Virus record (IMG/VR): IMGVR_UViG_3300027913_000117
Coordinates: 5,750-69,749 of that record
Length of the DNA: 64,000 nt
Direction: 5' to 3' (one strand)
DNA from: a virus
Lineage: Duplodnaviria; Caudoviricetes
Part shown: in pieces, positions 1 through 64,000 of the stretch
Layout of the letters: the number at the start of each line of letters is the position of its first letter
How positions within the stretch are numbered: position 1 is the stretch's first letter
The notes under the pieces: generated by a model
Told to the model about the DNA's origin: nothing
What the model saw: the letters and a program-made list of their open reading frames with translations, nothing else
Databases searched by the model: none
Translations under genes and position numbers: made by a program

Positions 1-379
1 CATCAATTTGGTTTATTCCTTTAACCTCTCCACTAAGTCCGAATCTTTCCATATTTGTTCCAACAAATATAGCAGGTCCACCTGATGGATCTACCATGTT
101 GAACTCACCCACTTTTGAAAATACCAAGTGGGCATATTTTTTTGTTATTGGTCCCGGTTGATATTTGTCGTCGTACTCATGAACTTTATTCATAAACTCA
201 CCAAGGGTTAATCTCTCGTCAGTATCCACGTCATTTGAATAGGCTTCATATGCTTTCGAATAGTCATTCGGATATCCAATTCTGACGTACTGAAATGCAC
301 CAGTCCATTTAATTCCATCTGGGGTTTCTTCGAACTCAAAGATATCCCCGTACCTGTTTTTATATGTTGTCTTTTTCAT
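1..379 (-). CDS. hypothetical phage protein, 3'-truncated by window edge (MKKTTYKNRYGDIFEF...NMVDPSGGPAIF...)
   Basis: Manually translated: ATG at 379-377, open frame to position 2 with no stop; absent from ORF track because it runs off the window. Confidence 0.8.
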   Translation of the reverse strand, partial: MKKTTYKNRYGDIFEFEETPDGIKWTGAFQYVRIGYPNDYSKAYEAYSNDVDTDERLTLGEFMNKVHEYDDKYQPGPITKKYAHLVFSKVGEFNMVDPSGGPAIFVGTNMERFGLSGEVKGINQID

Positions 380-458
380 ACTTTAATGTGTTAATTGGTC
401 TTTAATGACGCATAAATCCACCATTATATACCTTAAAGCACACTTTATTGTGATTTTG

Positions 459-644
459 CGAAGAAGATAGGACTCGAACCTACACGTCATTTGTGGTTTT
501 CTCTATTTACGAATGCAATCGTACCACCAGCGTTTTACTACTCCTAATGAAAATCCGCTTACCTCTTTTCATTAATATCAGCCTTGCGGGCCAATGTTAG
601 CGTCTACCACGTCAGGGAAATCCCTAACCTTCCGCCACCCCTTC
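459..644 (-). ncRNA. expanded tRNA-like element 1 (186 nt)
   Basis: Minus strand: acceptor GAAGGGG/CTTCTTC (7 bp incl. 2 G-U), T arm GTAGG-TTCGAGT-CCTAT, Leu-type D arm TGGCGGAA...TGGTAGACGC with inserted hairpin, 116-nt structured segment replacing anticodon/variable arms. Confidence 0.75.
600..639. repeat. 40-nt direct repeat copy 1 (D arm plus inserted hairpin of tRNA-like element)
   Basis: gcgtctaccacgtcagggaaatccctaaccttccgccacc; 39/40 identical to 863-902. Confidence 0.95.
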
Positions 645-761
645 ATGTACGGGTCTTTCCCCGTCTGTCACTCCTCGCACTTTGCGCATCAATTAGGAAT
701 TGCTTCCGAAAAGCTTCTCCGCTTATCTATTGTAGCTGCGACTGGAGTTCTCACTACCTCG

Positions 762-907
762 TGCTCAGGGATGGATTCGAACCATCATGGGATTTACTCT
801 TTTGGACACCCTACCACTAGCAAGGAGGTTTTACATTTCTATAAAGCCTCCGAGTGGCATTTGCGTCTACCATGTCAGGGAAATCCCTAACCTTCCGCCA
901 CCTGAGC
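762..907 (-). ncRNA. expanded tRNA-like element 2 (146 nt)
   Basis: Minus strand: perfect acceptor GCTCAGG/CCTGAGC plus discriminator A, perfect T arm GATGG-TTCGAAT-CCATC, same D-loop hairpin insert, 76-nt middle with nested stems TGCCACT/AGTGGTA, GGAGG/CCTCC, TTTA/TAAA. Confidence 0.75.
863..902. repeat. 40-nt direct repeat copy 2
   Basis: gcgtctaccatgtcagggaaatccctaaccttccgccacc. Confidence 0.95.
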
Positions 908-994
908 GTGTTGCCCGTCTTTCCGAGATGTCAACCACTTGTAAGATTCGTTATGTGCAGTACTATCTTACCAATCCTCTTATGGCCGATTTTG

Positions 995-1074
995 TAGTCA
1001 GGACAGGATTCGAACCTGTAAGCACGGGATTTGCCGTCCCGTGGCGTTAGCCGTAGTGTTTCCGCCACCTGACT
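995..1074 (-). tRNA. atypical tRNA / pseudo-tRNA, GCA (Cys-like) anticodon loop
   Basis: Acceptor AGTCAGG/CCTGACT, T arm ACAGG-TTCGAAT-CCTGT, D stem GCG/CGC with 16-nt loop, 6-bp anticodon stem ACGGGA/TCCCGT with loop CGGCAAA (G33 instead of U33); no encoded CCA. Confidence 0.6.
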
Positions 1075-1079
1075 ATGTT

Positions 1080-1364
1080 GCCTTTTTAAACGACGTTGAG
1101 AAGGCTAACTCTATCTCCTATACGATGAGAACGGGGCTAATCCCGTGTTTTACGATCCCCTCGCGAGCGGGGCTAATATTTTAGACATATTGTGCCATTT
1201 TGTGCTGAAATAGCCAACATGTTAGCTTTAAAGGAACCCAAGCAGTGTCGGTTAATTACTCCGTCTTACTTGGGTGTGTTGATGGTTATGGATTCCCACC
1301 AACTAGAATGACCATAGAGCATGTCGCGCTTGATGGTACATAGCCTACCGATGCTATCGATAGG
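1080..1364 (-). ncRNA. candidate structured ncRNA (about ten consecutive hairpins)
   Basis: No ORF; hairpins such as CCTATCGAT/ATCGGTAGG, GTTGGTGG/CCATCAAC, AGCTAAC/GTTGGCT, ACCCAAG/CTTGGGT, ACGGG/CCCGT; imperfect pairs are G-U on the minus strand. Confidence 0.45.
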
Positions 1365-1372
1365 GTTGATCT

Positions 1373-1597
1373 TTATGATAATTGTACTCCATTATCAAAT
1401 GCGATTTCGCGAATCTTATCTCTTACATCTTCCAAACCTTTTAGATATTGTGTAGGGACTTCGTCTGGTGCGTACTTTGTGTTAGTGCGTAACCAATTAT
1501 CTAGATCTTCTACAACATTTCTCCAATTGTGTCCGTTTATTGCATTTTCAAACGACTCTTGTTCTTCGGGTAAATGAAATTCTAATGTCGCTTTCAT
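1373..1597 (-). CDS. hypothetical protein (74 aa, MKATLEFHLPEEQESF...)
   Basis: ORF track 1373-1633 starts at TTG; ATG at 1597 preceded by an A/T-rich leader is the more likely start. Confidence 0.8.
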   Translation of the reverse strand: MKATLEFHLPEEQESFENAINGHNWRNVVEDLDNWLRTNTKYAPDEVPTQYLKGLEDVRDKIREIAFDNGVQLS

Positions 1598-1692
1598 GGT
1601 TTCAAAGTTAAGTCTTGTTCTGAAACCCCGCAAACTTCTTGTGTCATATTTGTGTCATAATTTTGTCGCAAATCTTATCAACTTTTGAGACA

Positions 1693-2310
1693 TCAATCAG
1701 TAATCAACTTTCTGGCTTTCTTGATGTGTTCAAACTCGGCATCGAAATACTTAAAGCCTGGAACCAAGTTCTTGCTGTCAAATGTAGCCAGGTCATTATA
1801 CATCAAAAACTCATGATCTATATTAAAACTAAAACCAATCAATAAGGAGAGCTCTATTGGACTATCTACCGCTTCAGACATCATATCCATCACTCGTTGT
1901 GTTCTACTCGTTGTAATGCGCTGAAAAGTGCATGATTTGATGAATTCGTCCATCTCTTCTTTTCGGATTTCGTGTTTGGCTAACAAATACTCAATGTTAT
2001 TCATTAAATTATGAGCAACTCTTACCGTAAACTTCTCTTTGGTTCTAGAGAAAATCTCACGCATAGCCATCTTTAAGTATTGCTTCTCTACTAACAAACC
2101 ACGGTTCTGTTTTAAAATGGTTGGAATAATCTCCGGAGTATCTAATCTTAAGATCTCCTTAATAGGCATCATTTTCAACCTTTCCTTTTTTTGAACTACT
2201 TTTTTCTCAACCGGTTTCTTTTTTATTGGTTTGACCGCTTTTGGTAGTTTTAAGGGTTTTGTTTCTAGTTCTTTATTCTCTTCTAGTAGTCTTTTTAGTA
2301 AATCTTCCAT
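1693..2310 (-). CDS. hypothetical protein, Lys-rich N-terminus (205 aa)
   Basis: Long ORF with ATG and phage-like composition. Confidence 0.8.
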   Translation of the reverse strand: MEDLLKRLLEENKELETKPLKLPKAVKPIKKKPVEKKVVQKKERLKMMPIKEILRLDTPEIIPTILKQNRGLLVEKQYLKMAMREIFSRTKEKFTVRVAHNLMNNIEYLLAKHEIRKEEMDEFIKSCTFQRITTSRTQRVMDMMSEAVDSPIELSLLIGFSFNIDHEFLMYNDLATFDSKNLVPGFKYFDAEFEHIKKARKLITD

Positions 2311-2380
2311 ATATTTAGTTTGAAGAGTGCATAGTTAACTCTTTATCTGTGAAATAGACTTTTCAAAACCGATTGAAACT

Positions 2381-2546
2381 TCTATCAACAGATCTGGGAC
2401 CAGTACCCGGCCAAATCAACAGTTCCCTCTGCGCCCCTTTCTTATGTATTCGTCTTAGTGTACAATCCGATCATATCACTAAAGACTGGGTGTCTTTGGG
2501 TCAGCAGCACAATTCCTCCGAAGAGTTTCACAGACCTGTTGATAGA
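2381..2546 (-). ncRNA. candidate rod-shaped ncRNA (6S-like architecture)
   Basis: 16-bp closing stem TCTATCAACAGGTCTG/CAGATCTGTTGATAGA (one G-U on minus strand), CTC-TTCG-GAG hairpin, inner stem, A-rich bubble, apical stem GTCTTTAGTG/CACTAAGAC. Confidence 0.45.
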
Positions 2547-2710
2547 GTCACATCAGAGCAGGATTTTTTTAACGTGCCACCGTTTGATTCAACATATAAC
2601 AAAGAGCTGAATTTTACCGTCCGTTTTTTATAAATCTCAAACACATGGCTTAAAATTTAGGTACAGACCTCACAACCATCAACTAGGAACCCTTGTTACA
2701 GGTTTTTTAG

Positions 2711-2781
2711 TTGCGCAGCCTGGAGTCGAACCAAGAGTACAGGATCATGAGTCCTGCGTGTTACCATTACACTACCGCGCA
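2711..2781 (-). tRNA. tRNA with CAT anticodon (elongator Met or Ile2)
   Basis: TGCGCGG-TA-GTGT-AATGGTA-ACAC-G-CAGGA-CTCATGA-TCCTG-TACT-CTTGG-TTCGACT-CCAGG-CTGCGCA-A; canonical cloverleaf, followed by CTA rather than CCA. Confidence 0.9.
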
Positions 2782-2882
2782 AAATGAGCCCACCTACCTA
2801 AAAGAACTTTAAGTTGCAGATAAAGAAGATTTTAGAAAAGAATAGATGGGCTAAATATCTTTCAACTTCTCTACCTGCGCTA

Positions 2883-2914
2883 CAAACATAATACAAAAAA
2901 ATCAAAAAAACAAA
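2883..2914 (-). promoter_or_regulatory. Bacteroidota housekeeping-sigma promoter driving the tRNA/ncRNA locus
   Basis: Minus strand TTTG(2914-2911)-N20-TATGTTTG(2890-2883). Confidence 0.75.
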
Positions 2915-2946
2915 TCCCGCAAATTCTTCTATCCTTTTTCTGTAAA

Positions 2947-2978
2947 TTTGGATATGTGTAACTAATTCACTATATTTG
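2947..2978 (+). promoter_or_regulatory. Bacteroidota promoter upstream of portal
   Basis: TTTG(2947-2950)-N20-TATATTTG(2971-2978). Confidence 0.8.
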
Positions 2979-2995
2979 CGAAATAAGACTTATAA

Positions 2996-5185
2996 ATGAG
3001 ACCGGATTTAAGAGAACAACCAGATCAGTTCGTCCCAGAGAATAAAAAAGACCAACTCTGGTATACTGAGAATGCTAGATATGTTGCCTCTAAGTATAAC
3101 ACACAGTTCAACAGTTTAGGATTCCGGAATGCGTCTGTCAACTACGACAAACCGATTGACGAAATGTTGCGTTTGTTCACTTACTATTTGGGCAAGCAAG
3201 AGAATCGCGACTACTACTATACCACTCAGGACCAGACCGGTTGTGAACTTCCTACTGTTTGGATCAACGGACAGAAACTTACGTCCATGATTGACTTCAT
3301 GTTGGGAACTGGAATCAAGATGATTGAGAACATCGAACCCAGCGTTAAGGCCATCTCCAGAACAGCAGTGAATAAAAAGACACTCGACATGGAACTGGCT
3401 CTTTTAAAAGTAGAGTTCGCGAATGTCTTCAAACAAATGGAAGAAGATTTCGGAGTTAGTGTTAACCCGATGGGAACCAAAGAGTTCGAACTTCCTGAAG
3501 AAGTCATGAAGTACATGCAGTACGACTATAAACAGTACGGTGAAGAAATAGCTTATGACATGATCATGGATATTTTACATCGTAACAAGTTCATGAACAA
3601 GTACAAGCAGGCTTTCTTCTACACGCTTTTGGCCGGGGTTGTCGGAATCGAAAACTTGATTATCAATAAAAAGCAAACCAAGAAAATCATTCTTCCTTAT
3701 AACTTGATTTGGGATAACACCTTTGATGATGATTTAAACGAAGGAGCAAGATTTGTTGGAAAAATCGACTGGATTACACCTGGGGAAATTGTTTCTAACC
3801 CATATTACACCAGACAGTTAACTGAAGCAGAAGTAAATGAGATCAAAAAGTTGACACCTGATAACATCGATAAGTTATTGGGAGAAGACAATATCACAAC
3901 CAATAAGTTGAAGTGGTACTGGAATAACAACGGTGTTCCATCCATTGCCGCAACTACTTGTTATTGGATTGGTTACAAAGAATTAAGATACGAGAAAACC
4001 AAGGATAAGTACGGTAACACCCATTTGGGTAAAATCAAAGGTGCTGCTACATCCCAGTATTGGGTGAAGACTGTTTACAAAGCTACATTGTTGGCTAATA
4101 AATACGTGGTAGACTTTGGAGAAGTAGAGAACATCGTTAGAAAATCAGACGACATCAACGACGTTCAACTTCCAATCACTGTTTTCATTCCTAACATGGT
4201 TATGGGAGAGTCTAGATCGATTGCATCTCGTCTTCACAAACACCAGGACCGTATCGATTTCTTAAACAACGAAATCACAAAAACAATTACCAGAGCTAAG
4301 GGTAAGGTTTTTGTATTGAATAAGAACAAGTTAGGAAGTGCTACATCTCAAGAAGTGTTAAACGACTTCGAAAGAATCGGTATCCATATTTCTGACGGTG
4401 GTGCTACTGGGGAAGACCCAATTGCAGCAGATAATAATCGTATTGTTGAGGTAGTTGATATGACATTGGACCCTAACGTACAACAGTTGCTTTCGTTGAA
4501 GCGCGAAGAAGAGCGAATCATGGAAGAGATTGTAAACGTACCAAAGGTGGCTATGGGACAACAACAAGGTTATGTTGGAGCCAAAACACAGGCCGGAAGT
4601 ATTGCTCAGTCTAACTTAGGTACTGCTTACTTGTATCAAGGCTTTATTCAGTTTATTGAAAGAGATCTTCAGTATGCCTTGAACCAGTTCAAAGTTTCTT
4701 TACTTGCAAACGAGGACGAAGACATACCGGTTGTTGGAGATCGCGGAATGAATTTCCTAAAAATCACCAAAGATTTCATGTTTGAGGATTTTGGTATTTA
4801 CGTTAAGGTAAAAGACTTCATTGATGAACAGGCTAAAGAGAGATTGTTGTTTATCGCGCAAGCCGCAATGCAGAACCAGGCTATTGATATGCTTGACTAC
4901 ATAGCGATTGAGACTTCTAAAACATATGCTGAACTTCAAAATCAATTACGTTACGCGATTGAGAAGAAGCAAAGAAAGATGGAAGAGCAACAGCAGATTC
5001 AAATGATGATGCAGCAAGCGCAAATGGAGCAACAACAACAATTACAACAAGATATGGTTGCGGCTAAAGAGCAAGGTAATAACTACCGGGCTGAACTTAA
5101 GGCAACTCAACAAGCACCTGCTGCGTCTAATGCTGTGGCTGAACAACCTGCTCCGGAAGGAGAGATGGTCGGAGGCCCCCAATAG
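2996..5185 (+). CDS. portal protein (crAss-like type)
   Basis: 729 aa, first gene of head module, Gln-rich coiled-coil C-terminus, portal-scaffold-MCP synteny. Confidence 0.8.
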   Translation: MRPDLREQPDQFVPENKKDQLWYTENARYVASKYNTQFNSLGFRNASVNYDKPIDEMLRLFTYYLGKQENRDYYYTTQDQTGCELPTVWINGQKLTSMIDFMLGTGIKMIENIEPSVKAISRTAVNKKTLDMELALLKVEFANVFKQMEEDFGVSVNPMGTKEFELPEEVMKYMQYDYKQYGEEIAYDMIMDILHRNKFMNKYKQAFFYTLLAGVVGIENLIINKKQTKKIILPYNLIWDNTFDDDLNEGARFVGKIDWITPGEIVSNPYYTRQLTEAEVNEIKKLTPDNIDKLLGEDNITTNKLKWYWNNNGVPSIAATTCYWIGYKELRYEKTKDKYGNTHLGKIKGAATSQYWVKTVYKATLLANKYVVDFGEVENIVRKSDDINDVQLPITVFIPNMVMGESRSIASRLHKHQDRIDFLNNEITKTITRAKGKVFVLNKNKLGSATSQEVLNDFERIGIHISDGGATGEDPIAADNNRIVEVVDMTLDPNVQQLLSLKREEERIMEEIVNVPKVAMGQQQGYVGAKTQAGSIAQSNLGTAYLYQGFIQFIERDLQYALNQFKVSLLANEDEDIPVVGDRGMNFLKITKDFMFEDFGIYVKVKDFIDEQAKERLLFIAQAAMQNQAIDMLDYIAIETSKTYAELQNQLRYAIEKKQRKMEEQQQIQMMMQQAQMEQQQQLQQDMVAAKEQGNNYRAELKATQQAPAASNAVAEQPAPEGEMVGGPQ

Positions 5186-5205
5186 AATAGAAGGAAGTTG
5201 ACATA

Positions 5206-5237
5206 TTTGCATATTTAAAATGTTTATTGTATATTTG
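5206..5237 (+). promoter_or_regulatory. Bacteroidota promoter upstream of scaffold/MCP
   Basis: TTTG(5206-5209)-N20-TATATTTG(5230-5237). Confidence 0.8.
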
Positions 5238-5263
5238 CGAACAACGATAAGAATATAGATTTT

Positions 5264-6244
5264 ATGTCAGATACTTACAAATCGATCTTTGATGAAATAA
5301 TCAAAAATCAACCAGATCAGGCAGGTGAAACGCCCGCTGGTCAACAACCTCAAGTTAATCCAGAACCTCAACCAGAGCCACAGCCGGAACCACAACCCGA
5401 GCCTCAGCCTGAACCAAAACCGGAACCACAACCTGATTCCCAAAACTCCGAGGGGTCTCAGAACCCTAAAGAATGGTATGAGGAAGAGGACACTGATCCA
5501 GAACCAAACCCTGTAGATAAGAATACCCAGAACCCAACTCCGACTCCTACCGCACAAGAGGAAGAAGACGAGGACATTCAATTAATCAAAGAATTTAAAA
5601 AGCAAGGAAAATCACTCAAGGACTTCGTAAAAGAATACAATGTAGTTGATTACAACTCTATGGACGATAAGAAAATCGTCGAACTTGGCTTAAGAGAACT
5701 CGAAGGTTTTTCCGGAGATGAACTCGAAGATGCAAGTGCAGAGATCGAATCAATGTCATTGTTCCAAAAGAAAAAACTAGTACAAGAGTATCGCGCAAAG
5801 TTCAATCAGATTAACGAAGAGAAGTTGAAAAAACTTTCTAGCGTTGAAATCAAACAGAACGATCAGCAAGAGAAGATAGTACAGCGTTTTAATACCGAAC
5901 TTGAAAGTACAGTGAAGACCATTGAAAATCAGGAACGTTATGGCTTAAAGATTACAGACGAAATGTCAAAGTCTTTGCGCAAATACGTGGCTGAAGAAAT
6001 GAACTTCCAAAGACCCGATGGTTCACTTGATGTCGAGGCCCTCCTCGATGTAGCGATCTGGCGCAAATACGGTAAAGATATCGTAAGAGCAAATGTAACC
6101 AGAGCGAAGAATGAGGGACGCGAAGAGATTCTAAGACAAACTACGAATCCTTCAACTGGTATGAATCCTTCAAACGCTACTGCTGGAATGTCCAACGGTA
6201 ACTTTGAGGATGAATTTAACAACTATTTAAAGAATAAAAGATAA
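5264..6244 (+). CDS. putative capsid scaffolding protein
   Basis: 326 aa, acidic, disordered PE/PQ N-terminus, helical C-terminus, immediately upstream of MCP. Confidence 0.65.
   Translation: MSDTYKSIFDEIIKNQPDQAGETPAGQQPQVNPEPQPEPQPEPQPEPQPEPKPEPQPDSQNSEGSQNPKEWYEEEDTDPEPNPVDKNTQNPTPTPTAQEEEDEDIQLIKEFKKQGKSLKDFVKEYNVVDYNSMDDKKIVELGLRELEGFSGDELEDASAEIESMSLFQKKKLVQEYRAKFNQINEEKLKKLSSVEIKQNDQQEKIVQRFNTELESTVKTIENQERYGLKITDEMSKSLRKYVAEEMNFQRPDGSLDVEALLDVAIWRKYGKDIVRANVTRAKNEGREEILRQTTNPSTGMNPSNATAGMSNGNFEDEFNNYLKNKR
5360..5431 (+). repeat. 12-nt coding tandem repeat, (PEPQ)x6-like
   Basis: ccagaacctcaa ccagagccacag ccggaaccacaa cccgagcctcag cctgaaccaaaa ccggaaccacaa. Confidence 0.9.
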
Positions 6245-7587
6245 TGGCTGGAAATGTAACAACCCTTGATATTAGCAAAAGCTTACTATTAAAGGGACTA
6301 TCGTTGCCTAACAAAATGGCGATGGTTTATGCTCAAGACTATGGGTATAACGTATTGACTCAATTGACTTCAAAACTTGGTCCGAGTATTTCTACTCCTC
6401 AAGCAAAAGTTGAAATCAGTTCTATTGGAAATCTTTCTGTGTACTCTGCTGTAACTGCGGTTGCTGCTGGTGGTACTGGAGAGCTTTTAGTTACTGTTGC
6501 AAACTCTGAGAACTTCCGTCCTGGTGATATCATCGCGGACTCTAACTTGGTTCAAGGTATTGTAATCGAAAAAACTGCTACTGCTAACCAATTACGTGTT
6601 AAGAGTGTAACTACCACTTTGAGTTCTTCTTTGCACTTCTTGGCTGGTCATATTGCAAAAGTAATGTTTGACGCATCTGCTAACCGTTTATCTTACGGTA
6701 AGCCTGCATTGAACATCGTGCCTAACACTGACTTCACTTACACTGCTGTAACTCGTGAAAGCTCAACTCAAGCACGTCGTGACCGTATTTCGTCTTTCGT
6801 AAAATGGCAAGGTGACTTCTGGTATCGCTCTTGGGACGATTTAACTTTACGTCGATTCGCTAAGTCTTTGGAATACAAGTATGCTTTCTCTGAGCGTGCT
6901 ATCTTCTCTGGACCTCATGGTGAGACTTACTCAACTGCTGGTTTACGTTGGTCTATCATCAACAACGGTGGTACTTACTTACCATTGACTTCTGAATTGA
7001 CTCAAACTGTGTTCAACGACTTCTTAGAATCTTTGGTTCGTAAGACAGCTGAAAACGGTCGTCGTTTGGTTGCAATGATGGGTTCTGCTGCTATGGCTCG
7101 TTTGCAAACAATCTTAGGTGACTACATCAAGTATGCTGGTACTCAGAATACTTTCGGTGGTGCATCTGTAGAAGGTTTGAACGTAATGACTTACAGCTAT
7201 GCTGGTATGACAATCGAATTCGTTCGTTGGGCTTTATTGGACGACGACATGTGGAAAGTTGAATTGTCAAGCATCACTGGTAAGCCAAAGCAGTCACACT
7301 CCATCTACTTCATGGATATGACTCCATTGCCTGCTGCTGACGGTAGCGGATCTTTGTCTCCATTGCAGAAGTACCACTTCAACAATGACGAGATGATTGC
7401 TAACTACGTACCAGGTATGGTAGGTTTGGAAGATTCTAGTCCTTCTAGCATCAAGCAAACAATCGCTGGCTCTCAATTGGTTTCTTTGGGAACTAATGAT
7501 ACCGACGGTGTTGACTTCCATATCTTGTCTGACTGTGGTCTTTACGTAGCTGCTGACCGTATGGGTCTGATTGAATTAGTACTCTAA
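6244..7587 (+). CDS. major capsid protein
   Basis: 447 aa, strongly biased high-expression codons (GCT, GGT, ACT, CGT), position after scaffold. Confidence 0.8.
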   Translation: MAGNVTTLDISKSLLLKGLSLPNKMAMVYAQDYGYNVLTQLTSKLGPSISTPQAKVEISSIGNLSVYSAVTAVAAGGTGELLVTVANSENFRPGDIIADSNLVQGIVIEKTATANQLRVKSVTTTLSSSLHFLAGHIAKVMFDASANRLSYGKPALNIVPNTDFTYTAVTRESSTQARRDRISSFVKWQGDFWYRSWDDLTLRRFAKSLEYKYAFSERAIFSGPHGETYSTAGLRWSIINNGGTYLPLTSELTQTVFNDFLESLVRKTAENGRRLVAMMGSAAMARLQTILGDYIKYAGTQNTFGGASVEGLNVMTYSYAGMTIEFVRWALLDDDMWKVELSSITGKPKQSHSIYFMDMTPLPAADGSGSLSPLQKYHFNNDEMIANYVPGMVGLEDSSPSSIKQTIAGSQLVSLGTNDTDGVDFHILSDCGLYVAADRMGLIELVL

Positions 7588-7600
7588 TAGATTAAAAGAA

Positions 7601-8374
7601 ATGGAAATCACCGCATTATGGAACGGAAATGGTACAGCTACTACCGCAAACGGTAAGTTGTACATCACTGGTAGTGTAAACAACCAGTTTCCCGGACTTG
7701 ATATTCCTTTGGTAAATAACTTAGTAAAATATGCTGGGACCAACGGAACTTCACGTCAAATCACTATTACTCCTGTTGCTGCAAACAGCACTGAGTATCG
7801 TTTGTCTTTAACATTGTTAAAGAATGAATTGAACGCACCTTTCGGATCAGCAATTGACCAAAAGTTGTTTGTGTTCACTTCTGACGCAACTGCAACCGTA
7901 ACTGAGATCGTTCAAGGTTTGGCTTCTGCAATCGTACCGGGTCTTCCTGAAGCAACTGCTTCTGGTTCATTTGGTGGATTGACAGTTACTAAAACTGGTT
8001 CTACCGGTGCTTGGACTGCTTTTGTTATCACAACCACTGTAACTGCATCTTTCGACATGAAAGCATCTAGTTTAGTAGGTAGCTTGTTAGGTGTTAACAA
8101 CGCAACTGCTAACTTCGTATTGCCTTCAGGTGTTGGTGCTGACTTGGTTGCTCAAGGTATTACTGGTGCTGCTTCCGGAACTTTGTATACCATCTACAAA
8201 GGATTCGCAGGTAAACCTGTAAATGCTGGTTCTGTAACATCTCGTATCGATAACGTACCTGTAACACTTTATTGTGCTGCTGGTTCTGACGTTATTACTG
8301 CGTTGGATGCCTTCATTGCTAATCCGTTGGCTTCTCCTGGTCAGTACGACTTGGATGACACCACTGGAGCTTAA
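7601..8374 (+). CDS. putative auxiliary capsid / decoration protein
   Basis: 257 aa, Ala/Thr/Gly-rich beta-type composition, same codon bias as MCP, co-terminated at 8387. Confidence 0.6.
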   Translation: MEITALWNGNGTATTANGKLYITGSVNNQFPGLDIPLVNNLVKYAGTNGTSRQITITPVAANSTEYRLSLTLLKNELNAPFGSAIDQKLFVFTSDATATVTEIVQGLASAIVPGLPEATASGSFGGLTVTKTGSTGAWTAFVITTTVTASFDMKASSLVGSLLGVNNATANFVLPSGVGADLVAQGITGAASGTLYTIYKGFAGKPVNAGSVTSRIDNVPVTLYCAAGSDVITALDAFIANPLASPGQYDLDDTTGA

Positions 8375-8386
8375 TCCAAATCATAC

Positions 8387-8411
8387 GGGGGTCTCAGGAC
8401 CCCCTTATTTT
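8387..8411 (+). terminator. Rho-independent terminator
   Basis: GGGGGTC-TCAG-GACCCCC followed by TTATTTT. Confidence 0.85.
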
Positions 8412-8431
8412 AATTACAATCAAACTATTAT

Positions 8432-9310
8432 ATGATAAGAAAAATGTTCCTAGACCCTATGTCACCAAAAGGGTCAACTACCTTAACAGGAAGTTACAAA
8501 GACAAACCAACCAGACGAGTATTATTTCTTGTCGATGAAGGAAAGAGAGTAGTAACAGACGAGGAGTCTGAGTACCACAGAGAGTTTAACGTAACCGTTA
8601 CTGACGGTCAACCTTACGTGTTTGAGTATGATGACGAGTCAATTGAAGATTTGGCTGTTATCGACTTCTTTAAAAACCATCCATTATGTCTTTCTGACGG
8701 ATACCAAAACCCTAACTTAGCAGTAGGTAAGTTCCGCGTTAGACTTGAACATGAGAGAATCGAATTGGAAATCTCTAAGTTGGAAAAGAACTTAGAAATT
8801 GCTCTGAAGGTGTTGTCCATGTCTTTTGAAGACAAGTATGATTTGGCTTTCGCTTTGGGAATCAATCCTAAAGGAATGACACATTCAGACCTCATCGTTC
8901 GCTTATTGGGATCTAATTTGTTGGGTGTAGCTGTTGAAGATTCTAAAACCTTTGACATTTTCTACAACTCTATGGATTCCAACAAGAAAGCATTGGTTTA
9001 CGCGAATAAAGCAGTTGCTTTAGGTATCGTATCCAGCGAAGGTGGTTACTACAAAGTAGGCGGTAGAACAATTGGTACTACTATCAAAGACGTGGTTGAT
9101 ACTTGTTTGAGCGATAAAGAATTCTTCTTGGGATTCATCGTTCCTGAAGTAGATAAAAAATACACCACTCCTGCTGAAAAGCAAGACGATTACAAACAAG
9201 TTCCAGAAATCGTAGCGACTGAAATCGAAGCTCGCAGCGAAGAACTGGCTCCAGATCCTAGCGCAGTGTTGGTTGAAAAGAAACCCGCTCCAAGAGGTAG
9301 AAGAAAATAA
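8432..9310 (+). CDS. conserved capsid-module protein of unknown function (292 aa)
   Basis: Long ORF at the position following MCP/aux capsid in crAss-like head modules. Confidence 0.6.
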   Translation: MIRKMFLDPMSPKGSTTLTGSYKDKPTRRVLFLVDEGKRVVTDEESEYHREFNVTVTDGQPYVFEYDDESIEDLAVIDFFKNHPLCLSDGYQNPNLAVGKFRVRLEHERIELEISKLEKNLEIALKVLSMSFEDKYDLAFALGINPKGMTHSDLIVRLLGSNLLGVAVEDSKTFDIFYNSMDSNKKALVYANKAVALGIVSSEGGYYKVGGRTIGTTIKDVVDTCLSDKEFFLGFIVPEVDKKYTTPAEKQDDYKQVPEIVATEIEARSEELAPDPSAVLVEKKPAPRGRRK

Positions 9311-9319
9311 AAAAGAAAG

Positions 9320-9344
9320 TGGGGTCTCCGGACCCCATTATTTT
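9320..9344 (+). terminator. Rho-independent terminator
   Basis: TGGGGTC-TCCG-GACCCCA followed by TTATTTT. Confidence 0.85.
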
Positions 9345-9358
9345 AACTTAGAGAGCCT

Positions 9359-9961
9359 ATGATAGGGAAACAAATGAGTGGCGAATGTTTACTATGTGGT
9401 AAACATAGAGTTTTTGGTAATAAGAGTAAAAGATACTGCATTCAGTGTAATAAGAACTTACTCAGAGAGAAAAAGGCACACAAGAAAAAGAAGCTAAAGT
9501 TAGCTAGAGAGGCGGTTAAAACTCAAGCAGAATTAGACCGCGTAACATCATGGCTTGTTAGAGAGTTGTATCCATCTTGTTGTCCTCATTGTGGTGTAGA
9601 GTTAAATGTGTCTAATTCAAACTGTGGTCATTTTGTAAGTAGAACTAAGATATCTACAAGGTTTTCTTTGAAAAACATGGTAGCTGTTGACAGGTATTGT
9701 AATTTTTATCGACCAGAGCATGCATACTCTATTGGAAAATACTTAGATAAGTTTTGGGGAGATGGTACTGCCGAAGAACAAATCTTATTAGGTAATAAGA
9801 AACTAAAACTAACTGGTCACGATAGAAAGTTTATATATGACTTATACAAAACATATCTAGACCTGGCTCAAGGAAGAGAACACACACAAGAAGAAAAATT
9901 TCAAATACTTAAAAAAGTCCAGTCCGAATATGAGACGTTTGTAAAAAATCTACTGATATAG
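9359..9961 (+). CDS. NinG/Rap-like HNH-fold endonuclease with N-terminal zinc finger
   Basis: CLLC...CIQC; CPHCG...NCGHFVSR...TRF..KN......CN pattern typical of NinG-family beta-beta-alpha-metal nucleases. Confidence 0.7.
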   Translation: MIGKQMSGECLLCGKHRVFGNKSKRYCIQCNKNLLREKKAHKKKKLKLAREAVKTQAELDRVTSWLVRELYPSCCPHCGVELNVSNSNCGHFVSRTKISTRFSLKNMVAVDRYCNFYRPEHAYSIGKYLDKFWGDGTAEEQILLGNKKLKLTGHDRKFIYDLYKTYLDLAQGREHTQEEKFQILKKVQSEYETFVKNLLI

Positions 9962-9976
9962 AAGAATTTTGGTTGT

Positions 9977-10007
9977 TTTGTAATCACGTAATTTTTTAGT
10001 ATCTTCG
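9977..10007 (+). promoter_or_regulatory. Bacteroidota promoter variant upstream of ring-protein genes
   Basis: TTTG-N19-TATCTTCG. Confidence 0.55.
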
Positions 10008-10011
10008 CATT

Positions 10012-10797
10012 ATGACAGGTGCTGAATTTTACCTACAACTTCAACAAAAGTACGATAAGGCTTATAGTCAATATCTTGACACAACCAAAGCCAATCGTCT
10101 TATTAAGGAAGCCATGTATAGGCTCGTTGATAAGTTGTGCGCTGTTCTCGATACTCAAAAGGAATACGATGAACTAAGCGAGTTGTTGAAGTATGATGTA
10201 AGCAGACCTGTTTCTGGAAGTATTAGTGTACAACCTACTGATTACTACCATCTCACAAGGATGGCTTTTGTTTTTACAAGACAGATTACCTTTGACGCGA
10301 TTGCCGGAACAACTGTGGCAGCAACTAAGCACGGTTTGAGACCTGGTGACAAATTGAGTGAAGTTCTTGATGGTAGCGGTACAATCAGAACTGTTACTTC
10401 TGTGAGTAAAAGCGGCTTTAAAGTAGACAGTACGTTTCTACCCGGAACCGTAGGTATTTACCAAGTTTTGACATTTGAAGCGAGTCCTAGTACTTCTGAT
10501 AAAAAGCAACCTGCTCTTTCTAAAGCAACTAATGAAAATCCTAAATATTGGACGGGGGTCTCAGGAACCGACAGAGTATTCCACTTGGCTCCGCAACCCA
10601 AGTCAATTATTATCGATTACGTTACTGTTCCTCCAGTCAATATTGACGTATCTAATAGCTCAACTCTATTAACCGATACCTATACTCAAAAGTTCTTATA
10701 TCGATTGATGGACGAATGTGTTTATTCTGTAGCTACTGAAACCAGAGACTATCAAAATAAACAATCAACCGCACAAACAATAATTGACAATCCGTAA
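10012..10797 (+). CDS. head-tail ring / adaptor protein
   Basis: 261 aa; first of three translationally coupled 160-260 aa genes preceding the muzzle gene. Confidence 0.55.
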   Translation: MTGAEFYLQLQQKYDKAYSQYLDTTKANRLIKEAMYRLVDKLCAVLDTQKEYDELSELLKYDVSRPVSGSISVQPTDYYHLTRMAFVFTRQITFDAIAGTTVAATKHGLRPGDKLSEVLDGSGTIRTVTSVSKSGFKVDSTFLPGTVGIYQVLTFEASPSTSDKKQPALSKATNENPKYWTGVSGTDRVFHLAPQPKSIIIDYVTVPPVNIDVSNSSTLLTDTYTQKFLYRLMDECVYSVATETRDYQNKQSTAQTIIDNP

Positions 10798-11441
10798 TGT
10801 TTTTACTTTCTGAAATAATCGATGAGATAAAAAAAGGTTTAGGGAATGGTGTTTCAGCAGATGAGTCACGATTTGAAAACTTATTCATCGAAAATAAAAT
10901 TGCCGGTGCTCGTGCTGTAATTATTTCCAACTACCTTAACCGAGGAGGAATTGATTGGTTAAATGAAAGCTGGGTCCAGACCGTTGATATCGACTATGTT
11001 GAAAGAGATGTAGACTGTGGTGTTGTAAAGTTTGAGTGTCCGAGTGTAATTACATTGGACTCACATAACGATGGCTTTATTTACGTAGGTCATGTAAGTG
11101 GTTTGAAGCCTTTCTTGAGATTGAGAAAGTCATTTACAACATTGACTATGCACAGTGTATTTAAAAACAGCAAAAATATATTCTGGGATTTCCAAAACGG
11201 AGAGTTAGGTAAACAACAAATCCACATCCATAATAATTTCAGATTGGAGAAGTTGAAGATCAGAGGTGTATTTAATAACCCTTCTGATGTTCCCGGTTTT
11301 AGAAAAGACGTTGATTTGTATCCAGTGGATGCGAATGTTAAAAAGGACATTGTCGAAATGGTAGTATTGGATTTATTAAAAGGATCCAGAGTAGTACCTG
11401 ATTACATTTCTGACAGTCAAGATAAACCAACAACTAAATAA
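10797..11441 (+). CDS. tail ring protein
   Basis: 214 aa, TAATG coupling, synteny. Confidence 0.55.
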   Translation: MFLLSEIIDEIKKGLGNGVSADESRFENLFIENKIAGARAVIISNYLNRGGIDWLNESWVQTVDIDYVERDVDCGVVKFECPSVITLDSHNDGFIYVGHVSGLKPFLRLRKSFTTLTMHSVFKNSKNIFWDFQNGELGKQQIHIHNNFRLEKLKIRGVFNNPSDVPGFRKDVDLYPVDANVKKDIVEMVVLDLLKGSRVVPDYISDSQDKPTTK

Positions 11442-11443
11442 GA

Positions 11444-11938
11444 ATGAAGAAGACAGACGTAATTGCTGCAGCGTGTGAAGAGCTTGGTGTTAGTTACGAA
11501 AACAACGCATTGTGGTTTGAAATATTAATCAACCAGGCTATAAAGACATTTAATACAGCTACTAAGTTCGATCTTTACGAAGAATGCGTAGAGGTTATTG
11601 ATCACAGAGCATGTCTTCCTGAAAACTTCATGAAGCTGATGAGTGTGAAGAACAAACAAGGTGCTTGTTATTTCGAAGGACCGGACTACTCAATACAAGG
11701 CAGATACGTTATCTTCAGTAGTTTGTTGGATATTCCTGTTGATTGGGAAGTTCGCATTAAGTACTTCGGTCTCGCAATGGATGAGGACGGAGAAGTTTAT
11801 CTTCCGGAAAAGTGGGAACGTATGTTGGTTTCATATATTTGTTACAAATACGCACGCAAGTATCACAAGGATTACCCTGCTTATATCGTACAGGATTATA
11901 AGAGAGAATTCGCAAATCAAAAAGCAGCAAACGGATAA
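11444..11938 (+). CDS. tail ring / tubular protein
   Basis: 164 aa, synteny. Confidence 0.5.
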   Translation: MKKTDVIAAACEELGVSYENNALWFEILINQAIKTFNTATKFDLYEECVEVIDHRACLPENFMKLMSVKNKQGACYFEGPDYSIQGRYVIFSSLLDIPVDWEVRIKYFGLAMDEDGEVYLPEKWERMLVSYICYKYARKYHKDYPAYIVQDYKREFANQKAANG

Positions 11939-14900
11939 TGCAAGTAAGAGTTACACCAAACGGAATATTAGATAAGGATACTGAAGTTTCTTACGTAGGA
12001 AAAGGAAACTATACTGACGGATTAAATATTCGCCATCGCGGAGTTGATTCCAATGGAAATGACTTCGGTGGTGTTGTTGCAGTAAAGGGTAATACATTAA
12101 GTGTAACTCTTCCAAACTATTCTCCAGAGACTCAGACCTATCGTGTTTATATCGATGTTGAAGATATTTTCAATGGATCGTCTGGTGGACCGTTAGCTAA
12201 TATTTATGTTGAAAATTCAGCCGGTGTCAGATTCTCAAAATTAAATGTCAACTACGGATCCGCAAATCTTTCAGCAGCAGTTTCGGTAGTTCAGTCTGAC
12301 CTTAATTACTTGGCTAATTTGTTGTTTGGTGGAACATTTACGTTTTCAGCAACCACAGTTACTAAGATAATTTCAGCAACCGACATTGCTGGATATTTTG
12401 ACGTTACAACTTCTGCAGTAAATTCGTTTACTTTAATTGTTGACAACGTAACCGGTGTGTATGCTGATTTCAAAAAGACACGTGAATATCACAACCAATC
12501 AGGATCTTTCGAAATTGTAGGTTCTATTCAGTTAGATGACGATATGTTTGTTTTCTTAGCCGGTGACGACAAGAATGCAGATGGCTCATCTATCATTTCA
12601 GAGATTGGAAATATCTACCCTTCTGGTTCCGGGTATACTTACACAAAGTTGTTGCGGTCTCAGAAACTAAGATTCCATACCGAGAGAAAGCACGATACTC
12701 AAATAGAAAGAGTAGGTGACCAAATAAACATCTACACTACAGATAACTTCACATCACCGAAAGTAATTTATATCGACGAGTCAAAGAAAAGAACAACTGA
12801 TGGATTGCTTTTTTCAAACAATGGCCGATATGACTTAGACACAATAGGAATAGAAATGAGTCTGTTCTTAAATGTTGAATCTGCGTATATCGGTGACATC
12901 GAAGTGTTGGAAGGAGACGGTAACGTAAAGGCGGGCAACAAAAGATACATAGGACGATTCTTAACTGAAGACTTAGTCCCTACTGATTTCTTGTATCCTA
13001 CCAACATAATAAACATTTACGGAGAGAGTCCTTCTCGTCCATTTAAGATATTCGGAAACCCCACAGACTTTGTAACCAACAAGGCTGTTAAGATGAACGT
13101 GAAGAACATCACACCTGGTATTTTCAAGTACTTTGAATTGGGCGTGATTGAGTACGCAGGAACAACATTCACAGCTAAGATTGTTCAAAGATTCCCTGTT
13201 GGAGAAAACGATAATGAAATCGAAGTAAGACACGACGAACGTGGACAAGATAATATTCAATTATCCACAGAAGAACTTATTGCTGCAACCCAGAAGTACG
13301 CGAAGTCGAAAAACTTAAGACTTTACGACGGAAGATTGACATTGAGTAATTTAACCACTCAGGAAGACATCGATATTTCCGGCTGGGCTCAGACAATCGG
13401 ACACTCTATTGAGCAAGACTTCATAGACGGTGTTGGTCAAGCATTCAGTTTCCCTACGGACTTAACCAATGCAGAAGCAGGATATAAGTTCGGCGAGTAT
13501 CAGGATCCACAAAACACACTTAACAAGTTAGGGTATTTCTACAACGACACGTATCGTTTCGGTATTCAAGTACAATGGAAAGATACAGGTAAATGGAGTT
13601 CTCCTTTTTGGGTTGACGATATTCGTATTGATGCTTTAACATACAATATTTATAGTGGTGGTAGTGCTTACGATAGAAGAGAACCTTCCATTGGCGGTGT
13701 GGATACAAACTTACAAGACTCTAACGGAAGGACCAAGGTTTATTATGTTAAGTTCAGAAATATCGACTTAACTAAAGATAAAGACGGATTGAATGTTGGA
13801 ACTAAAATGAGAGAGTTGATCTCTGGTTTTAGATTTGTAAGAAGTGAACGCATACCTGAAGTATTAGCTACCGGTATGTTCTTTGCTGGTTATGAACCTG
13901 CATTCGGTAGAACTACACCTGCACCGCTGGCTCCTTTTTTTGGTTTGACTAAACCAACTCATTGGAAGAATGAAGGTGATTATTTAACTACATCTCAATC
14001 TCTTGCTGTTGCTTACGATACAGGCTCGGGTATAATAAATTTAGCAAACTCTGGAGGTGGTTCTGGAGCAACTGATAATTCAAACTATGTATTTTTCTAT
14101 AGTCCGGATTTTTATTTAAACAATCTGACTTATGAGTATTCTTCTTCTGATTCTGTTAAATTATTAGCAACTCCTACTTATAGGTTGATGAGTAGCGGAT
14201 TCTCGCAAGCAAAACAGTTGAGTATTTCTGGAGGATCCGGGAATCATTCTGCTTTTCAAGAATATAGTGGTAATTTTAGTTTAACTACACAAGAGTATAC
14301 AAATATCGCAATAACCCATTCTGCTACATTACTTAATGAAGATGTGGTTAGTTTGGATTCAAAAAATATAGCGAACGCTTTTGATTATTATTATACAACG
14401 GGGGGCTCAACAAGTGTCTATTTAACCGCTAAAAATACACCAGCGATTGCATTTAAACTATCAAGTAAGGCTCACGGTAACACAGCTGTTGTAGATAAAG
14501 GTTATTGGTATGGTCAACTATTTAGAAACTTAGGAGCTAACAGAAAGTACCCAGCCAATAAAGAACTGAGTTCTTACGGCTCTACTGGGCACATTTATTT
14601 TATACCTGAAGGATTGGATAGTTTATCTGAAGTTTCTATCTTCGGTGGAGATTGTTTTACACAAAAAACAATTATACCAATGACAAGGCTTTCTCATAAT
14701 TCTGATCTCAGAGGTGGGGGATACGGTATTTCTTTTTATTCTCAGAATAAAAGTAACACTCAAATGTTCACTGTTCAGGATCACAATAACGAGTTCGCAG
14801 GTCCTGGTTATATTTTTCCACAATACTTAGATAAATCTGGACAAAATGGATCCTCGTTCCTTTCTAACCCAAACTACCTATCTGGGGCATATATTGGTCA

Positions 14901-16146
14901 GAGTCTACAAGACGGTTCAATAGGTAAAGGATTATTTTATTGGCTTGAACAATGGCCGGAGGTTTCTAATCAAAACAATTACGATCAAGGGTACGATTCA
15001 AACGATGGTGTGATTACTGAGCAAGGATACGACCAAAATGCAAAAGTTCTTAGTTCGATGCCTACAAGAATTGCATGGTCTTCCAAAAAGATAACGGGGT
15101 CTCAGAAAGACGACTATAGAATCTTCCAACCATTAAACTTCGCAGACTTAGATTACACACATGGAGAAATAACACACCATGAAGTAGTAAACAATTCATT
15201 CTACACAATACAAGAAAGAAGCGTACAAAGACAATACTTTAGAGATGCCTCATTAGTAGGTGGACGAGAGGGAACAGATATAGTGATTGGCTCAGGATCA
15301 ATACTTGCTGCACCCGGTGTCGAATTGACATCGATTGGTTCGTCTAAAAAAGAATCAGTAGTCAAAGGGAAGAACCCTAATGGAAAAGATACTTTGTATT
15401 GGTATAACGACCGGTTACAGAAGTTAGTAAGATTGGCCGGAGACGGTGTAAGCGTTATCAGTGACAGAGGTCTGTCCACTTATTTAATTAACAATGGGAA
15501 ATTTATCTCGCAAGAATTTTATCCTCTATCTGGTAGAGGGGTGCATGGTGTTTGGAATGATCGCTATGGGGAAGCTATTTTTACTTTTAAATACAACGAT
15601 GGAGTTAGCAACAAAGCTTTCACAGTGGTGTATGACGAAATTAAAAATGGGTTTGTATCATTTCACAGCTATACCCCTAACATTTATTTCCCTTACAACA
15701 ACACATTTTTCTCGCCTAACCCTTCGGCAAAGAATACTATTTATATTCATGACGGAGCTAGTAGTGTTACTTTTTACGGTACTAGTTTTGATTCTTTTAT
15801 AGAAATGGTAATGAATTATGATCCAAACATTTCGAAGTATTATGAAGCGGTACAAATCAACTCAGAAGAGGTTCCTACCAATGGTCCAGCTGTTAAAGCT
15901 ATGACTTTTGAAACTAGCAACCATGTGAGTTATTTAGATACCGGTGACTTCGAGTTAAGGGAGGATTTGTATTACAGTCCAATCAAAAATGACTCTACGG
16001 GAACAGGAATCAATTCTGGTGATAATAGTAGATTATTCGGAAGATGGCTTAAATTGAAAATTAACTTGACAAACGCGTCGGGGCTTCAGAAACTAATAAA
16101 CTCAATCGTAAAGTTCAGAACCTCAGCACGTTTGTATAATCAATAA
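11938..16146 (+). CDS. tail muzzle / stabilization protein (P22 gp10-like role)
   Basis: 1402 aa beta-rich protein after ring genes; N-terminal LDKDT...NYTDGLNIR and C-terminal propeller-like region typical of podovirus nozzle proteins. Confidence 0.65.
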   Translation: MQVRVTPNGILDKDTEVSYVGKGNYTDGLNIRHRGVDSNGNDFGGVVAVKGNTLSVTLPNYSPETQTYRVYIDVEDIFNGSSGGPLANIYVENSAGVRFSKLNVNYGSANLSAAVSVVQSDLNYLANLLFGGTFTFSATTVTKIISATDIAGYFDVTTSAVNSFTLIVDNVTGVYADFKKTREYHNQSGSFEIVGSIQLDDDMFVFLAGDDKNADGSSIISEIGNIYPSGSGYTYTKLLRSQKLRFHTERKHDTQIERVGDQINIYTTDNFTSPKVIYIDESKKRTTDGLLFSNNGRYDLDTIGIEMSLFLNVESAYIGDIEVLEGDGNVKAGNKRYIGRFLTEDLVPTDFLYPTNIINIYGESPSRPFKIFGNPTDFVTNKAVKMNVKNITPGIFKYFELGVIEYAGTTFTAKIVQRFPVGENDNEIEVRHDERGQDNIQLSTEELIAATQKYAKSKNLRLYDGRLTLSNLTTQEDIDISGWAQTIGHSIEQDFIDGVGQAFSFPTDLTNAEAGYKFGEYQDPQNTLNKLGYFYNDTYRFGIQVQWKDTGKWSSPFWVDDIRIDALTYNIYSGGSAYDRREPSIGGVDTNLQDSNGRTKVYYVKFRNIDLTKDKDGLNVGTKMRELISGFRFVRSERIPEVLATGMFFAGYEPAFGRTTPAPLAPFFGLTKPTHWKNEGDYLTTSQSLAVAYDTGSGIINLANSGGGSGATDNSNYVFFYSPDFYLNNLTYEYSSSDSVKLLATPTYRLMSSGFSQAKQLSISGGSGNHSAFQEYSGNFSLTTQEYTNIAITHSATLLNEDVVSLDSKNIANAFDYYYTTGGSTSVYLTAKNTPAIAFKLSSKAHGNTAVVDKGYWYGQLFRNLGANRKYPANKELSSYGSTGHIYFIPEGLDSLSEVSIFGGDCFTQKTIIPMTRLSHNSDLRGGGYGISFYSQNKSNTQMFTVQDHNNEFAGPGYIFPQYLDKSGQNGSSFLSNPNYLSGAYIGQSLQDGSIGKGLFYWLEQWPEVSNQNNYDQGYDSNDGVITEQGYDQNAKVLSSMPTRIAWSSKKITGSQKDDYRIFQPLNFADLDYTHGEITHHEVVNNSFYTIQERSVQRQYFRDASLVGGREGTDIVIGSGSILAAPGVELTSIGSSKKESVVKGKNPNGKDTLYWYNDRLQKLVRLAGDGVSVISDRGLSTYLINNGKFISQEFYPLSGRGVHGVWNDRYGEAIFTFKYNDGVSNKAFTVVYDEIKNGFVSFHSYTPNIYFPYNNTFFSPNPSAKNTIYIHDGASSVTFYGTSFDSFIEMVMNYDPNISKYYEAVQINSEEVPTNGPAVKAMTFETSNHVSYLDTGDFELREDLYYSPIKNDSTGTGINSGDNSRLFGRWLKLKINLTNASGLQKLINSIVKFRTSARLYNQ

Positions 16147-16162
16147 AAATTAACTATATTTG
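16131..16162 (+). promoter_or_regulatory. Bacteroidota promoter
   Basis: TTTG(16131-4)-N20-TATATTTG(16155-62). Confidence 0.75.
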
Positions 16163-16168
16163 TAAAAA

Positions 16169-16921
16169 ATGGGACCATTAGCATACATACCACAAGCAGC
16201 ACTTGGAGTAGCACAATCTGCGATTGCGTATAATCAGTTACAAAAGTTGAGAAATCAACCATTACCGAAATACGATACCTCTCAAGCAAGTAAGAATGTT
16301 GCAATGTATGAGCAAAGATTCAGAGAGGGGATGAGTGCAGATGAGATTGCGGCAATGGATCGTCAGTTTGCCAGTTCTCAAGCAGGATTTTATCGCCAGG
16401 CGGCCGATAATTCCAGAGGTCAACTTTCTAATTTCTTGGGAAGAGTTAGTGCGTTGGATAGAGCACGTTACGCAACACAACTTGGTAGTGCTATGGCTCA
16501 AGAAAGACGCGCAGCAATGTCTGGTTTAGCGGGAGCAAGACAAGGATTGGAATCTCAGTTGAATGCACAAACTCGTTTTGAACAACAGCGCAGAATGCAG
16601 GAAGAGCAAGCATTAGGTCAGGCAATTCAATCCGGTTTATATAATGTGGGTAATGCTGCAACTTTTGGGTTGTATGGACTTGGTAAAAATGCACTAGGTG
16701 GAGGTACTGGATCTGAGATGACAACAGAACCAACAGGTAGCTCATTTAATCCTGTAAACCCTGAAAATACATTTTACCCAAGATTGGCGGGGCCTCAGAC
16801 ATCACAACAATACATGTCAGCAGGTGTACCAGAAGGCACAACATCAGATTATTATAACTCTTATGCTCCCGGTTACGGAAGTAATAAATTAAACATGTTT
16901 AGAACCCCAGCAAATTTCTAA
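16169..16921 (+). CDS. putative ejection (cargo) protein 1
   Basis: 250 aa, Ala/Gln-rich helical with Gly-rich hydrophobic segments, follows nozzle gene. Confidence 0.55.
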   Translation: MGPLAYIPQAALGVAQSAIAYNQLQKLRNQPLPKYDTSQASKNVAMYEQRFREGMSADEIAAMDRQFASSQAGFYRQAADNSRGQLSNFLGRVSALDRARYATQLGSAMAQERRAAMSGLAGARQGLESQLNAQTRFEQQRRMQEEQALGQAIQSGLYNVGNAATFGLYGLGKNALGGGTGSEMTTEPTGSSFNPVNPENTFYPRLAGPQTSQQYMSAGVPEGTTSDYYNSYAPGYGSNKLNMFRTPANF

Positions 16922-16922
16922 T

Positions 16923-18458
16923 ATGGCGGAAAGTAATATAAACGTAGGATTAGGTATTGGTTTGTCTGGTAAGCTAGACGCTACCAATAGAATATTTGCA
17001 GCAGAGCAAGCAGAGGAGCAGTATAAGCGCAAATTAAACATTACTGCACAGAAAGAAAAAGACGACCAAGTAGAGCAGGTAAAGCGCGCGATATTGACAG
17101 AAAAGGGAAAGTTTGACCCCTTGGTTTCTCCGAAGGCAAATGAAGACATTGCGAATACACTTTTAGCAATAACCAACGCAAAGGCTCAGAACCCTACCAG
17201 TTATATTAACGACGCATATCGATTGTTTGGAGATTTGAGATCGAGACTTGACGACTACAACACAACAAGTGCACAGTTAGCTGATTTGAGAAGTTTAAAC
17301 GAGAAGCAAAAAAAAGGAGTATATATTTCCAAATCACAACAAGCAGCCTATGATGAAATCGGTAAAGCTAAAAACTACGACGAATGGATCGCATCCCTTA
17401 GTAGAAAAGGAATAGGGGATGATTTCTTTTCAATCGATCCATCAACCGGTAAGATGATTACCAATTATGTAGTTGCTGACGATCCAACCAAGTTTGCTCA
17501 AAACATTTTTAATCAGCGTAAAAACGAAGTTTTGGATGTTGTTGAAACAAAAAATATAGAAAGAGCCGGCAAGAAGATTGACGAAGTAAGAACCATTACA
17601 GGTATTCCAAGAACGAGAGAAGAGGCTCAGAAAATAACTGAAGAAAAGATCAAAAGAACACGCAGCAGTGTTGGTGTTCAACCCGTATATTCTGGTGAAG
17701 ATATTGCTGAGAACTATTTGTCTGACCCAGCCAGAAGGCTCCAATATACTGATAGATTTCCGGAAACTAAAGGTATGGATGACATTCAGCTGACAAATCA
17801 CTTCTTGGATAATTTCTACGAGCCGTACAAACCATACAAGGAAAGTTCTAGGTATTTTAATCCTGCATCAAAACAAGAGATTAACATAAGTGTTGGTTCT
17901 GGTGTTGGGTCTAGAGCTTTTACTTATATTAAAGAAAAAACAATACTTCCTGACTTGGCTGAAGGTAAAGGAATACAAGTGGAAGGTAGTGCATATTCGA
18001 ATATAGGTATTTCAGCAAAATCAGCAGGTAGTTATTTGAATAACAAAGTAATAAATGCAAAAACAGGAAAAAGTTTAACCGTAGGAGAAAAGGACGGTTT
18101 AACTAAAACCATCAATTCGAATAAAAATAAAAATGTAACTTTTGGTTCTATTTATACTATCAAAGTCGCAACAAAGAGCGATGGAACAAAACGATATTTA
18201 AAACCAGAAGATAAACCAGTATCGGGAGAAACTGTAAAATACGAACCAGTAGTAGAGGCTTCATTTAGCGATTTAGATTTTGAACCAACAATTGAAAAGA
18301 TAACAACAAAAACAATATTTTGGCCGTTATCTGACGCTAAAAGAATTATAGGAAACCAAGTAATGAATAAAGAAACAAGATCGTCTTGGGATGCATTGTT
18401 GAAAGAGGTTGAGTTACATTCTAATGCTCTTAATAAGAGCATTGGAAAGGTTGAGTAA
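16923..18458 (+). CDS. putative ejection (cargo) protein 2
   Basis: 511 aa, charged helical, synteny. Confidence 0.5.
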   Translation: MAESNINVGLGIGLSGKLDATNRIFAAEQAEEQYKRKLNITAQKEKDDQVEQVKRAILTEKGKFDPLVSPKANEDIANTLLAITNAKAQNPTSYINDAYRLFGDLRSRLDDYNTTSAQLADLRSLNEKQKKGVYISKSQQAAYDEIGKAKNYDEWIASLSRKGIGDDFFSIDPSTGKMITNYVVADDPTKFAQNIFNQRKNEVLDVVETKNIERAGKKIDEVRTITGIPRTREEAQKITEEKIKRTRSSVGVQPVYSGEDIAENYLSDPARRLQYTDRFPETKGMDDIQLTNHFLDNFYEPYKPYKESSRYFNPASKQEINISVGSGVGSRAFTYIKEKTILPDLAEGKGIQVEGSAYSNIGISAKSAGSYLNNKVINAKTGKSLTVGEKDGLTKTINSNKNKNVTFGSIYTIKVATKSDGTKRYLKPEDKPVSGETVKYEPVVEASFSDLDFEPTIEKITTKTIFWPLSDAKRIIGNQVMNKETRSSWDALLKEVELHSNALNKSIGKVE

Positions 18459-18461
18459 CCC

Positions 18462-18492
18462 TTTGTTTTATCGATGATTTTTGCTATATTTG
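18462..18492 (+). promoter_or_regulatory. Bacteroidota promoter upstream of giant protein
   Basis: TTTG-N19-TATATTTG. Confidence 0.75.
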
Positions 18493-18496
18493 TAAT

Positions 18497-21400
18497 ATGG
18501 CAGAAGACTTCGACTTCAACAATTTAGGTACTCAACCGAAACCAAAACCTGTTCTCAATTATCAGAATTTATATGACGCTTTAAAGGGTAAAAGCTTTCC
18601 TACTGCACAAGAAGGTATCAAGTTTGGAAATAGTTTTATAACTACACCTAAAGACCTCGAGACGTTTCTTTCTAACGACAAAAATCAACAAAAATTTTAT
18701 GAGGCGTTTCAGAGCAATCCGAAATTCAAATCTTTTGGATTAACTGACGCTTCTCAGTTTAAATCTAAAATTGACAAGTCTAATGGTTTTGCGTGGATGC
18801 CGGCAACCGCTAAACCAGAAAGCAGCATAGGTCTTCCTGAATTTGATCCACAAGAAGTCAAGTCAAGAGTAGATAACGGCTTTGCTAAAATCGCAGCTCG
18901 TGGGTTAAATGTAACACCTTCCGGAGTTGAGTTGACGACACCTGAACAGTTTAAGGAGTTTACTCTTGTCGGTGCTGAGGAGTATGATCAGTGGAAAAAA
19001 CAAAACGAAGGAAAACTGGCACAGTCTGGAATTAATCCTTTTGCTTGGGACAGAGACTTGACACAATACAATCCAACATCAGAAGAGATTTTTCAAAAGC
19101 AAACAGAAGAAGAAGCACAGCGTCTTATCACAGACAAGAATGCACAAGCAGTAAATACAATTATTGCAGATTTGGGAATTAAACCTGAAAATATCGGAGA
19201 GATTGCAGATGAACAGTTTAAAGATCCAAACTACTCGTTTAAAGTAAAAACCGAAGCATACGGGTTTGAATCAGAAGCAGCGGTGAAGGTGGAGAACATA
19301 TTTACTACCCTTACCCAACTTGGCTATAATGAAGAAGAGGCTTATGATTTCATAAATAATCAACGAGATAAGTACAGACAAACTAAGTTCAAACAGTTAG
19401 ATTTGCAAAAGAACCAAGAGTCTGTAAAAACTCAATCACAAGCAACACAACTTAAAGGAATCAACGTTTATCAGTTAGATATGGACCAGAAAGGTTTCAA
19501 TATGTTGAACGATAAACAGAAAGCTGTAGCTAATGAGTATTCTAAGTTGGATGATTTGAATCTCCAACTTCGTCGTATTCAGAGTAGAAAAGGAAACGCA
19601 TTTGAAGCACAACCTGAAGTCGAAAAATTAAATTCTGAAATAAAAGCTACACAGGAAAGAATTAAAACTTTACAAGTAGAAGCAGACGCTGCTCCAGTTA
19701 CCTTGTATGATCCAATTCAACGACTTCCTGTTGAACCACAAATTGCAGCACAAGCAATAGCTAAAGCAAATCAAAAATATAACGAATCCTACTATCAAAA
19801 TAATCTTCTTGGTAATATCAAACAGGATCGTAACACCTTATTGTTAGAAACTGAGGAACTCAGACAAACAATAATTGCACAAAGTAAAAAGATTGAAGAC
19901 GCAACCAGTCGCGGAATTCAAATATCTCCTCGTGAGCAAATCAGCCTTTCTGCAAACAGTAAACTATACAACGACAAAGTTGCTGAATTGTTTGTACTTA
20001 ATAAAGCAATTTATACCAACTCAAATCCTTTGAAAAGAGAGAATGCCAATTTTACAGGTGGTGTTGAACAATATGTAAAACAATCTACATTTGGTGGCTT
20101 ATCTCAGAATACACTCGGTCTTCTTAGTAGCGAAGAAGCCAATATTATGGCTGGTAAAATGAAGAGTTATGGGTTTAATGTGAGCGCAAAAGACCTCGAA
20201 GCAGGAAAAATGGGCGCATTTGAATCCTTTGGTTTTTCATTAATTCCCATGTTGGGAACTATGGCTGAGATGGCAGTATATCAAGCAATGGGTAATGTTG
20301 CATCTGAAGCGGTAGCAGGTACACGACTTGTTACTGGAGCCAGAGAGTTTCTAAAAAGTACATACGGAACCAATTCATTAAGAGTTAAGGCTTTCGATAT
20401 TTTTCTTAAAGAGTCATTGACAGCGGGAACACAAATCGGTTCATACGTTTTGGCTGATCAAAGCGTTGCCGGTGCTGCAGGTGAGATATACTCTGAAAGA
20501 GCATTTGAAAAAGTAGCAGCTAAACAACAACTTGAGAAACTAGCAAAAGGAGGTAAAGGACGTATTTTATATGTTGTTGGTAAATACTTAAGTGGAGCCG
20601 GCGGTGAAACTTTATCAGAGACTGCTGGTACAATTGCAGATGAGTTTGCAAATAACGGCTATGATATTCGTGCAGCATTTGACTTGGCTACAGAAGAAGG
20701 TCAGTTGGGAACAGTTGCTCTTGCTTCTTTATTTTTAACTGCTCCTGGGGATATCAAATTGTTAATGAAAACCCAGACAAAGTTCAATGAGTATTTGATT
20801 AAAAAAGCAGGTGTCGATGTTGATCCAGCAATTATCGAGATGAAGCGAGAAATAGATGCAGCAATCGACAACTACAGTAACGCACAAACAACTCCAACAG
20901 AACCAGTTCCTGTTGCTGACGCATTGGGCGAAATACAACCGGTTCCGATGGGTGAAGGTCCGATCGAGGCTCCAGAAGTAGCGGGGGCCTCAGAACAACA
21001 AATTCCCCAAGAGAAAGTAGAACAAACAAAACAAGAAGAAAAACTAGAAGTAGAAAAAAGAGTAGCTAATCTAGGAGAAGTATTCCACGTAGTAGAGAAC
21101 GACGGAGAAGTTGAAAAGCAAGTAACCTATCGCTACGATCCAGAAACCGGCAAACTACAATCAAAAGGATATACAGATTTCAACGATAAGTTCACAGACG
21201 TAAATGAAGAGTTAAAATCTCAAGTAGAGCAGAAGATGAAAGAGAACGGTATGTTGTCTGCATCCAAGGCTTTAGAGATTGCAAGAAAGAACTTGAACAT
21301 TGACGACGACAGTCAGTTGATTTGGAAAGACGGTAAACTACTTTACAGTAATGACGGTGCTCGTAGAGTTACTGAAAAAGGTGCTGAAAGTACAAGAAAC

Positions 21401-24400
21401 GTTGTTAAGACTGCTTTCGAAAAAGTAAAACAAAAGAGAGCAAAGATAGACGAAACTGTATTTAAAGATACTGATAAGATAGACACCAACGATTCCGGGT
21501 TTAACGTAATGGTTGGAGCCATCAGAAGAGCGTTTGGTGGTAAATTGAGATTGGACTACGGTTCATTCTTTTTCAACGGTGCTAAAATCAACACAGACGG
21601 TCAGCGCGGTGTACCGAGACTTTCCAATTACATGGCTCCAATAATTGAGGCATTTACTAAGATTGGAAATGGTGCGTCACGAGTAAACACTGTAGTTGCT
21701 AACATCATAAACTCAGAGTATTTTAAAAACTCATTTACACCTGAAGACATGGTTGCATTACAACAAGGTGGATTGGTTAATGATGCAGCAATGAACTTGT
21801 TGAGCAACTTGTTGATTAATGAAGACGCAGTATTGTCTGAGGTGTTCAACGAGGACCCAACAATGATCCGTGACTTCAAGGCTCTTCGCGAACAACTAAA
21901 CGCATATGCTGGAAAAGAATTTGTAGGTACTGAGGGCAAGAATTTAACGTATGCTTACTACAACACTCGTATTTCTGAGACACGTTCTAACCTCACAGAA
22001 GGCGAACTTCAAAAAACAGGTAAAGAGTTTGCTGTAGCGCAAGAAGAAAAGAGACAGATCCAAAACATAGCAATGTCTGCACGCGGTGAAGAATATTCTC
22101 CAGAAGAAGTTGCAGCCATTCGATTCAGCGAAGGTAAAATCAACGCTAAAGAGTTCTTAGATATCGTTAAAGAAGATACTACAGGATTAACTGAGCAAGA
22201 AGTAGAAAATAAAGCAAACGCAAAAGCTGCTGTACTTAATGTGGCTCAAGACTTTGAAACATACAAGTCTCGTAAAGAGTCGCTAGCAAAGAGCCGTAAA
22301 GCCAGAATCTCTAAGATTAAAAAGATGGCTTTAGACAATGTGTTTGATTTTCAAGTGTTTGGAGTTAAACCACAAACCATCTTAGGAAGAGCGGTTGCAC
22401 CAATTGTCAAAGGTAGAAAATTAAGACAACAAAAAGACTATGCTGCAAAGCTAATGAACACTCAATTAGAGTTCTTGGCTATGCGTGCAGGTTTTGATGA
22501 TGTCGAACTCGAGCAGTTTATTGACACAATGCTGACATTTGAAAAGATTGACGAACAAGCAATCCTTCAAGTAGCAAGCAACATAATTAGTAGTAAGTCC
22601 GGTAGAGTGGCTTTCTCCAGAGAGATGAGTAACGACCCATCCTTCCAGTCCGACAAAGGGTTTGGAAGAAAGTACTTAGCTAAGTTTGACGAAGACAATG
22701 GTGTGGACCCAACAATGTCTTACTTCTTGAGAGGTTGGTATAAATCTGCAGCAGGAATGTGGATGTATGAGCAAGGACATCCTGACAAAATTATGACAAA
22801 AGAAGGAGTTAGTCCTTCCAACGGTCAGGTTATGGATTTGAAGGATTTGATTGACTCTGATAAGTTCTTTGAATTCTTCCCGGGGCTTCAGAACCTAAAA
22901 ATAAAATTCGAAGTAGCAGAAGGAAATCCAAACACTGCAGAAATGCAAGGAAGTACATTACGAGTAATATTACCATCAAACTACACCAATGAGATGTTGA
23001 TATCAACAGTAATGTCAGAAGTAAGAGATATTGCAGCACGCGAAGCAGGATTACCGTCTCAACCGATCGTAAAAACTAGCCAAGAAATATTCGATGACTT
23101 CTTAAATCTACCGGCATATAAAGACACACCTAGAGCTGAGAAGTTAAGAAAGGCAATAGATGATTTTAAGACTCTCGACCAGTCAGCAATGGAAGGAGTT
23201 AATGGGTTGGTTATTGAAGTTATTTTGGATCCCAACTATAAAGTAACATCGGAAGCCGCAGAGTACAGAAAAGAACTTTTATCCGACCCAGAGATGAGAG
23301 CAATGCTCAATGATTTGGCTGTAAAATATAAACAAAAAGAGTTTAAACAGCAATTTATGAGCGATGTCGGATTTAAAGCAGATCCTGTTGGTAAGTCTAT
23401 AGATAACGACTATCTGACTATTGCTACAAAGTTGTTTAGAAAGTTTCCAAATCTTGATCCTGAAAGTTCTGTAATGGAATTGATTACTTCCCTACAAGAC
23501 AACGACAAAAACTTTAAAACAGATGTCCTTGGTTTATTGGACGTATATCTGAAAGGATCTACGATAAGTGAAGTACAAAAGGTAAAAATTCAAGAGTTTA
23601 TGGATCGTGTGATTTATGAACTCAAAACAGGAGCAAATACACTTACAGACATTGGCTTAATTGATTTGATGAATGATGTCTCAGATCCCGCGTTTAAAAT
23701 TTTAGCCACTGAGCTTTCAGATTTGGAATTCGGTAGTGTGTATCTATCTACTACCGCTACAAATACGAGTATTGCGTTTGCGTTGTTGTTTGGTGAAGGT
23801 TTGAGTTCTGAACTAGAAAACGGAGAAAATGCAATGTTTAATACAATGCAAGATGTCTCTGTTGAAAACAAAATAAATAGAATTATCGAATCACAACCTG
23901 GGGAGGTAGTTAAAGAGTTAAACAGAATTCCTGAAGAAGTTCAAGCTAAAGCGGAACAAATGAGAAAGGAATTGGGCAGAAATATGGAACTTGCTCAGGA
24001 CCCGACAAGTGAAGAATTTAAAAAAGCATTTGGTGATTCAAAGGTTGTAGACAAAGAGGGCAACCCCATGATAGTATATCGCGGAACCAGCGATGTATAT
24101 GGTTTAGAAAATGATCGTATTTTCTACACAGATAAGCCGATTAAAGCGTTCTCATATGTTTCACAACGTGAAAGAAAAAAAGGAACATCGATCAGAAACG
24201 CATATGTTAAGATCGAAAACCCTATCGTAATCGATGCAGGAGGAGTTAATTGGAATGAGTTAAAAATTGATGGTGTTTATTACAATACCGACAGGGTGTA
24301 TGAAGTTATTTCACAATTCAATCAAGGAAAACTTCCAGATCAATTAAATGCTTCTTCTGTTAATCCGTTTGTTAATCCTTTGTACAAAATGGTTGATGAA

Positions 24401-27400
24401 CATGCTAGAACAACAGGAAAGAATCCAGACGGTATTATATTCAAAAACATAAAAGACTTCGGACCAGGTCGTTTAAATAATTATGTTCCTGCTTCGATAA
24501 ATGATACAAAGTTTTCTGGTAATGTTTATGTTCCTCTTTCTAACGAACAAGTATTTGTAAAAGACAACACCCTATTCTCACAAGACTCGGTTATTCGTGC
24601 AGCAATCAATTTAAAAGAGGACGGTAGCGCAATTATTTATGCTGTGACCGATCCTAACGTTTCATCTCCAATCCACGAAATGGCTCACTTATTGGAGAAT
24701 TATTTAACCGATGCCGAGAAACAAGCGGTTATGGATTTCGCGGGGGAGTCAGAATGGAATACAAATACATCAGAAGCATTCGCAAGAGGGTTTGAAAGAT
24801 TCCTATACGAAGGACAATCTCCAAACAAACAGATGTCAAGAGTATTCGAAAAGTTCCAACAATGGCTAACTGAAATCTACAACGCATTAGGTCTAGAAAA
24901 TCTTGGTAAGGAGTTGAATCCTCAAATGACAGCCATCTACAAAACAATCTTTGGAGAAGGAGCAACACAAGAAGAAACAATCCAGCAAGACGAAGATCAG
25001 GAATTACTAGATATCATTGAAGCACAACGCGCGAACGGAGTAGATGATGAATCTATCTATATGGGGTTGATACGTGCAGGGTATGCTCCACAGGACGTAA
25101 CTGACTTCTTTAATTCCTATACTAAACAAACAGTAGCCAAAGCATTAAAGAAAGAAGGAACCAGTGCAACCAAAGATATGGCCCGCGCGGTTGAGATGGA
25201 TGCTGTTACGATCCGTAGAACGGCTGAGGAGATTGTTAGCATATTGCAACAAATGGATCCTATTGAAAGACAAGCAATGAGAGCAGTACTACCCGACACT
25301 GTTAGATTTTCAGACATTGCTCTTTACGATTTGATTGCTACACTTCACGATAAAATACAGTCTGGTAAAGATGGAAGTGAAGAGTTCCAAAAAATAATGG
25401 AGGTTGGAACCAGTGCTGGTAGACTTCTTCAGAGAATGAATGAGTTGAAACTAACAACCGGTGATAGTATGGTTGCAATGCTGATGAAACAAATAAACAG
25501 CAGAGGAAGAAAGTTAGCACCAAGAGTAGAGAGTAAATTGAAAGACTTGGGCGCAGAGATGGACAAGGCAAAACAAATCTACGAACAAGCAAAAATAGAT
25601 GCTCAGAACTCCCCAACACAATTGAGCAAAAATGACCCATCTAAAACCAATTACCAATACTACACAGAGGCTCAAAACAATTATAAAAATGCAAGATTTG
25701 AGTTCTTTAAAGAATTGAAACCACATGTCAGAGCTGAAAGTCTAAGTGAGTTGTATAGTACATTAGTTCGTGGTAACTTGTTAACAATCGGTTCGTTTGG
25801 AATCAACTTGACATCAAACGCGGTAAAGAGTGTCGTAAACATTCCTCTTAACTTTGTTGCCGGTGGGGTGTCTATGGTGAGAAGTGCCATATTTAAAAAT
25901 ACAAAATACGAGAAACAACTTGGTGATAAATCTTTAAGTAGAGGATTGGGTTATTATGGTGCTATTCGTAAAAGTTTAGGAAAAGCTACAAGTGAGGCAG
26001 TTAAAGCATTCAAATATGGTTCAGTGATAGAAGATGCTAACGGACTTCAAGTAAGTAGAGGCTTTAATGGTATTCGTGCGTTTAGAGACATGTTTGGTAT
26101 GATTAAAGACTTTTTAACAAACAAAGACATGACTCAAGAAGAGTTTGCTGAAAAGTACAAATTCTTAATCAAAGAAGATAGCGGTCGTGTTGGCACAAAA
26201 GATAAAATCCTACGGGTCATGGAGGGCATGTTTGGTATTGCTGCAGAGTTGAACTTTAGAGCACTTGGTGGTCCTGACGCATTCTTTAAAACCGCGGCTT
26301 ACTATGGTGCGTTATTTGAACAAGCAAGAATTAAAGGATTGAGTGATGTTCCAGAGGAAAAGTATGGGGGGCTGTCAGAACTTCAATTCTTCATAGAAAT
26401 GAACTCCGACTACAGTAACGCAGAAGCTATGGAAGAAGCATCTAAATTGATTTACGCAAATGATGGTGTTCTATATAAAGGGTTATCTTTTATTATATCT
26501 GGCTTTAATAGAAAAGGATCAAGTGGTAAATTAAATTTTGTACAGAAAGCAGCAAACGCATCATTTACAACATTACTACCATTCCAAAAGATTCCATCGA
26601 ACGTGGCAGAAGAATTTCTACAATTCTCTAATCCCGCATATTCAATGATGGCAAGTGGTTGGTTTTATACTGACTCTTTCAACACGGCTAAGAAAATAAA
26701 AAATGCCAAAATACCTAGCGTAAAGAAAAAACTAATTCAAGAGTACAGAAGACAATTGAGAAATGCAGATATGTCTCTTAGTAGAGCAATTGTTGGAGGA
26801 ACTCTACAAACTGCGGCATTTGCAATAGCAGAAAACTTCGCATTATCTGGCTCTGCATCTCCAATGGCAGGTGTTGACGATAAAGAAAGAAGATGGAAAA
26901 AAGAGTTTATGCCAGCCGATCACATAAACTTGACACTGTTGATTGAAAACATGGGAAAGGACAATAAGAGAAAGGAGTGGAAAAAAACAGACGAAATCAG
27001 ACCACTAAGAGAATTTGGTGTATTCGGTGCAATGATGTCGATGTTAAAAACACAGATGGAAAAAGAGAATAGAGAATACTCCGGTTCAATCAACATGAGC
27101 GACATTAACTTGAACGTAGGAAAGAATCCTGGGGTATTCACAAACTTCTTTGGTATGTTCCCGTATTTGTTGGATCAAACAATGGTTAAGAATATCGGAG
27201 ATTTGTTTGAGGTGATTTCGAGTAAGGAAAAAGTACCGGTTGCCAATTTCATGTCTTCTTATTTCAACACGGTGGTTACGGCATTTTTCCCAAATCACTT
27301 AAACACTTTGACAAAATTTGGAAGAGAGTTTGAAACCGCATACAAGGCTTCACCAGAACAAGCAGAATCGATGGGGTCTTCAGAGTTGAGTTTGGAGTTA

Positions 27401-28285
27401 TTTATGAACAAAGTGAAAGAAAAAGCACCTTGGATGACCGATGCAGAAGACTACATGCCACAGTATGATATATTCGGAAAACCAGTTAGACAAACAGGTA
27501 ATACATTGGATCCAATAGGTAACTTGTTTGGCTTGACACCAATAAGACGTAAACCAGGCTTAGATCCCGATTCTTATATCTTCCAACATCAGTTGGCTGT
27601 TCAAGAAAAGGCAGCTAGTCCTGAAAAAGAACTAACATGGAATGATTTGGTATTTATGCTTTTCTCTACCGGATACAATAAAGACGTTATTCCTTCAGAT
27701 GTTCCTAAGAGTGTAACTAACGACATAGGAATCAAAGTTAGCCTTACAGAAGAACAACGTAACAGATTCCGTCAAGAAAGAAGCGCATTGAGAGATCCCT
27801 TGGTTAAATCGATAATTCAAGAATCAAACACCGAACTTAAAAAGATGTTAGATTTGAGTAGTGAATACAACATGAGCGAAGACGGAACACCAATAAGGTA
27901 TGGAAAAAATCGACAAATGTTGGGTCATTACTTGCAGGCTGAGATTTTGAAAAGTATGTACACAAGTGTTGATCAATTAATCAACAGCACATTGGGTCCA
28001 CAGTTTTTGAGAGAGGGGTACGAAAAGTTGACACCAGAAGAAAAGAAATACATCGACGAGGTTGTTACTAAAGAAAACATACTCGGTGGAATGTTCAAAG
28101 AGATAGAACAAAACGACGAACTCCTACAGAAACTTAGAGAAGTAGGTAAGGATTTGAGAATAATCTTTGGAGATATGTATGACAAAGGAACTAACTACCA
28201 ACCACAAGGAATAGACGATGGACCAGGTATCGAAGGAGAAGGAGGAATAGACAGCGGACCGGGTATCGAAGGCGACGGATTCTAA
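18497..28285 (+). CDS. giant polyvalent ejection protein (LPD23-like, ART-PolyVal-like ADP-ribosyltransferase and zincin metallopeptidase domains)
   Basis: 3262 aa; GWYKSAAGMWMYE...FFEFFPGL (LPD23-like); FGDSKVVDKEGNPMIVYRGT...FYTD...YVKIENP (ART-like); PIHEMAH...EAFARGFE (HExxH+E). Confidence 0.7.
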   Translation: MAEDFDFNNLGTQPKPKPVLNYQNLYDALKGKSFPTAQEGIKFGNSFITTPKDLETFLSNDKNQQKFYEAFQSNPKFKSFGLTDASQFKSKIDKSNGFAWMPATAKPESSIGLPEFDPQEVKSRVDNGFAKIAARGLNVTPSGVELTTPEQFKEFTLVGAEEYDQWKKQNEGKLAQSGINPFAWDRDLTQYNPTSEEIFQKQTEEEAQRLITDKNAQAVNTIIADLGIKPENIGEIADEQFKDPNYSFKVKTEAYGFESEAAVKVENIFTTLTQLGYNEEEAYDFINNQRDKYRQTKFKQLDLQKNQESVKTQSQATQLKGINVYQLDMDQKGFNMLNDKQKAVANEYSKLDDLNLQLRRIQSRKGNAFEAQPEVEKLNSEIKATQERIKTLQVEADAAPVTLYDPIQRLPVEPQIAAQAIAKANQKYNESYYQNNLLGNIKQDRNTLLLETEELRQTIIAQSKKIEDATSRGIQISPREQISLSANSKLYNDKVAELFVLNKAIYTNSNPLKRENANFTGGVEQYVKQSTFGGLSQNTLGLLSSEEANIMAGKMKSYGFNVSAKDLEAGKMGAFESFGFSLIPMLGTMAEMAVYQAMGNVASEAVAGTRLVTGAREFLKSTYGTNSLRVKAFDIFLKESLTAGTQIGSYVLADQSVAGAAGEIYSERAFEKVAAKQQLEKLAKGGKGRILYVVGKYLSGAGGETLSETAGTIADEFANNGYDIRAAFDLATEEGQLGTVALASLFLTAPGDIKLLMKTQTKFNEYLIKKAGVDVDPAIIEMKREIDAAIDNYSNAQTTPTEPVPVADALGEIQPVPMGEGPIEAPEVAGASEQQIPQEKVEQTKQEEKLEVEKRVANLGEVFHVVENDGEVEKQVTYRYDPETGKLQSKGYTDFNDKFTDVNEELKSQVEQKMKENGMLSASKALEIARKNLNIDDDSQLIWKDGKLLYSNDGARRVTEKGAESTRNVVKTAFEKVKQKRAKIDETVFKDTDKIDTNDSGFNVMVGAIRRAFGGKLRLDYGSFFFNGAKINTDGQRGVPRLSNYMAPIIEAFTKIGNGASRVNTVVANIINSEYFKNSFTPEDMVALQQGGLVNDAAMNLLSNLLINEDAVLSEVFNEDPTMIRDFKALREQLNAYAGKEFVGTEGKNLTYAYYNTRISETRSNLTEGELQKTGKEFAVAQEEKRQIQNIAMSARGEEYSPEEVAAIRFSEGKINAKEFLDIVKEDTTGLTEQEVENKANAKAAVLNVAQDFETYKSRKESLAKSRKARISKIKKMALDNVFDFQVFGVKPQTILGRAVAPIVKGRKLRQQKDYAAKLMNTQLEFLAMRAGFDDVELEQFIDTMLTFEKIDEQAILQVASNIISSKSGRVAFSREMSNDPSFQSDKGFGRKYLAKFDEDNGVDPTMSYFLRGWYKSAAGMWMYEQGHPDKIMTKEGVSPSNGQVMDLKDLIDSDKFFEFFPGLQNLKIKFEVAEGNPNTAEMQGSTLRVILPSNYTNEMLISTVMSEVRDIAAREAGLPSQPIVKTSQEIFDDFLNLPAYKDTPRAEKLRKAIDDFKTLDQSAMEGVNGLVIEVILDPNYKVTSEAAEYRKELLSDPEMRAMLNDLAVKYKQKEFKQQFMSDVGFKADPVGKSIDNDYLTIATKLFRKFPNLDPESSVMELITSLQDNDKNFKTDVLGLLDVYLKGSTISEVQKVKIQEFMDRVIYELKTGANTLTDIGLIDLMNDVSDPAFKILATELSDLEFGSVYLSTTATNTSIAFALLFGEGLSSELENGENAMFNTMQDVSVENKINRIIESQPGEVVKELNRIPEEVQAKAEQMRKELGRNMELAQDPTSEEFKKAFGDSKVVDKEGNPMIVYRGTSDVYGLENDRIFYTDKPIKAFSYVSQRERKKGTSIRNAYVKIENPIVIDAGGVNWNELKIDGVYYNTDRVYEVISQFNQGKLPDQLNASSVNPFVNPLYKMVDEHARTTGKNPDGIIFKNIKDFGPGRLNNYVPASINDTKFSGNVYVPLSNEQVFVKDNTLFSQDSVIRAAINLKEDGSAIIYAVTDPNVSSPIHEMAHLLENYLTDAEKQAVMDFAGESEWNTNTSEAFARGFERFLYEGQSPNKQMSRVFEKFQQWLTEIYNALGLENLGKELNPQMTAIYKTIFGEGATQEETIQQDEDQELLDIIEAQRANGVDDESIYMGLIRAGYAPQDVTDFFNSYTKQTVAKALKKEGTSATKDMARAVEMDAVTIRRTAEEIVSILQQMDPIERQAMRAVLPDTVRFSDIALYDLIATLHDKIQSGKDGSEEFQKIMEVGTSAGRLLQRMNELKLTTGDSMVAMLMKQINSRGRKLAPRVESKLKDLGAEMDKAKQIYEQAKIDAQNSPTQLSKNDPSKTNYQYYTEAQNNYKNARFEFFKELKPHVRAESLSELYSTLVRGNLLTIGSFGINLTSNAVKSVVNIPLNFVAGGVSMVRSAIFKNTKYEKQLGDKSLSRGLGYYGAIRKSLGKATSEAVKAFKYGSVIEDANGLQVSRGFNGIRAFRDMFGMIKDFLTNKDMTQEEFAEKYKFLIKEDSGRVGTKDKILRVMEGMFGIAAELNFRALGGPDAFFKTAAYYGALFEQARIKGLSDVPEEKYGGLSELQFFIEMNSDYSNAEAMEEASKLIYANDGVLYKGLSFIISGFNRKGSSGKLNFVQKAANASFTTLLPFQKIPSNVAEEFLQFSNPAYSMMASGWFYTDSFNTAKKIKNAKIPSVKKKLIQEYRRQLRNADMSLSRAIVGGTLQTAAFAIAENFALSGSASPMAGVDDKERRWKKEFMPADHINLTLLIENMGKDNKRKEWKKTDEIRPLREFGVFGAMMSMLKTQMEKENREYSGSINMSDINLNVGKNPGVFTNFFGMFPYLLDQTMVKNIGDLFEVISSKEKVPVANFMSSYFNTVVTAFFPNHLNTLTKFGREFETAYKASPEQAESMGSSELSLELFMNKVKEKAPWMTDAEDYMPQYDIFGKPVRQTGNTLDPIGNLFGLTPIRRKPGLDPDSYIFQHQLAVQEKAASPEKELTWNDLVFMLFSTGYNKDVIPSDVPKSVTNDIGIKVSLTEEQRNRFRQERSALRDPLVKSIIQESNTELKKMLDLSSEYNMSEDGTPIRYGKNRQMLGHYLQAEILKSMYTSVDQLINSTLGPQFLREGYEKLTPEEKKYIDEVVTKENILGGMFKEIEQNDELLQKLREVGKDLRIIFGDMYDKGTNYQPQGIDDGPGIEGEGGIDSGPGIEGDGF

Positions 28286-28291
28286 TAGAGG

Positions 28292-28314
28292 GGGGACTTC
28301 GGTCCCCTTGTTTT
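28292..28314 (+). terminator. Rho-independent terminator
   Basis: GGGGAC-TTCG-GTCCCC then TTGTTTT. Confidence 0.85.
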
Positions 28315-28338
28315 ACTCGAATAAAATATTTATATTTG
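28307..28338 (+). promoter_or_regulatory. Bacteroidota promoter for tail-fibre block
   Basis: cTTG-N20-TATATTTG(28331-8). Confidence 0.7.
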
Positions 28339-28342
28339 TACT

Positions 28343-28882
28343 ATGGCATTATCAGTTAACCCTCAGTTGGAAATAATCAATACGAACGACACAATTTACC
28401 TTGTTGACGTTACTGGAGATTATAATGCGGTGACAAACCCATTTGGCTGGGGGTCTCCGAACGAAAGTAGAGCCTCGTTAACAGCAATAACAGCGGCAGT
28501 CGAATATCCGGACGGACAGACAGCTTCTTTGACATTAACCGGAACCACATTTGACGACGATACATCAAGAGCCTATAATGCTTCTTCTTTACAAAAGCAG
28601 GACGGAGTTTATAAATTCGACGTTACATATACTATTAGTATAAATTCTGAGACCATAACTAGTCGGGGTCTCAGAGACAACACCGTTAAATGTCAACTAA
28701 GAGCATTAGCACTAGGAGATACTAAGACAAATGATTACTCAGAAGCAAAAATGTTATATGATAAAATGCATACAGCGTTTGAATGCGGAGAGTGGACTTT
28801 GACAAAGGAGATTTTAACTGAGTTACAACTCTTCTTTGATGATTGTGGATACACTAAAGTAAGGTGCGGTTGTGGGTGCTAG
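28343..28882 (+). CDS. putative tail-associated protein, C-terminal CGCGC
   Basis: 179 aa ORF, own promoter. Confidence 0.6.
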   Translation: MALSVNPQLEIINTNDTIYLVDVTGDYNAVTNPFGWGSPNESRASLTAITAAVEYPDGQTASLTLTGTTFDDDTSRAYNASSLQKQDGVYKFDVTYTISINSETITSRGLRDNTVKCQLRALALGDTKTNDYSEAKMLYDKMHTAFECGEWTLTKEILTELQLFFDDCGYTKVRCGCGC

Positions 28883-29279
28883 TTATAATCAAAACGATTT
28901 CGTAAAGACTTATTTAACTCTTCGTGAGTTTGTAGCCTCTCAGGAGCAGAGTAGAATCAATGCTGCCAAATATGACGAGCCCTGTCACAGCTACGATGAA
29001 AATATCCAATTAGCTTTGTTCTTTTTGTCGTGTCTTGGGGACATGGAGTGCTACACCTTAGAGGAAAAGTATAAGTTAATCTCAAAGGCTAACAGACTTT
29101 CTAAAAACTGTACAGCATGTCCCGGTGTAACCGACGCAGAGATCGACGCGTTTATGCTGACAGACGAAGGACGCTACTTGTTGTGGCAAGCAGATCTTCC
29201 AGAAGGATCTCTCTTGTTTGACGATTTGACATTCCTTGTTTATTATGACAATGGAAAACCAGTATTAATAACTATTTAA
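28872..29279 (+). CDS. hypothetical protein, Cys-containing (135 aa)
   Basis: GTG start overlapping previous stop. Confidence 0.6.
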   Translation: MGASYNQNDFVKTYLTLREFVASQEQSRINAAKYDEPCHSYDENIQLALFFLSCLGDMECYTLEEKYKLISKANRLSKNCTACPGVTDAEIDAFMLTDEGRYLLWQADLPEGSLLFDDLTFLVYYDNGKPVLITI

Positions 29280-29280
29280 A

Positions 29281-30207
29281 ATGACTACGTTTAATAAAAA
29301 TATTTCAGACCTTTCGGCACTTCCTTCTTTGGATTCAGCAGCCGACAAAATTGTTGTGATTGACGCTACGGACAGTAAACCTAAATTAATTACACCGAAC
29401 GATTACAATACTGCAGCAGGTATCTCCCTTAAAGAAGATAGTGCAAATAAGTCTACAGATTTAGTGGGGGACTCAGCATCAAATGTCAAGTTCCCTACAG
29501 TAAAGGCTGTATATGATTACATCGTATCTGGCTTGGCTTTAAAGGAGAACACAGCAAACAAGTCTACAAATGTAACTACCGATATTTTATCGGATGTTAA
29601 GTTCCCGACCACAAAAGCTGTGGCTACATATGTTACCGGAATTGCTGCAGGAAAAGAAAACTCACTAGGCTCTGGAACAACTGCTCAGTATTTGAGAGGA
29701 GATAAGACATTTCAAACATTAGACAAAACAGCGGTAGGACTGTCAAATGTACAGAACGTGGACCAAACTAACGCTAGTAATATTTCAAGTGGAACCTTAA
29801 ATGATGCTCGTCTTTCTGCCACAGTACTTAAGACTAGTTCTCCCGCTAACTTAAATAACCAGCCTCTTTACAATTATAAAAAGAATATATTTGCGGTCGC
29901 TGCATCCGGAACCTTTCAGGTTACTAATACTCATCATGGTTCTGCCATTGTTGTTGGTCATCCTAGTGGAACTGCTAGTATTACATTTACAGCAACGGTA
30001 GAAGCCGGAGCAGAGTTTGATATTTGGATTAATACAACACAGAGTGTTGACTTTAGTTGTGTTCCGGGTATGACAGTTTATATTTCAAATGGTGCAAGTG
30101 TTACTAGTCCATCTTCTTATAATATCCCAACACCACAGAGAGGTAAGAAGATTAAAGCATTCTGTCCAGTTGCAAACGTGATTTTATTAAGTGGAGATGT
30201 AATCTAA
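29281..30207 (+). CDS. tail fibre-like protein with internal repeat
   Basis: 308 aa; duplicated LKE(D/N)xANKST...S.VKFPT.KAV unit and VGLSNVQNV segment seen in fibre shafts. Confidence 0.6.
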   Translation: MTTFNKNISDLSALPSLDSAADKIVVIDATDSKPKLITPNDYNTAAGISLKEDSANKSTDLVGDSASNVKFPTVKAVYDYIVSGLALKENTANKSTNVTTDILSDVKFPTTKAVATYVTGIAAGKENSLGSGTTAQYLRGDKTFQTLDKTAVGLSNVQNVDQTNASNISSGTLNDARLSATVLKTSSPANLNNQPLYNYKKNIFAVAASGTFQVTNTHHGSAIVVGHPSGTASITFTATVEAGAEFDIWINTTQSVDFSCVPGMTVYISNGASVTSPSSYNIPTPQRGKKIKAFCPVANVILLSGDVI

Positions 30208-30791
30208 TGTTTACAAGAGAGCAAGTTGAAAAAGCTGTAAAAGCCAAAGGTTATAGGTACTTCGAGAACGGAGACTATAATGTAAACGTAATCGGTATTC
30301 GTAACAGTTTACCGGGTAAAAAAGTTACAAACGTGTTTGATGATTGGATGACTATCTCATTCAAAGTCAATGGGGTATGGCAATTTTATATTTGGAGTGC
30401 TACAACCGATCCCGGCAAAGCTCCTATGCTCAAAGGAAACAATGGAACAGGTACTGCTCGAGTAGTTCCCGGTCAATACCCTGGCTCACATTTTATCCGC
30501 AAACATCAGGGTAAATACGAGGCTCTTTGTCAAAAAGGACATCTTAGATTATATCGTGATGCAAACAAGGATTTGGTTTATGATGAGACCAAGATTACAG
30601 ATAGCTACAACGACGGAATCAACATCCACAAAGCGGGTCAAGATTCTACATGGGTGGACGGATGGTCGGCTGGATGTTCCGTGTTTAAAAGAGTTAAGGA
30701 TTTTGATGAATTTATGAGAATCTGTAAGCAGGCAGCCACAATTCACGGAAACAGTTTTACATACACAATAATTGAATCTAAAGACATATAA
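30207..30791 (+). CDS. putative endolysin, YkuD/L,D-transpeptidase-like fold
   Basis: GINIHKAG...WSAGC His/Cys catalytic pattern, 194 aa. Confidence 0.6.
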   Translation: MFTREQVEKAVKAKGYRYFENGDYNVNVIGIRNSLPGKKVTNVFDDWMTISFKVNGVWQFYIWSATTDPGKAPMLKGNNGTGTARVVPGQYPGSHFIRKHQGKYEALCQKGHLRLYRDANKDLVYDETKITDSYNDGINIHKAGQDSTWVDGWSAGCSVFKRVKDFDEFMRICKQAATIHGNSFTYTIIESKDI

Positions 30792-32983
30792 TGGCATTTG
30801 AAGTAACCATACAGCAGATATTGTCTCAAGCCAATGAGCTCAAGCGGTTGTATGGTATTACCAAGAATCAAGATTTTAAGGATCAAGAGAATCGATTAAG
30901 AAAAATAGCAATCGATCTACAGACTCTTGAAAACTTTGGGGGGACTCCGAACCTACAAGAAGTTACAGATCAGGGATCAATAACAACAGACGCAATAGAC
31001 ACAGGAGGAATAACATCAGACTACTTTCAGGCAGACACAACTGCTACTCCAACATTAACTCCAGGAAGAATGGCTTGGAACGAAGTAGATGGAACAATGG
31101 ACCTTCGTTTAAAAGGAAACAATGTAACTCTCCAGTTAGGCCAAGAAACGGTGGTTCGTGTAGTAAATAAAACCGGAGCCGATCTTTTGGAATCTGAATA
31201 TAACGTTGTCAGAGTAAGAATAGCATCAGAGGGCGGAGCACAAGGTCAAAGACTAGCTGTAGTATTGGCTCAAGGTGATAGTGATCCGGACTCTGTTACT
31301 ACATTGGGGATTGTAACTGAAAACATCAATAACAACCAAGAGGGTTTTATAACGGTATTCGGTAACGTATCCGGAATCAACACTACGGGTTCATTACAAG
31401 GAGAAACTTGGGTTGATGGAGATGTGTTATTTCTGAGCCCAACAACTCCTGGTAAATTAACAAAAGTTAAACCCACTGCTCCAAATCATACCGTCGTAAT
31501 GGGGTATGTAATTTATGCACACGCAAACAACGGTAAGATTTTTGTGAAGGTCGATAACGGCTACGAAATCGGAGAGTTGCATGATGTCAATACTAGTTCT
31601 CAGACAAGTGGTCAATTATTGAGATATAACGGAACAGTTTGGGAAAATTGGACCCCTACGTTCCTGACTTCCGAAACAGATACATTAAATGCGGTTTTGT
31701 CTAGAGGTAATAATAGTTCAACTTCTATTTTGTACTCAGGAAGTAGTGAAGCCATACGACCTACTGTAGATGGTGTAGGTAATTTGGGGTCAGGTAGTTA
31801 TAGATTTGGACAGTTATACGTAAGAAATATTAATTCAGGTGTAAATACTCTTGATTTATTCGGAGGTAATATAAATTTTTCCGACAACAACGGAAACTCT
31901 AGAATGAGAATTTTTGGAGGTAGTGGAAATGTATTGGTACAAACTGGAGGAACTCTGACAGATGCTGGTTACAAATTAGACATACAAGGTACTTTTAGAT
32001 CTACAGGAATTGCGTTGTTTCAGGCACTTACTCGTATCAATTACGACAATCCAGAATTACAATTAGCTGACTCAGATGCCACAAACAGGTGGGCCGGAAT
32101 TAATTTTCAAACAGCGGGAGGAAATTGGTATTTATCAAGTGGGGATAGTAAAACAGGAAGTAATGCTAATTTGTTTATAACTAGAGGTTCGGATGGACTA
32201 TCTAACAGGTTTGTATTTAATAGAGACGATTATTCTTTTGGGGTTTACGATAGTACAAATACTCTAAAGTCAAGAGTTTCTGCTTCAGGTAACAGTTACT
32301 TTGTCGGAGGAAATATAGGAATAAATAATACATCTCCCCAATTTATGTTAGATATACAAATGTCTACAGCTAGTCAAGGGCTTGTAATTAGAAGGCATAA
32401 TTTATCTAGTCAATATCTACACATACATGAAGCAGATGGCTCCTCACATAACATCGTAGCCGTTGGGGAAAAGGATTTTAACGTTATAAACCAAGCACTT
32501 AATTATGGTTTAAATTTCCAAACTTCTAGTACTAGTAGAATGTATATTACCGCTGGTGGAAATGTTCTTATTGGAACAACTACAGATTCAGGTTTTAAAC
32601 TAGATGTTCAAGGTACTATTCGTTCTATAGGAGTAATTACTGCAAGTGGTGGTACTTCTACGGATTGGAATACAGCATATTCTTGGGGCAACCACGCATC
32701 TGCTGGCTACACTCCACAATCTAGAACAATAACAATAAACGGAACAACTTTTGATCTGAGTGCAAACAGAAGTTGGACAATAGCAACAGGAGCGACAGCA
32801 TTACAAGGACTTACAGATGTAAATGCTCCAGCACCAAACAATGGAGATCTTTTGAGATTTAATGGTGCGACAAACAAATGGGAGAACTTCTCTGGATATA
32901 CTGGTACGTTCTCGGTTATGACTAATCCACCGGGCCAGCAAAACTTGAACATAGAAAACGGAATAATAACCTCAATAACATAA
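30791..32983 (+). CDS. tail fibre protein
   Basis: 730 aa; Gly/Thr-rich, repeated GNVLIGTTTDSGFKLDVQGT-type units, ELHDV/LQGLTDV shaft motifs. Confidence 0.7.
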   Translation: MAFEVTIQQILSQANELKRLYGITKNQDFKDQENRLRKIAIDLQTLENFGGTPNLQEVTDQGSITTDAIDTGGITSDYFQADTTATPTLTPGRMAWNEVDGTMDLRLKGNNVTLQLGQETVVRVVNKTGADLLESEYNVVRVRIASEGGAQGQRLAVVLAQGDSDPDSVTTLGIVTENINNNQEGFITVFGNVSGINTTGSLQGETWVDGDVLFLSPTTPGKLTKVKPTAPNHTVVMGYVIYAHANNGKIFVKVDNGYEIGELHDVNTSSQTSGQLLRYNGTVWENWTPTFLTSETDTLNAVLSRGNNSSTSILYSGSSEAIRPTVDGVGNLGSGSYRFGQLYVRNINSGVNTLDLFGGNINFSDNNGNSRMRIFGGSGNVLVQTGGTLTDAGYKLDIQGTFRSTGIALFQALTRINYDNPELQLADSDATNRWAGINFQTAGGNWYLSSGDSKTGSNANLFITRGSDGLSNRFVFNRDDYSFGVYDSTNTLKSRVSASGNSYFVGGNIGINNTSPQFMLDIQMSTASQGLVIRRHNLSSQYLHIHEADGSSHNIVAVGEKDFNVINQALNYGLNFQTSSTSRMYITAGGNVLIGTTTDSGFKLDVQGTIRSIGVITASGGTSTDWNTAYSWGNHASAGYTPQSRTITINGTTFDLSANRSWTIATGATALQGLTDVNAPAPNNGDLLRFNGATNKWENFSGYTGTFSVMTNPPGQQNLNIENGIITSIT

Positions 32984-32985
32984 TT

Positions 32986-33306
32986 ATGAAGAAAGATCCT
33001 AGATTAGAAAGAGCGGGAGTTAAGGGGTTTAATCGACCAAAATTAACTCCCAGTCATCCTACTAAAAAAGCAATTGTTGTAGCTAAAGAAGGCTCACAAA
33101 TTAAGACGATAAGGTTTGGTGATCAGAAAATGGGTCACAACTATAGTCCAGAAGCCAGGGCCTCTTTTAAAGCAAGACATGCTAAAAACATTGCTCGTGG
33201 AAAAATGAGTGCCGGGTATTGGGCCGATAAGTTTTTGTGGGCAGGATCTAAAGGTTCAAAAAAGAATCCTCCCAAGTCTCAGAAAATTGTAAAAGGTAAA
33301 AAATAA
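32986..33306 (+). CDS. small basic protein (DUF6321-like)
   Basis: KTIRFGD..M....ARASFKARH...SAGYWA motif; 106 aa, very Lys/Arg-rich. Confidence 0.6.
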   Translation: MKKDPRLERAGVKGFNRPKLTPSHPTKKAIVVAKEGSQIKTIRFGDQKMGHNYSPEARASFKARHAKNIARGKMSAGYWADKFLWAGSKGSKKNPPKSQKIVKGKK

Positions 33307-33312
33307 CCACAT

Positions 33313-33495
33313 ATGAAAAAACCATCCAAAATGACTAAAAAGACCACTAAGGGTTCAGCTAAGAAAATATCTGAATATGGTGGCATGGAAAAGTATGCAT
33401 CTAAGAAAGCCGAGATGAAACATGAAAAGAAAGAGGGTAAGAAAGTTGAGGCTAAAGAGAAGATGATGTATGCCAAAATGAAAAAGAAAAAGTAA
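33313..33495 (+). CDS. small Lys-rich protein
   Basis: 60 aa, over one third Lys. Confidence 0.6.
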   Translation: MKKPSKMTKKTTKGSAKKISEYGGMEKYASKKAEMKHEKKEGKKVEAKEKMMYAKMKKKK

Positions 33496-33872
33496 TGAGC
33501 GTAGCCAAGAAAACCAATCCTTCTCTTTGGGAAAAAGCTAAATCGCAAGCCAAGGCTAAAATGGGTGGTAAACACTCAGCAAGAGCGATGCAATTAGCGG
33601 TTAAAATCTATAAAGAGAAGGGTGGTGGCTACTCGGGTCCTAAGTCTTCATCCAACAAGCTAAAGAAGTGGGGGTCTCAGAAATGGAGAACCAGCGACGG
33701 ATCCAAATCAGAAGGAAAGAAAAGATATCTACCAGACAAGGCTTGGAAGTCTCTTTCTCCCGGAGAAAAGGCAGCAACAAATAGAGCAAAATCTGCAGGA
33801 AATGCTAAAGGAAAACAGTTCGTAGCACAACCACAGAAGATAGCTAAGAAGGTTGCAAAATTCAGAAAATAG
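33495..33872 (+). CDS. basic protein (DUF5872-like)
   Basis: SARAMQLAVKIYKEKGGGY...KWGSQKW...RYLP.KAW..LS..EKAATNRAK pattern; 125 aa. Confidence 0.65.
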   Translation: MSVAKKTNPSLWEKAKSQAKAKMGGKHSARAMQLAVKIYKEKGGGYSGPKSSSNKLKKWGSQKWRTSDGSKSEGKKRYLPDKAWKSLSPGEKAATNRAKSAGNAKGKQFVAQPQKIAKKVAKFRK

Positions 33873-33883
33873 TAGTATATTTG
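33852..33883 (+). promoter_or_regulatory. Bacteroidota promoter
   Basis: gTTG-N20-TATATTTG(33876-83). Confidence 0.65.
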
Positions 33884-33888
33884 TTATT

Positions 33889-34194
33889 ATGGAAAATATA
33901 GAATCAAAAACCTTAGACTATATTGCAGGATTCAGTCGTTCTACGGGGATTTCTGGAACAACTGCTGTTACTGGTGCGTTTCAAGGTTTCATTGTAAATA
34001 AGTCTGCGGTTATCGCTGAGGTTTTGGATGATAAAGGAAACGACATTACAAACATCTTAGGATGCGGTGGTGGATTTGAATGGGATCCTCCTGCTTATTT
34101 TTCAATAGGTAAGGGTGGTTTTATTAGCTCAATCAGATTAACATCCGGTGCAGTAATTGCTTACGGTTTTGCTGGGGGTCTCAGCACCAACTAA
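33889..34194 (+). CDS. hypothetical virion-associated protein (101 aa)
   Basis: ORF track start 33853 (TTG) lies upstream of the promoter; ATG 33889 is the likely start. Confidence 0.65.
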   Translation: MENIESKTLDYIAGFSRSTGISGTTAVTGAFQGFIVNKSAVIAEVLDDKGNDITNILGCGGGFEWDPPAYFSIGKGGFISSIRLTSGAVIAYGFAGGLSTN

Positions 34195-34208
34195 AAAAAT
34201 AAAATAAG

Positions 34209-34592
34209 ATGATAGGAATAGGGTTAGGCCTTACAACAGTAAAGATTGCTCAAGTACCATACGCCAAAAAAGTCGCAAAAGCATACGAAGCTCGTGTGTT
34301 AGCAGACGGAGGTACAGTAGAGAGTTTGCAATGTTTTACTAACTTCGCTATATCTTGGGGTGCTTCTCCTATAACTCCAGTTGCGCTATCTGCAACTACA
34401 ATTACATCAGATTCATTTGTAGCAAATTGGGAAGCCGTTGCAGGTGCTTCATATTATTTATTGGACGTTTCGTTGGATTCATCGTTTTCGTCTTTTGTTT
34501 TACAAAATCAAGTTGTTAATACTACTTCTTATACCGTAACTGGTTTGAGTTTAGGTACAACTTATTATTATAGAGTTAGAGTAGATGCTTAG
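34209..34592 (+). CDS. fibronectin type III domain protein (last strand missing)
   Basis: SFVANWEAVAGASYYLLDVS...SYTVTGLSLGTTYYYRVR FN3 signature. Confidence 0.75.
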   Translation: MIGIGLGLTTVKIAQVPYAKKVAKAYEARVLADGGTVESLQCFTNFAISWGASPITPVALSATTITSDSFVANWEAVAGASYYLLDVSLDSSFSSFVLQNQVVNTTSYTVTGLSLGTTYYYRVRVDA

Positions 34593-35403
34593 TAAATATT
34601 CAAATATTGTTTCTGTTACTACGTTAAATTTCGTCGGGTTGCTCGATTTATATCCATCAGCATCGGTTGCTTATTCGTTGCGAAAATTGTCGTCAACTTA
34701 TACGGGTAATGCTATTCGTGTACGTAGGGCAAGTGATAACACAGAGCAGAATATCGGTTTTGATGCGTTGGGTAATTTAGATACAACGGCATTAACTACG
34801 TTTTGCAGTGGTACAAATGGCTTTGTAACTACGTGGTATGACCAAAGTGGAAATTTAAGAGATGTAACTCAAACAACGGCAACCAATCAACCACAAATTG
34901 TAAGTAGTGGTGTTATTTTATTAAGAGATGGTTTGCCTTGTGTACGTTTTGATGGCTCAAATGACCGACTTGTTACACTAAGTAATTTTACAAAAATAAA
35001 CCAACCATTTACAGCTGTTAGCGTGTCAAAAGAAAACGACCAAAATGATGCTATTATTGGGTCTTCCACTACATTAAGTCCATTTGTTCAATACACAGTA
35101 TCAGGAAATTTTACATTATTTAATGGAGTCAATTTAAATAGTGGTATTCCTCACGCACTTAACAACAAAGTGCTTTCAAGTCTTTCAAATAATACAAATT
35201 CAAGAATGTGGTTAAATCAAACACCTGGATTAGTTGGAAGTTCTGGTACTAATGGATTAGAAAATTTTGAAATTTCAGGATACTATAATAATTTTCAATA
35301 TTTAGGAGGTGATTTCCAAGAAGCAATTGTTTGGGCAACAAATCAAAGTAGTAATATTTTGACAATTAATCAATTAATTCAAAATTACTATGGAATTGCT
35401 TAA
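34585..35403 (+). CDS. ConA/LamG-like lectin-domain virion protein
   Basis: AYSLRKL...VRRASDN.EQNIGF...GFVTTWYDQSGN...QP.I...FDG pattern; 272 aa. Confidence 0.65.
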   Translation: MLSKYSNIVSVTTLNFVGLLDLYPSASVAYSLRKLSSTYTGNAIRVRRASDNTEQNIGFDALGNLDTTALTTFCSGTNGFVTTWYDQSGNLRDVTQTTATNQPQIVSSGVILLRDGLPCVRFDGSNDRLVTLSNFTKINQPFTAVSVSKENDQNDAIIGSSTTLSPFVQYTVSGNFTLFNGVNLNSGIPHALNNKVLSSLSNNTNSRMWLNQTPGLVGSSGTNGLENFEISGYYNNFQYLGGDFQEAIVWATNQSSNILTINQLIQNYYGIA

Positions 35404-35611
35404 AGGCTACAAATACACCACCGAAATCGAAGCAATTGACGCTCAAAAGGCGTGTAATGCTTATTATGGTATTCCAAAGTCCCCCGAAGACGTTACGCAA
35501 AATTGGTGCGGTTATAACTACGATATAAGCGGATTTTGGTATATTGTTTACGATGAATCATTATTGCCAATTTTAGGAGAACCAATTGAAATTGAAATAA
35601 CAGAAAATTAA
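35390..35611 (+). CDS. small acidic protein, possible fibre chaperone
   Basis: 73 aa, coupled to lectin gene. Confidence 0.55.
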   Translation: MELLKGYKYTTEIEAIDAQKACNAYYGIPKSPEDVTQNWCGYNYDISGFWYIVYDESLLPILGEPIEIEITEN

Positions 35612-35613
35612 CC

Positions 35614-36849
35614 ATGTCACTATTTAACGAAGCATCTTTTATATTAATACCAAGTGGACATGAAGCTGGAAAACTTTATGCCGAAAAACCCATTGATGGT
35701 GATGGAGATTTAACGTGGACACGTAATTCAACTGCAAATCGTACTAATTCAAGCGGATTAATTGAATCAGTTGGGGCGAATGTTACGAGATTAGATTATA
35801 CCTATGGTAGTTGTCCAGCTGCGTTGTTAGAGCCACAGAGAACTAATATATTCAGATGGAGTGAAGAGTTTGACAATTCGAGTTGGAGCAAAACGAGTTT
35901 GTCTATAACTCCAAATTCGATAACTGCTCCTGATGGTAGTACTAACGGAATGTTAATAACTTGCAACGGAACGACGGGAATTAAAAATATTACTCAAAAC
36001 TTATCGGTTGTAAGTGGTGTTAACTACACTGTTTCAGTTTATGTAAAAAAAGGGAGTGGAGATTATATACAAATAACAAGTACTGCAACTTTTTTTGGTT
36101 CAAGTGTTTTTGCTAATTATGATTTATATAATGGTGTAGTTGGAAGTGTAGGTAGTGGTAATATTGCAACATTAATTGAGGATGTAGGGGATGGTTGGTA
36201 TCGTTGTGTTTTAACTGCCACCGCTGTTAGTACTGGTACATCAGCAATTGGTTTATATCCAATACCTTCTGCAACATCGGGAAGAGCACCTTCAAATACA
36301 TTAGATACCACGTACTACATTTGGGGTGCACAATTTGAACAAGGTGCATACGCAACAACGTATATTCCTACAACCAACGCAACTGTAACAAGATTGGCTG
36401 ATACAGCAATAAAAACTGGTATTCAATCTTTGATTGGTCAAACTGAAGGAACTATATTTTTAAATACAAGATATTATTCTACTGGAACAACTGCTTCAGG
36501 TCGTTGGTTTAAAGTTTTTGGTACAAGCAATGAAATAGGTCTTGCTATTAATGGAGTTAATTCTGTAAGGTCGATTATTAACAACCAATCAGACACTATA
36601 TCCACAGCACCAACATCAAACAATGAATTAAAATTGGCATGGGCATATAATTCATCAGGAGTTGTGTTGTTTATTAATGGTATTCAATATTCTATACCCA
36701 ACGGAGGTTCACAAGTAATATCATCACTTGATTCTATTTTGTTTGACGCTTCGACTAATCCACAATTTGCACAAGCATATATATATGAAGCATCTGTATT
36801 TTTAACTCGATTAACAGACGAAGAACTAATTTTAAAAACAACATTATGA
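35614..36849 (+). CDS. carbohydrate-binding / head-spike-like virion protein
   Basis: LLEPQRTN...SEEF...W...GWYRC...IWGAQFEQG.YATTYIPT....TRLAD pattern; 411 aa. Confidence 0.65.
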   Translation: MSLFNEASFILIPSGHEAGKLYAEKPIDGDGDLTWTRNSTANRTNSSGLIESVGANVTRLDYTYGSCPAALLEPQRTNIFRWSEEFDNSSWSKTSLSITPNSITAPDGSTNGMLITCNGTTGIKNITQNLSVVSGVNYTVSVYVKKGSGDYIQITSTATFFGSSVFANYDLYNGVVGSVGSGNIATLIEDVGDGWYRCVLTATAVSTGTSAIGLYPIPSATSGRAPSNTLDTTYYIWGAQFEQGAYATTYIPTTNATVTRLADTAIKTGIQSLIGQTEGTIFLNTRYYSTGTTASGRWFKVFGTSNEIGLAINGVNSVRSIINNQSDTISTAPTSNNELKLAWAYNSSGVVLFINGIQYSIPNGGSQVISSLDSILFDASTNPQFAQAYIYEASVFLTRLTDEELILKTTL

Positions 36850-37148
36850 TATTCGCTAAATATTCATTCCCTGAAGGTATATGGGAAACTTTAAAACCAA
36901 CTATTCAAAACGAAGAACAATATATTGATTGTGCAGTAGTAGAAATAGGACATATTTGCATAACAACGGACGAAGAAGGCAATTGCACCCAATCAGACCC
37001 TAATTTTGCCGTAGATATTATGTGGTACGGGGATATTCCCGAAACGTTTAACGAATACGAAGTATTCCCAAATCCCGTTGGTGTACATACATTCAGCGGA
37101 TGTGAAGATTTGTACCTAGAAAGATTTAATCAGTTTAACGGATCATGA
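36846..37148 (+). CDS. small acidic protein, possible fibre chaperone
   Basis: 100 aa, ATGA overlap with previous gene. Confidence 0.55.
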   Translation: MIFAKYSFPEGIWETLKPTIQNEEQYIDCAVVEIGHICITTDEEGNCTQSDPNFAVDIMWYGDIPETFNEYEVFPNPVGVHTFSGCEDLYLERFNQFNGS

Positions 37149-37543
37149 AAACTACTATCTTATACGCAACGACAGCCCTTGCTTTTATTGGGTCGTACTT
37201 TTTTAACCTGACCGCAGATAATATCGAGCAGTACCTAGCGGTAGTTGCCGTGGTATTTATTGATGGATTCTTTGGGATCATTGGTGGAATTAAAACCGAG
37301 GGTTTCAGAACCAACAAAGCAATCAAGGTTATTAAGACTCTTATGGTCTGGGTATTTATGTTAACAGCTATTCTGATGATCGAAAAAGGATTTCAAGGAA
37401 CGTCTTGGTTATCTGAGACTGTTGTGGCTCCATTTATTGCATTCCAGATGGTATCTGCTTTAAAGAACGCTCATCGTGCTGGGTTTATTAAGAATGAACT
37501 GTTAACAATAATCCTTGAGAAGATCGACCAACATAAAAGCTAA
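37145..37543 (+). CDS. holin (Phage_holin_4_1-like)
   Basis: 132 aa, 3-4 hydrophobic helices, IDGFFG...K.IK.L...S.LKNA..AG.I pattern. Confidence 0.75.
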   Translation: MKTTILYATTALAFIGSYFFNLTADNIEQYLAVVAVVFIDGFFGIIGGIKTEGFRTNKAIKVIKTLMVWVFMLTAILMIEKGFQGTSWLSETVVAPFIAFQMVSALKNAHRAGFIKNELLTIILEKIDQHKS

Positions 37544-37815
37544 TGAAGAACTCAATTGTGGGGAAAAATAAGCGTCCGGGGTCTAACAAGGCTACTGGGC
37601 GTGATTTATCTTATCAAAAAGAATACAACAAAAAACCCTCCGAGGTAAAGAAACGAGTAGAACTAAATCGTGAAGCTCGTAAAAGAAAAATCTACGGTAA
37701 GCGTCATGCTAAAGGTGTCGACCTTAGTCACACGAAGACCGGAAAACTTGTGGTAGAAAAACGTTCTACCAATCGTGCCCGTCAGGGATCAAATGGAAAA
37801 TCAACTTTAAAATAA
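37543..37815 (+). CDS. small basic protein with degenerate HNH-like segment
   Basis: YQKEYN...R.ELNREAR...DLSH.K.G...NRAR; 90 aa. Confidence 0.5.
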   Translation: MKNSIVGKNKRPGSNKATGRDLSYQKEYNKKPSEVKKRVELNREARKRKIYGKRHAKGVDLSHTKTGKLVVEKRSTNRARQGSNGKSTLK

Positions 37816-37835
37816 ACTATTAAACTATTACTACT

Positions 37836-38330
37836 ATGGCAAAATCATTAATTCAACACATGCGCGAAAGAAACGCGATGCAGCAACCTAAACCCGTAAA
37901 AAGTAAAAATTCTAGTTCGACTGTTGACATTGCATTAGATGCGGGTTCTTTTATACCGGGACCAGTCGGTATGGGCGCATCTACTATTGGTGCTGTTAAA
38001 AATCTTTACGAGGGAGACTATGAGGGGGCCGCATTGGACGTTGCAAACGTTGCTACCGGCGGTGCGGCAAAGTATGTTAAGGCGGCATCTAAAATGGCAA
38101 AAGCAGCTGGGGTAACAAAAGTCGCATCAAAGACAGCAAGACAGTCAAAAGTACTACTTAAGGCAAGTGATCCAAATATATATAAGAGTGCTGGATTGCT
38201 AAGAGATGTAAACAACTTAAAGTTAGGTGGGCAATCAAGTAATAGAGTACCTCAAAGGGAATCTACTTACGTTACTCCTAAACCACCAATTACAAAAAAA
38301 ATAACAAAAAGAAATAAACTACGTCTGTAG
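37836..38330 (+). CDS. hypothetical basic protein (164 aa)
   Basis: ORF with DAGSFIPGPVG segment; 3' end overlaps terL convergently by 12 nt. Confidence 0.55.
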   Translation: MAKSLIQHMRERNAMQQPKPVKSKNSSSTVDIALDAGSFIPGPVGMGASTIGAVKNLYEGDYEGAALDVANVATGGAAKYVKAASKMAKAAGVTKVASKTARQSKVLLKASDPNIYKSAGLLRDVNNLKLGGQSSNRVPQRESTYVTPKPPITKKITKRNKLRL

Positions 38331-40178
38331 TCTAACTTCTTTCCAAACCTTTACTGCTTTTCCGTTAATATATTCAATTACCGGAATCATCTTCTTAACC
38401 GTCTCAACTGGGGCGGTTTTTTTATGCTTCTCTGCTAGGTGTTTGTGATAGATCTCACATGAAATCACGGCATCAAGTAAGTCGGTGTTATCTACTAAGT
38501 AATTCTTAGCTTCTTCTATCAACTCTTTAAAGTAAACTTCGTTTGCATTCTTTCTGAGATAATCAATAATATATGAGTTCGCGCGTTCAGCGGTGTGATC
38601 ATTCTTATGCCATCCCCAAGCAAGGGTATCGTTTACCGTAGACGCAAATGTCTTACCAAGAGCAGAAGGTCTTCTTGCCAATAAGTCGGTCCTTTTTCTT
38701 TGTTTGTAGTGGTCGATAATAACTCCACCGCGGTTTGCTTCCACCAACACCTTGGCTCCACCATAGGAATCCTGAAGGTTGATATTGTTTTCCATTATAA
38801 TATCTGGATCCACAGCTCTCTCTTTGTAGTGAGCCACATATCTATTGGTGTCTATGTCCTTAATTACTATTGCATTCTCCGAACCATCGTTTAACTTATT
38901 ACTAGTGAATGGAATAGGGTCCATCCCTGCTATGTATATATGGTCTGGATTGTAACGCTCGAGAATCGAAAATTTACCATTGCGATTGGGTATGATGTTG
39001 AATATGGGAATCTCAGAGACTACAGAACGCACAATATTGGCCCTCTCAATTGGTGGGGGGTTTCCGAGTATAATCCTTTCCTGCTCATTCAACTTTTGAA
39101 TCACATCTTGAGGTAATGCACCCTTAGCGTTACTATTAAACACCTCTTGAATATCCATAGGATACTGTTTGATAAAATTCTCTAAGTGAGATTTATCATC
39201 TAGCTTATCCAAGTTGTCCCGAGTCTTCTCAATCCATTCTCTGGCTTTCTTTTCATTACTCCAACCGTTGGGGCAGAAGTTAACAATATTACCGGTCTCT
39301 CTTCCTTCTTTGTCTAGTTCAGGTGCAGCCATAATTCCCATCCATCCGGGAAGAAATACGGTAAGCATTTTAATGATCTCGGCATTCTTCCATAACTCCG
39401 CACCTTTCTTCTGACCTTCTACCGAGGATTCCCCGGCACTTCCTCCCATAACAATCGGTGCTACCTTCAAGAAACCTTTCTTAGAACTCGCCTGTGCAGA
39501 ACGATAAACTTTATCAGCCTTTGGGTGAAGGAAGAACTCATCTAAGAAAATATGCATTGCACGATATGCTTCTAATGCTGTAGGACTATCTACTGTTTCA
39601 CGAGTTACAATCTTGGAGTCAAGGCCAGATATAGTACCGGTTTTAGTATCTAGTTTACCCATGTGTAAGTAACCAGCTTGTCTTGTAGAAATTACACCAG
39701 GTCTGATAAACTCATCTAATCCGTCATACACAACACGGAGTTTGTCTTTGTACATTTCTTCCAAACGAGTTTTATCTGCAGATGTCAGCAGAGATGTAGA
39801 ACCCGGATGTGTTAATGCAACCCATGTGGGAATAATACCACCGAATGTCAGAGATAGACCGGCCTCGCGTCGCTTAGTAACCATAAGGTCCCAACTTGTT
39901 TTTCTTGCATTATCGTAGGCTCCGTAAATAAGGTCATCAAGATCACGCCAAACAGGTTTCATCCTGTAACCAGTCGCGTCTTTAATTGTAGCCTGTGTTA
40001 ATGCGAAGTAGTGTGGACCAGTAAGACCGTAACGACCCTCCATCCAAAAGTCTCTTTCATTACCCCACCAGATGTCTTTTTCTTTTCTGGTAGCGTTTGG
40101 GTTTAGTCCATGTTTCTTGAACCAAACATCGTAATCGAACTTCGGGTGTCTTGCTGCAAGCGATGGTAATATTTCCAT
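38319..40178 (-). CDS. terL: terminase large subunit
   Basis: Walker A-like VTKRREAGLS, Walker B HIFLDE, nuclease YIAGMDP, EANRG, HD-like TDLLDAV; 619 aa. Confidence 0.85.
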   Translation of the reverse strand: MEILPSLAARHPKFDYDVWFKKHGLNPNATRKEKDIWWGNERDFWMEGRYGLTGPHYFALTQATIKDATGYRMKPVWRDLDDLIYGAYDNARKTSWDLMVTKRREAGLSLTFGGIIPTWVALTHPGSTSLLTSADKTRLEEMYKDKLRVVYDGLDEFIRPGVISTRQAGYLHMGKLDTKTGTISGLDSKIVTRETVDSPTALEAYRAMHIFLDEFFLHPKADKVYRSAQASSKKGFLKVAPIVMGGSAGESSVEGQKKGAELWKNAEIIKMLTVFLPGWMGIMAAPELDKEGRETGNIVNFCPNGWSNEKKAREWIEKTRDNLDKLDDKSHLENFIKQYPMDIQEVFNSNAKGALPQDVIQKLNEQERIILGNPPPIERANIVRSVVSEIPIFNIIPNRNGKFSILERYNPDHIYIAGMDPIPFTSNKLNDGSENAIVIKDIDTNRYVAHYKERAVDPDIIMENNINLQDSYGGAKVLVEANRGGVIIDHYKQRKRTDLLARRPSALGKTFASTVNDTLAWGWHKNDHTAERANSYIIDYLRKNANEVYFKELIEEAKNYLVDNTDLLDAVISCEIYHKHLAEKHKKTAPVETVKKMIPVIEYINGKAVKVWKEVRLQT

Positions 40179-40183
40179 GTAGT

Positions 40184-40519
40184 TTATTTTTTAGGTTTTG
40201 TTGAGCCCATTCTGTCAAGGAATGATGATCCGTCGTCTTCCTCTTCGTCTTCGCTAGAACCAAATGCTTCTAACTTGGCTAATTTCATTGATTTGTTGAT
40301 CTTATCTCCGGCCTGTAATAACTGAAACAAACTCTTAAAATAGTTATCATCAACTAAGTCAAGAGTTCTATCTTTTACTGCTTTGGTAAGATCCTTAGAT
40401 GCTTCTACAAGAGTCACGTATAAATCCTTTGCAGGATCCAGGTCTTGTATTTTTAACCTGTCCAAGAGATCTTTCTCAGACAGGTTGTTTTCTTTCATGT
40501 ATTGTTTTATTTTCTCCAT
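40184..40519 (-). CDS. hypothetical protein, possible terminase small subunit
   Basis: 111 aa helical protein directly upstream of terL. Confidence 0.4.
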   Translation of the reverse strand: MEKIKQYMKENNLSEKDLLDRLKIQDLDPAKDLYVTLVEASKDLTKAVKDRTLDLVDDNYFKSLFQLLQAGDKINKSMKLAKLEAFGSSEDEEEDDGSSFLDRMGSTKPKK

Positions 40520-40689
40520 GACTTTCTCTTAGATTTTAGATCCTTGAGTAAACGTTTCTGAGCCTCGATTTGCTTTTGACAATTATTGGCTTCGATTTCG
40601 TTATTATTTTGAGAATAAAATTCAAACCAGCAGAATAATTTCTCTAGTTTGGTTACTTCGTTATGGATTTGATCTGATAAACTATGCAT
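40507..40689 (-). CDS. hypothetical coiled-coil protein
   Basis: 60 aa, overlaps neighbours in operon fashion. Confidence 0.6.
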   Translation of the reverse strand: MHSLSDQIHNEVTKLEKLFCWFEFYSQNNNEIEANNCQKQIEAQKRLLKDLKSKRKSWRK

Positions 40690-40951
40690 GCCTTGGTAAT
40701 TTAGGTTCTTCTAATTTAGGTTCTTCTTTTGGGAAATACTCGTCCCATTTCTCGATCATGTGTTCTAAGTACCACTTGGCCTTAATCAGATCTTCTTTGC
40801 CGTTCTTGTCTTCACAACGCCAAATGTATTTGATTATGTTTCCGGTATCTGTGGCTATAACACCTGATTTATTAACTGTTGCTGCTTCGATTGCGTCAAT
40901 GCATTCAACTTTGCCCCGTTTGTAGTGACTTGGATTAATGTTGTCTTTCAT
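40682..40951 (-). CDS. DUF3310 (SaV-like) protein
   Basis: NINPSHY...ECIDAI...GNIIKY.WR...KNG.EDL.KA.WYL. Confidence 0.85.
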   Translation of the reverse strand: MKDNINPSHYKRGKVECIDAIEAATVNKSGVIATDTGNIIKYIWRCEDKNGKEDLIKAKWYLEHMIEKWDEYFPKEEPKLEEPKLPRHA

Positions 40952-40952
40952 G

Positions 40953-41960
40953 TTATGATATTTTACCGTTTGAAATTCTTAAATTGTTAACTTTAAATGA
41001 ACCATCAGATTCCACGATCACAAATGCAAATCCTAAATTCCATTTGGTATAGGCGTATGGTCTGTACTCTGGAGTAAGTTCACATAAACAACCTGTACTG
41101 TAACATACTGTTTGCTCACCGTGTAGATTACTTTCGGCATGTTCGGATGTGGTATGGTGATGGCCGATAATTGCAGATGTTTTGGCTTTTGTAAATAAAC
41201 CTCTTGCCGGATTGACAGGACTGAATGCTCCTCCTTGGTCTTCGTGACCATGTATTACTGTCAATTTACCCAACTTAATCATCTCTCTGTTTACAACCCG
41301 TATTCCGAACTCTCCGACTTTAAGTAATGCTTCCAGAGACAAGTCTTCGATATCACTCATCTCTCTAGCGTTTCTTAAAAGATAGTGACGCATTCTTTCC
41401 TCATGGTTTCCTAGCTTATAGTATATTGGAGCATCAGGAAATAAATCACGTAGGAACGAGAAGAAGCTTCTACCCATTTCCAACTCCTCGGAAATCCTCG
41501 GTCGTTTGGTTTCTTTCAAGAATCTAGAAACATCATAACAATCCAAGATGTCTCCATTTAAAATAATGTGTGTAGCACCATTATCTACACCATACTGTAG
41601 TGCAGAAGCCAGTGCCTCATCGTTTTGAAATGGAATGTGGATGTCAGAAAGAATAAGATATTTTCCTTCTCCTAGTTGTAAATGTTCGGGGGCCTCAGAA
41701 CGAGAAACAATCCCTAATTTCTTAAGACCTTCTTGAATAGAAGAGATAGTGGGTTGTTCAAAGTGACCAGAGTTTTTAGCTGCTTTCCTTGCTCTTTCTC
41801 CATTGGCCCCTTTGTAGTAACGAATTGTTGCTCTTGCTGCTTCTTTAGTTGCGAACAACCCCTCTTCTTTAGTGAAGATCAACTCGGCTAACATCTTGTT
41901 TGGTAGGTCCGAGTATTTTGCGATGTAGGATTTTACTACATCTTGTTTCAATGAATTCAT
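40953..41960 (-). CDS. calcineurin-like metallophosphoesterase
   Basis: SDIH, NGDILD, GNHE, HGH, GHHH motifs in order. Confidence 0.85.
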   Translation of the reverse strand: MNSLKQDVVKSYIAKYSDLPNKMLAELIFTKEEGLFATKEAARATIRYYKGANGERARKAAKNSGHFEQPTISSIQEGLKKLGIVSRSEAPEHLQLGEGKYLILSDIHIPFQNDEALASALQYGVDNGATHIILNGDILDCYDVSRFLKETKRPRISEELEMGRSFFSFLRDLFPDAPIYYKLGNHEERMRHYLLRNAREMSDIEDLSLEALLKVGEFGIRVVNREMIKLGKLTVIHGHEDQGGAFSPVNPARGLFTKAKTSAIIGHHHTTSEHAESNLHGEQTVCYSTGCLCELTPEYRPYAYTKWNLGFAFVIVESDGSFKVNNLRISNGKIS

Positions 41961-41984
41961 TTATTTATACATTGGTGAGATGTA

Positions 41985-42015
41985 CAAATATACTGCTTTT
42001 ATCTGAAAAAGTCAA
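41985..42015 (-). promoter_or_regulatory. Bacteroidota promoter for phosphoesterase-terL operon
   Basis: Minus strand TTG-N20-TATATTTG(41992-41985). Confidence 0.7.
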
Positions 42016-42490
42016 TAGACTTCCTGATGATGTAGTAGAGGAGATAGCCTGTAATATATACGATAAAAATTACCCCTATGTGTTTAAATAAATCTTTTGC
42101 GGTCTTTAACCATTCTGGCTCCCGATAAACAACTTTACCGGGTACAGCAACTTTTATTATAAGAGTGTCGTGAATAATTGTGTCAAATGGCTTTACATTG
42201 ACCCCAAACAGGTTTCCTCGTTTGAATACAATGATACGTTTGGTTTCATAGAAGGTGTCGTGTAAGAAGATAAACGAATCCTTGTACTCGGGGATCCGGA
42301 TTTTAGTTTCTTTTAGGATTGTGTCTGTAACAATAATTGTGTCTGTCTCAATTAGTTCTGGATACCAATTGGTTAGTTTGTCATAGCGTTTCTTGGCCGT
42401 TGGATAGCTTGGTTTACACGCAAGAGACGCAAAAAGAATTGCACCAATGATGAGTGTGAGAATGAATCTAGCGATGTGTTTTGGTTTCAT
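41999..42490 (-). CDS. lipoprotein with C-terminal TM helix, candidate unimolecular spanin
   Basis: Signal peptide II-like ...ILFASLA-C-K, beta-rich DTxxxxDT middle, C-terminal HIGVIFIVYITGYLLYYII-RK. Confidence 0.55.
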   Translation of the reverse strand: MKPKHIARFILTLIIGAILFASLACKPSYPTAKKRYDKLTNWYPELIETDTIIVTDTILKETKIRIPEYKDSFIFLHDTFYETKRIIVFKRGNLFGVNVKPFDTIIHDTLIIKVAVPGKVVYREPEWLKTAKDLFKHIGVIFIVYITGYLLYYIIRKSIDFFR

Positions 42491-42498
42491 AATGTTTA

Positions 42499-42506
42499 CA
42501 AAGATA
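42499..42506 (-). promoter_or_regulatory. Bacteroidota -7 promoter element
   Basis: TATCTTTG on minus strand 8 nt before the ATG at 42490. Confidence 0.55.
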
Positions 42507-42519
42507 ATGAATTAAAATG

Positions 42520-42540
42520 AAAAAGGGGACCGAAGTCCCC
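42520..42540 (-). terminator. Rho-independent terminator after nrdJ
   Basis: Minus strand GGGGAC-TTCG-GTCCCC-TTTTT; same hairpin as 28292. Confidence 0.85.
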
Positions 42541-42545
42541 TCTTG

Positions 42546-45353
42546 TTAAACTAAGCATGCACCACCAGCACAGGCTTGTTGATCGTTTAGATTTGTGTTG
42601 TCGTTTATCTCAACAATCTTAGTTACATCCAACTCGGTAACGTGTTTTAGTAGTTCCTCGTAGGTTTCTTTATCGATTGTTTCAAACGGGGTTTGTTTGT
42701 ATGAGCCAAGACTCTCAGGTAGGAACGAAAGTCCAGTGTATGAATCTCGATTGTTCCATAACCATTCACCTACTTCTTCCCATTCTGTTGGCTTTAATGT
42801 AACTGTTGCAGAAACATTGTGTGTATTTTTACCGTACACGTGACCAGGAGAGATCCAAGTTTCATGTAAGAACTTCACTCTTTCCAAAAAAGAAATGGCG
42901 GTCTCAGAACTCCTTGTAATCGCACCAACAGGAGCCTTGATAGGAACACTAACAACAGACTGAATACTAGGATACAATAAATCATCTTCTAGTAATTCAG
43001 GATGATAAATAGAAAGATAAGTATAGATTGCCTCATTCTTTCCAATACGCATTCTACGAACATAATACTCATCATGCCAAGCATGTACACCAGAAGAAGT
43101 TCCCAATACCATAGAAGATGTACCAGATGGCTTCACGGTGGTGATTCTTGCAGCAGGCATAATACCAAGTACCTCTGCTAAATCTTCATTTAGTTTCTTA
43201 GCTACTTTTGCTGCAGCTTGTAAGTCTAAATTCAAAACTTTGCCTGAAGCGATACCTGTCATACCAATACCCAACAACGCTTCTCTCTCAGTAGTTCTTT
43301 TCCATTCTGGTCTCAAGTAATGGAAGTCTGTATAAGAAGCCTGTATGGTTCCAATAAACGCTGCCGCCTTGATTCTTTCTTCTAAGTCTTTCTGGTCAAC
43401 AACATCAGAAGCATTTACTTCTACTAAATTACAGAACTGCATTGAGTTAAGTGATATTTCTCCACAGTTATGAGCAACAACACCCTCAACAACACCCCAG
43501 TGGGTATCGTCTTGTAAGTTAAAATCAAACACCTCTACTTCATCTCCATCTTTTATAGATTGAACAATGGGTGCTCTAGCTACTAACAACTCCTTTAAAG
43601 CAACCATTTTGTAGTTTTGCACAAAACCTATGTTTTCAAAGAACCATGCGATTTCGTTATATCTTCCGATATTGATGTCGTATGACTCTTTACAAGTATA
43701 GTTGCCATTAGAAAACTCAACTAGTTTTTCTTTATTTGTAGTGACGTAAGGATTTAACCCTAAGCCAATAAGAATAGATACTAACTGCTTTGCCAACTCT
43801 TTAGAGGTTGTTTTGTATGCGATTCTACTTGTTGTAATAACTGAACCGTTTGCCGAATACATACCTTTCAAGAAAGACTTTCTTTGTTCAATACTAAAGT
43901 CTGAGAAGTACTTTGGAAACTTTCTTGTTGGAAGAGGATTAGAGTCCATACCGAGCAAGGAAAGAATTTCATTGTATCCGTTAACATATTTTCTTCCGGT
44001 CTCAGAGTATCCAAATATTTCAGCAACATCTAAGTCGTTTTGCCCAAAATAAATCTCCATAGAGCGATGAGTTTCACTATCAAGCCTTCCAGTTGCACCA
44101 TCTCCTTGAATAAACCCATACTTGACGTACTCGTCTATTGTTTGGTTCGGTAGATAAAGAGGAGTTAGCCTCTTAGATTGTGTGTCTTTAGCTAAGCACT
44201 CTGATCCGTCTGGCAGCATAAACCGATGGTCTGGTGTGCACTTTATTTCTTTACCGTTAGATAATTTTAAAACCACCGTTTTCTTTACGCCATTAGACCA
44301 AACACTTCCTTCTACAACTTCTCCTTTTGCATTTATAAGAGATACTGGTCCCTCTAAAGATAATTCTCTAAAAGATTTGTATCCGCTTTCAGTCAACAGT
44401 CGCATGTCGCCTGTGAAACAAGGATTTGTGCCAAGTTCTAAATCGTTTGTGAAAAAGAATCCAGGTTCTCCACTGTTAGACAGCTCTACCTTCTTCCAAA
44501 GGTCTAAGAACTCTGACTTTTCAACACCGTCTCTTAACAATACAACACTATTGTTTGCGCGACCACGTTGTGGGTTTGTTTCGTACCATAAGCCAAACTT
44601 ACAGGTCAACATTTCTTCATCGTCTTTATCAAACAAGGCAATCATTGCTGATCTTCTGATACCCCCCGATAAAACAGCATCTGCAATATGACAAAGAATA
44701 TCATGACATTCTAATGACGTAAGTTTTTCTCCGTCTTTCTTTCTTTCAAAGATTGCTTCAATATGAGCCAAGCAGATACGCAATGGTTCTGGTCCTGGAG
44801 CAACACCTCCCGATGTAATTAAACGTTCACCTTTGGCTCTGATTGATCTAAAATCGAACAACGGTCTCCAAGAACTTAATCCCAAGTAAGACTTTACCAA
44901 CACCTTTACAGCATCAGCCCATCCTTCGATGTTGTCAGATACTAGATATTTCTTAGTTCTAATTGCTCTTTGAATAGTGGGTAACTTCTCGATGTGGTGT
45001 TTCTGAATAGAATATCCAACACCGGTTCCAGATAATAACAAGAACATTGTTTCGTTGAATGCTCTGTAGTCATCTATTGCTAAATAAGAACAGTTGTATT
45101 GACGAACTGGATTAACTTCGATAGGTAGTCCACCAAACTGTAGAGATCTCATCGAAGGAAGTACTTTTCTTTCAAATACAAATCGATACGTGTCCCTGAT
45201 TGCGCCCTCTAATTTAGGGAACTTTCGAATATGCATTTCCATATTTCGAGTTACTAACTCTTCCCAAGTTTCTCTTCTGTTTTTTTCTGGAAGAAATTTG
45301 GCGTACTTGGTCCACACCGTAATGTCTGAGAGTATTTTATGAGTCGATTCCAT
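42546..45353 (-). CDS. nrdJ: class II (adenosylcobalamin) ribonucleotide reductase, intein-containing
   Basis: VLPSMRSL, GTGVGYS, GGIRRSA, RANNS, GEPG, TNPC|GEI, FCNL, TTVKPSGT. Confidence 0.92.
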   Translation of the reverse strand: MESTHKILSDITVWTKYAKFLPEKNRRETWEELVTRNMEMHIRKFPKLEGAIRDTYRFVFERKVLPSMRSLQFGGLPIEVNPVRQYNCSYLAIDDYRAFNETMFLLLSGTGVGYSIQKHHIEKLPTIQRAIRTKKYLVSDNIEGWADAVKVLVKSYLGLSSWRPLFDFRSIRAKGERLITSGGVAPGPEPLRICLAHIEAIFERKKDGEKLTSLECHDILCHIADAVLSGGIRRSAMIALFDKDDEEMLTCKFGLWYETNPQRGRANNSVVLLRDGVEKSEFLDLWKKVELSNSGEPGFFFTNDLELGTNPCFTGDMRLLTESGYKSFRELSLEGPVSLINAKGEVVEGSVWSNGVKKTVVLKLSNGKEIKCTPDHRFMLPDGSECLAKDTQSKRLTPLYLPNQTIDEYVKYGFIQGDGATGRLDSETHRSMEIYFGQNDLDVAEIFGYSETGRKYVNGYNEILSLLGMDSNPLPTRKFPKYFSDFSIEQRKSFLKGMYSANGSVITTSRIAYKTTSKELAKQLVSILIGLGLNPYVTTNKEKLVEFSNGNYTCKESYDINIGRYNEIAWFFENIGFVQNYKMVALKELLVARAPIVQSIKDGDEVEVFDFNLQDDTHWGVVEGVVAHNCGEISLNSMQFCNLVEVNASDVVDQKDLEERIKAAAFIGTIQASYTDFHYLRPEWKRTTEREALLGIGMTGIASGKVLNLDLQAAAKVAKKLNEDLAEVLGIMPAARITTVKPSGTSSMVLGTSSGVHAWHDEYYVRRMRIGKNEAIYTYLSIYHPELLEDDLLYPSIQSVVSVPIKAPVGAITRSSETAISFLERVKFLHETWISPGHVYGKNTHNVSATVTLKPTEWEEVGEWLWNNRDSYTGLSFLPESLGSYKQTPFETIDKETYEELLKHVTELDVTKIVEINDNTNLNDQQACAGGACLV
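43467..44420 (-). mobile_element. intein (318 aa) with LAGLIDADG-type homing endonuclease
   Basis: Starts CFTGDMRLLT, ends VVAHN, +1 residue Cys; YGFIQGDG and FLKGMYSANG blocks. Confidence 0.92.
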
Positions 45354-45361
45354 TGTTCTGA

Positions 45362-45766
45362 TTAAAACTTCTTTCCGTGTTTGTGCCCGCGTGTAGAGTT
45401 GTAGTGCATCTTTAATTTAATGTGTCTCTCTAAGTCAATTCCCAATCCTCCAGCTAGATCTGCAAGACGAATAAGAGTGTCTGCAATCTCGTCTTCGAAT
45501 GTGTTCTTCACTTCTTTCTCGAATGTTTCTTTCCACTGACCCGGGTTGAAGTTAAACTCATCATCTCCTACAGCGAGCTCCAAGTCGTGATAAAGGTCTT
45601 TTACTACATGGACCGGTGCGTACTGATCTTTTCTCAATGCTTCCAATGCTTCAGATAATTCGCTGACAATAAGCATGAGCATCTCTGGTTTGTTACGCTC
45701 TTCTTCCCAAAAGCCGTTAGCGGCTGCCATTTTGTGTGATTTTTTCACTAATTCTTTAATTTTCAT
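45362..45766 (-). CDS. MazG-like NTP pyrophosphohydrolase
   Basis: LIVSELSEALEA...EDEIADTLIRLAD. Confidence 0.8.
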   Translation of the reverse strand: MKIKELVKKSHKMAAANGFWEEERNKPEMLMLIVSELSEALEALRKDQYAPVHVVKDLYHDLELAVGDDEFNFNPGQWKETFEKEVKNTFEDEIADTLIRLADLAGGLGIDLERHIKLKMHYNSTRGHKHGKKF

Positions 45767-45773
45767 AATGTAT

Positions 45774-47657
45774 TTAAAATAATGTTAATTGTGTTGGTTC
45801 AAGTTCGTTTATGATTTCGTTACAGCTGGATATAAAGTATTGATAGTCAATCTTATAATCTTCAATAGGCTTGTCTTTAAATACATTAAAGACCTGAGTA
45901 GCCCAACCAGATAGTAACTCAATATTTCTTCCATCTCCACAAACTTTAACAGCGGTCCCTCCGGAAGAAGTTGTAGGATAGTAGCGAAGTATTTTACCAA
46001 AGTCTTCATAATGAAATACAGTGTCATCTCCCACTTTTTTAGTAGTGTTGTATCTTGCATGCCATCCTTTAGTGGCCTTGTATCTACCGCAGAAATCATA
46101 AATATTTGTATTGTTTTTAAGTGTTTGCTCTACAGGAATGCCCTTCACAAAGTAGGCTTCTAATGCTTTAGGTATAGCCATGAAGCTGTTGTTCTGATGC
46201 CATTCGCGAGAGGTTACAAATTTACCTTTTTTCTTGCACTTATCCAAATCTTTATACACAGCAATATAGTTGTTCACGTCTGCTATAATCATCTTCTCGT
46301 AGTACGCGTATTCAAGAATCAACTTGGTACGCTGCATGAATTTTTCCGAAATTTGCATGCACTTATTTTCTGAACTCTTTGGTATTCTGATAGTTAGACC
46401 ATCGGTGTTGATTTGTAGTAATTCACAACCCGGAAGAAAATCCATAAATGCTTCAGCCAACATAGCTAATAACAACTGACCGTTTACTGTGATTTTGTAG
46501 AAATAATATCTGTCGTGGAATGGGCTTGTTTCTTCTCCTGTTTTACCAAAGACTCCATTAAGTGCTAATTTTAATCCGGCTTGTTCATCGTCTTTACCTT
46601 CCTTTTGTTTCTGTACGCGCTCATCGAAGATCATTTTGTATGTGTCAATGAATACGTCCTTAGGTATGTGACCTGGATGAAATCCGTTTTGAATTGCTAG
46701 GTTGGGGTAATAACTCTTTACGTCAATGTCGATAATCATTTTGTCTTCACTGGTGTCATATATTCCCGATGGTACACAACCGTGTATTCCTCCTTCACCA
46801 AAATCAATTTGAAATCCTTTATATCTTACGCTTTGTTTGAATCTGACACCCCCACCAATTATGGTATTCTTGACATCAAACAGAAGTTTCTTAAACTCTG
46901 CAGAATTATATTTAATGTAAGGTAGAACACAATGGTCCAGTCTTATCTTTTTATGATGTACTACTTTCTCTTTTAGTTCCTTTCTTCCCAAACCAGAAGT
47001 CTTCTTGATATAGTGCAAAAAGATCTCTTCTCCGATAGCTACGTCAGACTTGTTTGTGAAATCCTTTCTGTATGTCTTGGAGAATACTTCGCGCACCTTC
47101 AAAGCCTTTTGATTTAAGTCGTAGAATCTTCTGGTTGACAACACATCGTTAAGGTTGTACTCCAGAACTAAATCGATTTCTGAGGCATCTACGTGACGAT
47201 CGTGACTGAAGGGTATGTCTTGTACGTTATGCCAATAGATAGAGCATTGTAGGGCTTTTAATGACGTAGAACGAGCCTTGTTGTTGAAGTGATTCAGTAG
47301 GAATAAATCGATCTGAGGATGTAGTCGTTTAATATATATTGGCTCATCCGAATTCAACATGCGTTGCACAAAGCGGTGAATGTCTCTACAAATATCGGGG
47401 GGACTCAGAACCGAAAGCCTCTTACGTTCATTAAACATATAAGCCAGTACGACAGAGTCAAATCGTTCGTTATTAAATCCTACTTGTTCTAATGGCTCTA
47501 GAAGATATTCCATCAGCGCATCGAAATCATTTCTGCTTTCATGAATTACAAATACGTTAACAACACCGTCTTTATCGATATCTGTATATGTGAATAGATT
47601 CACCAATGTTTCGATGTCGTAAACAACTGTTTTGATTTTGTCGGTCTTGTACATCAT
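45774..47657 (-). CDS. DNA polymerase family B with 3'-5' exonuclease
   Basis: YDIE (ExoI), GFNN..FD, DIDVKSYYP, KLALNG.FG, NTDG. Confidence 0.88.
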   Translation of the reverse strand: MMYKTDKIKTVVYDIETLVNLFTYTDIDKDGVVNVFVIHESRNDFDALMEYLLEPLEQVGFNNERFDSVVLAYMFNERKRLSVLSPPDICRDIHRFVQRMLNSDEPIYIKRLHPQIDLFLLNHFNNKARSTSLKALQCSIYWHNVQDIPFSHDRHVDASEIDLVLEYNLNDVLSTRRFYDLNQKALKVREVFSKTYRKDFTNKSDVAIGEEIFLHYIKKTSGLGRKELKEKVVHHKKIRLDHCVLPYIKYNSAEFKKLLFDVKNTIIGGGVRFKQSVRYKGFQIDFGEGGIHGCVPSGIYDTSEDKMIIDIDVKSYYPNLAIQNGFHPGHIPKDVFIDTYKMIFDERVQKQKEGKDDEQAGLKLALNGVFGKTGEETSPFHDRYYFYKITVNGQLLLAMLAEAFMDFLPGCELLQINTDGLTIRIPKSSENKCMQISEKFMQRTKLILEYAYYEKMIIADVNNYIAVYKDLDKCKKKGKFVTSREWHQNNSFMAIPKALEAYFVKGIPVEQTLKNNTNIYDFCGRYKATKGWHARYNTTKKVGDDTVFHYEDFGKILRYYPTTSSGGTAVKVCGDGRNIELLSGWATQVFNVFKDKPIEDYKIDYQYFISSCNEIINELEPTQLTLF

Positions 47658-47989
47658 GGCTTATTTATTAGTTTATCATACTTACTTATTACAAAATAGA
47701 AATCTGTTACGACTAAAACAGATCCGTCAGGTTGATTGATCTTCTTGTAGTAGATCTTTAACGCTTCGTCGTACATCCATCCAATACTTGTGTACGTAAT
47801 TGGTCCGTACAAATCTTCAATCTTGATATAATCAAACCCCTCTGTTATTACTGTTATGTCAGGGTTGCTCTTCATGTACGGTCTGGCTAGGTTAAGATGT
47901 AGAGGACTAAGTTCTATCTTCTCTACGATGTGTTCTTGTCTTACAAGTTTAGTTGTTCTCCACAACTTACTTAAAAGTGCGTTACTCAT
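47654..47989 (-). CDS. hypothetical protein
   Basis: 111 aa, ATGA overlap with pol. Confidence 0.65.
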   Translation of the reverse strand: MSNALLSKLWRTTKLVRQEHIVEKIELSPLHLNLARPYMKSNPDITVITEGFDYIKIEDLYGPITYTSIGWMYDEALKIYYKKINQPDGSVLVVTDFYFVISKYDKLINKP

Positions 47990-47996
47990 ATTGTGC

Positions 47997-49682
47997 TTAT
48001 AATAGGGTCGATTGTCTAAATATTACATCTACTAAGTTATCAAATTCTCCGGTTTCAGAATATCTTCCTGTGGTGGGATCAAAGTAGTATTCGGTAGATC
48101 CTAACTTACCACGGAAGTGATACTTTACTTTCTGAACGTAGAGTTGAATGGGTGCTTCTCCGTACTCAGCGTTAAACTTCCTGTGAAGTGCTACACCTAC
48201 GTCTGTGGCATTAAAGAAGTGAGAAGACTGTGCTATGTCATAAAGAGTTGGTATCTTGTATTCTCCGTTGTGCTTTTCCATCTTACGAGGATGTGCAATC
48301 AGTGTAACGTTTATGTTGTGACGCACCGCGAACTTTTTTAAGGTTCTGAGTAACTCCCCTATGTTTTCATGTTGGGTTTCTTTTGTTCCGTCTAGTTCCA
48401 GATAGTTGAAAGGATCCAAACAAAGACAATCGATACCGTATCTTTTGATCATGGTTTTAGCCAAGTCTAAGATGTGGCTAATCTTGAAGTTCTCCATCTC
48501 CTGTATGTTAAAGAAGTAGAAGTGTTTTTGAATAAATCCTAAAGCCATGTCTCTGAGATCAGAGTTGATACTACCCATCGGTCTTCCCAAGAACTGCTCA
48601 ACCATACGCGTAATCTTTAAACTTGGCTCATTCTCTGGAGAGAAGACCGCTATCTTCCAGTTACCGGTTATAGCCAGCCTGAGATAGACGTAATCAATCC
48701 AAGTACTTTTACCCGCACCGGGCACTGCTGTGATCGTAACCAACTCTCCTCTATTCCAAGTAATTAGTTTATCTGTCTCAGACAATCCAATAGTGTCTCC
48801 AACAGGATAACCTTCTTCAAAATAGTTAGCAATTGTCTCTACGAAATCTGAAACCTCTGCTATCTCTTTGATAGGTAAAGGTTTAGCGTTATCAAATAAC
48901 TCAGCAACTGCTTGTTCTCCATGTGCTTTAAGTACGTCATTGGAATCCTTACATCCTTCGGGAAACTCAACGATATAAACCTGATCGGCTTCAAACCTTC
49001 TAGCCAGATCTTCTCTTAGTTTCTTACCGGGTTCGTCATTGTCTGTAGCTAAAACAATCTTCTTGTTCTCGAAGTATGTGTAGGTTGTATCCAACCATTC
49101 TAAATTATTGTTGGTTTTACTGGCTCCATTAGGACAACTCACAGCGTAAGGATGTCCACACTGATGCCAAACCATCGCTTCTTCTTCTCCTTCGCAGATA
49201 ATAACTACGTCAGAGTCTTTAATTGAATTAAGGTTATAGGGTATCTTTCTTGCACCCGTAACCATTTTAAACTTCTTATCTGAAGTCTTGAATTTTATAT
49301 TGACCAATCGGTCATCCTGGTAATAGTTGAAACAAATAACCTTGTAGTATTTGCCATCTTGTGGCATCAACTCGTTTCCTTGAGTTACCCGGAAGTGCTC
49401 GACTGTGTCAAGACTGATCCCCCGGGACTCAAAGTATTTGCCTACTTTACCATCAGGGCCCTCGTTACGTGGTTCTGGTACGTTATATTGTTTCGCAGCA
49501 GCAGAACCGTGCCAATCACAGTGATGACACTTATACAATCCTGTGTCTATGTTTACAGACAACGAAGGATCGCCTTGCTTTTTCCTAGTGTGTGCACACT
49601 TAGGACAAGTAGTTTTGATTAAGCCAGAGAAGTGGTTCTTAAGGTCAATCTGTAATGCTTTTAGTTCTGAATAGTAACTCAT
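47997..49682 (-). CDS. T7 gp4/Twinkle-like primase-helicase
   Basis: CPKC...CHHC zinc finger, TOPRIM ICEGEEE and TDNDEPG, Walker A AVPGAGKS, Walker B LCLDP. Confidence 0.9.
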   Translation of the reverse strand: MSYYSELKALQIDLKNHFSGLIKTTCPKCAHTRKKQGDPSLSVNIDTGLYKCHHCDWHGSAAAKQYNVPEPRNEGPDGKVGKYFESRGISLDTVEHFRVTQGNELMPQDGKYYKVICFNYYQDDRLVNIKFKTSDKKFKMVTGARKIPYNLNSIKDSDVVIICEGEEEAMVWHQCGHPYAVSCPNGASKTNNNLEWLDTTYTYFENKKIVLATDNDEPGKKLREDLARRFEADQVYIVEFPEGCKDSNDVLKAHGEQAVAELFDNAKPLPIKEIAEVSDFVETIANYFEEGYPVGDTIGLSETDKLITWNRGELVTITAVPGAGKSTWIDYVYLRLAITGNWKIAVFSPENEPSLKITRMVEQFLGRPMGSINSDLRDMALGFIQKHFYFFNIQEMENFKISHILDLAKTMIKRYGIDCLCLDPFNYLELDGTKETQHENIGELLRTLKKFAVRHNINVTLIAHPRKMEKHNGEYKIPTLYDIAQSSHFFNATDVGVALHRKFNAEYGEAPIQLYVQKVKYHFRGKLGSTEYYFDPTTGRYSETGEFDNLVDVIFRQSTLL

Positions 49683-49690
49683 CTTAATTA

Positions 49691-50002
49691 TTAATTATAA
49701 ATGCGGGCTTTCTTTTCCCATTCTCTAAACTGCTTTGTGGCAGCCTTCCAATTCTTCATTTTATTCTTCCCAACCATCCAACCTTTTGATTCATAGAAAC
49801 TTACAAACTGATCAGCGTATTTATCCGGATGACTATAGCCTTGTTCTTTAAGATAGATTGCTACTTCCTTAACTCCCGGAGGAACAAACTTCTTGGTTCT
49901 CTTTTTCATTTCAGTAACTAGCTCTACAAGTTTGGCTTTATCCTCTGCAGGAATGTTAAACCTGTAAACAATTTTGCTTATATGAATTAATAATTCTTCC
50001 AT
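49691..50002 (-). CDS. phage replication-initiator C-terminal-like domain protein
   Basis: F..FYESKGWMVGKNKMKNWKAA motif common at the C-termini of phage replisome organisers; adjacent to helicase. Confidence 0.55.
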   Translation of the reverse strand: MEELLIHISKIVYRFNIPAEDKAKLVELVTEMKKRTKKFVPPGVKEVAIYLKEQGYSHPDKYADQFVSFYESKGWMVGKNKMKNWKAATKQFREWEKKARIYN

Positions 50003-50003
50003 C

Positions 50004-50690
50004 TTATTTATATATGTCGTTGGTGATTATCTTTTTAATTGTGGTTTGATTGAACTGACCGCCTTTCTTTCCCTTGATTCCTTCAGAGTTAAGTGCGTTT
50101 GCGATTGCGAAGTATGACTTACCGGAAGATCTCATGTCAAATATACGCTTCACAATAACCATCTCCCCGGTGTCAGGAACAAGGTCGTCTCCTTGCTTGT
50201 TAAATCCTAGCGGTGTTGGTCCACAATAGACTTTCTTCTTATCCTTGAGATGACCCATTACAGATGTAATTAAGTCAGAACGTTGATTAGATTCAAACTC
50301 TGCAAAGGCCGCTACCATCTGCATCATCAACTTACCATGAGAGGTTGACGTATCTGCTTGAAAGTCTTGAGTATAGAAAGATACTCCGTTCTTCTCAAGG
50401 TATTCTATCCATTTAAGAGTGTCTTTTAAGTTACGACCGAAACGAGAAAGAGAGTAGACAACAACAACATCTATCTCTTTATTCTTCGCCAAATCCATCA
50501 TCTTCATGAAGTTTTGGCGGTTTTCAAACTTACGCCCTGAGATACCGGCATCACTCAAACGAGCCACGATATCGTACTCATTGTATTTACAAAACGCATC
50601 TAACTTTTCAGACTGGTTTTCAAGAGAGGATCCGTCCTCTACTTGGTTTGTATGTGATACTCTTGTGTATATTGCTGCTCTCTTTTTCAT
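50004..50690 (-). CDS. serine recombinase (resolvase catalytic domain plus short recombinase domain)
   Basis: AIYTRVS..Q...SLENQ, DAGISG, R.NF..M, VYSLSRFGRN, AAFAEFE, G..PLGF. Confidence 0.9.
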   Translation of the reverse strand: MKKRAAIYTRVSHTNQVEDGSSLENQSEKLDAFCKYNEYDIVARLSDAGISGRKFENRQNFMKMMDLAKNKEIDVVVVYSLSRFGRNLKDTLKWIEYLEKNGVSFYTQDFQADTSTSHGKLMMQMVAAFAEFESNQRSDLITSVMGHLKDKKKVYCGPTPLGFNKQGDDLVPDTGEMVIVKRIFDMRSSGKSYFAIANALNSEGIKGKKGGQFNQTTIKKIITNDIYK

Positions 50691-50700
50691 TTACTTAAAC

Positions 50701-51012
50701 TTAAAAGTGTATTGTTGGGAGACATGATTTATAAAACCAATCCAATATTAACAAAAAGCCTCCATGAGTTATGATAAGCATTAAGATTGCAATAACATCC
50801 AATATCCTGGATTCTCTTTCGTATTGTGCTTTTGGTTTTCTTTTTAGTCCCCGTGTTGCTCTGGCTTCGTCTTGAATTTGTAATTCATCAAACTCGTCCA
50901 TTGTGAAACACATTTTCTTTGTTCTTACAACAGTGTAAGGTTGTGTGTAAGGTGAACCAAATGTTTCCCATTTTGTTCTCCAGTTGTTAATCTTCATTTT
51001 TAAATTCTTCAT
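50701..51012 (-). CDS. hypothetical protein with C-terminal TM helix
   Basis: 103 aa. Confidence 0.55.
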   Translation of the reverse strand: MKNLKMKINNWRTKWETFGSPYTQPYTVVRTKKMCFTMDEFDELQIQDEARATRGLKRKPKAQYERESRILDVIAILMLIITHGGFLLILDWFYKSCLPTIHF

Positions 51013-51040
51013 TTGTGTTTTTTTGGAGTATGAGGCCCCG

Positions 51041-51265
51041 TTAAGTTTTGATGACCCCGGTTAGAATAAAGAAGTCGTAAATCTCGCCTTCTATTTTGTC
51101 ATGTATGATTCTGATTGCAGAACCCGGTGTGAGTATAACTTCTTCGAAACCAAGAATGTAACCTCCTTCTTTGAGTTCAAACAGTTGGCAATCTGCTTCT
51201 ACACAACCAAGGAAGTCACATGTTTCTTGAATATTGTGACCGTCGAAATAATGTAGTCTATTCAT
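51041..51265 (-). CDS. hypothetical protein
   Basis: 74 aa in tightly packed operon. Confidence 0.65.
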   Translation of the reverse strand: MNRLHYFDGHNIQETCDFLGCVEADCQLFELKEGGYILGFEEVILTPGSAIRIIHDKIEGEIYDFFILTGVIKT

Positions 51266-51470
51266 TTATCTTGTTTTCAATTATGTCGTACAAATTATCA
51301 ATGTTATCCTCAAGATGTTGGAGCCTAACCTCTGCATCAACAACTCTGTCGAAATTTTGGTGGGGGTCTCCGATCGGAATAATCCTGATATTAGCCCTCT
51401 GAGTAACATTAACACTATAATGATTAAGACCATCATAGTAAGAGGTACGATAAAATGTATGATTTGACAT
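51258..51470 (-). CDS. hypothetical protein
   Basis: 70 aa. Confidence 0.6.
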   Translation of the reverse strand: MSNHTFYRTSYYDGLNHYSVNVTQRANIRIIPIGDPHQNFDRVVDAEVRLQHLEDNIDNLYDIIENKINE

Positions 51471-51497
51471 AATAAATAACGTAATTGAGAAACAAAG

Positions 51498-51719
51498 TTA
51501 ACTATTATTTTCCGGTTCTACAATCCCTTCTTCAACAATTTCTGGATTTTCTTTTAAGTACCTTTGCCTGGCTACAATTAAAACAATCAGTTTTCTTTCT
51601 CTGAAGGATAACGTAGATTTGTTATCCAAGATCTTTTCGTACTCTCCGTCAAGTGTTGCATCCGGTCCAAGCTTTTCAGCAATTGAACGCATGGTTAATG
51701 TGATTTGTTTATCTGTCAT
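51498..51719 (-). CDS. hypothetical protein
   Basis: 73 aa. Confidence 0.65.
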   Translation of the reverse strand: MTDKQITLTMRSIAEKLGPDATLDGEYEKILDNKSTLSFRERKLIVLIVARQRYLKENPEIVEEGIVEPENNS

Positions 51720-52369
51720 AAATTTACAATGGGAATAATCATTCTAAGTGTGTGCTCAAATGGATTGCCTTCGATGTTGTAAACCAATCTATACATTTCC
51801 CAAGCAATATTTTGAATCTCAACCTGTGCGTGTTCTGATCCTCTGAGTTTCAAGAAGTTAGCAAAACTACGCATATTAAATTGAACATCAGCTGTAATCT
51901 GTGAGTTATACGTCTTAAAGAATCGAGCAGACTCTTTTGCACGTTTACGCCCAAGGATAGGGGTAAGTTCTTCAAGGCATTTATGGTACAATTTATCTGC
52001 TCTCTTAGTATGAGTAAATAAAATATGTGACCATTCGTCTTCAACTTCTGAGGTTTTAATACCATTCCAGTCTTCAGGTATATAAAACTTATCTTCCTTC
52101 AACTCTTTGTAACGAGCTGACTCTGCATTGATACTTGCTATACGATGTTTTAAAAGATGAATATGCGACGCGATGTCACACGTAACCAAGAAGTGAACGC
52201 TACCTTTCTCAAATGGAGTTTCGTGTCCTTCTGTCCACAACATCTCAATTAATTTTGGAATGCGTGCTTTCTTTTCTTCTGTAAGCTCTCTGTTTGTAGA
52301 AGTCCAAGCCGATTGGGCAATCACCCTATCCGACCCATAAAATCCTATAAGTTCTACTGTGTTCTTCAT
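51716..52369 (-). CDS. thyX: flavin-dependent thymidylate synthase
   Basis: GHETPFE, HLLKHRIASINAESARY, NMRSF.NFLKLR...HAQ.EI. Confidence 0.92.
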   Translation of the reverse strand: MKNTVELIGFYGSDRVIAQSAWTSTNRELTEEKKARIPKLIEMLWTEGHETPFEKGSVHFLVTCDIASHIHLLKHRIASINAESARYKELKEDKFYIPEDWNGIKTSEVEDEWSHILFTHTKRADKLYHKCLEELTPILGRKRAKESARFFKTYNSQITADVQFNMRSFANFLKLRGSEHAQVEIQNIAWEMYRLVYNIEGNPFEHTLRMIIPIVNL

Positions 52370-52845
52370 GATAAAAGAGGTTTTGCGGTTTCAATTAAAT
52401 CACGGAAATTTTCTAAAAATTCATCTCGGATTTCTTCAGATTGGAAGGAAAGGAAAGTAGCAGTATAATACTGCGTACCAGTTACTAAAATATCTCCTTC
52501 AAATCTTAAAACATACTTATCTTGATAACGATTATCCCAATTCGGCTTCCACCCATTGCGATAAACCTCACGAAGTTGTGATAGTTGAGCCATTGCAATT
52601 GATGCTTCGGCAAGTTCTTTTGTGGCGAATGTGTTTTTATTATGTTCAAGTGTAGTGCAAACAGCTTCTCTAATAAAACTATCAGTTCCAACATAATACC
52701 CTTTAACCCTCTCCAACTCTTTCCACGTTTTCGGTAATGGCTTTTTGATTTCCTGAATTACAATTTTAACATCATTCTCTTTCAAGATGCTTTGCTCCAA
52801 GTCGACTTCGTGACCTGCTGGAATTTCAATGTTTAGTATTTTCAT
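52366..52845 (-). CDS. hypothetical protein
   Basis: 159 aa; AMAQLSQLR..Y..GW.P.W motif. Confidence 0.7.
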   Translation of the reverse strand: MKILNIEIPAGHEVDLEQSILKENDVKIVIQEIKKPLPKTWKELERVKGYYVGTDSFIREAVCTTLEHNKNTFATKELAEASIAMAQLSQLREVYRNGWKPNWDNRYQDKYVLRFEGDILVTGTQYYTATFLSFQSEEIRDEFLENFRDLIETAKPLLS

Positions 52846-53252
52846 AATGAATATTTTTCTTTAAACTTGTGTAAACCTACAAATTTCTCAACAATGGTTC
52901 CGTATCCGGGGTATAGTACGTCTTTTTCGTAACGAACTAACTCTTTTCTACCATTTGTGAAGGTGTGTGTAAAACCCTTATCGTGTAGCAACAACTGATC
53001 GTTGGGACTGATGTGTTCACACATCAGCAATGTGTCAAGTAAATGCTTGGATTTCGGAAAATTGTCGAGTTGGAACTCTGTTTCTAACAAGCCAACAGTC
53101 CAAGTACCTTTGTCGTCTGTAATCATAACGCAAAGATTATCAATCTGTTTACTAAAATAAGTGAAAGGTTCTCCTCCACTTTGTTCGGATGTGATGTCGT
53201 GTCTATCAAACTGATAAACGTCGACAATGTTTAAAATGATGTCTAAGTTCAT
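52842..53252 (-). CDS. hypothetical protein
   Basis: 136 aa. Confidence 0.65.
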   Translation of the reverse strand: MNLDIILNIVDVYQFDRHDITSEQSGGEPFTYFSKQIDNLCVMITDDKGTWTVGLLETEFQLDNFPKSKHLLDTLLMCEHISPNDQLLLHDKGFTHTFTNGRKELVRYEKDVLYPGYGTIVEKFVGLHKFKEKYSL

Positions 53253-53443
53253 GACTTTGGATATAGGTGTGATTTTAATTCTTTTCTGATGTGTATTTGA
53301 AATTCGTTGTAGTTTAATTCTTGATCTGGCTTAACTGTTTTAACAGTCTGAAAGTACTTAGGGGCCGAACTCGACCCCTTTTCCTCGCCCGGTAACCAGC
53401 CGGACTTATTAACCAATGAAAACAATGTGTGCAATTTAAGCAT
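53249..53443 (-). CDS. hypothetical protein
   Basis: 64 aa. Confidence 0.55.
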   Translation of the reverse strand: MLKLHTLFSLVNKSGWLPGEEKGSSSAPKYFQTVKTVKPDQELNYNEFQIHIRKELKSHLYPKS

Positions 53444-53454
53444 TTTATTTTGAT

Positions 53455-53976
53455 TTATTTGAAACTTTTGATAAGTTCGACGTATCCTCCCGCAGAAGCA
53501 TATCTCCCGTCTATGTTTTTAAGATATCTGTTTTGAATGTGGGTGTAACATTTTATATTGTCTCTATAAGAATGGTAGGTTGCGTGATCGTTCAACTCTC
53601 CTTTTACGTATTTGCATTTGTGGTATTTGATTCCTGCTAGATTTTTATTCTCTTTACAAACTTTGGATTGGTAATGAGATGACTCGATTTTAAACTGAGC
53701 AAGTGCAACACCGGGTAGAACACACCCTTCTTTGACTAACTCTCGAAGAATTGCGCTGTCGTTTAATGCAACGTCTGATTTGTCGATGATGAGTGTGTCG
53801 CGTGTCATAACCTGGATGATTGATCTTGGTCGTGTTAAACTTGTATACAAAGTTAATGACAATAAAATATTTAATGTCACACTAATGTAAATTAATTTCT
53901 TTAACCTCATGATGGGTTTTATCTTTCGGATCTGAGACCCCTGAAAGATTTGTAAGTCTTTGTCTATCAGTAACAT
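53455..53976 (-). CDS. GH73 glucosaminidase-like hydrolase with N-terminal membrane anchor
   Basis: LAQFKIES.......ENKNLAGIK...Y.SY.....Y..RYA....Y; hydrophobic LIYISVTLNILLSLTLY; likely start ATG 53910. Confidence 0.7.
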   Translation of the reverse strand: MLLIDKDLQIFQGSQIRKIKPIMRLKKLIYISVTLNILLSLTLYTSLTRPRSIIQVMTRDTLIIDKSDVALNDSAILRELVKEGCVLPGVALAQFKIESSHYQSKVCKENKNLAGIKYHKCKYVKGELNDHATYHSYRDNIKCYTHIQNRYLKNIDGRYASAGGYVELIKSFK

Positions 53977-53983
53977 AGTGTTT

Positions 53984-54397
53984 TTAATAAAGTGATAAAT
54001 CTGTTTCTTCTTTTTCGATCTCTACCTTAAGTCGTTTAACTAACTCGACTTCAAACTGAAACTTAGTACCATCTTTCCATTGGTGGAAGTTTCTGATCTG
54101 GTAATACATTGTGGCCGGTGAAATCTTTAGGATGGGATAAATATCCAAGGGATGAATACCACCAAAGTACATGAGGTAGATGATTACATTTCTAACTCTT
54201 CTACCATCTCTGGTGGATTTCAACTCCTTGAATTCTAACCCTGTGTAGTTAAGAGCCACATCTAATATTCTACTACGTCTTAAGTAGAACATGTTCTTCT
54301 TGAAATTTATTTTATGTGGAACTTTCTGGGTATTCATGTTGGGAACTTTTAGAATGGTTTGTTTGATCTGATTATTTATTACCGGACCCTCGAGCAT
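53984..54397 (-). CDS. HTH protein resembling DnaA domain IV
   Basis: R.RNVIIYLM...I...LKISPATMYY pattern. Confidence 0.45.
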   Translation of the reverse strand: MLEGPVINNQIKQTILKVPNMNTQKVPHKINFKKNMFYLRRSRILDVALNYTGLEFKELKSTRDGRRVRNVIIYLMYFGGIHPLDIYPILKISPATMYYQIRNFHQWKDGTKFQFEVELVKRLKVEIEKEETDLSLY

Positions 54398-54761
54398 TAA
54401 GGATCGAAATCTGTCTTAAATAAACTTCATCAGGGAGAACAGCAGAAGGATCACCTCCATGAATCATCATAGTGTGATATCCTGATATCTGAAGCATCGA
54501 TACAGGTCCAATGGTTTCTTCGCCACCGGGTAACGCATAACGCATACCTGCAAATACAAGACGTTCAATGTGAGTTTTGGCATCGCTGATAACCACATAG
54601 AAACATTTGTCTTCAAGCATAGTTACTCCTGGTCTAAGACGAGTACTAGCATCTTCTTTTTCTTTGTCCCAATTAAATCGATCATTTGGAAACTTTGTAA
54701 TTTCAACATCGGATTTGTACATCCGTTGGTTTGAATTGGAATGAACTAATGTAAATTTCAT
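54372..54761 (-). CDS. hypothetical protein
   Basis: 129 aa. Confidence 0.6.
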   Translation of the reverse strand: MKFTLVHSNSNQRMYKSDVEITKFPNDRFNWDKEKEDASTRLRPGVTMLEDKCFYVVISDAKTHIERLVFAGMRYALPGGEETIGPVSMLQISGYHTMMIHGGDPSAVLPDEVYLRQISILNARGSGNK

Positions 54762-54773
54762 AATTAAATATAT

Positions 54774-55043
54774 TTAGAATGGTTTGTTTGATACATCGAA
54801 TCTTGTCATGTCTTCAAGATAGTCTTCGAGTTTTTGATTAATGTATTCACAGATCAGGTCTTCAGCATAATCAAAGAAAGACTCAAGGATCATTTGTTTG
54901 TCAAGTTGTGTAATTGTTTTTAATTCATCACCTTGACCAATGGCTTTCATTCTTGCGTCGATGTCTTTGTCTGTCCACTGTAAGCAAGTAGGAAATACGT
55001 ATCCCTTTTCTTTTAGTTTGCTGATTAATGTTTCGGTTTTCAT
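54774..55043 (-). CDS. hypothetical protein
   Basis: 89 aa. Confidence 0.7.
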   Translation of the reverse strand: MKTETLISKLKEKGYVFPTCLQWTDKDIDARMKAIGQGDELKTITQLDKQMILESFFDYAEDLICEYINQKLEDYLEDMTRFDVSNKPF

Positions 55044-55300
55044 AACGTACCTCCGTATACTTTTCTAGTTAAAACTACTTCTTCGATGACATCGTATCGT
55101 GTCTCATCTCGTACATATTCTTCTTCTTCTGCACACAATAATGCGTGATCCATTTCTTCATCGTATACACATGGGTTGTCGAGAAGATAGTCTGCTATCT
55201 CATCTAATACCATAGGGCCACCGTTGACTTCGGGGTATGGAATTTCTACTACTGCTGTTTTAGTGTAATGTCTTGTGGTTGTTATTTTAATTGTGTTCAT
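55040..55300 (-). CDS. hypothetical acidic protein
   Basis: 86 aa. Confidence 0.7.
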   Translation of the reverse strand: MNTIKITTTRHYTKTAVVEIPYPEVNGGPMVLDEIADYLLDNPCVYDEEMDHALLCAEEEEYVRDETRYDVIEEVVLTRKVYGGTL

Positions 55301-55324
55301 TTGTAAATTTGATTAGGTTAATGA

Positions 55325-56029
55325 TTAATGTTCAAAGATAAGGATTGATTTCTGACCTTTACCTAGTATCCCACTACATAAGCCACACTTATTACATGAT
55401 GACTTATATCCCATTTCTTTGGAAGCAGGACAACTAATGATGTCAGAAGTTTTGGGGGTGTCAGAACCCCCCACTAAAAATGATCTGTACTCTGGAGCCA
55501 ACTCATCAGTAGAGTGAACACTCGCCATAAAGTAATTCAAATACTCTGGCTTCTTTCTAAACTGATGTGTATAACCGGTCCACGACTTAGCTCTACTACA
55601 AATCAATTTAACGAGTGCATAACTCAATAACGATGGCTCCCCATACGAACCAAAACGAACAAATCTTCCCTCACACATTTTGAGGATGTCAACATACATT
55701 CTCCAGTTGTGATCCGGAATGTCGTCAAACGTGTTGTACGTCTTACCAATAGAGCGAAGCTGACTGAGAAACCCACTGTATTGGATGTAACTATGGGTAT
55801 AACAGCCACCGTTTGCTCTCGATGACATCGGACAATCCATACACACTGGCTCATCATGAGAGAAGAATTCTTTCTGAGTAGTCTTCCGTTGTGCGACCTC
55901 GAACTGACCGCGTGAGTAGTGCCAGGTTTGTACAACACGTTCTCCATTAGAGATTTTCGAATTGGTTGTCTTTGATAGACCGATCACTGTCAGTACATCT
56001 CCCTGTTTGAATACAATTCTTCTTCTCAT
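55325..56029 (-). CDS. Cys-rich putative Fe-S/Zn protein (gp88-like)
   Basis: CMDCP...GCY, RFGSYGEP, WTGYTH, CPA...SCNKCGLC; 234 aa. Confidence 0.6.
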   Translation of the reverse strand: MRRRIVFKQGDVLTVIGLSKTTNSKISNGERVVQTWHYSRGQFEVAQRKTTQKEFFSHDEPVCMDCPMSSRANGGCYTHSYIQYSGFLSQLRSIGKTYNTFDDIPDHNWRMYVDILKMCEGRFVRFGSYGEPSLLSYALVKLICSRAKSWTGYTHQFRKKPEYLNYFMASVHSTDELAPEYRSFLVGGSDTPKTSDIISCPASKEMGYKSSCNKCGLCSGILGKGQKSILIFEH

Positions 56030-56132
56030 GTTCTTGGATTTCTTGTTTTAGATTTTCAATTTCGTTCTTTAATTCTTCGTTCTCAGTCTTGAGATTGTGA
56101 ATCATTTTGATAATTTCTTCTGGTAGTTGCAT
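55947..56132 (-). CDS. hypothetical coiled-coil protein
   Basis: 61 aa; 3' end overlaps next gene by 83 nt. Confidence 0.45.
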   Translation of the reverse strand: MQLPEEIIKMIHNLKTENEELKNEIENLKQEIQEHEKKNCIQTGRCTDSDRSIKDNQFENL

Positions 56133-56135
56133 GGT

Positions 56136-56393
56136 TTATTGATTTTCAATTCTTTGTTTCTTTATTAGTTCCGAGTAGGCTTGATCCATTTCAAACCAAT
56201 AGTCATGACCTTGTTTTGTTTTTATCCAAACGAAAGAACCCATTATATAATGTGGGTCATTAACATCCGACTCACCATCGGTGTACGTCTCTACTGGCTT
56301 TCTTCCTTGAGCCTCACATTCTTCAACGAACTTATCGAACAATCCTTCTTCGATAGATTCAAGGTTCTGTTTTAGTTTTTCTAGGTTAGTCAT
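56136..56393 (-). CDS. hypothetical protein
   Basis: 85 aa. Confidence 0.7.
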   Translation of the reverse strand: MTNLEKLKQNLESIEEGLFDKFVEECEAQGRKPVETYTDGESDVNDPHYIMGSFVWIKTKQGHDYWFEMDQAYSELIKKQRIENQ

Positions 56394-56397
56394 TTTA

Positions 56398-56631
56398 TTA
56401 AAGGTTTATATCTCTTTGATAGTCGTATTGGTCGTGATGTAATTGTTCTCTTTCTAGTTGAAGGAATGCTTCGAACTCTTTGATAACGTCTTCATCTCTT
56501 GGTTCAACTTCTACGTGGTACTTAATCACGTACTTATCGTCTCGTTTGTCAATGGATCCCATGTACAATATCTGATCGACAGTGTACTCAAACCAGTATC
56601 CGGGTTGGTGTGTTAGTTTATAGAATTTCAT
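56398..56631 (-). CDS. hypothetical protein
   Basis: 77 aa. Confidence 0.7.
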   Translation of the reverse strand: MKFYKLTHQPGYWFEYTVDQILYMGSIDKRDDKYVIKYHVEVEPRDEDVIKEFEAFLQLEREQLHHDQYDYQRDINL

Positions 56632-56644
56632 AGAATTTCATATT

Positions 56645-56941
56645 TTATAACTCTCTTAAAAAATCAATTATGTTATGTAAATGATTTAGTTGTTTCTGAT
56701 ACGCCTCAATAGATTCCTTGTCGTCTACAATATTGAGATTTAGTTTTAACTCATCGTATGCGTCAACAAGTGCGTCGTATTCATCAATAACGCCTTCGAC
56801 AATTTCAGTAACAAAACAACGTTGCTTCTCTGCTTGCCATCTAAGAGCAGGTAAACATGTCATGTAAACTTCCTCGTTAGGAAAGACAGCCACTAACTCT
56901 GAGTGACTGCCTGCGATTGATTGAAAATATACTTTGATCAT
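56645..56941 (-). CDS. hypothetical protein
   Basis: 98 aa. Confidence 0.7.
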   Translation of the reverse strand: MIKVYFQSIAGSHSELVAVFPNEEVYMTCLPALRWQAEKQRCFVTEIVEGVIDEYDALVDAYDELKLNLNIVDDKESIEAYQKQLNHLHNIIDFLREL

Positions 56942-56944
56942 GGT

Positions 56945-57622
56945 TTAATTTTTGTCGGGGGTTTCAGAATCTTCTTCTTCTCCATATAAGATAGAACTTA
57001 TCTCATCAGAACTATAAGTAATAGATGTATCTTCATAATCAACAGCAACTATATCGTCATACTCTAAACGATCTCTAAACTCATATTCGTCTTCGTACTC
57101 CTGAAGATACTCATGGATGAGACAATCTTCTCGTGTCTTGAATAATTTAGCATTGGTATATCCACCACGTGCATCACATCCCTGATGTATCTGCAAAAGT
57201 AGGTATTGTTCTCCGAATATTTCTAACCATTCACCCTGTAGGATCTGAGATAGGTCCGAATCTCCATTATATGTGTTGAATACACGTCCCCATACTATCT
57301 CGTGATTGTCTTCTAGGAATTCTTGCTGTGCTTTAGATATACCGCAATGCTCGCTGTCCCAATCCTCACAAGGCATTGAGTTGAATTGATCGCATAGATC
57401 GTCGAGTTCCAAGCCACTCAAGTAGTGAAACACGGATACTCTTCGGTCCATCCATTTGCCGTTTTTGTGCAGAATGTACTCTTCTTCTGGCTCGTTTTCG
57501 AAGTCCTGAATTGATTTCTTTTGATTGCGCTCCCAATGGCGACCATAAATGCCACCGCTGTCACAGATATGAGCACCGGTTGATTCTGTGAGCATTTGAT
57601 AAATAAGTTCTTTTGTTTTCAT
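56945..57622 (-). CDS. hypothetical acidic protein
   Basis: 225 aa; ESTG..ICDSGG.YGRHWE...NTYN.DSDLSQ.LQ...HQGCDARGGY. Confidence 0.8.
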   Translation of the reverse strand: MKTKELIYQMLTESTGAHICDSGGIYGRHWERNQKKSIQDFENEPEEEYILHKNGKWMDRRVSVFHYLSGLELDDLCDQFNSMPCEDWDSEHCGISKAQQEFLEDNHEIVWGRVFNTYNGDSDLSQILQGEWLEIFGEQYLLLQIHQGCDARGGYTNAKLFKTREDCLIHEYLQEYEDEYEFRDRLEYDDIVAVDYEDTSITYSSDEISSILYGEEEDSETPDKN

Positions 57623-57642
57623 GATTTTATTTTTAGTTGGTT

Positions 57643-57927
57643 TTAATCTTGAAATTCTGTGTAATAAATGTATCCTGTTTGAAAAGCGATAAACAATAAG
57701 TCTTCGTCGCTTTCTTCACCGTTTTTGACTCTGTCTATTGCTTTTTTGAAATTATCACGTTCCCATTCTTCTTCGATTGGACAGTTCTCATCAACGTTGT
57801 GTAAAATACTGTATTGAAGTAGTCGACATTGAGACAAGGTTGCTTCAAGAGTTGAGGTGTAAAATTCCCCGTCTTGCCAAACCCATCCCGAAGTTATTGG
57901 GTCTCCGGTTATACTACATGTTCTCAT
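57643..57927 (-). CDS. hypothetical protein
   Basis: 94 aa. Confidence 0.7.
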   Translation of the reverse strand: MRTCSITGDPITSGWVWQDGEFYTSTLEATLSQCRLLQYSILHNVDENCPIEEEWERDNFKKAIDRVKNGEESDEDLLFIAFQTGYIYYTEFQD

Positions 57928-58181
57928 ATCATGTTAATTTCTTCAACGTAAAATCTTTCAGCTTCGTAACCAAGTTCACCGAGCTTGTTTGCTATCGTAT
58001 TAATCAACTCATCCTCATTCTCGAAATCAATTTGGTATTCGTTCTGTGATACAGCTTGAACAGCAACATTCATATTGCTTTCCAGTTTTTGACGTTCCTC
58101 ATGTGATGCAGTCAAAGGTACTTCCACCTTTAATAAACCAACGTGTTCATAATCCCCGTCTAATAGTTGAAATATTTTCAT
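57924..58181 (-). CDS. hypothetical protein
   Basis: 85 aa. Confidence 0.7.
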   Translation of the reverse strand: MKIFQLLDGDYEHVGLLKVEVPLTASHEERQKLESNMNVAVQAVSQNEYQIDFENEDELINTIANKLGELGYEAERFYVEEINMI

Positions 58182-58202
58182 AGTTTTTAATTTTCGGTAG
58201 TT

Positions 58203-58433
58203 TTATTTAATATTTTCTAAAGGATAGGCGTTGAAAATTGATTGTTTATTTAATTCAAAATCGTAAAATTCCAACATATCAATTTCAGCATGTTCCGATG
58301 CTGCTTCTAATGCTGCTTGAACATGAAGTTTAGCAAACTCAATCATTATATGTTCAACATCTCTCTGATCCATGCTTTCTAGATTTTCATACATGAATTC
58401 TTCTGCTGTTGGTATTTTATTTTCTTTGTTCAT
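58203..58433 (-). CDS. hypothetical protein
   Basis: 76 aa; IEFAKLHVQAALEAA motif. Confidence 0.75.
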   Translation of the reverse strand: MNKENKIPTAEEFMYENLESMDQRDVEHIMIEFAKLHVQAALEAASEHAEIDMLEFYDFELNKQSIFNAYPLENIK

Positions 58434-58439
58434 GACTTA

Positions 58440-58781
58440 TTATTTATGGTCGATATGACTTAGACACATTATGTACCAATTTAAAAATTGATTGATTGCC
58501 TCTACTACTGCTTCTTTTTTGGAACCTCTCTTGATAGAACCTAACTCCATACTTGTTTTTCCATAGGTTTGTTCAATTACACAAGTATTTTTTCCAATCA
58601 AAACAACTATATCCATGTCCTCAATGGCTTCAACTACTTCCATGATCCAGGTCCAATCGGAATGGTACTGCATGGATTCAAGCGTACCTGCTTTTTTCAG
58701 GTCCTGTTCCAAAACTTCTGGCTCTGTTGTACAAAATAACGCACAGCGTCTGTTGTACTCTAAAATTTCTTGTTGTGTCAT
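58440..58781 (-). CDS. hypothetical protein
   Basis: 113 aa; YHSDW.WIM.VVE.IE motif. Confidence 0.75.
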   Translation of the reverse strand: MTQQEILEYNRRCALFCTTEPEVLEQDLKKAGTLESMQYHSDWTWIMEVVEAIEDMDIVVLIGKNTCVIEQTYGKTSMELGSIKRGSKKEAVVEAINQFLNWYIMCLSHIDHK

Positions 58782-59272
58782 TTGTTACCTCCTTGTAAAT
58801 AATTTTTAATTCTTTGTATCCATTTAAAATAATCTTGGGCGTGTTGATTATCTCCGTGAGTTTCTTTCACTTTTGCTTCAAAATCTAATAAACTACCTTG
58901 AAAACATCCACATACTATTTGCTCGTGTTCATCGGTAAAATAATAAGTTGAATTAGAATGTCGGCTACCAATTTTACGGGATGTAATCCTTTCTGGGTTT
59001 GTCTTAAAACCACTGCAAGAACGGCAATAACTGCAATAACTGCAATCACTGCAATAACTGCAATCACTGCAAGAACTGCAATCACTGCAATCACTGCAAG
59101 AACGGCAAGAACGGCAAGAACTGCAATAACTGCAATTTATACAGTTAGTACAATTAATTAGTGTATCTGCATACTTTTCCGCTTGTTCTTTTGTGTAAAT
59201 TAATGAATCCCATTTATTTGTTTCAATCACCCAATATCCATCGAGTAATTGTGCTTGTTTCTTGTTGCTCAT
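58778..59272 (-). CDS. (Cys-X-X)16 repeat protein with C-terminal CGCF domain
   Basis: CTNCINCSYCSS...CSG followed by IGSR....Y...IVCGCFQG...TH. Confidence 0.75.
   Translation of the reverse strand: MSNKKQAQLLDGYWVIETNKWDSLIYTKEQAEKYADTLINCTNCINCSYCSSCRSCRSCSDCSDCSSCSDCSYCSDCSYCSYCRSCSGFKTNPERITSRKIGSRHSNSTYYFTDEHEQIVCGCFQGSLLDFEAKVKETHGDNQHAQDYFKWIQRIKNYLQGGNK
59012..59137. repeat. 9-nt coding tandem repeat (14 near-identical units)
   Basis: ac(t/g)gcaa(ta/tc/ga) units. Confidence 0.9.
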
Positions 59273-59285
59273 TTGTTATCTCCTT

Positions 59286-59573
59286 TTAGTTTAAGTATTT
59301 TTTAATTTCTTCGATTACTTCCCACAATGTGTTGAAAGCATAAATGTCTTGATTGATTTTCATTAGGTAATTGTCTTCGCCTTCTTCATAACCAAATGGA
59401 AGGTAAAGCACGAACCGGAAGTCGTTGTCGATGAGTGTGCAGTACAACGAAGGTCTGCCGTCGTTTACATAAGTGACGTTGTCGACCTCGATAGAAAATT
59501 CGTATTCGAGAATTGATGACACAAGTTCTACGTTTTGTTTCCAATAGAACTCTTTAATTTCAGGATAGTTCAT
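59286..59573 (-). CDS. hypothetical protein
   Basis: 95 aa. Confidence 0.7.
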   Translation of the reverse strand: MNYPEIKEFYWKQNVELVSSILEYEFSIEVDNVTYVNDGRPSLYCTLIDNDFRFVLYLPFGYEEGEDNYLMKINQDIYAFNTLWEVIEEIKKYLN

Positions 59574-59757
59574 AATTTTTTGTTTTCCAAATGATTAAAT
59601 GTTTGCCACCACGAGGACCATAATGAATATGTTCGTATCGTTGTAGTTTCTCGTTAAAGTAGAGTTCACCTTGAACCCAAAACATCTGTCCTTTAAAATA
59701 ATAATCAAAGTACCCACTTCGTAGGTTCATTGATTCGCCATTAATAAGTTTAGCCAT
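59560..59757 (-). CDS. hypothetical protein
   Basis: 65 aa; GPRGG motif. Confidence 0.65.
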   Translation of the reverse strand: MAKLINGESMNLRSGYFDYYFKGQMFWVQGELYFNEKLQRYEHIHYGPRGGKHLIIWKTKNYELS

Positions 59758-59772
59758 AGGTTTTATATTTTA

Positions 59773-59791
59773 GTGGGGGTCTCAGAACCCA
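59773..59791 (+). repeat. dispersed GTGGGGGTCTCAGAACCCA element at gene junction
   Basis: Contains the TGA stop of ORF 59782-60192; near-identical copies at 61422, 63011, 63794. Confidence 0.9.
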
Positions 59792-60192
59792 ATGTCATTA
59801 GTCCAAACATCTCCCAATTCATCAAAACGTTTAATAGAAAGTAAATACTTACTCTTATCATAGTAAGGAATCTTAAAGGGAACAACATTAACATACTTCA
59901 TCTCAGATCTCTTGAGTGCATTATACCGGATGATATCCGCTTGTCTCCTGGTCTCACACTGAATGATGAGTTTGTTTATCTTACCCTCAGCACATCCCCA
60001 ACCAGACATAAATCTATCTGTCATAGTAACGTACCAATAGTCTTGCTGAACTTTTTCTATTGCGGACTCAGGACATGATTCAGAATTACAAATCATTTCT
60101 ACGGCTCCCGAGTAATTAGGTGCATACACTGAGATAGTCTTTCTACCTTTGTCGTGTTTGACTGTTACTGAATACTTTTTTGAATTGTACAT
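59782..60192 (-). CDS. hypothetical protein
   Basis: 136 aa; YVTMTDRFMSGWG.A.GKINK motif. Confidence 0.75.
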   Translation of the reverse strand: MYNSKKYSVTVKHDKGRKTISVYAPNYSGAVEMICNSESCPESAIEKVQQDYWYVTMTDRFMSGWGCAEGKINKLIIQCETRRQADIIRYNALKRSEMKYVNVVPFKIPYYDKSKYLLSIKRFDELGDVWTNDIGF

Positions 60193-60196
60193 GATT

Positions 60197-60853
60197 TTAT
60201 TTAAGTGTTGTTAAATATGCTATGTGTGCTCTTATTACTGCTTCTATTTGCTTAAATTCTGGTGTGTTACGTGGGGTTTCAATCACCTCATCTGAATTTA
60301 AAAACGCTTCCCATTCTTCGATTGTTTTTACTTTACAACCTATTTTAATTTTGCCGTCAATTATTCCGTGAGACCATTTGCAATACATTGGTAATATTGC
60401 ACTTCTTAGGTTTGCACCGCTTAGGTTTGCATCGCTTAGGTTTGCATCGCTTAGGTTTGCACTTCTTAGGTCTGCACTTCTTAGGTTTGCACCGCTTAGG
60501 TTTGCATCGCTTAGGTTTGCATCGCTTAGGTTTGCATCGCTTAGGTTTGCATCGCTTAGGTTTGCACTTCTTAGGTCTGCACTTCTTAGGTTTGCACCGC
60601 TTAGGTTTGCATCGCTTAGGTTTGCATCGCTTAGGTTTGCACTTCTTAGGTTTGCATAGATTAGGTCTGCTCCGATTAGGTTTGCACCGCTTAAGATTGC
60701 GTCGATTAGGTCTGCACCTCTTAGGTTGGCTCCGCTTAGCTTTGCATCGCTTAGGTTTGCACCGCTTAGGTCTGCACGTTGCCCACCTTCTTCTTCTTCA
60801 TTTAACCACATGTTATGCAGTTTTAAAATTTCGTCAAGTTTTAGTTTTTCCAT
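60197..60853 (-). CDS. pentapeptide repeat protein (A[D/N]Lxx) with C-terminal IGC domain
   Basis: About 25 ANLSD/ANLRS/ADLRS units, then KIGC..KTIEEW. Confidence 0.9.
   Translation of the reverse strand: MEKLKLDEILKLHNMWLNEEEEGGQRADLSGANLSDAKLSGANLRGADLIDAILSGANLIGADLIYANLRSANLSDANLSDANLSGANLRSADLRSANLSDANLSDANLSDANLSDANLSGANLRSADLRSANLSDANLSDANLSGANLRSAILPMYCKWSHGIIDGKIKIGCKVKTIEEWEAFLNSDEVIETPRNTPEFKQIEAVIRAHIAYLTTLK
60405..60775. repeat. 15-nt coding tandem repeat with higher-order duplication
   Basis: gcttaggtttgcatc / tcttaggtttgcact / gcttaggtttgcacc units. Confidence 0.9.
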
Positions 60854-60856
60854 GAT

Positions 60857-61402
60857 TTAAAAAGCTAAGTGTGAATAAACATTATTGAGTTGTTCCATAT
60901 CTTTTTTGTGCCAGTGGGTTATTGTTTGAATACCGTCCTCTAGGGCTTCTTCTAATGAGAAAAATCCAGAACAATTATCTAAGCATTCGTTGGTTGTGTT
61001 GTCAAAGATATCAACGCGGTAAACCTCCCCGTTAAGATAGGCTGTGTATTCTTCGAGTACGTATTCAATAGAACTGTCAACATCACCGTAGTCGTTCGGA
61101 TCATTAACACAAGCGAATCCGACTTGTCCGCTATCCCAACGGTCACCGAAAGGTTTAGTACTTAGAGTCACACCTGAATGATCATACATATACACAGGTA
61201 CGACGTAGTTAAAATCTCGGTGTAGGTCTTCAACAAGTTCGCCCCAAGAATTATAATTTTCTTTGAAATAGTCTTTACAATTACCTAAGTTGTAACGTTT
61301 ATGAAACATTACAAACTTGATGTCTGAATCCTCGATTGGATTGAACGGATAATGGTCAATGTTCGCTTCAACGCGGTAATGACCGATAGTTTCGTGTAAC
61401 AT
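60857..61402 (-). CDS. hypothetical protein
   Basis: 181 aa; PVYMYDHSG..LST.PF.DRWDSGQVG...Y..YLNGEVY. Confidence 0.8.
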   Translation of the reverse strand: MLHETIGHYRVEANIDHYPFNPIEDSDIKFVMFHKRYNLGNCKDYFKENYNSWGELVEDLHRDFNYVVPVYMYDHSGVTLSTKPFGDRWDSGQVGFACVNDPNDYGDVDSSIEYVLEEYTAYLNGEVYRVDIFDNTTNECLDNCSGFFSLEEALEDGIQTITHWHKKDMEQLNNVYSHLAF

Positions 61403-61421
61403 AATTTTATTTTAATTTTTA

Positions 61422-61440
61422 GCGGGGGTCTCAGAACCCA
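61422..61440 (+). repeat. dispersed GCGGGGGTCTCAGAACCCA element at gene junction
   Basis: Contains the TGA stop of ORF 61431-61751. Confidence 0.9.
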
Positions 61441-61751
61441 CCATGTTTAAACATTTCATCAAATAACTCATTAGGTAACTGATACCCATAGTGTAAAGTA
61501 CTATGATAAAAGAACGGTCTATAATCTCCTTGCTCATCCATCATATCATCTGTCTCATAAAAGTCAGAGGTAAAAGCCACACGTTCGTCGGGGAACACTA
61601 CGACTACAAAATCTTCATCCCCATAAATAGGGTGTTCATAGAACTCAACACGTTGACCCATTTCGTTGGTCATTTCGTCATAAAGAGTTAGATTGTGATC
61701 CATCAATTTATGAAAGTATTTTTCTGCGGGTGACATTACTTTAATATTCAA
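61431..61751 (-). CDS. hypothetical acidic protein
   Basis: 106 aa; FYEHP.YGDE. Confidence 0.75.
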   Translation of the reverse strand: MNIKVMSPAEKYFHKLMDHNLTLYDEMTNEMGQRVEFYEHPIYGDEDFVVVVFPDERVAFTSDFYETDDMMDEQGDYRPFFYHSTLHYGYQLPNELFDEMFKHGGF

Positions 61752-62496
61752 TTACTTCTGTGATGTAGTCTACGCATTTTTCTGCTAAAAATACTGTATA
61801 ATTACCATTTTGATGAAAGGTTATGTAGTTCCTATCTACACAATACTTGTAAAACTGTCTATCGTTATGAATACAATGTTCTGTCTTATAATATATGATA
61901 TCGACTGGTTCGTTTGTATTTATATTTTCAATTCCAGAACAATGTTGACCTGTATATTTAATCAGTACTATAGAGCCTGTCTTTAATTTGTCGTAGTCGA
62001 TTTCTTTTTTCTTTTCGCCAAAGATTTTAGTAAGTACTGGCTTTTGATCTGATGTTGCTGCTGCGAACATTGTGTCAATTTCATCTTCGGTAAAAGTTAT
62101 CTCTTGTTCGTTGTTCATTCTGACTAGGTAGTTTGTTTTGATTTTCCTTTTCCATCCAACACATGCTACATTATGTATCTCTAATACATCTGTAATTGGT
62201 ACTGTTAATTTGTATCCCATAGTTTTTTCTGTTTGTTTTTCTGCTTTAATTCCACAATACTCTAAAAAGGTGTCTTGGTTCCACTCGTCAAAGGCTGTTC
62301 TACCATAGAAATTTTTTGAATCAAGACTAACATTGGAAACTAAGCCAACTTCTTCACCTACATTATTTACCAAGTATGGTGTATACACGAAGTTAGTAAT
62401 TTGATGCACTCTTAATCCGTTTTCTTCTAAAGTTGGTCTGATTGCTTCGAACTGCTCTTCCGTGCACTTCATAGCGATTGGTTTGATGTTTTTCAT
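61741..62496 (-). CDS. hypothetical protein, apparently multi-domain
   Basis: 251 aa; IAMKC..EQF N-terminal module. Confidence 0.75.
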   Translation of the reverse strand: MKNIKPIAMKCTEEQFEAIRPTLEENGLRVHQITNFVYTPYLVNNVGEEVGLVSNVSLDSKNFYGRTAFDEWNQDTFLEYCGIKAEKQTEKTMGYKLTVPITDVLEIHNVACVGWKRKIKTNYLVRMNNEQEITFTEDEIDTMFAAATSDQKPVLTKIFGEKKKEIDYDKLKTGSIVLIKYTGQHCSGIENINTNEPVDIIYYKTEHCIHNDRQFYKYCVDRNYITFHQNGNYTVFLAEKCVDYITEVIEY

Positions 62497-62524
62497 AATC
62501 GTTTATTTTAATTATTTATTTTGA

Positions 62525-62743
62525 TTACTTATCGTATTTACTTATGGTCATTATTGCGAACGCGATGAGTGTGCCAAAAACAAAAAAGATTGTTGTTGGG
62601 CCTGCTTGAATTAGTTGCTTGAAAGTTGCGTCACTAAACAAGGACACAAAAAAAACAAAAACAGCGATTACAATTGCAACCGCTAAAACCGATAACACAG
62701 CCATAGAAACGACTGTGAATGTGTGAAGAATAGTTTTATACAT
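62525..62743 (-). CDS. small two-TM membrane protein
   Basis: 72 aa, two long hydrophobic stretches. Confidence 0.7.
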   Translation of the reverse strand: MYKTILHTFTVVSMAVLSVLAVAIVIAVFVFFVSLFSDATFKQLIQAGPTTIFFVFGTLIAFAIMTISKYDK

Positions 62744-62755
62744 AATTTTTAATGT

Positions 62756-63004
62756 TTAAGCTAAAAGCCATTGTTGATAAATATAGTCATAAGGTACATT
62801 GATTACTTCTGACAGTCTTTTGAATAGTCGTTCACGAACTATTGAGTCATACACTCCAACATAGTCGTAAACGTCCCTGTAATTATCGAGTGTATCAAAT
62901 AGTCCCTCGAATGTAACGTCAGGATATATTTCGGTCCCGAGTTCGTCATTTGGGAAAGCAATGAGATAATATTCTCGGAGAGATTGTTCTAATTCTTTTT
63001 TCAT
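62756..63004 (-). CDS. hypothetical protein
   Basis: 82 aa; DSIVRERLF..LS......YDYIY..WL. Confidence 0.75.
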   Translation of the reverse strand: MKKELEQSLREYYLIAFPNDELGTEIYPDVTFEGLFDTLDNYRDVYDYVGVYDSIVRERLFKRLSEVINVPYDYIYQQWLLA

Positions 63005-63010
63005 AATTTA

Positions 63011-63027
63011 GTGGGGGTTTCAGAACC
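63011..63027 (+). repeat. dispersed GTGGGGGTTTCAGAACC element at gene junction
   Basis: Between TAG at 63027 and ATG at 63004. Confidence 0.85.
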
Positions 63028-63185
63028 TACCTAGATAAAAAATCAAATCCTCTATATCCTAATCTTACTAGGGATGTACATACACCATTAGAGGAACGAC
63101 CAGAACGTTTACGAGCATTCTCAATCCGTTGTTGTTTCTTTGCGTCAAATAATGACTTGTCTGTGGTTAAAATAATTTGAGCCAT
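63027..63185 (-). CDS. small basic hypothetical protein (52 aa, MAQIILTTDKSLFDAKK...)
   Basis: Manually translated, A-rich leader, below ORF-track length cutoff. Confidence 0.55.
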   Translation of the reverse strand: MAQIILTTDKSLFDAKKQQRIENARKRSGRSSNGVCTSLVRLGYRGFDFLSR

Positions 63186-63793
63186 AATATTTAGTTTTTA
63201 ATTGTTGTTAGTGGGATAGGGTGAATTCGCTTCATACATTCATAAAAATGTCCCTACCCCGATGGTAAAGTAGTTAGTGTAGTTGAGCCGTCAACTTTTA
63301 AGCATTGGACAAAGTGCACACTAATAAATAGAATTATCGGTATAAATATATACCGAAGTTGTGGTAATTTCGTAGCAGTATTTTGATAGTAAACGTGTTT
63401 GTCTAAAGGTGTAACGTTGCACCACCGCACACAAGTATTCACACGGAATAAATGTGCCTACCAAGGACGGGATTGATTATACCCGCCTCTCTCAAATAAA
63501 GAGGTTGCCCTGCTTGGCTAACAATTGCCCCATAATGCTCGCGTCGATTCGTCGAGACAGTTGTACGATGTACATCGGTGTGGACTGGCTATGTAGTTCT
63601 ACAAACTTGTAATGTAATTTACCGCCCCGAATTGATTAGGATTGATAACGTCGGAATAATTCCGCACTTCGCACAGCCATTGTGCTATTTACAGTTTATC
63701 GGTGTGTATGCACCGTGTGTATTGAGCCAAGTATTGAACGGCATAAGTTGGCTTAAAATATGCGGAAACAATACAGGGATAACCCCAAAAGTA

Positions 63794-63812
63794 GTGGGGG
63801 TCTCAGAACCCA
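63794..63812 (+). repeat. dispersed GTGGGGGTCTCAGAACCCA element in non-coding region
   Basis: 19/19 identical to 59773-59791. Confidence 0.9.
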
Positions 63813-64000
63813 ATACACTTAGCCCCCTATAAGTAAACAAATACAATATAAGGGTATCCAATATAAGCAATAAAGCTCATACGGGATAGTAATATAAAAT
63901 AATATATAAAATAATCCAAAAAGTCGGGATAGATAAGTATCCCAACAAATGGATTAAACACAAAAAAAGTCCATTTAAAAAATAGACTTTAATTTACTGA

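Follow-up and report, generated by a model that had tools for sequence, protein, structure and literature searches.

Candidate small RNAs on a leucine-tRNA frame in a crAss-like phage belong to a large phage RNA family

The window analyzed here is a 64,000-nt stretch (positions 5,750 to 69,749) of the IMG/VR virus record IMGVR_UViG_3300027913_000117, the genome of a crAss-like phage. Near its start, two elements (A and B) with the frame of a tRNA-Leu lie on the minus strand, each preceded by a leader. A third, short element (C) and an ordinary tRNA-Met are encoded on the same strand. The features are as follows, with coordinates counted from the first nucleotide of the window.

459 to 644, minus strand: element B, 186-nt candidate tRNA-Leu-framed RNA (acceptor, 638-644/460-466; discriminator G at 459).
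467 to 483, minus strand: T arm of element B, re-read from the sequence.
484 to 599, minus strand: cargo B, 116-nt conserved multi-helix module.
610 to 629, minus strand: D-loop hairpin insert of element B, 20 nt, re-read from the sequence.
645 to 671, minus strand: leader of element B, GTGACA and then the hairpin ACGGG-GAAAGA-CCCGT, ending 4 nt from the 5' end of the element.
762 to 907, minus strand: element A, 146-nt candidate tRNA-Leu-framed RNA (acceptor, 901-907/763-769; discriminator A at 762).
770 to 786, minus strand: T arm of element A, re-read from the sequence.
787 to 862, minus strand: cargo A, 76 nt, predicted 7-bp stem TGCCACT/AGTGGTA and inner GGAGG/CCTCC hairpin with an 18-nt loop.
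873 to 892, minus strand: D-loop hairpin insert of element A, GTTAGGG-ATTT-CCCTGAC, between A15 and U17-G18-G19.
908 to 934, minus strand: leader of element A, TTGACA and then a hairpin with the loop GAAAGA, ending 6 nt from the 5' end of the element.
995 to 1074, minus strand: element C, 80 nt, third and short member (acceptor AGTCAGG/CCTGACT and A73), found by the covariance model R1 described below.
2711 to 2781, minus strand: tRNA-Met(CAT), an ordinary tRNA and the only canonical one in the window, on the same strand and in the same gene block as the elements.

An earlier note on this DNA had described elements A and B as two minus-strand structures with intact 7-bp acceptor stems and T arms, carrying the same D-loop hairpin and D-to-T segments of 76 and 116 nt, respectively. 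Re-reading of the coordinates and motifs confirmed this observation in all details. The acceptor of element A (GCTCAGG/CCTGAGC) consists of seven Watson-Crick pairs followed by A73, and its T arm reads GATGG-TTCGAAT-CCATC. That of element B (GAAGGGG/CTTCTTC) has five Watson-Crick and two G-U pairs followed by G73, and the T arm reads GTAGG-TTCGAGT-CCTAT; in metagenome relatives of this element, both G-U pairs are changed to G-C or A-U and A73 is present. Both elements contain TGGCGGAA, then the 20-nt insert (GGTTAGGGATTTCCCTGAC[A/G]), and then TGGTAGACGC, and their common 40-nt block is identical at 39 of 40 positions. The D stem is of the tRNA-Leu type (3 bp), and the tRNA core is retained (i.e., U8, A14, A15:U48, G18G19, and a T arm with a TTCGA loop). 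Where the anticodon and variable arms would be expected, 76 nt (element A) or 116 nt (element B) separate the D and T stems.

Neither element was called by ARAGORN, as the earlier note had anticipated, and both fell below the curated cutoff (29 bits) of the Rfam tRNA model (RF00005; 28.4 bits for element A and 19.6 bits for element B). Neither contains an anticodon arm with a 5-bp stem, a 7-nt loop with U33, and an anticodon that could be read. Element C exceeded the same cutoff (38.3 bits), yet it was not called by ARAGORN either. Its acceptor is the most frequent one in the family described below. Its D loop (16 nt) has no hairpin, and it contains a stem-loop with the loop CGGCAAA and G at position 33. 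The same loop recurs on a different stem in another phage locus (L032:1507-1578).

We searched IMG/VR with a loose pattern in which only the D-arm flanks were fixed and neither the D-loop hairpin nor U48 was demanded. More than 118 stretches were returned, resulting in 62 distinct elements of the same build, compared with approximately 0.4 chance finds by our own estimate. The build of elements A and B is thus more than chance, and the proposal of a genuine phage RNA class built on a tRNA frame was borne out. The chassis AGTCAGG...CCTGACT-A was present in 35 of these elements; since the D-arm flanks were fixed by the search pattern, part of the chassis conservation is built in. The discriminator was A73 in 49 elements and was followed by C (C74) in 60, and U48 was present in all 62. 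Ordinary tRNAs in the same loci (ARAGORN calls) mostly end in C too, and CCA is not encoded.

A covariance model (R1) was built here and is not a curated family. Elements A and B belong to its seed alignment, so their scores (88.5 and 77.6 bits, respectively) follow by construction. Outside the seed were element C (45.1 bits), T5 RNA1, and three further elements (L017, L036, and L041). A search with such a model, as suggested in the earlier note, found element C, T5 RNA1, and arrays of up to eight elements per phage. Arrays of five to eight elements had one common acceptor and differing cargos, and many array members had only small, odd loops at the place of the anticodon loop. BLAST searches (near-identity and distant) of the region and one family member against 50,697 GenBank phage records gave no match. 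A pattern scan of a genome collection gave, among the 120 matches listed, one true element (L241, in a Sphingobacterium metagenome-assembled genome [MAG]), eight bacterial tRNA-Leu copies interrupted by a palindrome, and one chance fit to the acceptor/T-arm filter; the remaining listed matches had no acceptor and T arm downstream. We conclude that elements A and B are members of a large phage RNA family that is mostly unannotated and includes the known T5 RNA1. RNAs of this kind are not new, with T5 RNA1 and RNA2 and the T4 species 1 RNA as old examples; the detail that is new is the second insertion site marked by the D-loop hairpin.

In the family alignment, covariation was observed at all seven pairs of the acceptor stem and at four of the five pairs of the T stem. 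The D-loop hairpin, which was not imposed by the pattern, was 91% paired, with changes on both sides at six of its seven pairs. Taking all helices together, 96.9% of cells were paired, compared with 34 to 44% when the partners were slid, and none of 500 shuffles reached the observed score. The stems were paired in every one of the 62 elements. At one position of the D-loop hairpin, U-G was the most frequent pair (36 of 60), which fits selection on the RNA of this strand and not a DNA palindrome. These compensatory changes in the acceptor, T stem, and D-loop insert, as well as in at least one cargo (see below), support the claim that the structure has been selected and is not a product of random decay.

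Cargo B contains a closing CATT/AATG helix, a GCAA-capped hairpin, a 9- to 10-bp hairpin, and a GTGGT/ACCAC stem with an inner hairpin, together with the conserved unpaired motifs AGGAGTAG..AAACGC and ATAGAGAAA. Two homologues were identified, L093:1609-1799 (plus strand; 82% identical) and L008:829-989 (minus strand; 73% identical), and 13 of the 39 predicted pairs were changed on both sides across them. A scan for the cargo B motifs revealed no lineages beyond those already known. In L008, the chassis that carries cargo B has a markedly different D arm and lacks the D-loop hairpin, which, as judged from these sequences, makes the hairpin an optional module. No homologue of cargo A was detected among all the loci fetched, and its fold is a thermodynamic prediction. 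Compared with shuffled sequences, the whole of element A folds well (z = -4.09), and the whole of element B does not fold better (z = -1.31). Of the cargo folds drawn in the earlier note, that of cargo B was thus substantiated by covariation in homologues, and that of cargo A has thermodynamics in its favor.

A recurring cargo was also observed in L055 and L148, where, by eye, the stems differ and GNRA loops change from GAAA to GTGA. A comparison of k-mers common to all cargos revealed no universal motif, and Rfam at permissive thresholds (the window and 20 other loci) revealed no known family in any cargo. By sequence comparison, the cargos differ between elements yet fall into conserved classes. 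The unpaired loops of cargos A and B, examined for complementarity to the phage's own genome, gave self matches only.

The leader hairpin of element B is identical in L093, and the same hairpin also stands upstream of ordinary tRNAs. The leader was considered as a general phage promoter and rejected; its only two occurrences in the genome are those at elements A and B. A scan of positions 1 to 3100 for sigma-70 promoters and terminators gave no more sites than shuffled sequences. No RNA ligase, CCA-adding enzyme, or synthetase was found among the window genes scanned. The best cluster among the neighboring proteins compared was a small protein with the motif KYGTxMDRxDL and no Pfam hit. It was rejected as a partner, being present within 5 kb of the element in 10 of 66 loci, at varying distances and often nonadjacent; no conserved partner protein was found near the elements. 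The lack of a partner protein nearby and of target complementarity in the phage's own genome weighs against the reading, given below, of the inserts as the working part.

DNA contigs from four sequencing runs were compared with the region regarding variants and joints, with sparse cover of cargo A. In contigs of relatives, the joints lay within chassis sequence, and whole elements were gained or lost. The leader plus element forms an island of similarity between otherwise unrelated phages; apart from this unit, L093 has no DNA-level similarity to the genome analyzed here. The high similarity that unrelated phages show in chassis and cargo may stem from recent transfer as well as from selection.

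The tRNA-Leu genes in the bacterial family of the L241-bearing Sphingobacterium MAG scored 48 to 51 bits with R1. One of them has the acceptor GCTCAGG/CCTGAGT, compared with GCTCAGG/CCTGAGC in element A. The D arm of a tRNA-Leu in the L055 phage is the same except for one D-loop base. Escherichia coli leucyl-tRNA synthetase (LeuRS) is said to be independent of the anticodon and variable arm, with A73 and the D/T-loop tertiary core reportedly being what matters. The G73 of element B would be out of line with leucine identity of the E. coli type. A D-loop hairpin at position 16/17 might also hinder RNase P or LeuRS in recognizing the elbow. The retained tertiary-core bases, the C after the discriminator, and the annotation of T5 RNA1 as a stable RNA are consistent with processing of the tRNA type.

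On balance, we favor the interpretation that elements A, B, and C are probably non-decoding small RNAs on a leucine-tRNA chassis, matured like tRNAs, with the inserts as their working part. The elements would be transcribed from the minus strand together with tRNA-Met and small early-type genes. RNase P would cut at the 5' end directly after the conserved leader hairpin, and the 3' end would be trimmed past the discriminator and receive CCA as on the real tRNAs of the phage. The products would be stable L-shaped RNAs of approximately 150 and 190 nt. The D-loop hairpin (approximately 8 bp, at positions 16/17) should project from the elbow, and the second site, at the place of the anticodon and variable arm, carries the folded module of 76 or 116 nt. 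The RNAs would be unable to read codons. The chassis may provide processing, stability, and perhaps leucylation, the last because the acceptor of element A is of the Sphingobacteriaceae tRNA-Leu type and is followed by A73. The inserts may bind host or phage factors in takeover or counter-defense, and the near-identical chassis ends may act as junctions for insert exchange between phages.

It is also conceivable, if rather unlikely, that the chassis is the working part, serving as a decoy or sponge for host factors that bind the upper body or the CCA end of tRNAs (LeuRS, or defense toxins that cut, acetylate, or pyrophosphorylate tRNAs), with the inserts mainly keeping the RNAs off the ribosome. 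Such a role would suit the extreme conservation of the chassis (including U48 and the D arm), the acceptor resembling that of host-type tRNA-Leu, the multiple copies per genome, and the many array members in which small, odd loops are all that replaces the anticodon loop. However, some of this conservation was set by the search pattern, dozens of differing cargos on one chassis are hard to explain, and a mere spacer would need neither compensatory changes nor conserved unpaired motifs in its cargo classes. A functionless released RNA is improbable in our judgment, although the joints within the chassis, the islands of similarity between unrelated phages, and the presence of the same leader hairpin before ordinary tRNAs would all be expected of units acting at the DNA or transcript level (i.e., recombination junctions, mobile cassettes, or RNase P/Z punctuation of polycistronic transcripts); such units would have no need of a D-loop hairpin that covaries and contains G-U pairs, or of a structured, conserved cargo.

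Excision of introns from both the D loop and the anticodon region, giving a normal tRNA-Leu, appears very improbable. Removing the 20-nt insert does leave a normal Leu D loop, and many elements are "called" by the intron mode of ARAGORN. With the D-loop insert removed in silico, however, this mode called 54 of the 62 real elements and 45 to 55 of 62 with shuffled cargo, and its isotype calls disagreed between homologues. No group I, group II, or other Rfam match was obtained (the window at E values up to 10, and 20 other loci). By eye, no bulge-helix-bulge could be drawn at the hairpin, the flanks of which cannot form a 4-bp central helix. No excision gives a 5-bp stem with a seven-base loop and U33 in element A or B, and cargo B also occurs on a chassis with another D arm. 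On this evidence, the elements are not known introns, a finding that the earlier note had named as one that would refute its proposal had it been otherwise. We give similarly little credence to decaying tRNA pseudogenes or insertion scars in tRNA-Leu genes, for which a parallel is found in extra tRNA-Leu copies of Bacteroidota and Ignavibacteria with a 20-nt perfect palindrome at this very position in the D loop. As DNA, the hairpins of the phages are imperfect (G-U pairs), and they covary, the stems are paired throughout the family, cargo is conserved across lineages, and the invariant tertiary-contact bases are kept. The palindrome-riddled bacterial copies sit beside GIY-YIG genes. The least credible alternative is a miniature tmRNA-like RNA that enters stalled ribosomes and encodes a tag. 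The outline is the same (acceptor and T arm around a large insert), and a tmRNA-like region is known from an intergenic stretch of the crAss-like phage phi14:2 that is highly transcribed. Nevertheless, the 3:70 pair is U-A in element A and A-U in element B instead of G3:U70, ARAGORN made no tmRNA call, no tmRNA was among the Rfam matches listed, the only open frame in cargo B (GCT...TGA) is lost in L093 and L008, and 146 to 186 nt are too short for pseudoknots.

A broader scheme may be put forward tentatively and with low confidence. Several phage lineages might have in common a modular RNA display system with plug-in sites at two places (position 16/17 of the D loop and the anticodon/variable region), in which host tRNA enzymes mature and perhaps leucylate the RNAs, exchangeable aptamer-like heads act on targets of host defense or takeover, and the chassis ends serve as recombination junctions. 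In nature, such a system would correspond to the engineered tRNA scaffold, and at the RNA level it would parallel the arsenals of anti-defense proteins. The small stable tRNA-like RNAs of the T4 and T5 tRNA clusters have been unexplained for decades and treated as curiosities. As elements A and B show, the layout of T5 RNA1 is only the most visible case of a large family carried by uncultured phages, in which the tRNA core is strictly conserved and the inserts are freely exchanged. An old question thereby becomes testable, with T5 RNA1 as a tractable model and the metagenomic family as a source of many natural cargo variants. As tRNA finders missed all 62 elements, many RNA genes are unannotated in the "intergenic" regions of phages. 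The engineering of RNA scaffolds could also draw on the D loop as a second insertion site used in nature.

Among known systems, T5 RNA1 (144 nt) and RNA2 (125 nt) are annotated in AY543070 as "tRNA-like stable RNA with unknown functions" and are located in the tRNA gene cluster of the phage. Like elements A and B, T5 RNA1 combines an acceptor stem and a T arm with a D arm of the Leu type (CCGGAAUUGGUAGACGG), and an insert of approximately 75 nt replaces its anticodon and variable arms; its R1 score (36.7 bits) is higher than that of T5 tRNA-Leu (31.0 bits). Unlike them, it lacks the D-loop hairpin and has another acceptor and cargo, and the host of T5 is E. coli, whereas the phage here is crAss-like. 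T5 RNA2 matches R1 weakly (18.1 bits). The T4 species 1 and species 2 RNAs (rnaC, 139 nt; rnaD, 119 nt) are small stable RNAs at the end of the T4 tRNA cluster. At its 3' end, the former has a canonical T arm (CCGGG-TTCGAAT-CCCGG), and its 3'-terminal 92 nt give a weak R1 match (21.7 bits), but neither a D arm of the Leu type nor a 7-bp acceptor stem is clearly present in it. These RNAs have no sequence in common with elements A and B.

The YrlA-type Y RNAs of bacteria and phages are noncoding, some of them being phage encoded, and contain a tRNA-like module with a T arm; their Ro-binding stem is built from the two termini of the RNA, and the tRNA-like part lies inside (Chen et al. 2014, PMC4201824). 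This topology is inverted relative to elements A and B, whose ends form the acceptor stem and in which no Rfam match to these RNAs was obtained. In tmRNA (SsrA), which is matured by tRNA enzymes, a tRNA-like domain is built from both RNA ends around a large insert, as in the elements. It is characterized by alanine identity (G3:U70), a stemless, reduced D arm, pseudoknots, and a tag frame; G3:U70, the stemless D arm, pseudoknots, and the tag frame are all absent from elements A and B. In the engineered tRNA scaffold, an RNA of interest reportedly replaces the anticodon arm, and the tRNA body is said to give processing and nuclease resistance. This design principle is common to the man-made scaffold and the natural family; the latter is built on a Leu frame of class II and has the D loop as a second insertion site.

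The window covers bases 5750 to 69749 of a 69,749-bp IMG/VR virus record. Several genes place the phage, as judged from sequence, among the crAss-like phages (i.e., a portal gene, a capsid-like gene, a Crassvirus muzzle domain in a 1402-aa protein, and terminase, DNA polymerase, and primase-helicase genes), which makes a member of the Bacteroidota its probable host. A 3262-aa open reading frame (ORF), which had no Pfam match, adds to these genes by matching the crAss virion RNA polymerase in size. DNA of this phage was present in wastewater, lake, and drinking-water metagenomes. A small RNA-gene block on the minus strand comprises an ordinary tRNA-Met, two small unknown ORFs, and three tRNA-shaped elements, as follows.

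459-644, minus strand: element B, tRNA-shaped, 186 nt
762-907, minus strand: element A, tRNA-shaped, 146 nt
995-1074, minus strand: element C, tRNA-shaped, 80 nt
2711-2781, minus strand: ordinary tRNA-Met, member of the block

Outside this block, a ribonucleotide reductase gene (42546-45353, minus strand) is, by Pfam hits, split by an intein that has a LAGLIDADG homing-endonuclease domain; the Intein_splicing score of 27.5 lies below the 35.8-bit cut-off. A serine recombinase with Resolvase and Recombinase domains is encoded at 50004-50690 (minus strand); crAss-like phages are, as a rule, considered incapable of integration. Among the phage genes scanned, none was identified as encoding an RNA-processing enzyme, and neighborhood comparison found no conserved partner protein near RNA elements of this type.

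Rereading of elements A and B confirmed the build described in the earlier note. Both have 7-bp acceptor stems (A, GCTCAGG/CCTGAGC; B, GAAGGGG/CTTCTTC) and T-arm loops (TTCGAAT and TTCGAGT, respectively), and in both a Leu-type D arm (TGGCGGAA...TGGTAGACGC) is interrupted by an insert of 20 nt with the fold GTTAGGG-ATTT-CCCTGAC. A 40-nt block is 39/40 identical between them, and the distance from D stem to T stem is 76 nt in A and 116 nt in B, an insert ("cargo") taking the place of the anticodon and variable arms. ARAGORN called none of the three elements, as had been expected for A and B, and the Rfam tRNA model (cut-off, 29 bits) scored C, A, and B at 38.3, 28.4, and 19.6 bits. Element C, which the earlier note had not listed, has the acceptor stem that is commonest in the family described below (AGTCAGG/CCTGACT), a D loop of 16 nt, and a stem-loop whose loop, CGGCAAA, has G at the place of U33. 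The same loop occurs on a different stem in another locus (L032:1507-1578), which ARAGORN called as tRNA-Cys.

To find relatives, IMG/VR was searched with the two D-arm flanks fixed and any 14 to 30 nt between them, and at least 118 stretches matched. Scripted screening of the 121 matches listed showed that 82 were followed within 500 nt by a T arm and, immediately behind it, the pairing 7-bp half of the acceptor stem; by our estimate, chance would give about 0.4. Five of the 67 distinct elements in this list were ordinary or ordinary-looking tRNAs whose D loops are long (three clearly tRNA-Leu(TAA) genes); removing them left 62 elements of 100 to 300 nt. In an alignment of 60 of the 62 (A1), pairs changed on both sides at 7/7 positions of the acceptor stem, 4/5 of the T stem, and 6/7 of the D-loop hairpin, the last of which was 91% paired though it lay outside the search criterion. 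Overall, 96.9% of cells were paired, versus 34 to 44% with partners slid by 1 to 3 columns, and no shuffle out of 500 scored as high as the alignment. At one hairpin position, 36 of the 60 sequences have U-G, which fits selection on the RNA of this strand and not on a DNA palindrome. U48, which pairs with A15 in the tRNA core, was invariant (62/62) without being required by the search. The discriminator is A in 49/62 elements and the next base is C in 60/62; ordinary tRNAs of the same loci (ARAGORN calls) mostly end in C too, and the elements encode no CCA.

A covariance model built from A1 (R1), a check that had been proposed earlier, detected further members, including element C and other nonseed members in relatives of the phage (L017, L036, L041, and L020). 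In other phage contigs, many of them very large, it detected arrays with five to eight elements each. Array elements mostly have a normal Leu D loop, and only one element across the four arrays that were read through (L099, L162, L125, and L169) had the D hairpin. Elements A and B truly belong to a large phage family of RNAs on a tRNA-Leu chassis, in which a conserved D-loop hairpin sets them apart as a subclass.

The kept pairing, the covariation, and the invariant core bases argue against decayed tRNAs. The elements are not intron-bearing tRNAs either. ARAGORN in intron mode, run after in silico removal of the D insert, called 54 of the 62 elements; elements with shuffled cargo were called equally often (45 to 55 of 62), and the calls thus come from the chassis alone. 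The inserts matched neither group I introns nor any other Rfam family, and the flanks of the D-loop hairpin cannot form a bulge-helix-bulge motif, so that the known introns that would have undone the earlier reading were not found. A tmRNA identity is opposed by the absence of G3:U70, of a conserved tag frame, and of an ARAGORN call.

The chassis of this phage RNA family is leucine-tRNA-like. A phage tRNA-Leu(TAA) in L055 has the chassis D arm save for one D-loop base, and R1 scored 48 to 51 bits on tRNA-Leu genes in the bacterial family of a Sphingobacterium metagenome-assembled genome (holding locus L241). One of these genes has acceptor GCTCAGG/CCTGAGT and A73, nearly that of element A. Expanded elements are rare in this bacterial family (2 of the 101 genomes searched), and a genome-wide pattern scan gave only one true element among the 120 matches listed; to the extent covered by our searches, the RNA family is phage-borne. 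In an assembly of the same bacterial family, L303 (G075:C132:2689-2882, minus strand) is a 194-nt chassis RNA with acceptor GGCAAGG/CCTTGCC, a normal Leu D loop, and a cargo of about 125 nt; it may lie on a prophage or on a phage contig binned with the bacterial genome. Separately, bacterial assemblies, mostly of Bacteroidota and Ignavibacteria (L183, L215, L219, L238, L251, L276, L277, and L286), contain extra tRNA-Leu copies in which the same site of the D loop, and sometimes the anticodon region too, is occupied by a 20-nt perfect palindrome (CCTGCCTGCCGGCAGGCAGG). Each palindromic copy is followed by a GIY-YIG ORF of about 80 aa (Pfam E = 5e-18 for L251:3172-3411) and then by an intact tRNA-Leu, a unit that looks like a homing-type element targeting tRNA-Leu.

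Cargo B has homologs in L093 (82% identity) and L008 to L010 (73%). From the three lineages, RNAalifold predicted four helices, in which both partners differ at 13 pairs; the compensatory changes that the earlier note had asked for, and that A1 displays in its three stems, thus extend to this cargo. Conservation also covers two unpaired stretches, AGGAGTAG..AAACGC and ATAGAGAAA. Leader and element B together form a 203-nt island of 80% identity to L093, which has no other DNA-level similarity to the window phage genome. In L008, the chassis that bears cargo B has a different acceptor, AACCAAG/CTTGGTT, and its small D arm lacks the hairpin; chassis, hairpin, and cargo are thus separable modules. 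By eye, the cargo pairs L055/L148, L137/L070, and L080/L092 show a pattern like that of cargo B. No relatives of cargo A occurred among all loci fetched; element A as a whole had a fold z of -4.09, and the fold of its cargo is predicted from energy alone. The D-loop site of some elements is filled by a larger insert (e.g., 47 nt in L020:464-644, including an internal hairpin that resembles a T arm), and the D loop thus behaves as another site for cargo. Some inserts (L094, L112, L074, and L020:464-644) contain in their interior a second, T-arm-like hairpin (e.g., GGGTTCGAGTCCC), giving the impression of a tRNA 3' half embedded in the chassis RNA. Among relatives of the phage, whole elements are gained or lost, and joints fall at chassis sequence, one of them fusing the 5' half of element C to the 3' side of A's D arm without the hairpin. 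Single-base variants in relatives change both G-U pairs of the B acceptor to G-C or A-U, and G73 of B to A.

The leaders of A (908-934) and B (645-671) on the minus strand consist of TGACA and then a covarying stem whose invariant loop, GAAAGA, is closed by G-C. Within the window phage genome this leader is confined to these two places; other phage loci have 30 further sites, the motif there beginning with TGAC(A). The stem ends 4 to 6 nt before A and B, and 3 to 9 nt before the 5' ends of chassis RNAs and ordinary phage tRNA genes in general. According to a crude motif flag, a tRNA-like gene immediately follows 19 of the 32 sites, and several unflagged sites precede, by eye, ordinary tRNA genes (e.g., L086 and L119). 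The motif is a tRNA-gene leader signal, with a processing signal and a phage-specific promoter as candidates for its nature. Another conserved leader type, about 60 nt long (TTCTCATCGTATAGGAGATAG..GTTAGCCTTC.CAACGTCGTT.AAAAAGGCAA), precedes element C (1075-1140, minus strand); in the unrelated contig L166 it stands upstream of 7017, before an element that has the D hairpin.

The family displays a conserved tRNA core with two insertion sites, conserved cargo classes, modular exchange, and tRNA-type 3' flanks. In the most likely scheme, A and B would be transcribed with the neighboring tRNA-Met block, cut by RNase P at the 5' end, trimmed at the 3' end, and given CCA. The product would be an L-shaped RNA unable to decode, with the cargo as its putative functional head. 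Leucylation is possible for A because of its host-type acceptor and A73 and doubtful for B because of its G73.

Full-text literature searches gave no description of this family. As a separate observation, Cellulophaga phage phi14:2 (L299; NC_021806) has an unannotated tmRNA-like region at 4031-4502 (plus strand; Rfam tmRNA, 46 bits; cut-off, 47; E = 7e-16), and the gene-free stretch that holds it has been reported as a very highly transcribed "long non-coding RNA" (bioRxiv 10.1101/2020.03.07.982082). For the chassis RNAs, the closest known systems are in phages T5 and T4. The T5 record lists RNA1 (144 nt) and RNA2 (125 nt) in its tRNA cluster as "tRNA-like stable RNA with unknown functions." R1 scored RNA1 at 36.7 bits, above T5 tRNA-Leu (31.0 bits), and in the R1 alignment RNA1 has a Leu-type D arm, a T arm, an acceptor stem, and an insert of about 75 nt. 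T4 rnaC (species 1 RNA) has a canonical T arm at its end and gave a weak R1 match (21.7 bits). The interpretation in the earlier note is thus supported in part, as to a genuine phage family of tRNA-framed RNAs with compensatory changes; this kind of RNA is old and experimentally seen, and it is its extent that has gone unrecognized.

Follow-up and report, generated by a model that had tools for sequence, protein, structure and literature searches.

What signal is carried by a word that recurs throughout the genes of an uncultured phage, and what might read it? GGGG(T/C)CTCAG(A) occurs in genes about every 2.5 kb in a family of uncultured ~70-kb crAss-like phages, defined by its family A DNA polymerase. 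In the window (the whole stretch of DNA analysed, 64 kb of the genome G000), exact GGGGTCTCAG is found ten times on the plus strand and once on the minus strand, at 53932, against 0.05 copies expected from dinucleotide shuffles. A preliminary description had placed these copies correctly, and the enrichment that it claimed holds. Allowing up to one mismatch to GGGGTCTCAG, the window contains 27 copies against 1.6 expected, with a plus:minus ratio of 23:4; across the whole 69.7-kb genome the ratio is 23:6. Overall, the 8-11-nt word is enriched at least 100-fold in the phage. The near-copies listed earlier are real variants, but four were overlooked (12654, 42898, 16080 and 24743), and the GC content, estimated at ~36%, is 38% when computed. 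The copies are as follows.

5452-5461, plus strand: exact GGGGTCTCAG, sense in a plus-strand gene, read as E-G-S-Q-N
8388-8397, plus strand: exact copy, 5' arm of a perfect hairpin with a T-run, terminator-like, 3' of gene 7601-8374
9321-9330, plus strand: one-mismatch GGGGTCTCCG, in a second terminator-like palindrome, 3' of gene 8432-9310
10555-10564, plus strand: exact copy, sense, read as G-V-S-G-T
12654-12663, plus strand: one-mismatch GCGGTCTCAG, within a 1402-aa gene
15096-15105, plus strand: exact copy, within the 1402-aa gene
16080-16089, plus strand: variant GGGGCTTCAG(AAAC)
16789-16798, plus strand: one-mismatch GGGGCCTCAG
20984-20993, plus strand: one-mismatch GGGGCCTCAG, in the giant 3262-aa gene, position common to the relative G001
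22882-22891, plus strand: variant GGGGCTTCAG(AACC), in the giant gene
24743-24752, plus strand: variant GGGGAGTCAG(AAT), in the giant gene
28450-28459, plus strand: one-mismatch GGGGTCTCCG
28665-28674, plus strand: exact copy, R-G-L-R-D frame
29467-29476, plus strand: one-mismatch GGGGACTCAG
33671-33680, plus strand: exact copy
34175-34184, plus strand: exact copy, 10 nt short of the end of its gene
41689-41698, plus strand: one-mismatch copy, antisense in a metallophosphoesterase gene
42898-42907, plus strand: one-mismatch copy, antisense in a ribonucleotide reductase gene
47399-47408, plus strand: one-mismatch copy, antisense in the DNA polymerase gene
51363-51372, plus strand: one-mismatch copy, antisense in a 70-aa gene
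55455-55464, plus strand: one-mismatch GGGGTGTCAG, antisense
56958-56967, plus strand: one-mismatch GGGGTTTCAG, antisense at the 3' end of a gene
59776-59785, plus strand: exact copy at an early-gene junction, its complement giving the TGA stop of minus gene 59782-60192; the next ATG is 18 nt further on
61425-61434, plus strand: exact copy at an early-gene junction, giving minus gene 61431-61736 its TGA stop and lying 8 nt from a break in a strain variant
63014-63023, plus strand: one-mismatch copy between minus genes 63027-63185 and 62756-63004
63797-63806, plus strand: exact copy inside a noncoding gap, ~200 nt from the contig end
53932-53941, minus strand: the sole exact minus copy, sense in gene 53455-53976
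44656-44665, minus strand: one-mismatch copy in the reductase gene, position common to G001
46843-46852, minus strand: one-mismatch copy in the DNA polymerase gene
49414-49423, minus strand: variant GGGGGATCAG in the primase-helicase gene
1620-1629, minus strand: one-mismatch copy, intergenic, in the arm of reversed polarity (arc 1, below); two further minus copies of this arm, at genome positions 1577 and 3057, precede the window

Selection was proposed earlier to act on DNA and not on protein or mRNA. The word is indeed read in all three frames, and in both coding senses as well. Shuffling synonymous codons left 2.7 of the ten exact plus copies, mostly intergenic ones that had not been shuffled, so the enrichment of coding copies vanishes; they are likewise lost in G001, G004 and G012, indicating that selection acts on DNA. 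All four gene/strand classes are enriched 6- to 13-fold among 16 genomes. The sequence is present in independent assemblies and in four sequencing runs, which disposes of an assembly artefact.

The word is also a family trait. Among k-mers that are enriched and strand-biased it ranks first or nearly so in most of 15 relatives, at DNA-polymerase identities as low as 40%, answering the earlier question of whether related phages carry the same motif; it is weaker, and outranked by others, in five genomes (G005-G009) of the ~51% clade. The family consensus is G-n-K-GGGG-Y-C-TCAG-A with a core of GGYCTCAG. Common forms include GGGGCCTCAG and GGGG-NN-TCAG variants, G and T predominate in the 5' flank, and GGGTC or GGTC occurs in 60% of sites; GTC is dispensable and TCAG invariant. 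Genomes at ~65% amino-acid identity share the position of only 10-20% of sites, so what is maintained is density and not location. The codon shuffle, the use of every frame, the family-wide conservation and the fast positional turnover support the view that the word is an oriented, DNA-level cis signal and not a protein or mRNA feature.

Orientation along the genome further defines this signal. Two regions mark switches of polarity.

2311-2995, no strand: point D, a divergent region between the portal gene and a leftward tRNA/small-gene block
63186-64000, no strand: right part of noncoding gap N, ~1.7 kb in all and continuing at genome positions 1-865; second polarity switch

Counts with a strict pattern in 13 genomes give plus:minus ratios of 7:24 from N to D (arc 1, the short block left of the divergent promoter region), 124:25 from D to C (arc 2, across the structural genes) and 66:32 from C to N (arc 3). 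GGGGYCTCAG alone gives 0:5, 29:0 and 14:3, respectively. Arcs 1 and 3 are both blocks of minus-strand genes, yet their polarities differ (Fisher p=1.8e-5). Within arc 3, polarity is strongest beside the 1-2-kb noncoding gap (29:2 in the last quarter) and is lost over the replication genes (37:30), where both orientations are ~7-fold enriched. With respect to genes, arcs 1 and 2 have the word in sense orientation, and the early region has it in antisense. By these counts, polarity is independent of transcription and flips at D, and the word points outward along two arms from one internal point, which may be an origin region. At third codon positions, G exceeds C on the plus strand from C to N although plus is the antisense strand there, a skew compatible with rightward forks.

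The preliminary description held that polarity is kept in both transcribed halves of this genome. This is true of the plus-gene half (13:0). Minus-gene DNA stands at 10:6 overall, which divides into 6:0 for the last 8.5 kb, 4:3 for the replication genes and, reversed, 0:3 for the 8 kb to the left of the portal gene. The strand bias persists over the full genome but is not uniform, being reversed in one arm; both the reversal and the loss over replication genes had gone unremarked. The genome possibly ends in N. One run's contig extends 930 nt beyond the G000 contig end, and N is collinear with internal DNA of G001; the contig ends are presumed, not proven, to be genome termini.

Two replication genes are relevant here.

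47997-49682, minus strand: candidate reader of the word, a gp4-like primase-helicase (561 aa) whose N terminus bears a zinc ribbon, CPKC...CHHC
45774-47657, minus strand: family A DNA polymerase

The primase-helicase matches T7 gp4 (E 4e-17), with Toprim and DnaB regions and a Cys4-type zinc ribbon, and is a core gene, with orthologs in 14 of 15 relatives. Given the two-arm polarity and this enzyme, a primase site fits best among the candidates named earlier. We tentatively propose, at rather less than even confidence, that the phage's own T7 gp4-type primase-helicase, which we infer to be the reader, uses the word as a preferred site of lagging-strand priming. Replication would start at or near D and proceed outward both ways, and the enzyme would read the word on single-stranded template. 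Because the helicase moves 5' to 3' on the lagging-strand template, the usable sites to the right of D would be those on the plus strand, and to its left those on the minus strand. The G-run would be copied into a C-rich primer, and the invariant TCAG(A) on the 3' side would act as a flanking recognition element. Since so long a word (8-11 nt) is rare by chance, selection would have to keep writing copies into genes. The enrichment, DNA-level selection, family-wide conservation, turnover, two-arm polarity and enzyme gene all support this reading.

Several observations pull against priming. Classical DnaG/gp4 primases recognise three bases only, and in T7 itself the pentanucleotides show neither enrichment nor polarity, so the phage primase would have to be unusually stringent. 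GTC is not required in the word. The 37:30 ratio over the replication genes would demand additional origins or forks in both directions. Spacing shows no significant regularity, gaps of 7-13 kb occur between strong sites, and third-position GC skew does not flip in the short arm.

The word might instead mark sites of a phage-encoded site-specific nickase, whose cuts would leave virion DNA with localised single-strand interruptions like those of T5, phiKMV-like phages and Pseudomonas phage tf. Phage tf is the closest described phenomenon by overall look (PMC3517423), an information content of 8-11 nt or more is typical of nickase sites, and exact copies are nearly strand-exclusive (plus:minus 10:1, 7:0, 7:0 and 5:0 in G000, G001, G004 and G010). 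This reading is nevertheless unlikely: known nick systems are confined to a single strand, whereas here one arm is reversed and the replication genes are enriched in both orientations. The genome has no Pfam match to HNH and no other nickase candidate, its only nuclease-like hits being a NinG/Rap-like protein and a YqaJ/RecE-like exonuclease. Across four runs contigs do not break at word sites, though this is a weak test, and sites turn over fast here, in contrast to the tf group, whose positions are reported to be similar.

A Chi-like signal, also named earlier, is a possible but doubtful reading. Such a word would attenuate a helicase-nuclease, whether host AddAB or an enzyme of the phage, as it enters at DNA ends or broken forks, protecting the linear phage genome and promoting recombination. 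Its G-richness and its frequency, roughly one copy per 2.5 kb, are like those of Chi. If the genome ends in N, the copies nearest each end face it with their 3' side (7:24 in arc 1; 29:2 in the last quarter of arc 3), and one lies ~200 nt from a contig end. No Chi has been assigned for Bacteroidota AddAB (PMC2887965). In seven Bacteroidota plasmids totalling 1.34 Mb, GGYCTCAG is not over-represented (15 copies against 38 of the reversed-word control) and is at least 30-fold sparser than in the phage; these plasmids represent Bacteroidales, Cytophagales and Saprospirales, and the host may belong to another order, such as Flavobacteriales, Chitinophagales or Sphingobacteriales. The consensus, with 11 or more informative positions and a clade-specific 5' flank, exceeds any known Chi, AddAB types having Chi of 5-7 nt. 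Strong polarity deep in the structural block, 30-60 kb from the presumed ends, is unexpected for end protection. The phage also has its own YqaJ/RecE-like exonuclease, and phages with their own recombination systems tend to lean less on host Chi.

It is improbable that the word serves a phage DNA-binding regulator or origin-type protein (stoperator- or DnaA-box-like) or forms early-region promoter elements for a phage-directed RNA polymerase. Dispersed, asymmetric 13-mers act as stoperators in cluster A mycobacteriophages, and a gene for a DnaA domain-IV protein adjoins the polymerase gene in one relative. Early-gene junctions coincide exactly with four of the best extended copies, and each of these has an A/T-rich stretch and, 8-25 nt downstream on the minus strand, the next ATG; the right-most copy (63797-63806) lies between TTG and a TAnnTTTG box, the box directly adjoining it on the minus strand. 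Orientation, however, is not tied to transcription, most copies lie inside long conserved genes, and the fast turnover speaks against gene-specific regulation. For a promoter, moreover, the DFDxD polymerase motif is missing from the giant virion protein, and the genome yielded no RNA polymerase elsewhere. A pause or guide sequence for a motor during one-way packaging or ejection is very improbable: the plus strand dominates over ~60 kb, but any one-way process should give one polarity from end to end, contrary to both the reversed arm and the unpolarised replication-gene region, and we know of no precedent for such a word. A nucleoid-protein site, the remaining early candidate, would predict no polarity.

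Known systems share parts of this pattern. Phage tf has two convergent gene arms and 14 copies of a 9-nt word, every one on the same strand, and its relatives show variant words and similar positions (PMC3517423). Nick sites in tf/LUZ24-like, T5 and phiKMV-like phages likewise combine a dispersed 9-20-nt word, tens of copies and strong strand bias with convergent gene arms and a word common to relatives (PMC3517423). Their sites keep to one strand throughout, whereas both strands are enriched mid-genome here; no nickase gene was found, and nicks in the present family are hypothetical. Chi resembles the word in being oriented, G-rich, over-represented and spaced by kilobases, and the word's orientation would suit nuclease entry at ends or collapsed forks; unlike Chi, the word has a longer consensus and is conserved with the phage family, not over-represented in the sampled Bacteroidota replicons. 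The NrS-1 primase-polymerase, which recognises the 8-nt template 5'-TTTGGTTA-3', is a precedent for a phage primase recognising far more than three bases (PMC8718748), although this enzyme is AEP-type, with no relation to gp4-type primases, and later work narrowed its specificity to GTGG/GTGA. In T7, gp4 binding requires a G/T-rich pentanucleotide, (G/T)2GTC, and a 10-nt 3' flank; 14-26 active priming sites lie 1-6 kb apart, and the minus strand is expected to carry the sites left of the origin, the plus strand those to its right (PMC12839067). The T7 word is short, unenriched and unpolar, whereas the present word is long and enriched, with TCAG invariant in place of GTC, and priming by it is putative. 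As in T7, a gp4-type enzyme with zinc ribbon, Toprim and DnaB-like helicase is encoded, most copies have a G/T-rich 5' part holding GGGTC or GGTC and a 3' flank that matters, and a few dozen sites lie kilobases apart, at a mean spacing of 2.4-3.7 kb, on opposite strands either side of an internal point ~12% from one presumed end, compared with ~15% for the T7 origin.

The oriented DNA word carried by this genome is real, selected, and shared across its phage family. The window has ten plus-strand copies and a single minus-strand copy (53932) of its exact 10-nt form, GGGGTCTCAG, against 0.05 copies expected from dinucleotide-preserving shuffles; a recount confirms each of these sites as listed in the preliminary description. 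With one mismatch allowed, the window holds 23 plus and 4 minus copies (1.6 expected) and the whole 69,749-bp record, of which the window covers bases 5750-69749, holds 23 plus and 6 minus, so the plus excess persists over the full genome. The near-copies reported earlier are genuine variants, but four further variants had been overlooked. Apart from a 15-bp tandem repeat, no 10-mer is more enriched than this word when an order-3 Markov model sets the expectation.

Gene mapping bears out the earlier observation that the word is read in all three frames, and extends it to both coding senses and to intergenic DNA. When synonymous codons are shuffled within genes, the ten exact plus copies fall to 2.7, essentially the intergenic ones. 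Because the copies use every frame and sense and the enrichment of coding copies is gone after this shuffle, selection acts on the DNA, as had been proposed, and not on protein or codon usage. Codon or amino-acid bias is ruled out as the cause by the same codon-preserving null, which the observed enrichment exceeds. Assembly artefact is likewise ruled out, since the same word occurs in 15 independently assembled relatives and contigs from four runs, drawn from two studies, align to the window with 90-100% identity. A hairpin is ruled out as a conserved feature: GGGG pairs with a downstream CCC(C) in only some copies of the genome studied and never in relatives.

The relatives, 15 in number, were fetched in full or large part via polymerase homologues, which turn up often in metagenomes, in many cases on contigs of 62-72 kb. 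In most of them the same word is among the top enriched, strand-biased k-mers; G005-G009, five members of the ~51% clade, show it less strongly and are led by other words. A logo from 69 GGGGNNTCAG sites in five closer-clade genomes reads G-n-K-GGGG-Y-C-T-C-A-G-A, with a core, GGYCTCAG, of 8 nt, some 11 informative positions, and a tolerated 2-nt centre. The clade at ~41% polymerase identity has the G-run reduced to TTGGG or TCGG and retains GGTCTCAG(A), and some ~51%-clade genomes loosen the central YC to NN. Only 10-20% of sites share a position between two genomes at ~65% protein identity, and the mean density is about one site per 2.4-3.7 kb; the density of sites is maintained, particular positions are not. 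Regular spacing is not significant (CV 0.65-1.03, against ~0.93 for random placement). Some relatives, though not the genome studied, are also enriched in a second, strongly strand-biased word, a small hairpin (up to 11:1):

Relatives G003, G005, G007 and G009, loci L094-L105, L128-L130 and L139-L143: hairpin word CAACC-AAA/TTT-GGTTG

The record is rated a complete IMG/VR virus contig and occurs mainly in wastewater metagenomes. It encodes a large terminase, ribonucleotide reductase, thymidylate synthase, family A DNA polymerase, and gp4-like primase-helicase. Its portal is only 21% identical to Crassvirales portals, and no close relatives were found among GenBank phages (polymerase identity at most 35%). 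The presence of TAnnTTTG boxes, which resemble promoters, suggests that the host belongs to the Bacteroidota; a scan of a genome-contig collection gave no host clue. The circular map has a single divergence point, D (window 2311-2995), between the portal gene and a leftward block of tRNA and small genes, and a single convergence point, C, between the tail genes and the terminase. A noncoding gap of 1-2 kb, N, lies within the minus-gene block and holds the contig ends of the genome studied. Other features are as follows.

Window 18497-28285: giant structural-block protein, 3262 aa (3048-4160 aa in relatives)
Window 50004-50690: serine recombinase (resolvase/invertase type), 228 aa, 78% identity in relative G001
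Locus L158:2851-3849 (in genome coordinates; immediately upstream of the window): YqaJ/RecE-like recombination exonuclease, in the short arm of reversed polarity
Window 60388-60855: tandem repeat, 15-bp unit CGCTTAGGTTTGCAT (consensus) repeated ~30 times, within minus ORF 60197-60853
Window 8387-8404: hairpin of the word, GGGGTCTCAG/GACCCC, T-run after
Window 9318-9339: hairpin of the word, GGGGTCTCCGGACCCC, T-run after

Searches of Pfam, PHROG and PDB gave no match for the giant protein, which carries an invariant, zincin-like HExxH near residue 2055; the DFDxD motif of crAss-like virion RNA polymerases is absent from it (five relatives checked). The serine recombinase gene sits in an otherwise lytic-looking genome. 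The exonuclease gene adjoins conserved small genes, one of which may encode an annealing protein. The tRNA, tRNA-like elements, and structured RNAs of the preliminary description (window 459-2914) fall in the reversed-polarity arm beside D. Both hairpins built from the word are terminator-like and stand 3' of abundant structural genes. The tandem repeat encodes a 5-residue protein repeat, and contigs from all runs break there. The early region (window 58300-63900) is strain-variable, with whole small genes skipped or replaced in co-occurring and lake strains; one strain break (61417) is 8 nt away from a copy at a gene junction, which hints at a role of such copies as recombination linkers. Among assembled contigs from the four runs, breaks coincide with the tandem repeat and with strain-variable places instead of with the word. 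Contig depth drops from 71 to 28 toward the right end of the window, most likely through strain heterogeneity, and a contig from run X1 (region window 63246-64000) extends 930 nt past the last base.

The word's orientation describes two arms that diverge from D, with the sharpest polarity close to N. Against synonymous shuffles in 16 genomes, the word is enriched 13.4-fold in sense and 5.9-fold in antisense within plus genes, and within minus genes 6.9-fold on the plus strand and 7.6-fold on the minus strand. With each map divided at the three points N, D, and C, the distribution is as follows.

Copies of the strict word pattern by arc, 13 genomes (plus:minus)
Arc 1, N to D (short arm): 7:24
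Arc 2, D to C (structural block): 124:25
Arc 3, C to N: 66:32

Arcs 1 and 3 differ in polarity (p=1.8e-5) though both are minus-gene blocks, and GGGGYCTCAG alone gives 0:5, 29:0, and 14:3 in arcs 1, 2, and 3. Within arc 3, no polarity is seen (37:30) in the three quarters that contain the genes for packaging and replication, and the quarter adjoining N stands at 29:2. The word is sense in arcs 1 and 2 and antisense in the early region, so its orientation is independent of transcription. The earlier claim of one polarity in both transcribed halves thus holds for the overall plus excess but fails in arc 1, which is reversed, and in the middle of arc 3. In arc 3, third-codon-position GC skew favours G over C on the plus strand, the antisense strand there, which offers a slight, independent hint; in the short arm the skew is too noisy to read.

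The best explanation, a tentative one, is that the word may mark lagging-strand priming sites of the phage primase-helicase. This protein matches PHROG primase/helicase (E 2e-95) and T7 gp4 chains (E 4e-17), bears an N-terminal CPKC...CHHC zinc-binding motif, and is a core gene, with orthologs in 14 of the 15 relatives. Word and primase-helicase co-occur across the family, leaving no phyletic contrast by which to pick the word's reader. In most copies a G/T-rich flank precedes GGGTC or GGTC, and an invariant 3' TCAG-A follows; T at logo position 5, giving GGGTC, occurs in 41 of the 69 family sites (C, A, or G being tolerated), N-T-C at positions 6-8 is invariant, and some clades accept any NN at the centre. 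T7 gp4 binding requires (G/T)2GTC and a 10-nt 3' flank, and T7 has 14-26 active priming sites at intervals of 1-6 kb; those to the left of its origin use the minus strand and those to the right the plus strand (PMC12839067). Replication generates orientations that diverge from a single internal point. The helicase in a gp4-type replisome travels 5'->3' along the lagging-strand template, which places priming sites in just this arrangement, and the polarity flip at D (arc 1 against arcs 2 and 3) would be expected if D holds the origin. Divergent orientation, a gp4-type enzyme, the GGGTC/GGTC core, and the 3' element together make lagging-strand priming the preferred reading.

A fuller version, somewhat more tentative still, is that a DnaG/gp4-type primase-helicase uses a long (8-11 nt) recognition word and that the orientation of the priming grid reveals origin, forks, and probably ends. 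If so, the unusually long word would account for a selected, fast-evolving grid of sites. T7's own short sites are neither enriched nor polar in the T7 genome, and the priming reading thus requires a primase of unusual stringency. Other points also weigh against priming: GTC is dispensable in the word, the middle of arc 3 would need forks in both directions, the origin at D and the ends in N are putative, and the contig ends are putative termini past which the X1 contig reads. In one relative the DNA polymerase gene is directly followed by a gene for a 166-aa protein (L147:3851-4351) that carries domain IV, the C-terminal DNA-binding domain of DnaA; no counterpart is seen at the same position in the genome studied.

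Localised nick sites of the T5, tf, and phiKMV type are an unlikely source of the pattern. Phage tf is the nearest described look-alike, but nick sites stay on one strand throughout, whereas here the strands are mixed over the genome (23:6), over the replication genes of the family (37:30), and through the reversal of arc 1. A search for a nickase candidate in the genome found none, and a Pfam HNH search gave no match.

A Chi-like signal is similarly improbable. The Chi of Bacteroidota AddAB is unknown (PMC2887965), and the word's orientation fits such a signal if the genome ends lie in N. However, polarity is strong far from those presumed ends, the consensus is long and clade-variable, and the phage has its own YqaJ/RecE-like exonuclease. 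In the seven Bacteroidota plasmids sampled (1.34 Mb) the word is not enriched, with 15 copies against 38 control copies.

Regulator or promoter sites, stoperator-like or of phage RNA polymerase type, are less probable again: they match four early-junction copies but fit no others, and stoperator-like sites sit poorly with an orientation that runs against transcription in the early region (29:2) and along with it in the structural block. No phage RNA polymerase was found to read such promoters, and promoters of a virion RNA polymerase are rejected, since no such polymerase was found and DFDxD is missing from the giant protein in all of five relatives. The packaging or ejection signal raised in the preliminary description is very improbable, since the reversed arm (7:24) contradicts a one-way signal.

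Textbook primase recognition involves three bases. If the word is a priming signal, a gp4-type primase could have far higher stringency, and origins and fork directions of uncultured phages would be readable from sequence. A Chi-like word would instead be a pointer to the Chi of Bacteroidota AddAB, and nick sites would extend an unexplained feature to crAss-like phages. In any case, the word is a cheap, specific family marker and a defined oligonucleotide substrate for replication proteins.

To our knowledge, an oriented word with this two-arm layout has not been described in crAss-like phages. The tf nick-site system keeps to a single strand throughout, unlike the word, which lies on both. 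Chi sites are short contiguous words of 5-8 nt, a length that the 8-nt core here would fit and the logo, with its ~11 informative positions and tolerated 2-nt centre, would exceed. T7 gp4 is of the same enzyme type; its strand layout would correspond if D holds the origin, and most copies of the word, though not all, contain a GTC like that of its site. The T7 sites are short, unenriched, and unpolarised, in contrast to the long, enriched, and polar word found here. For long recognition the NrS-1 primase provides a precedent, but from a different enzyme class.
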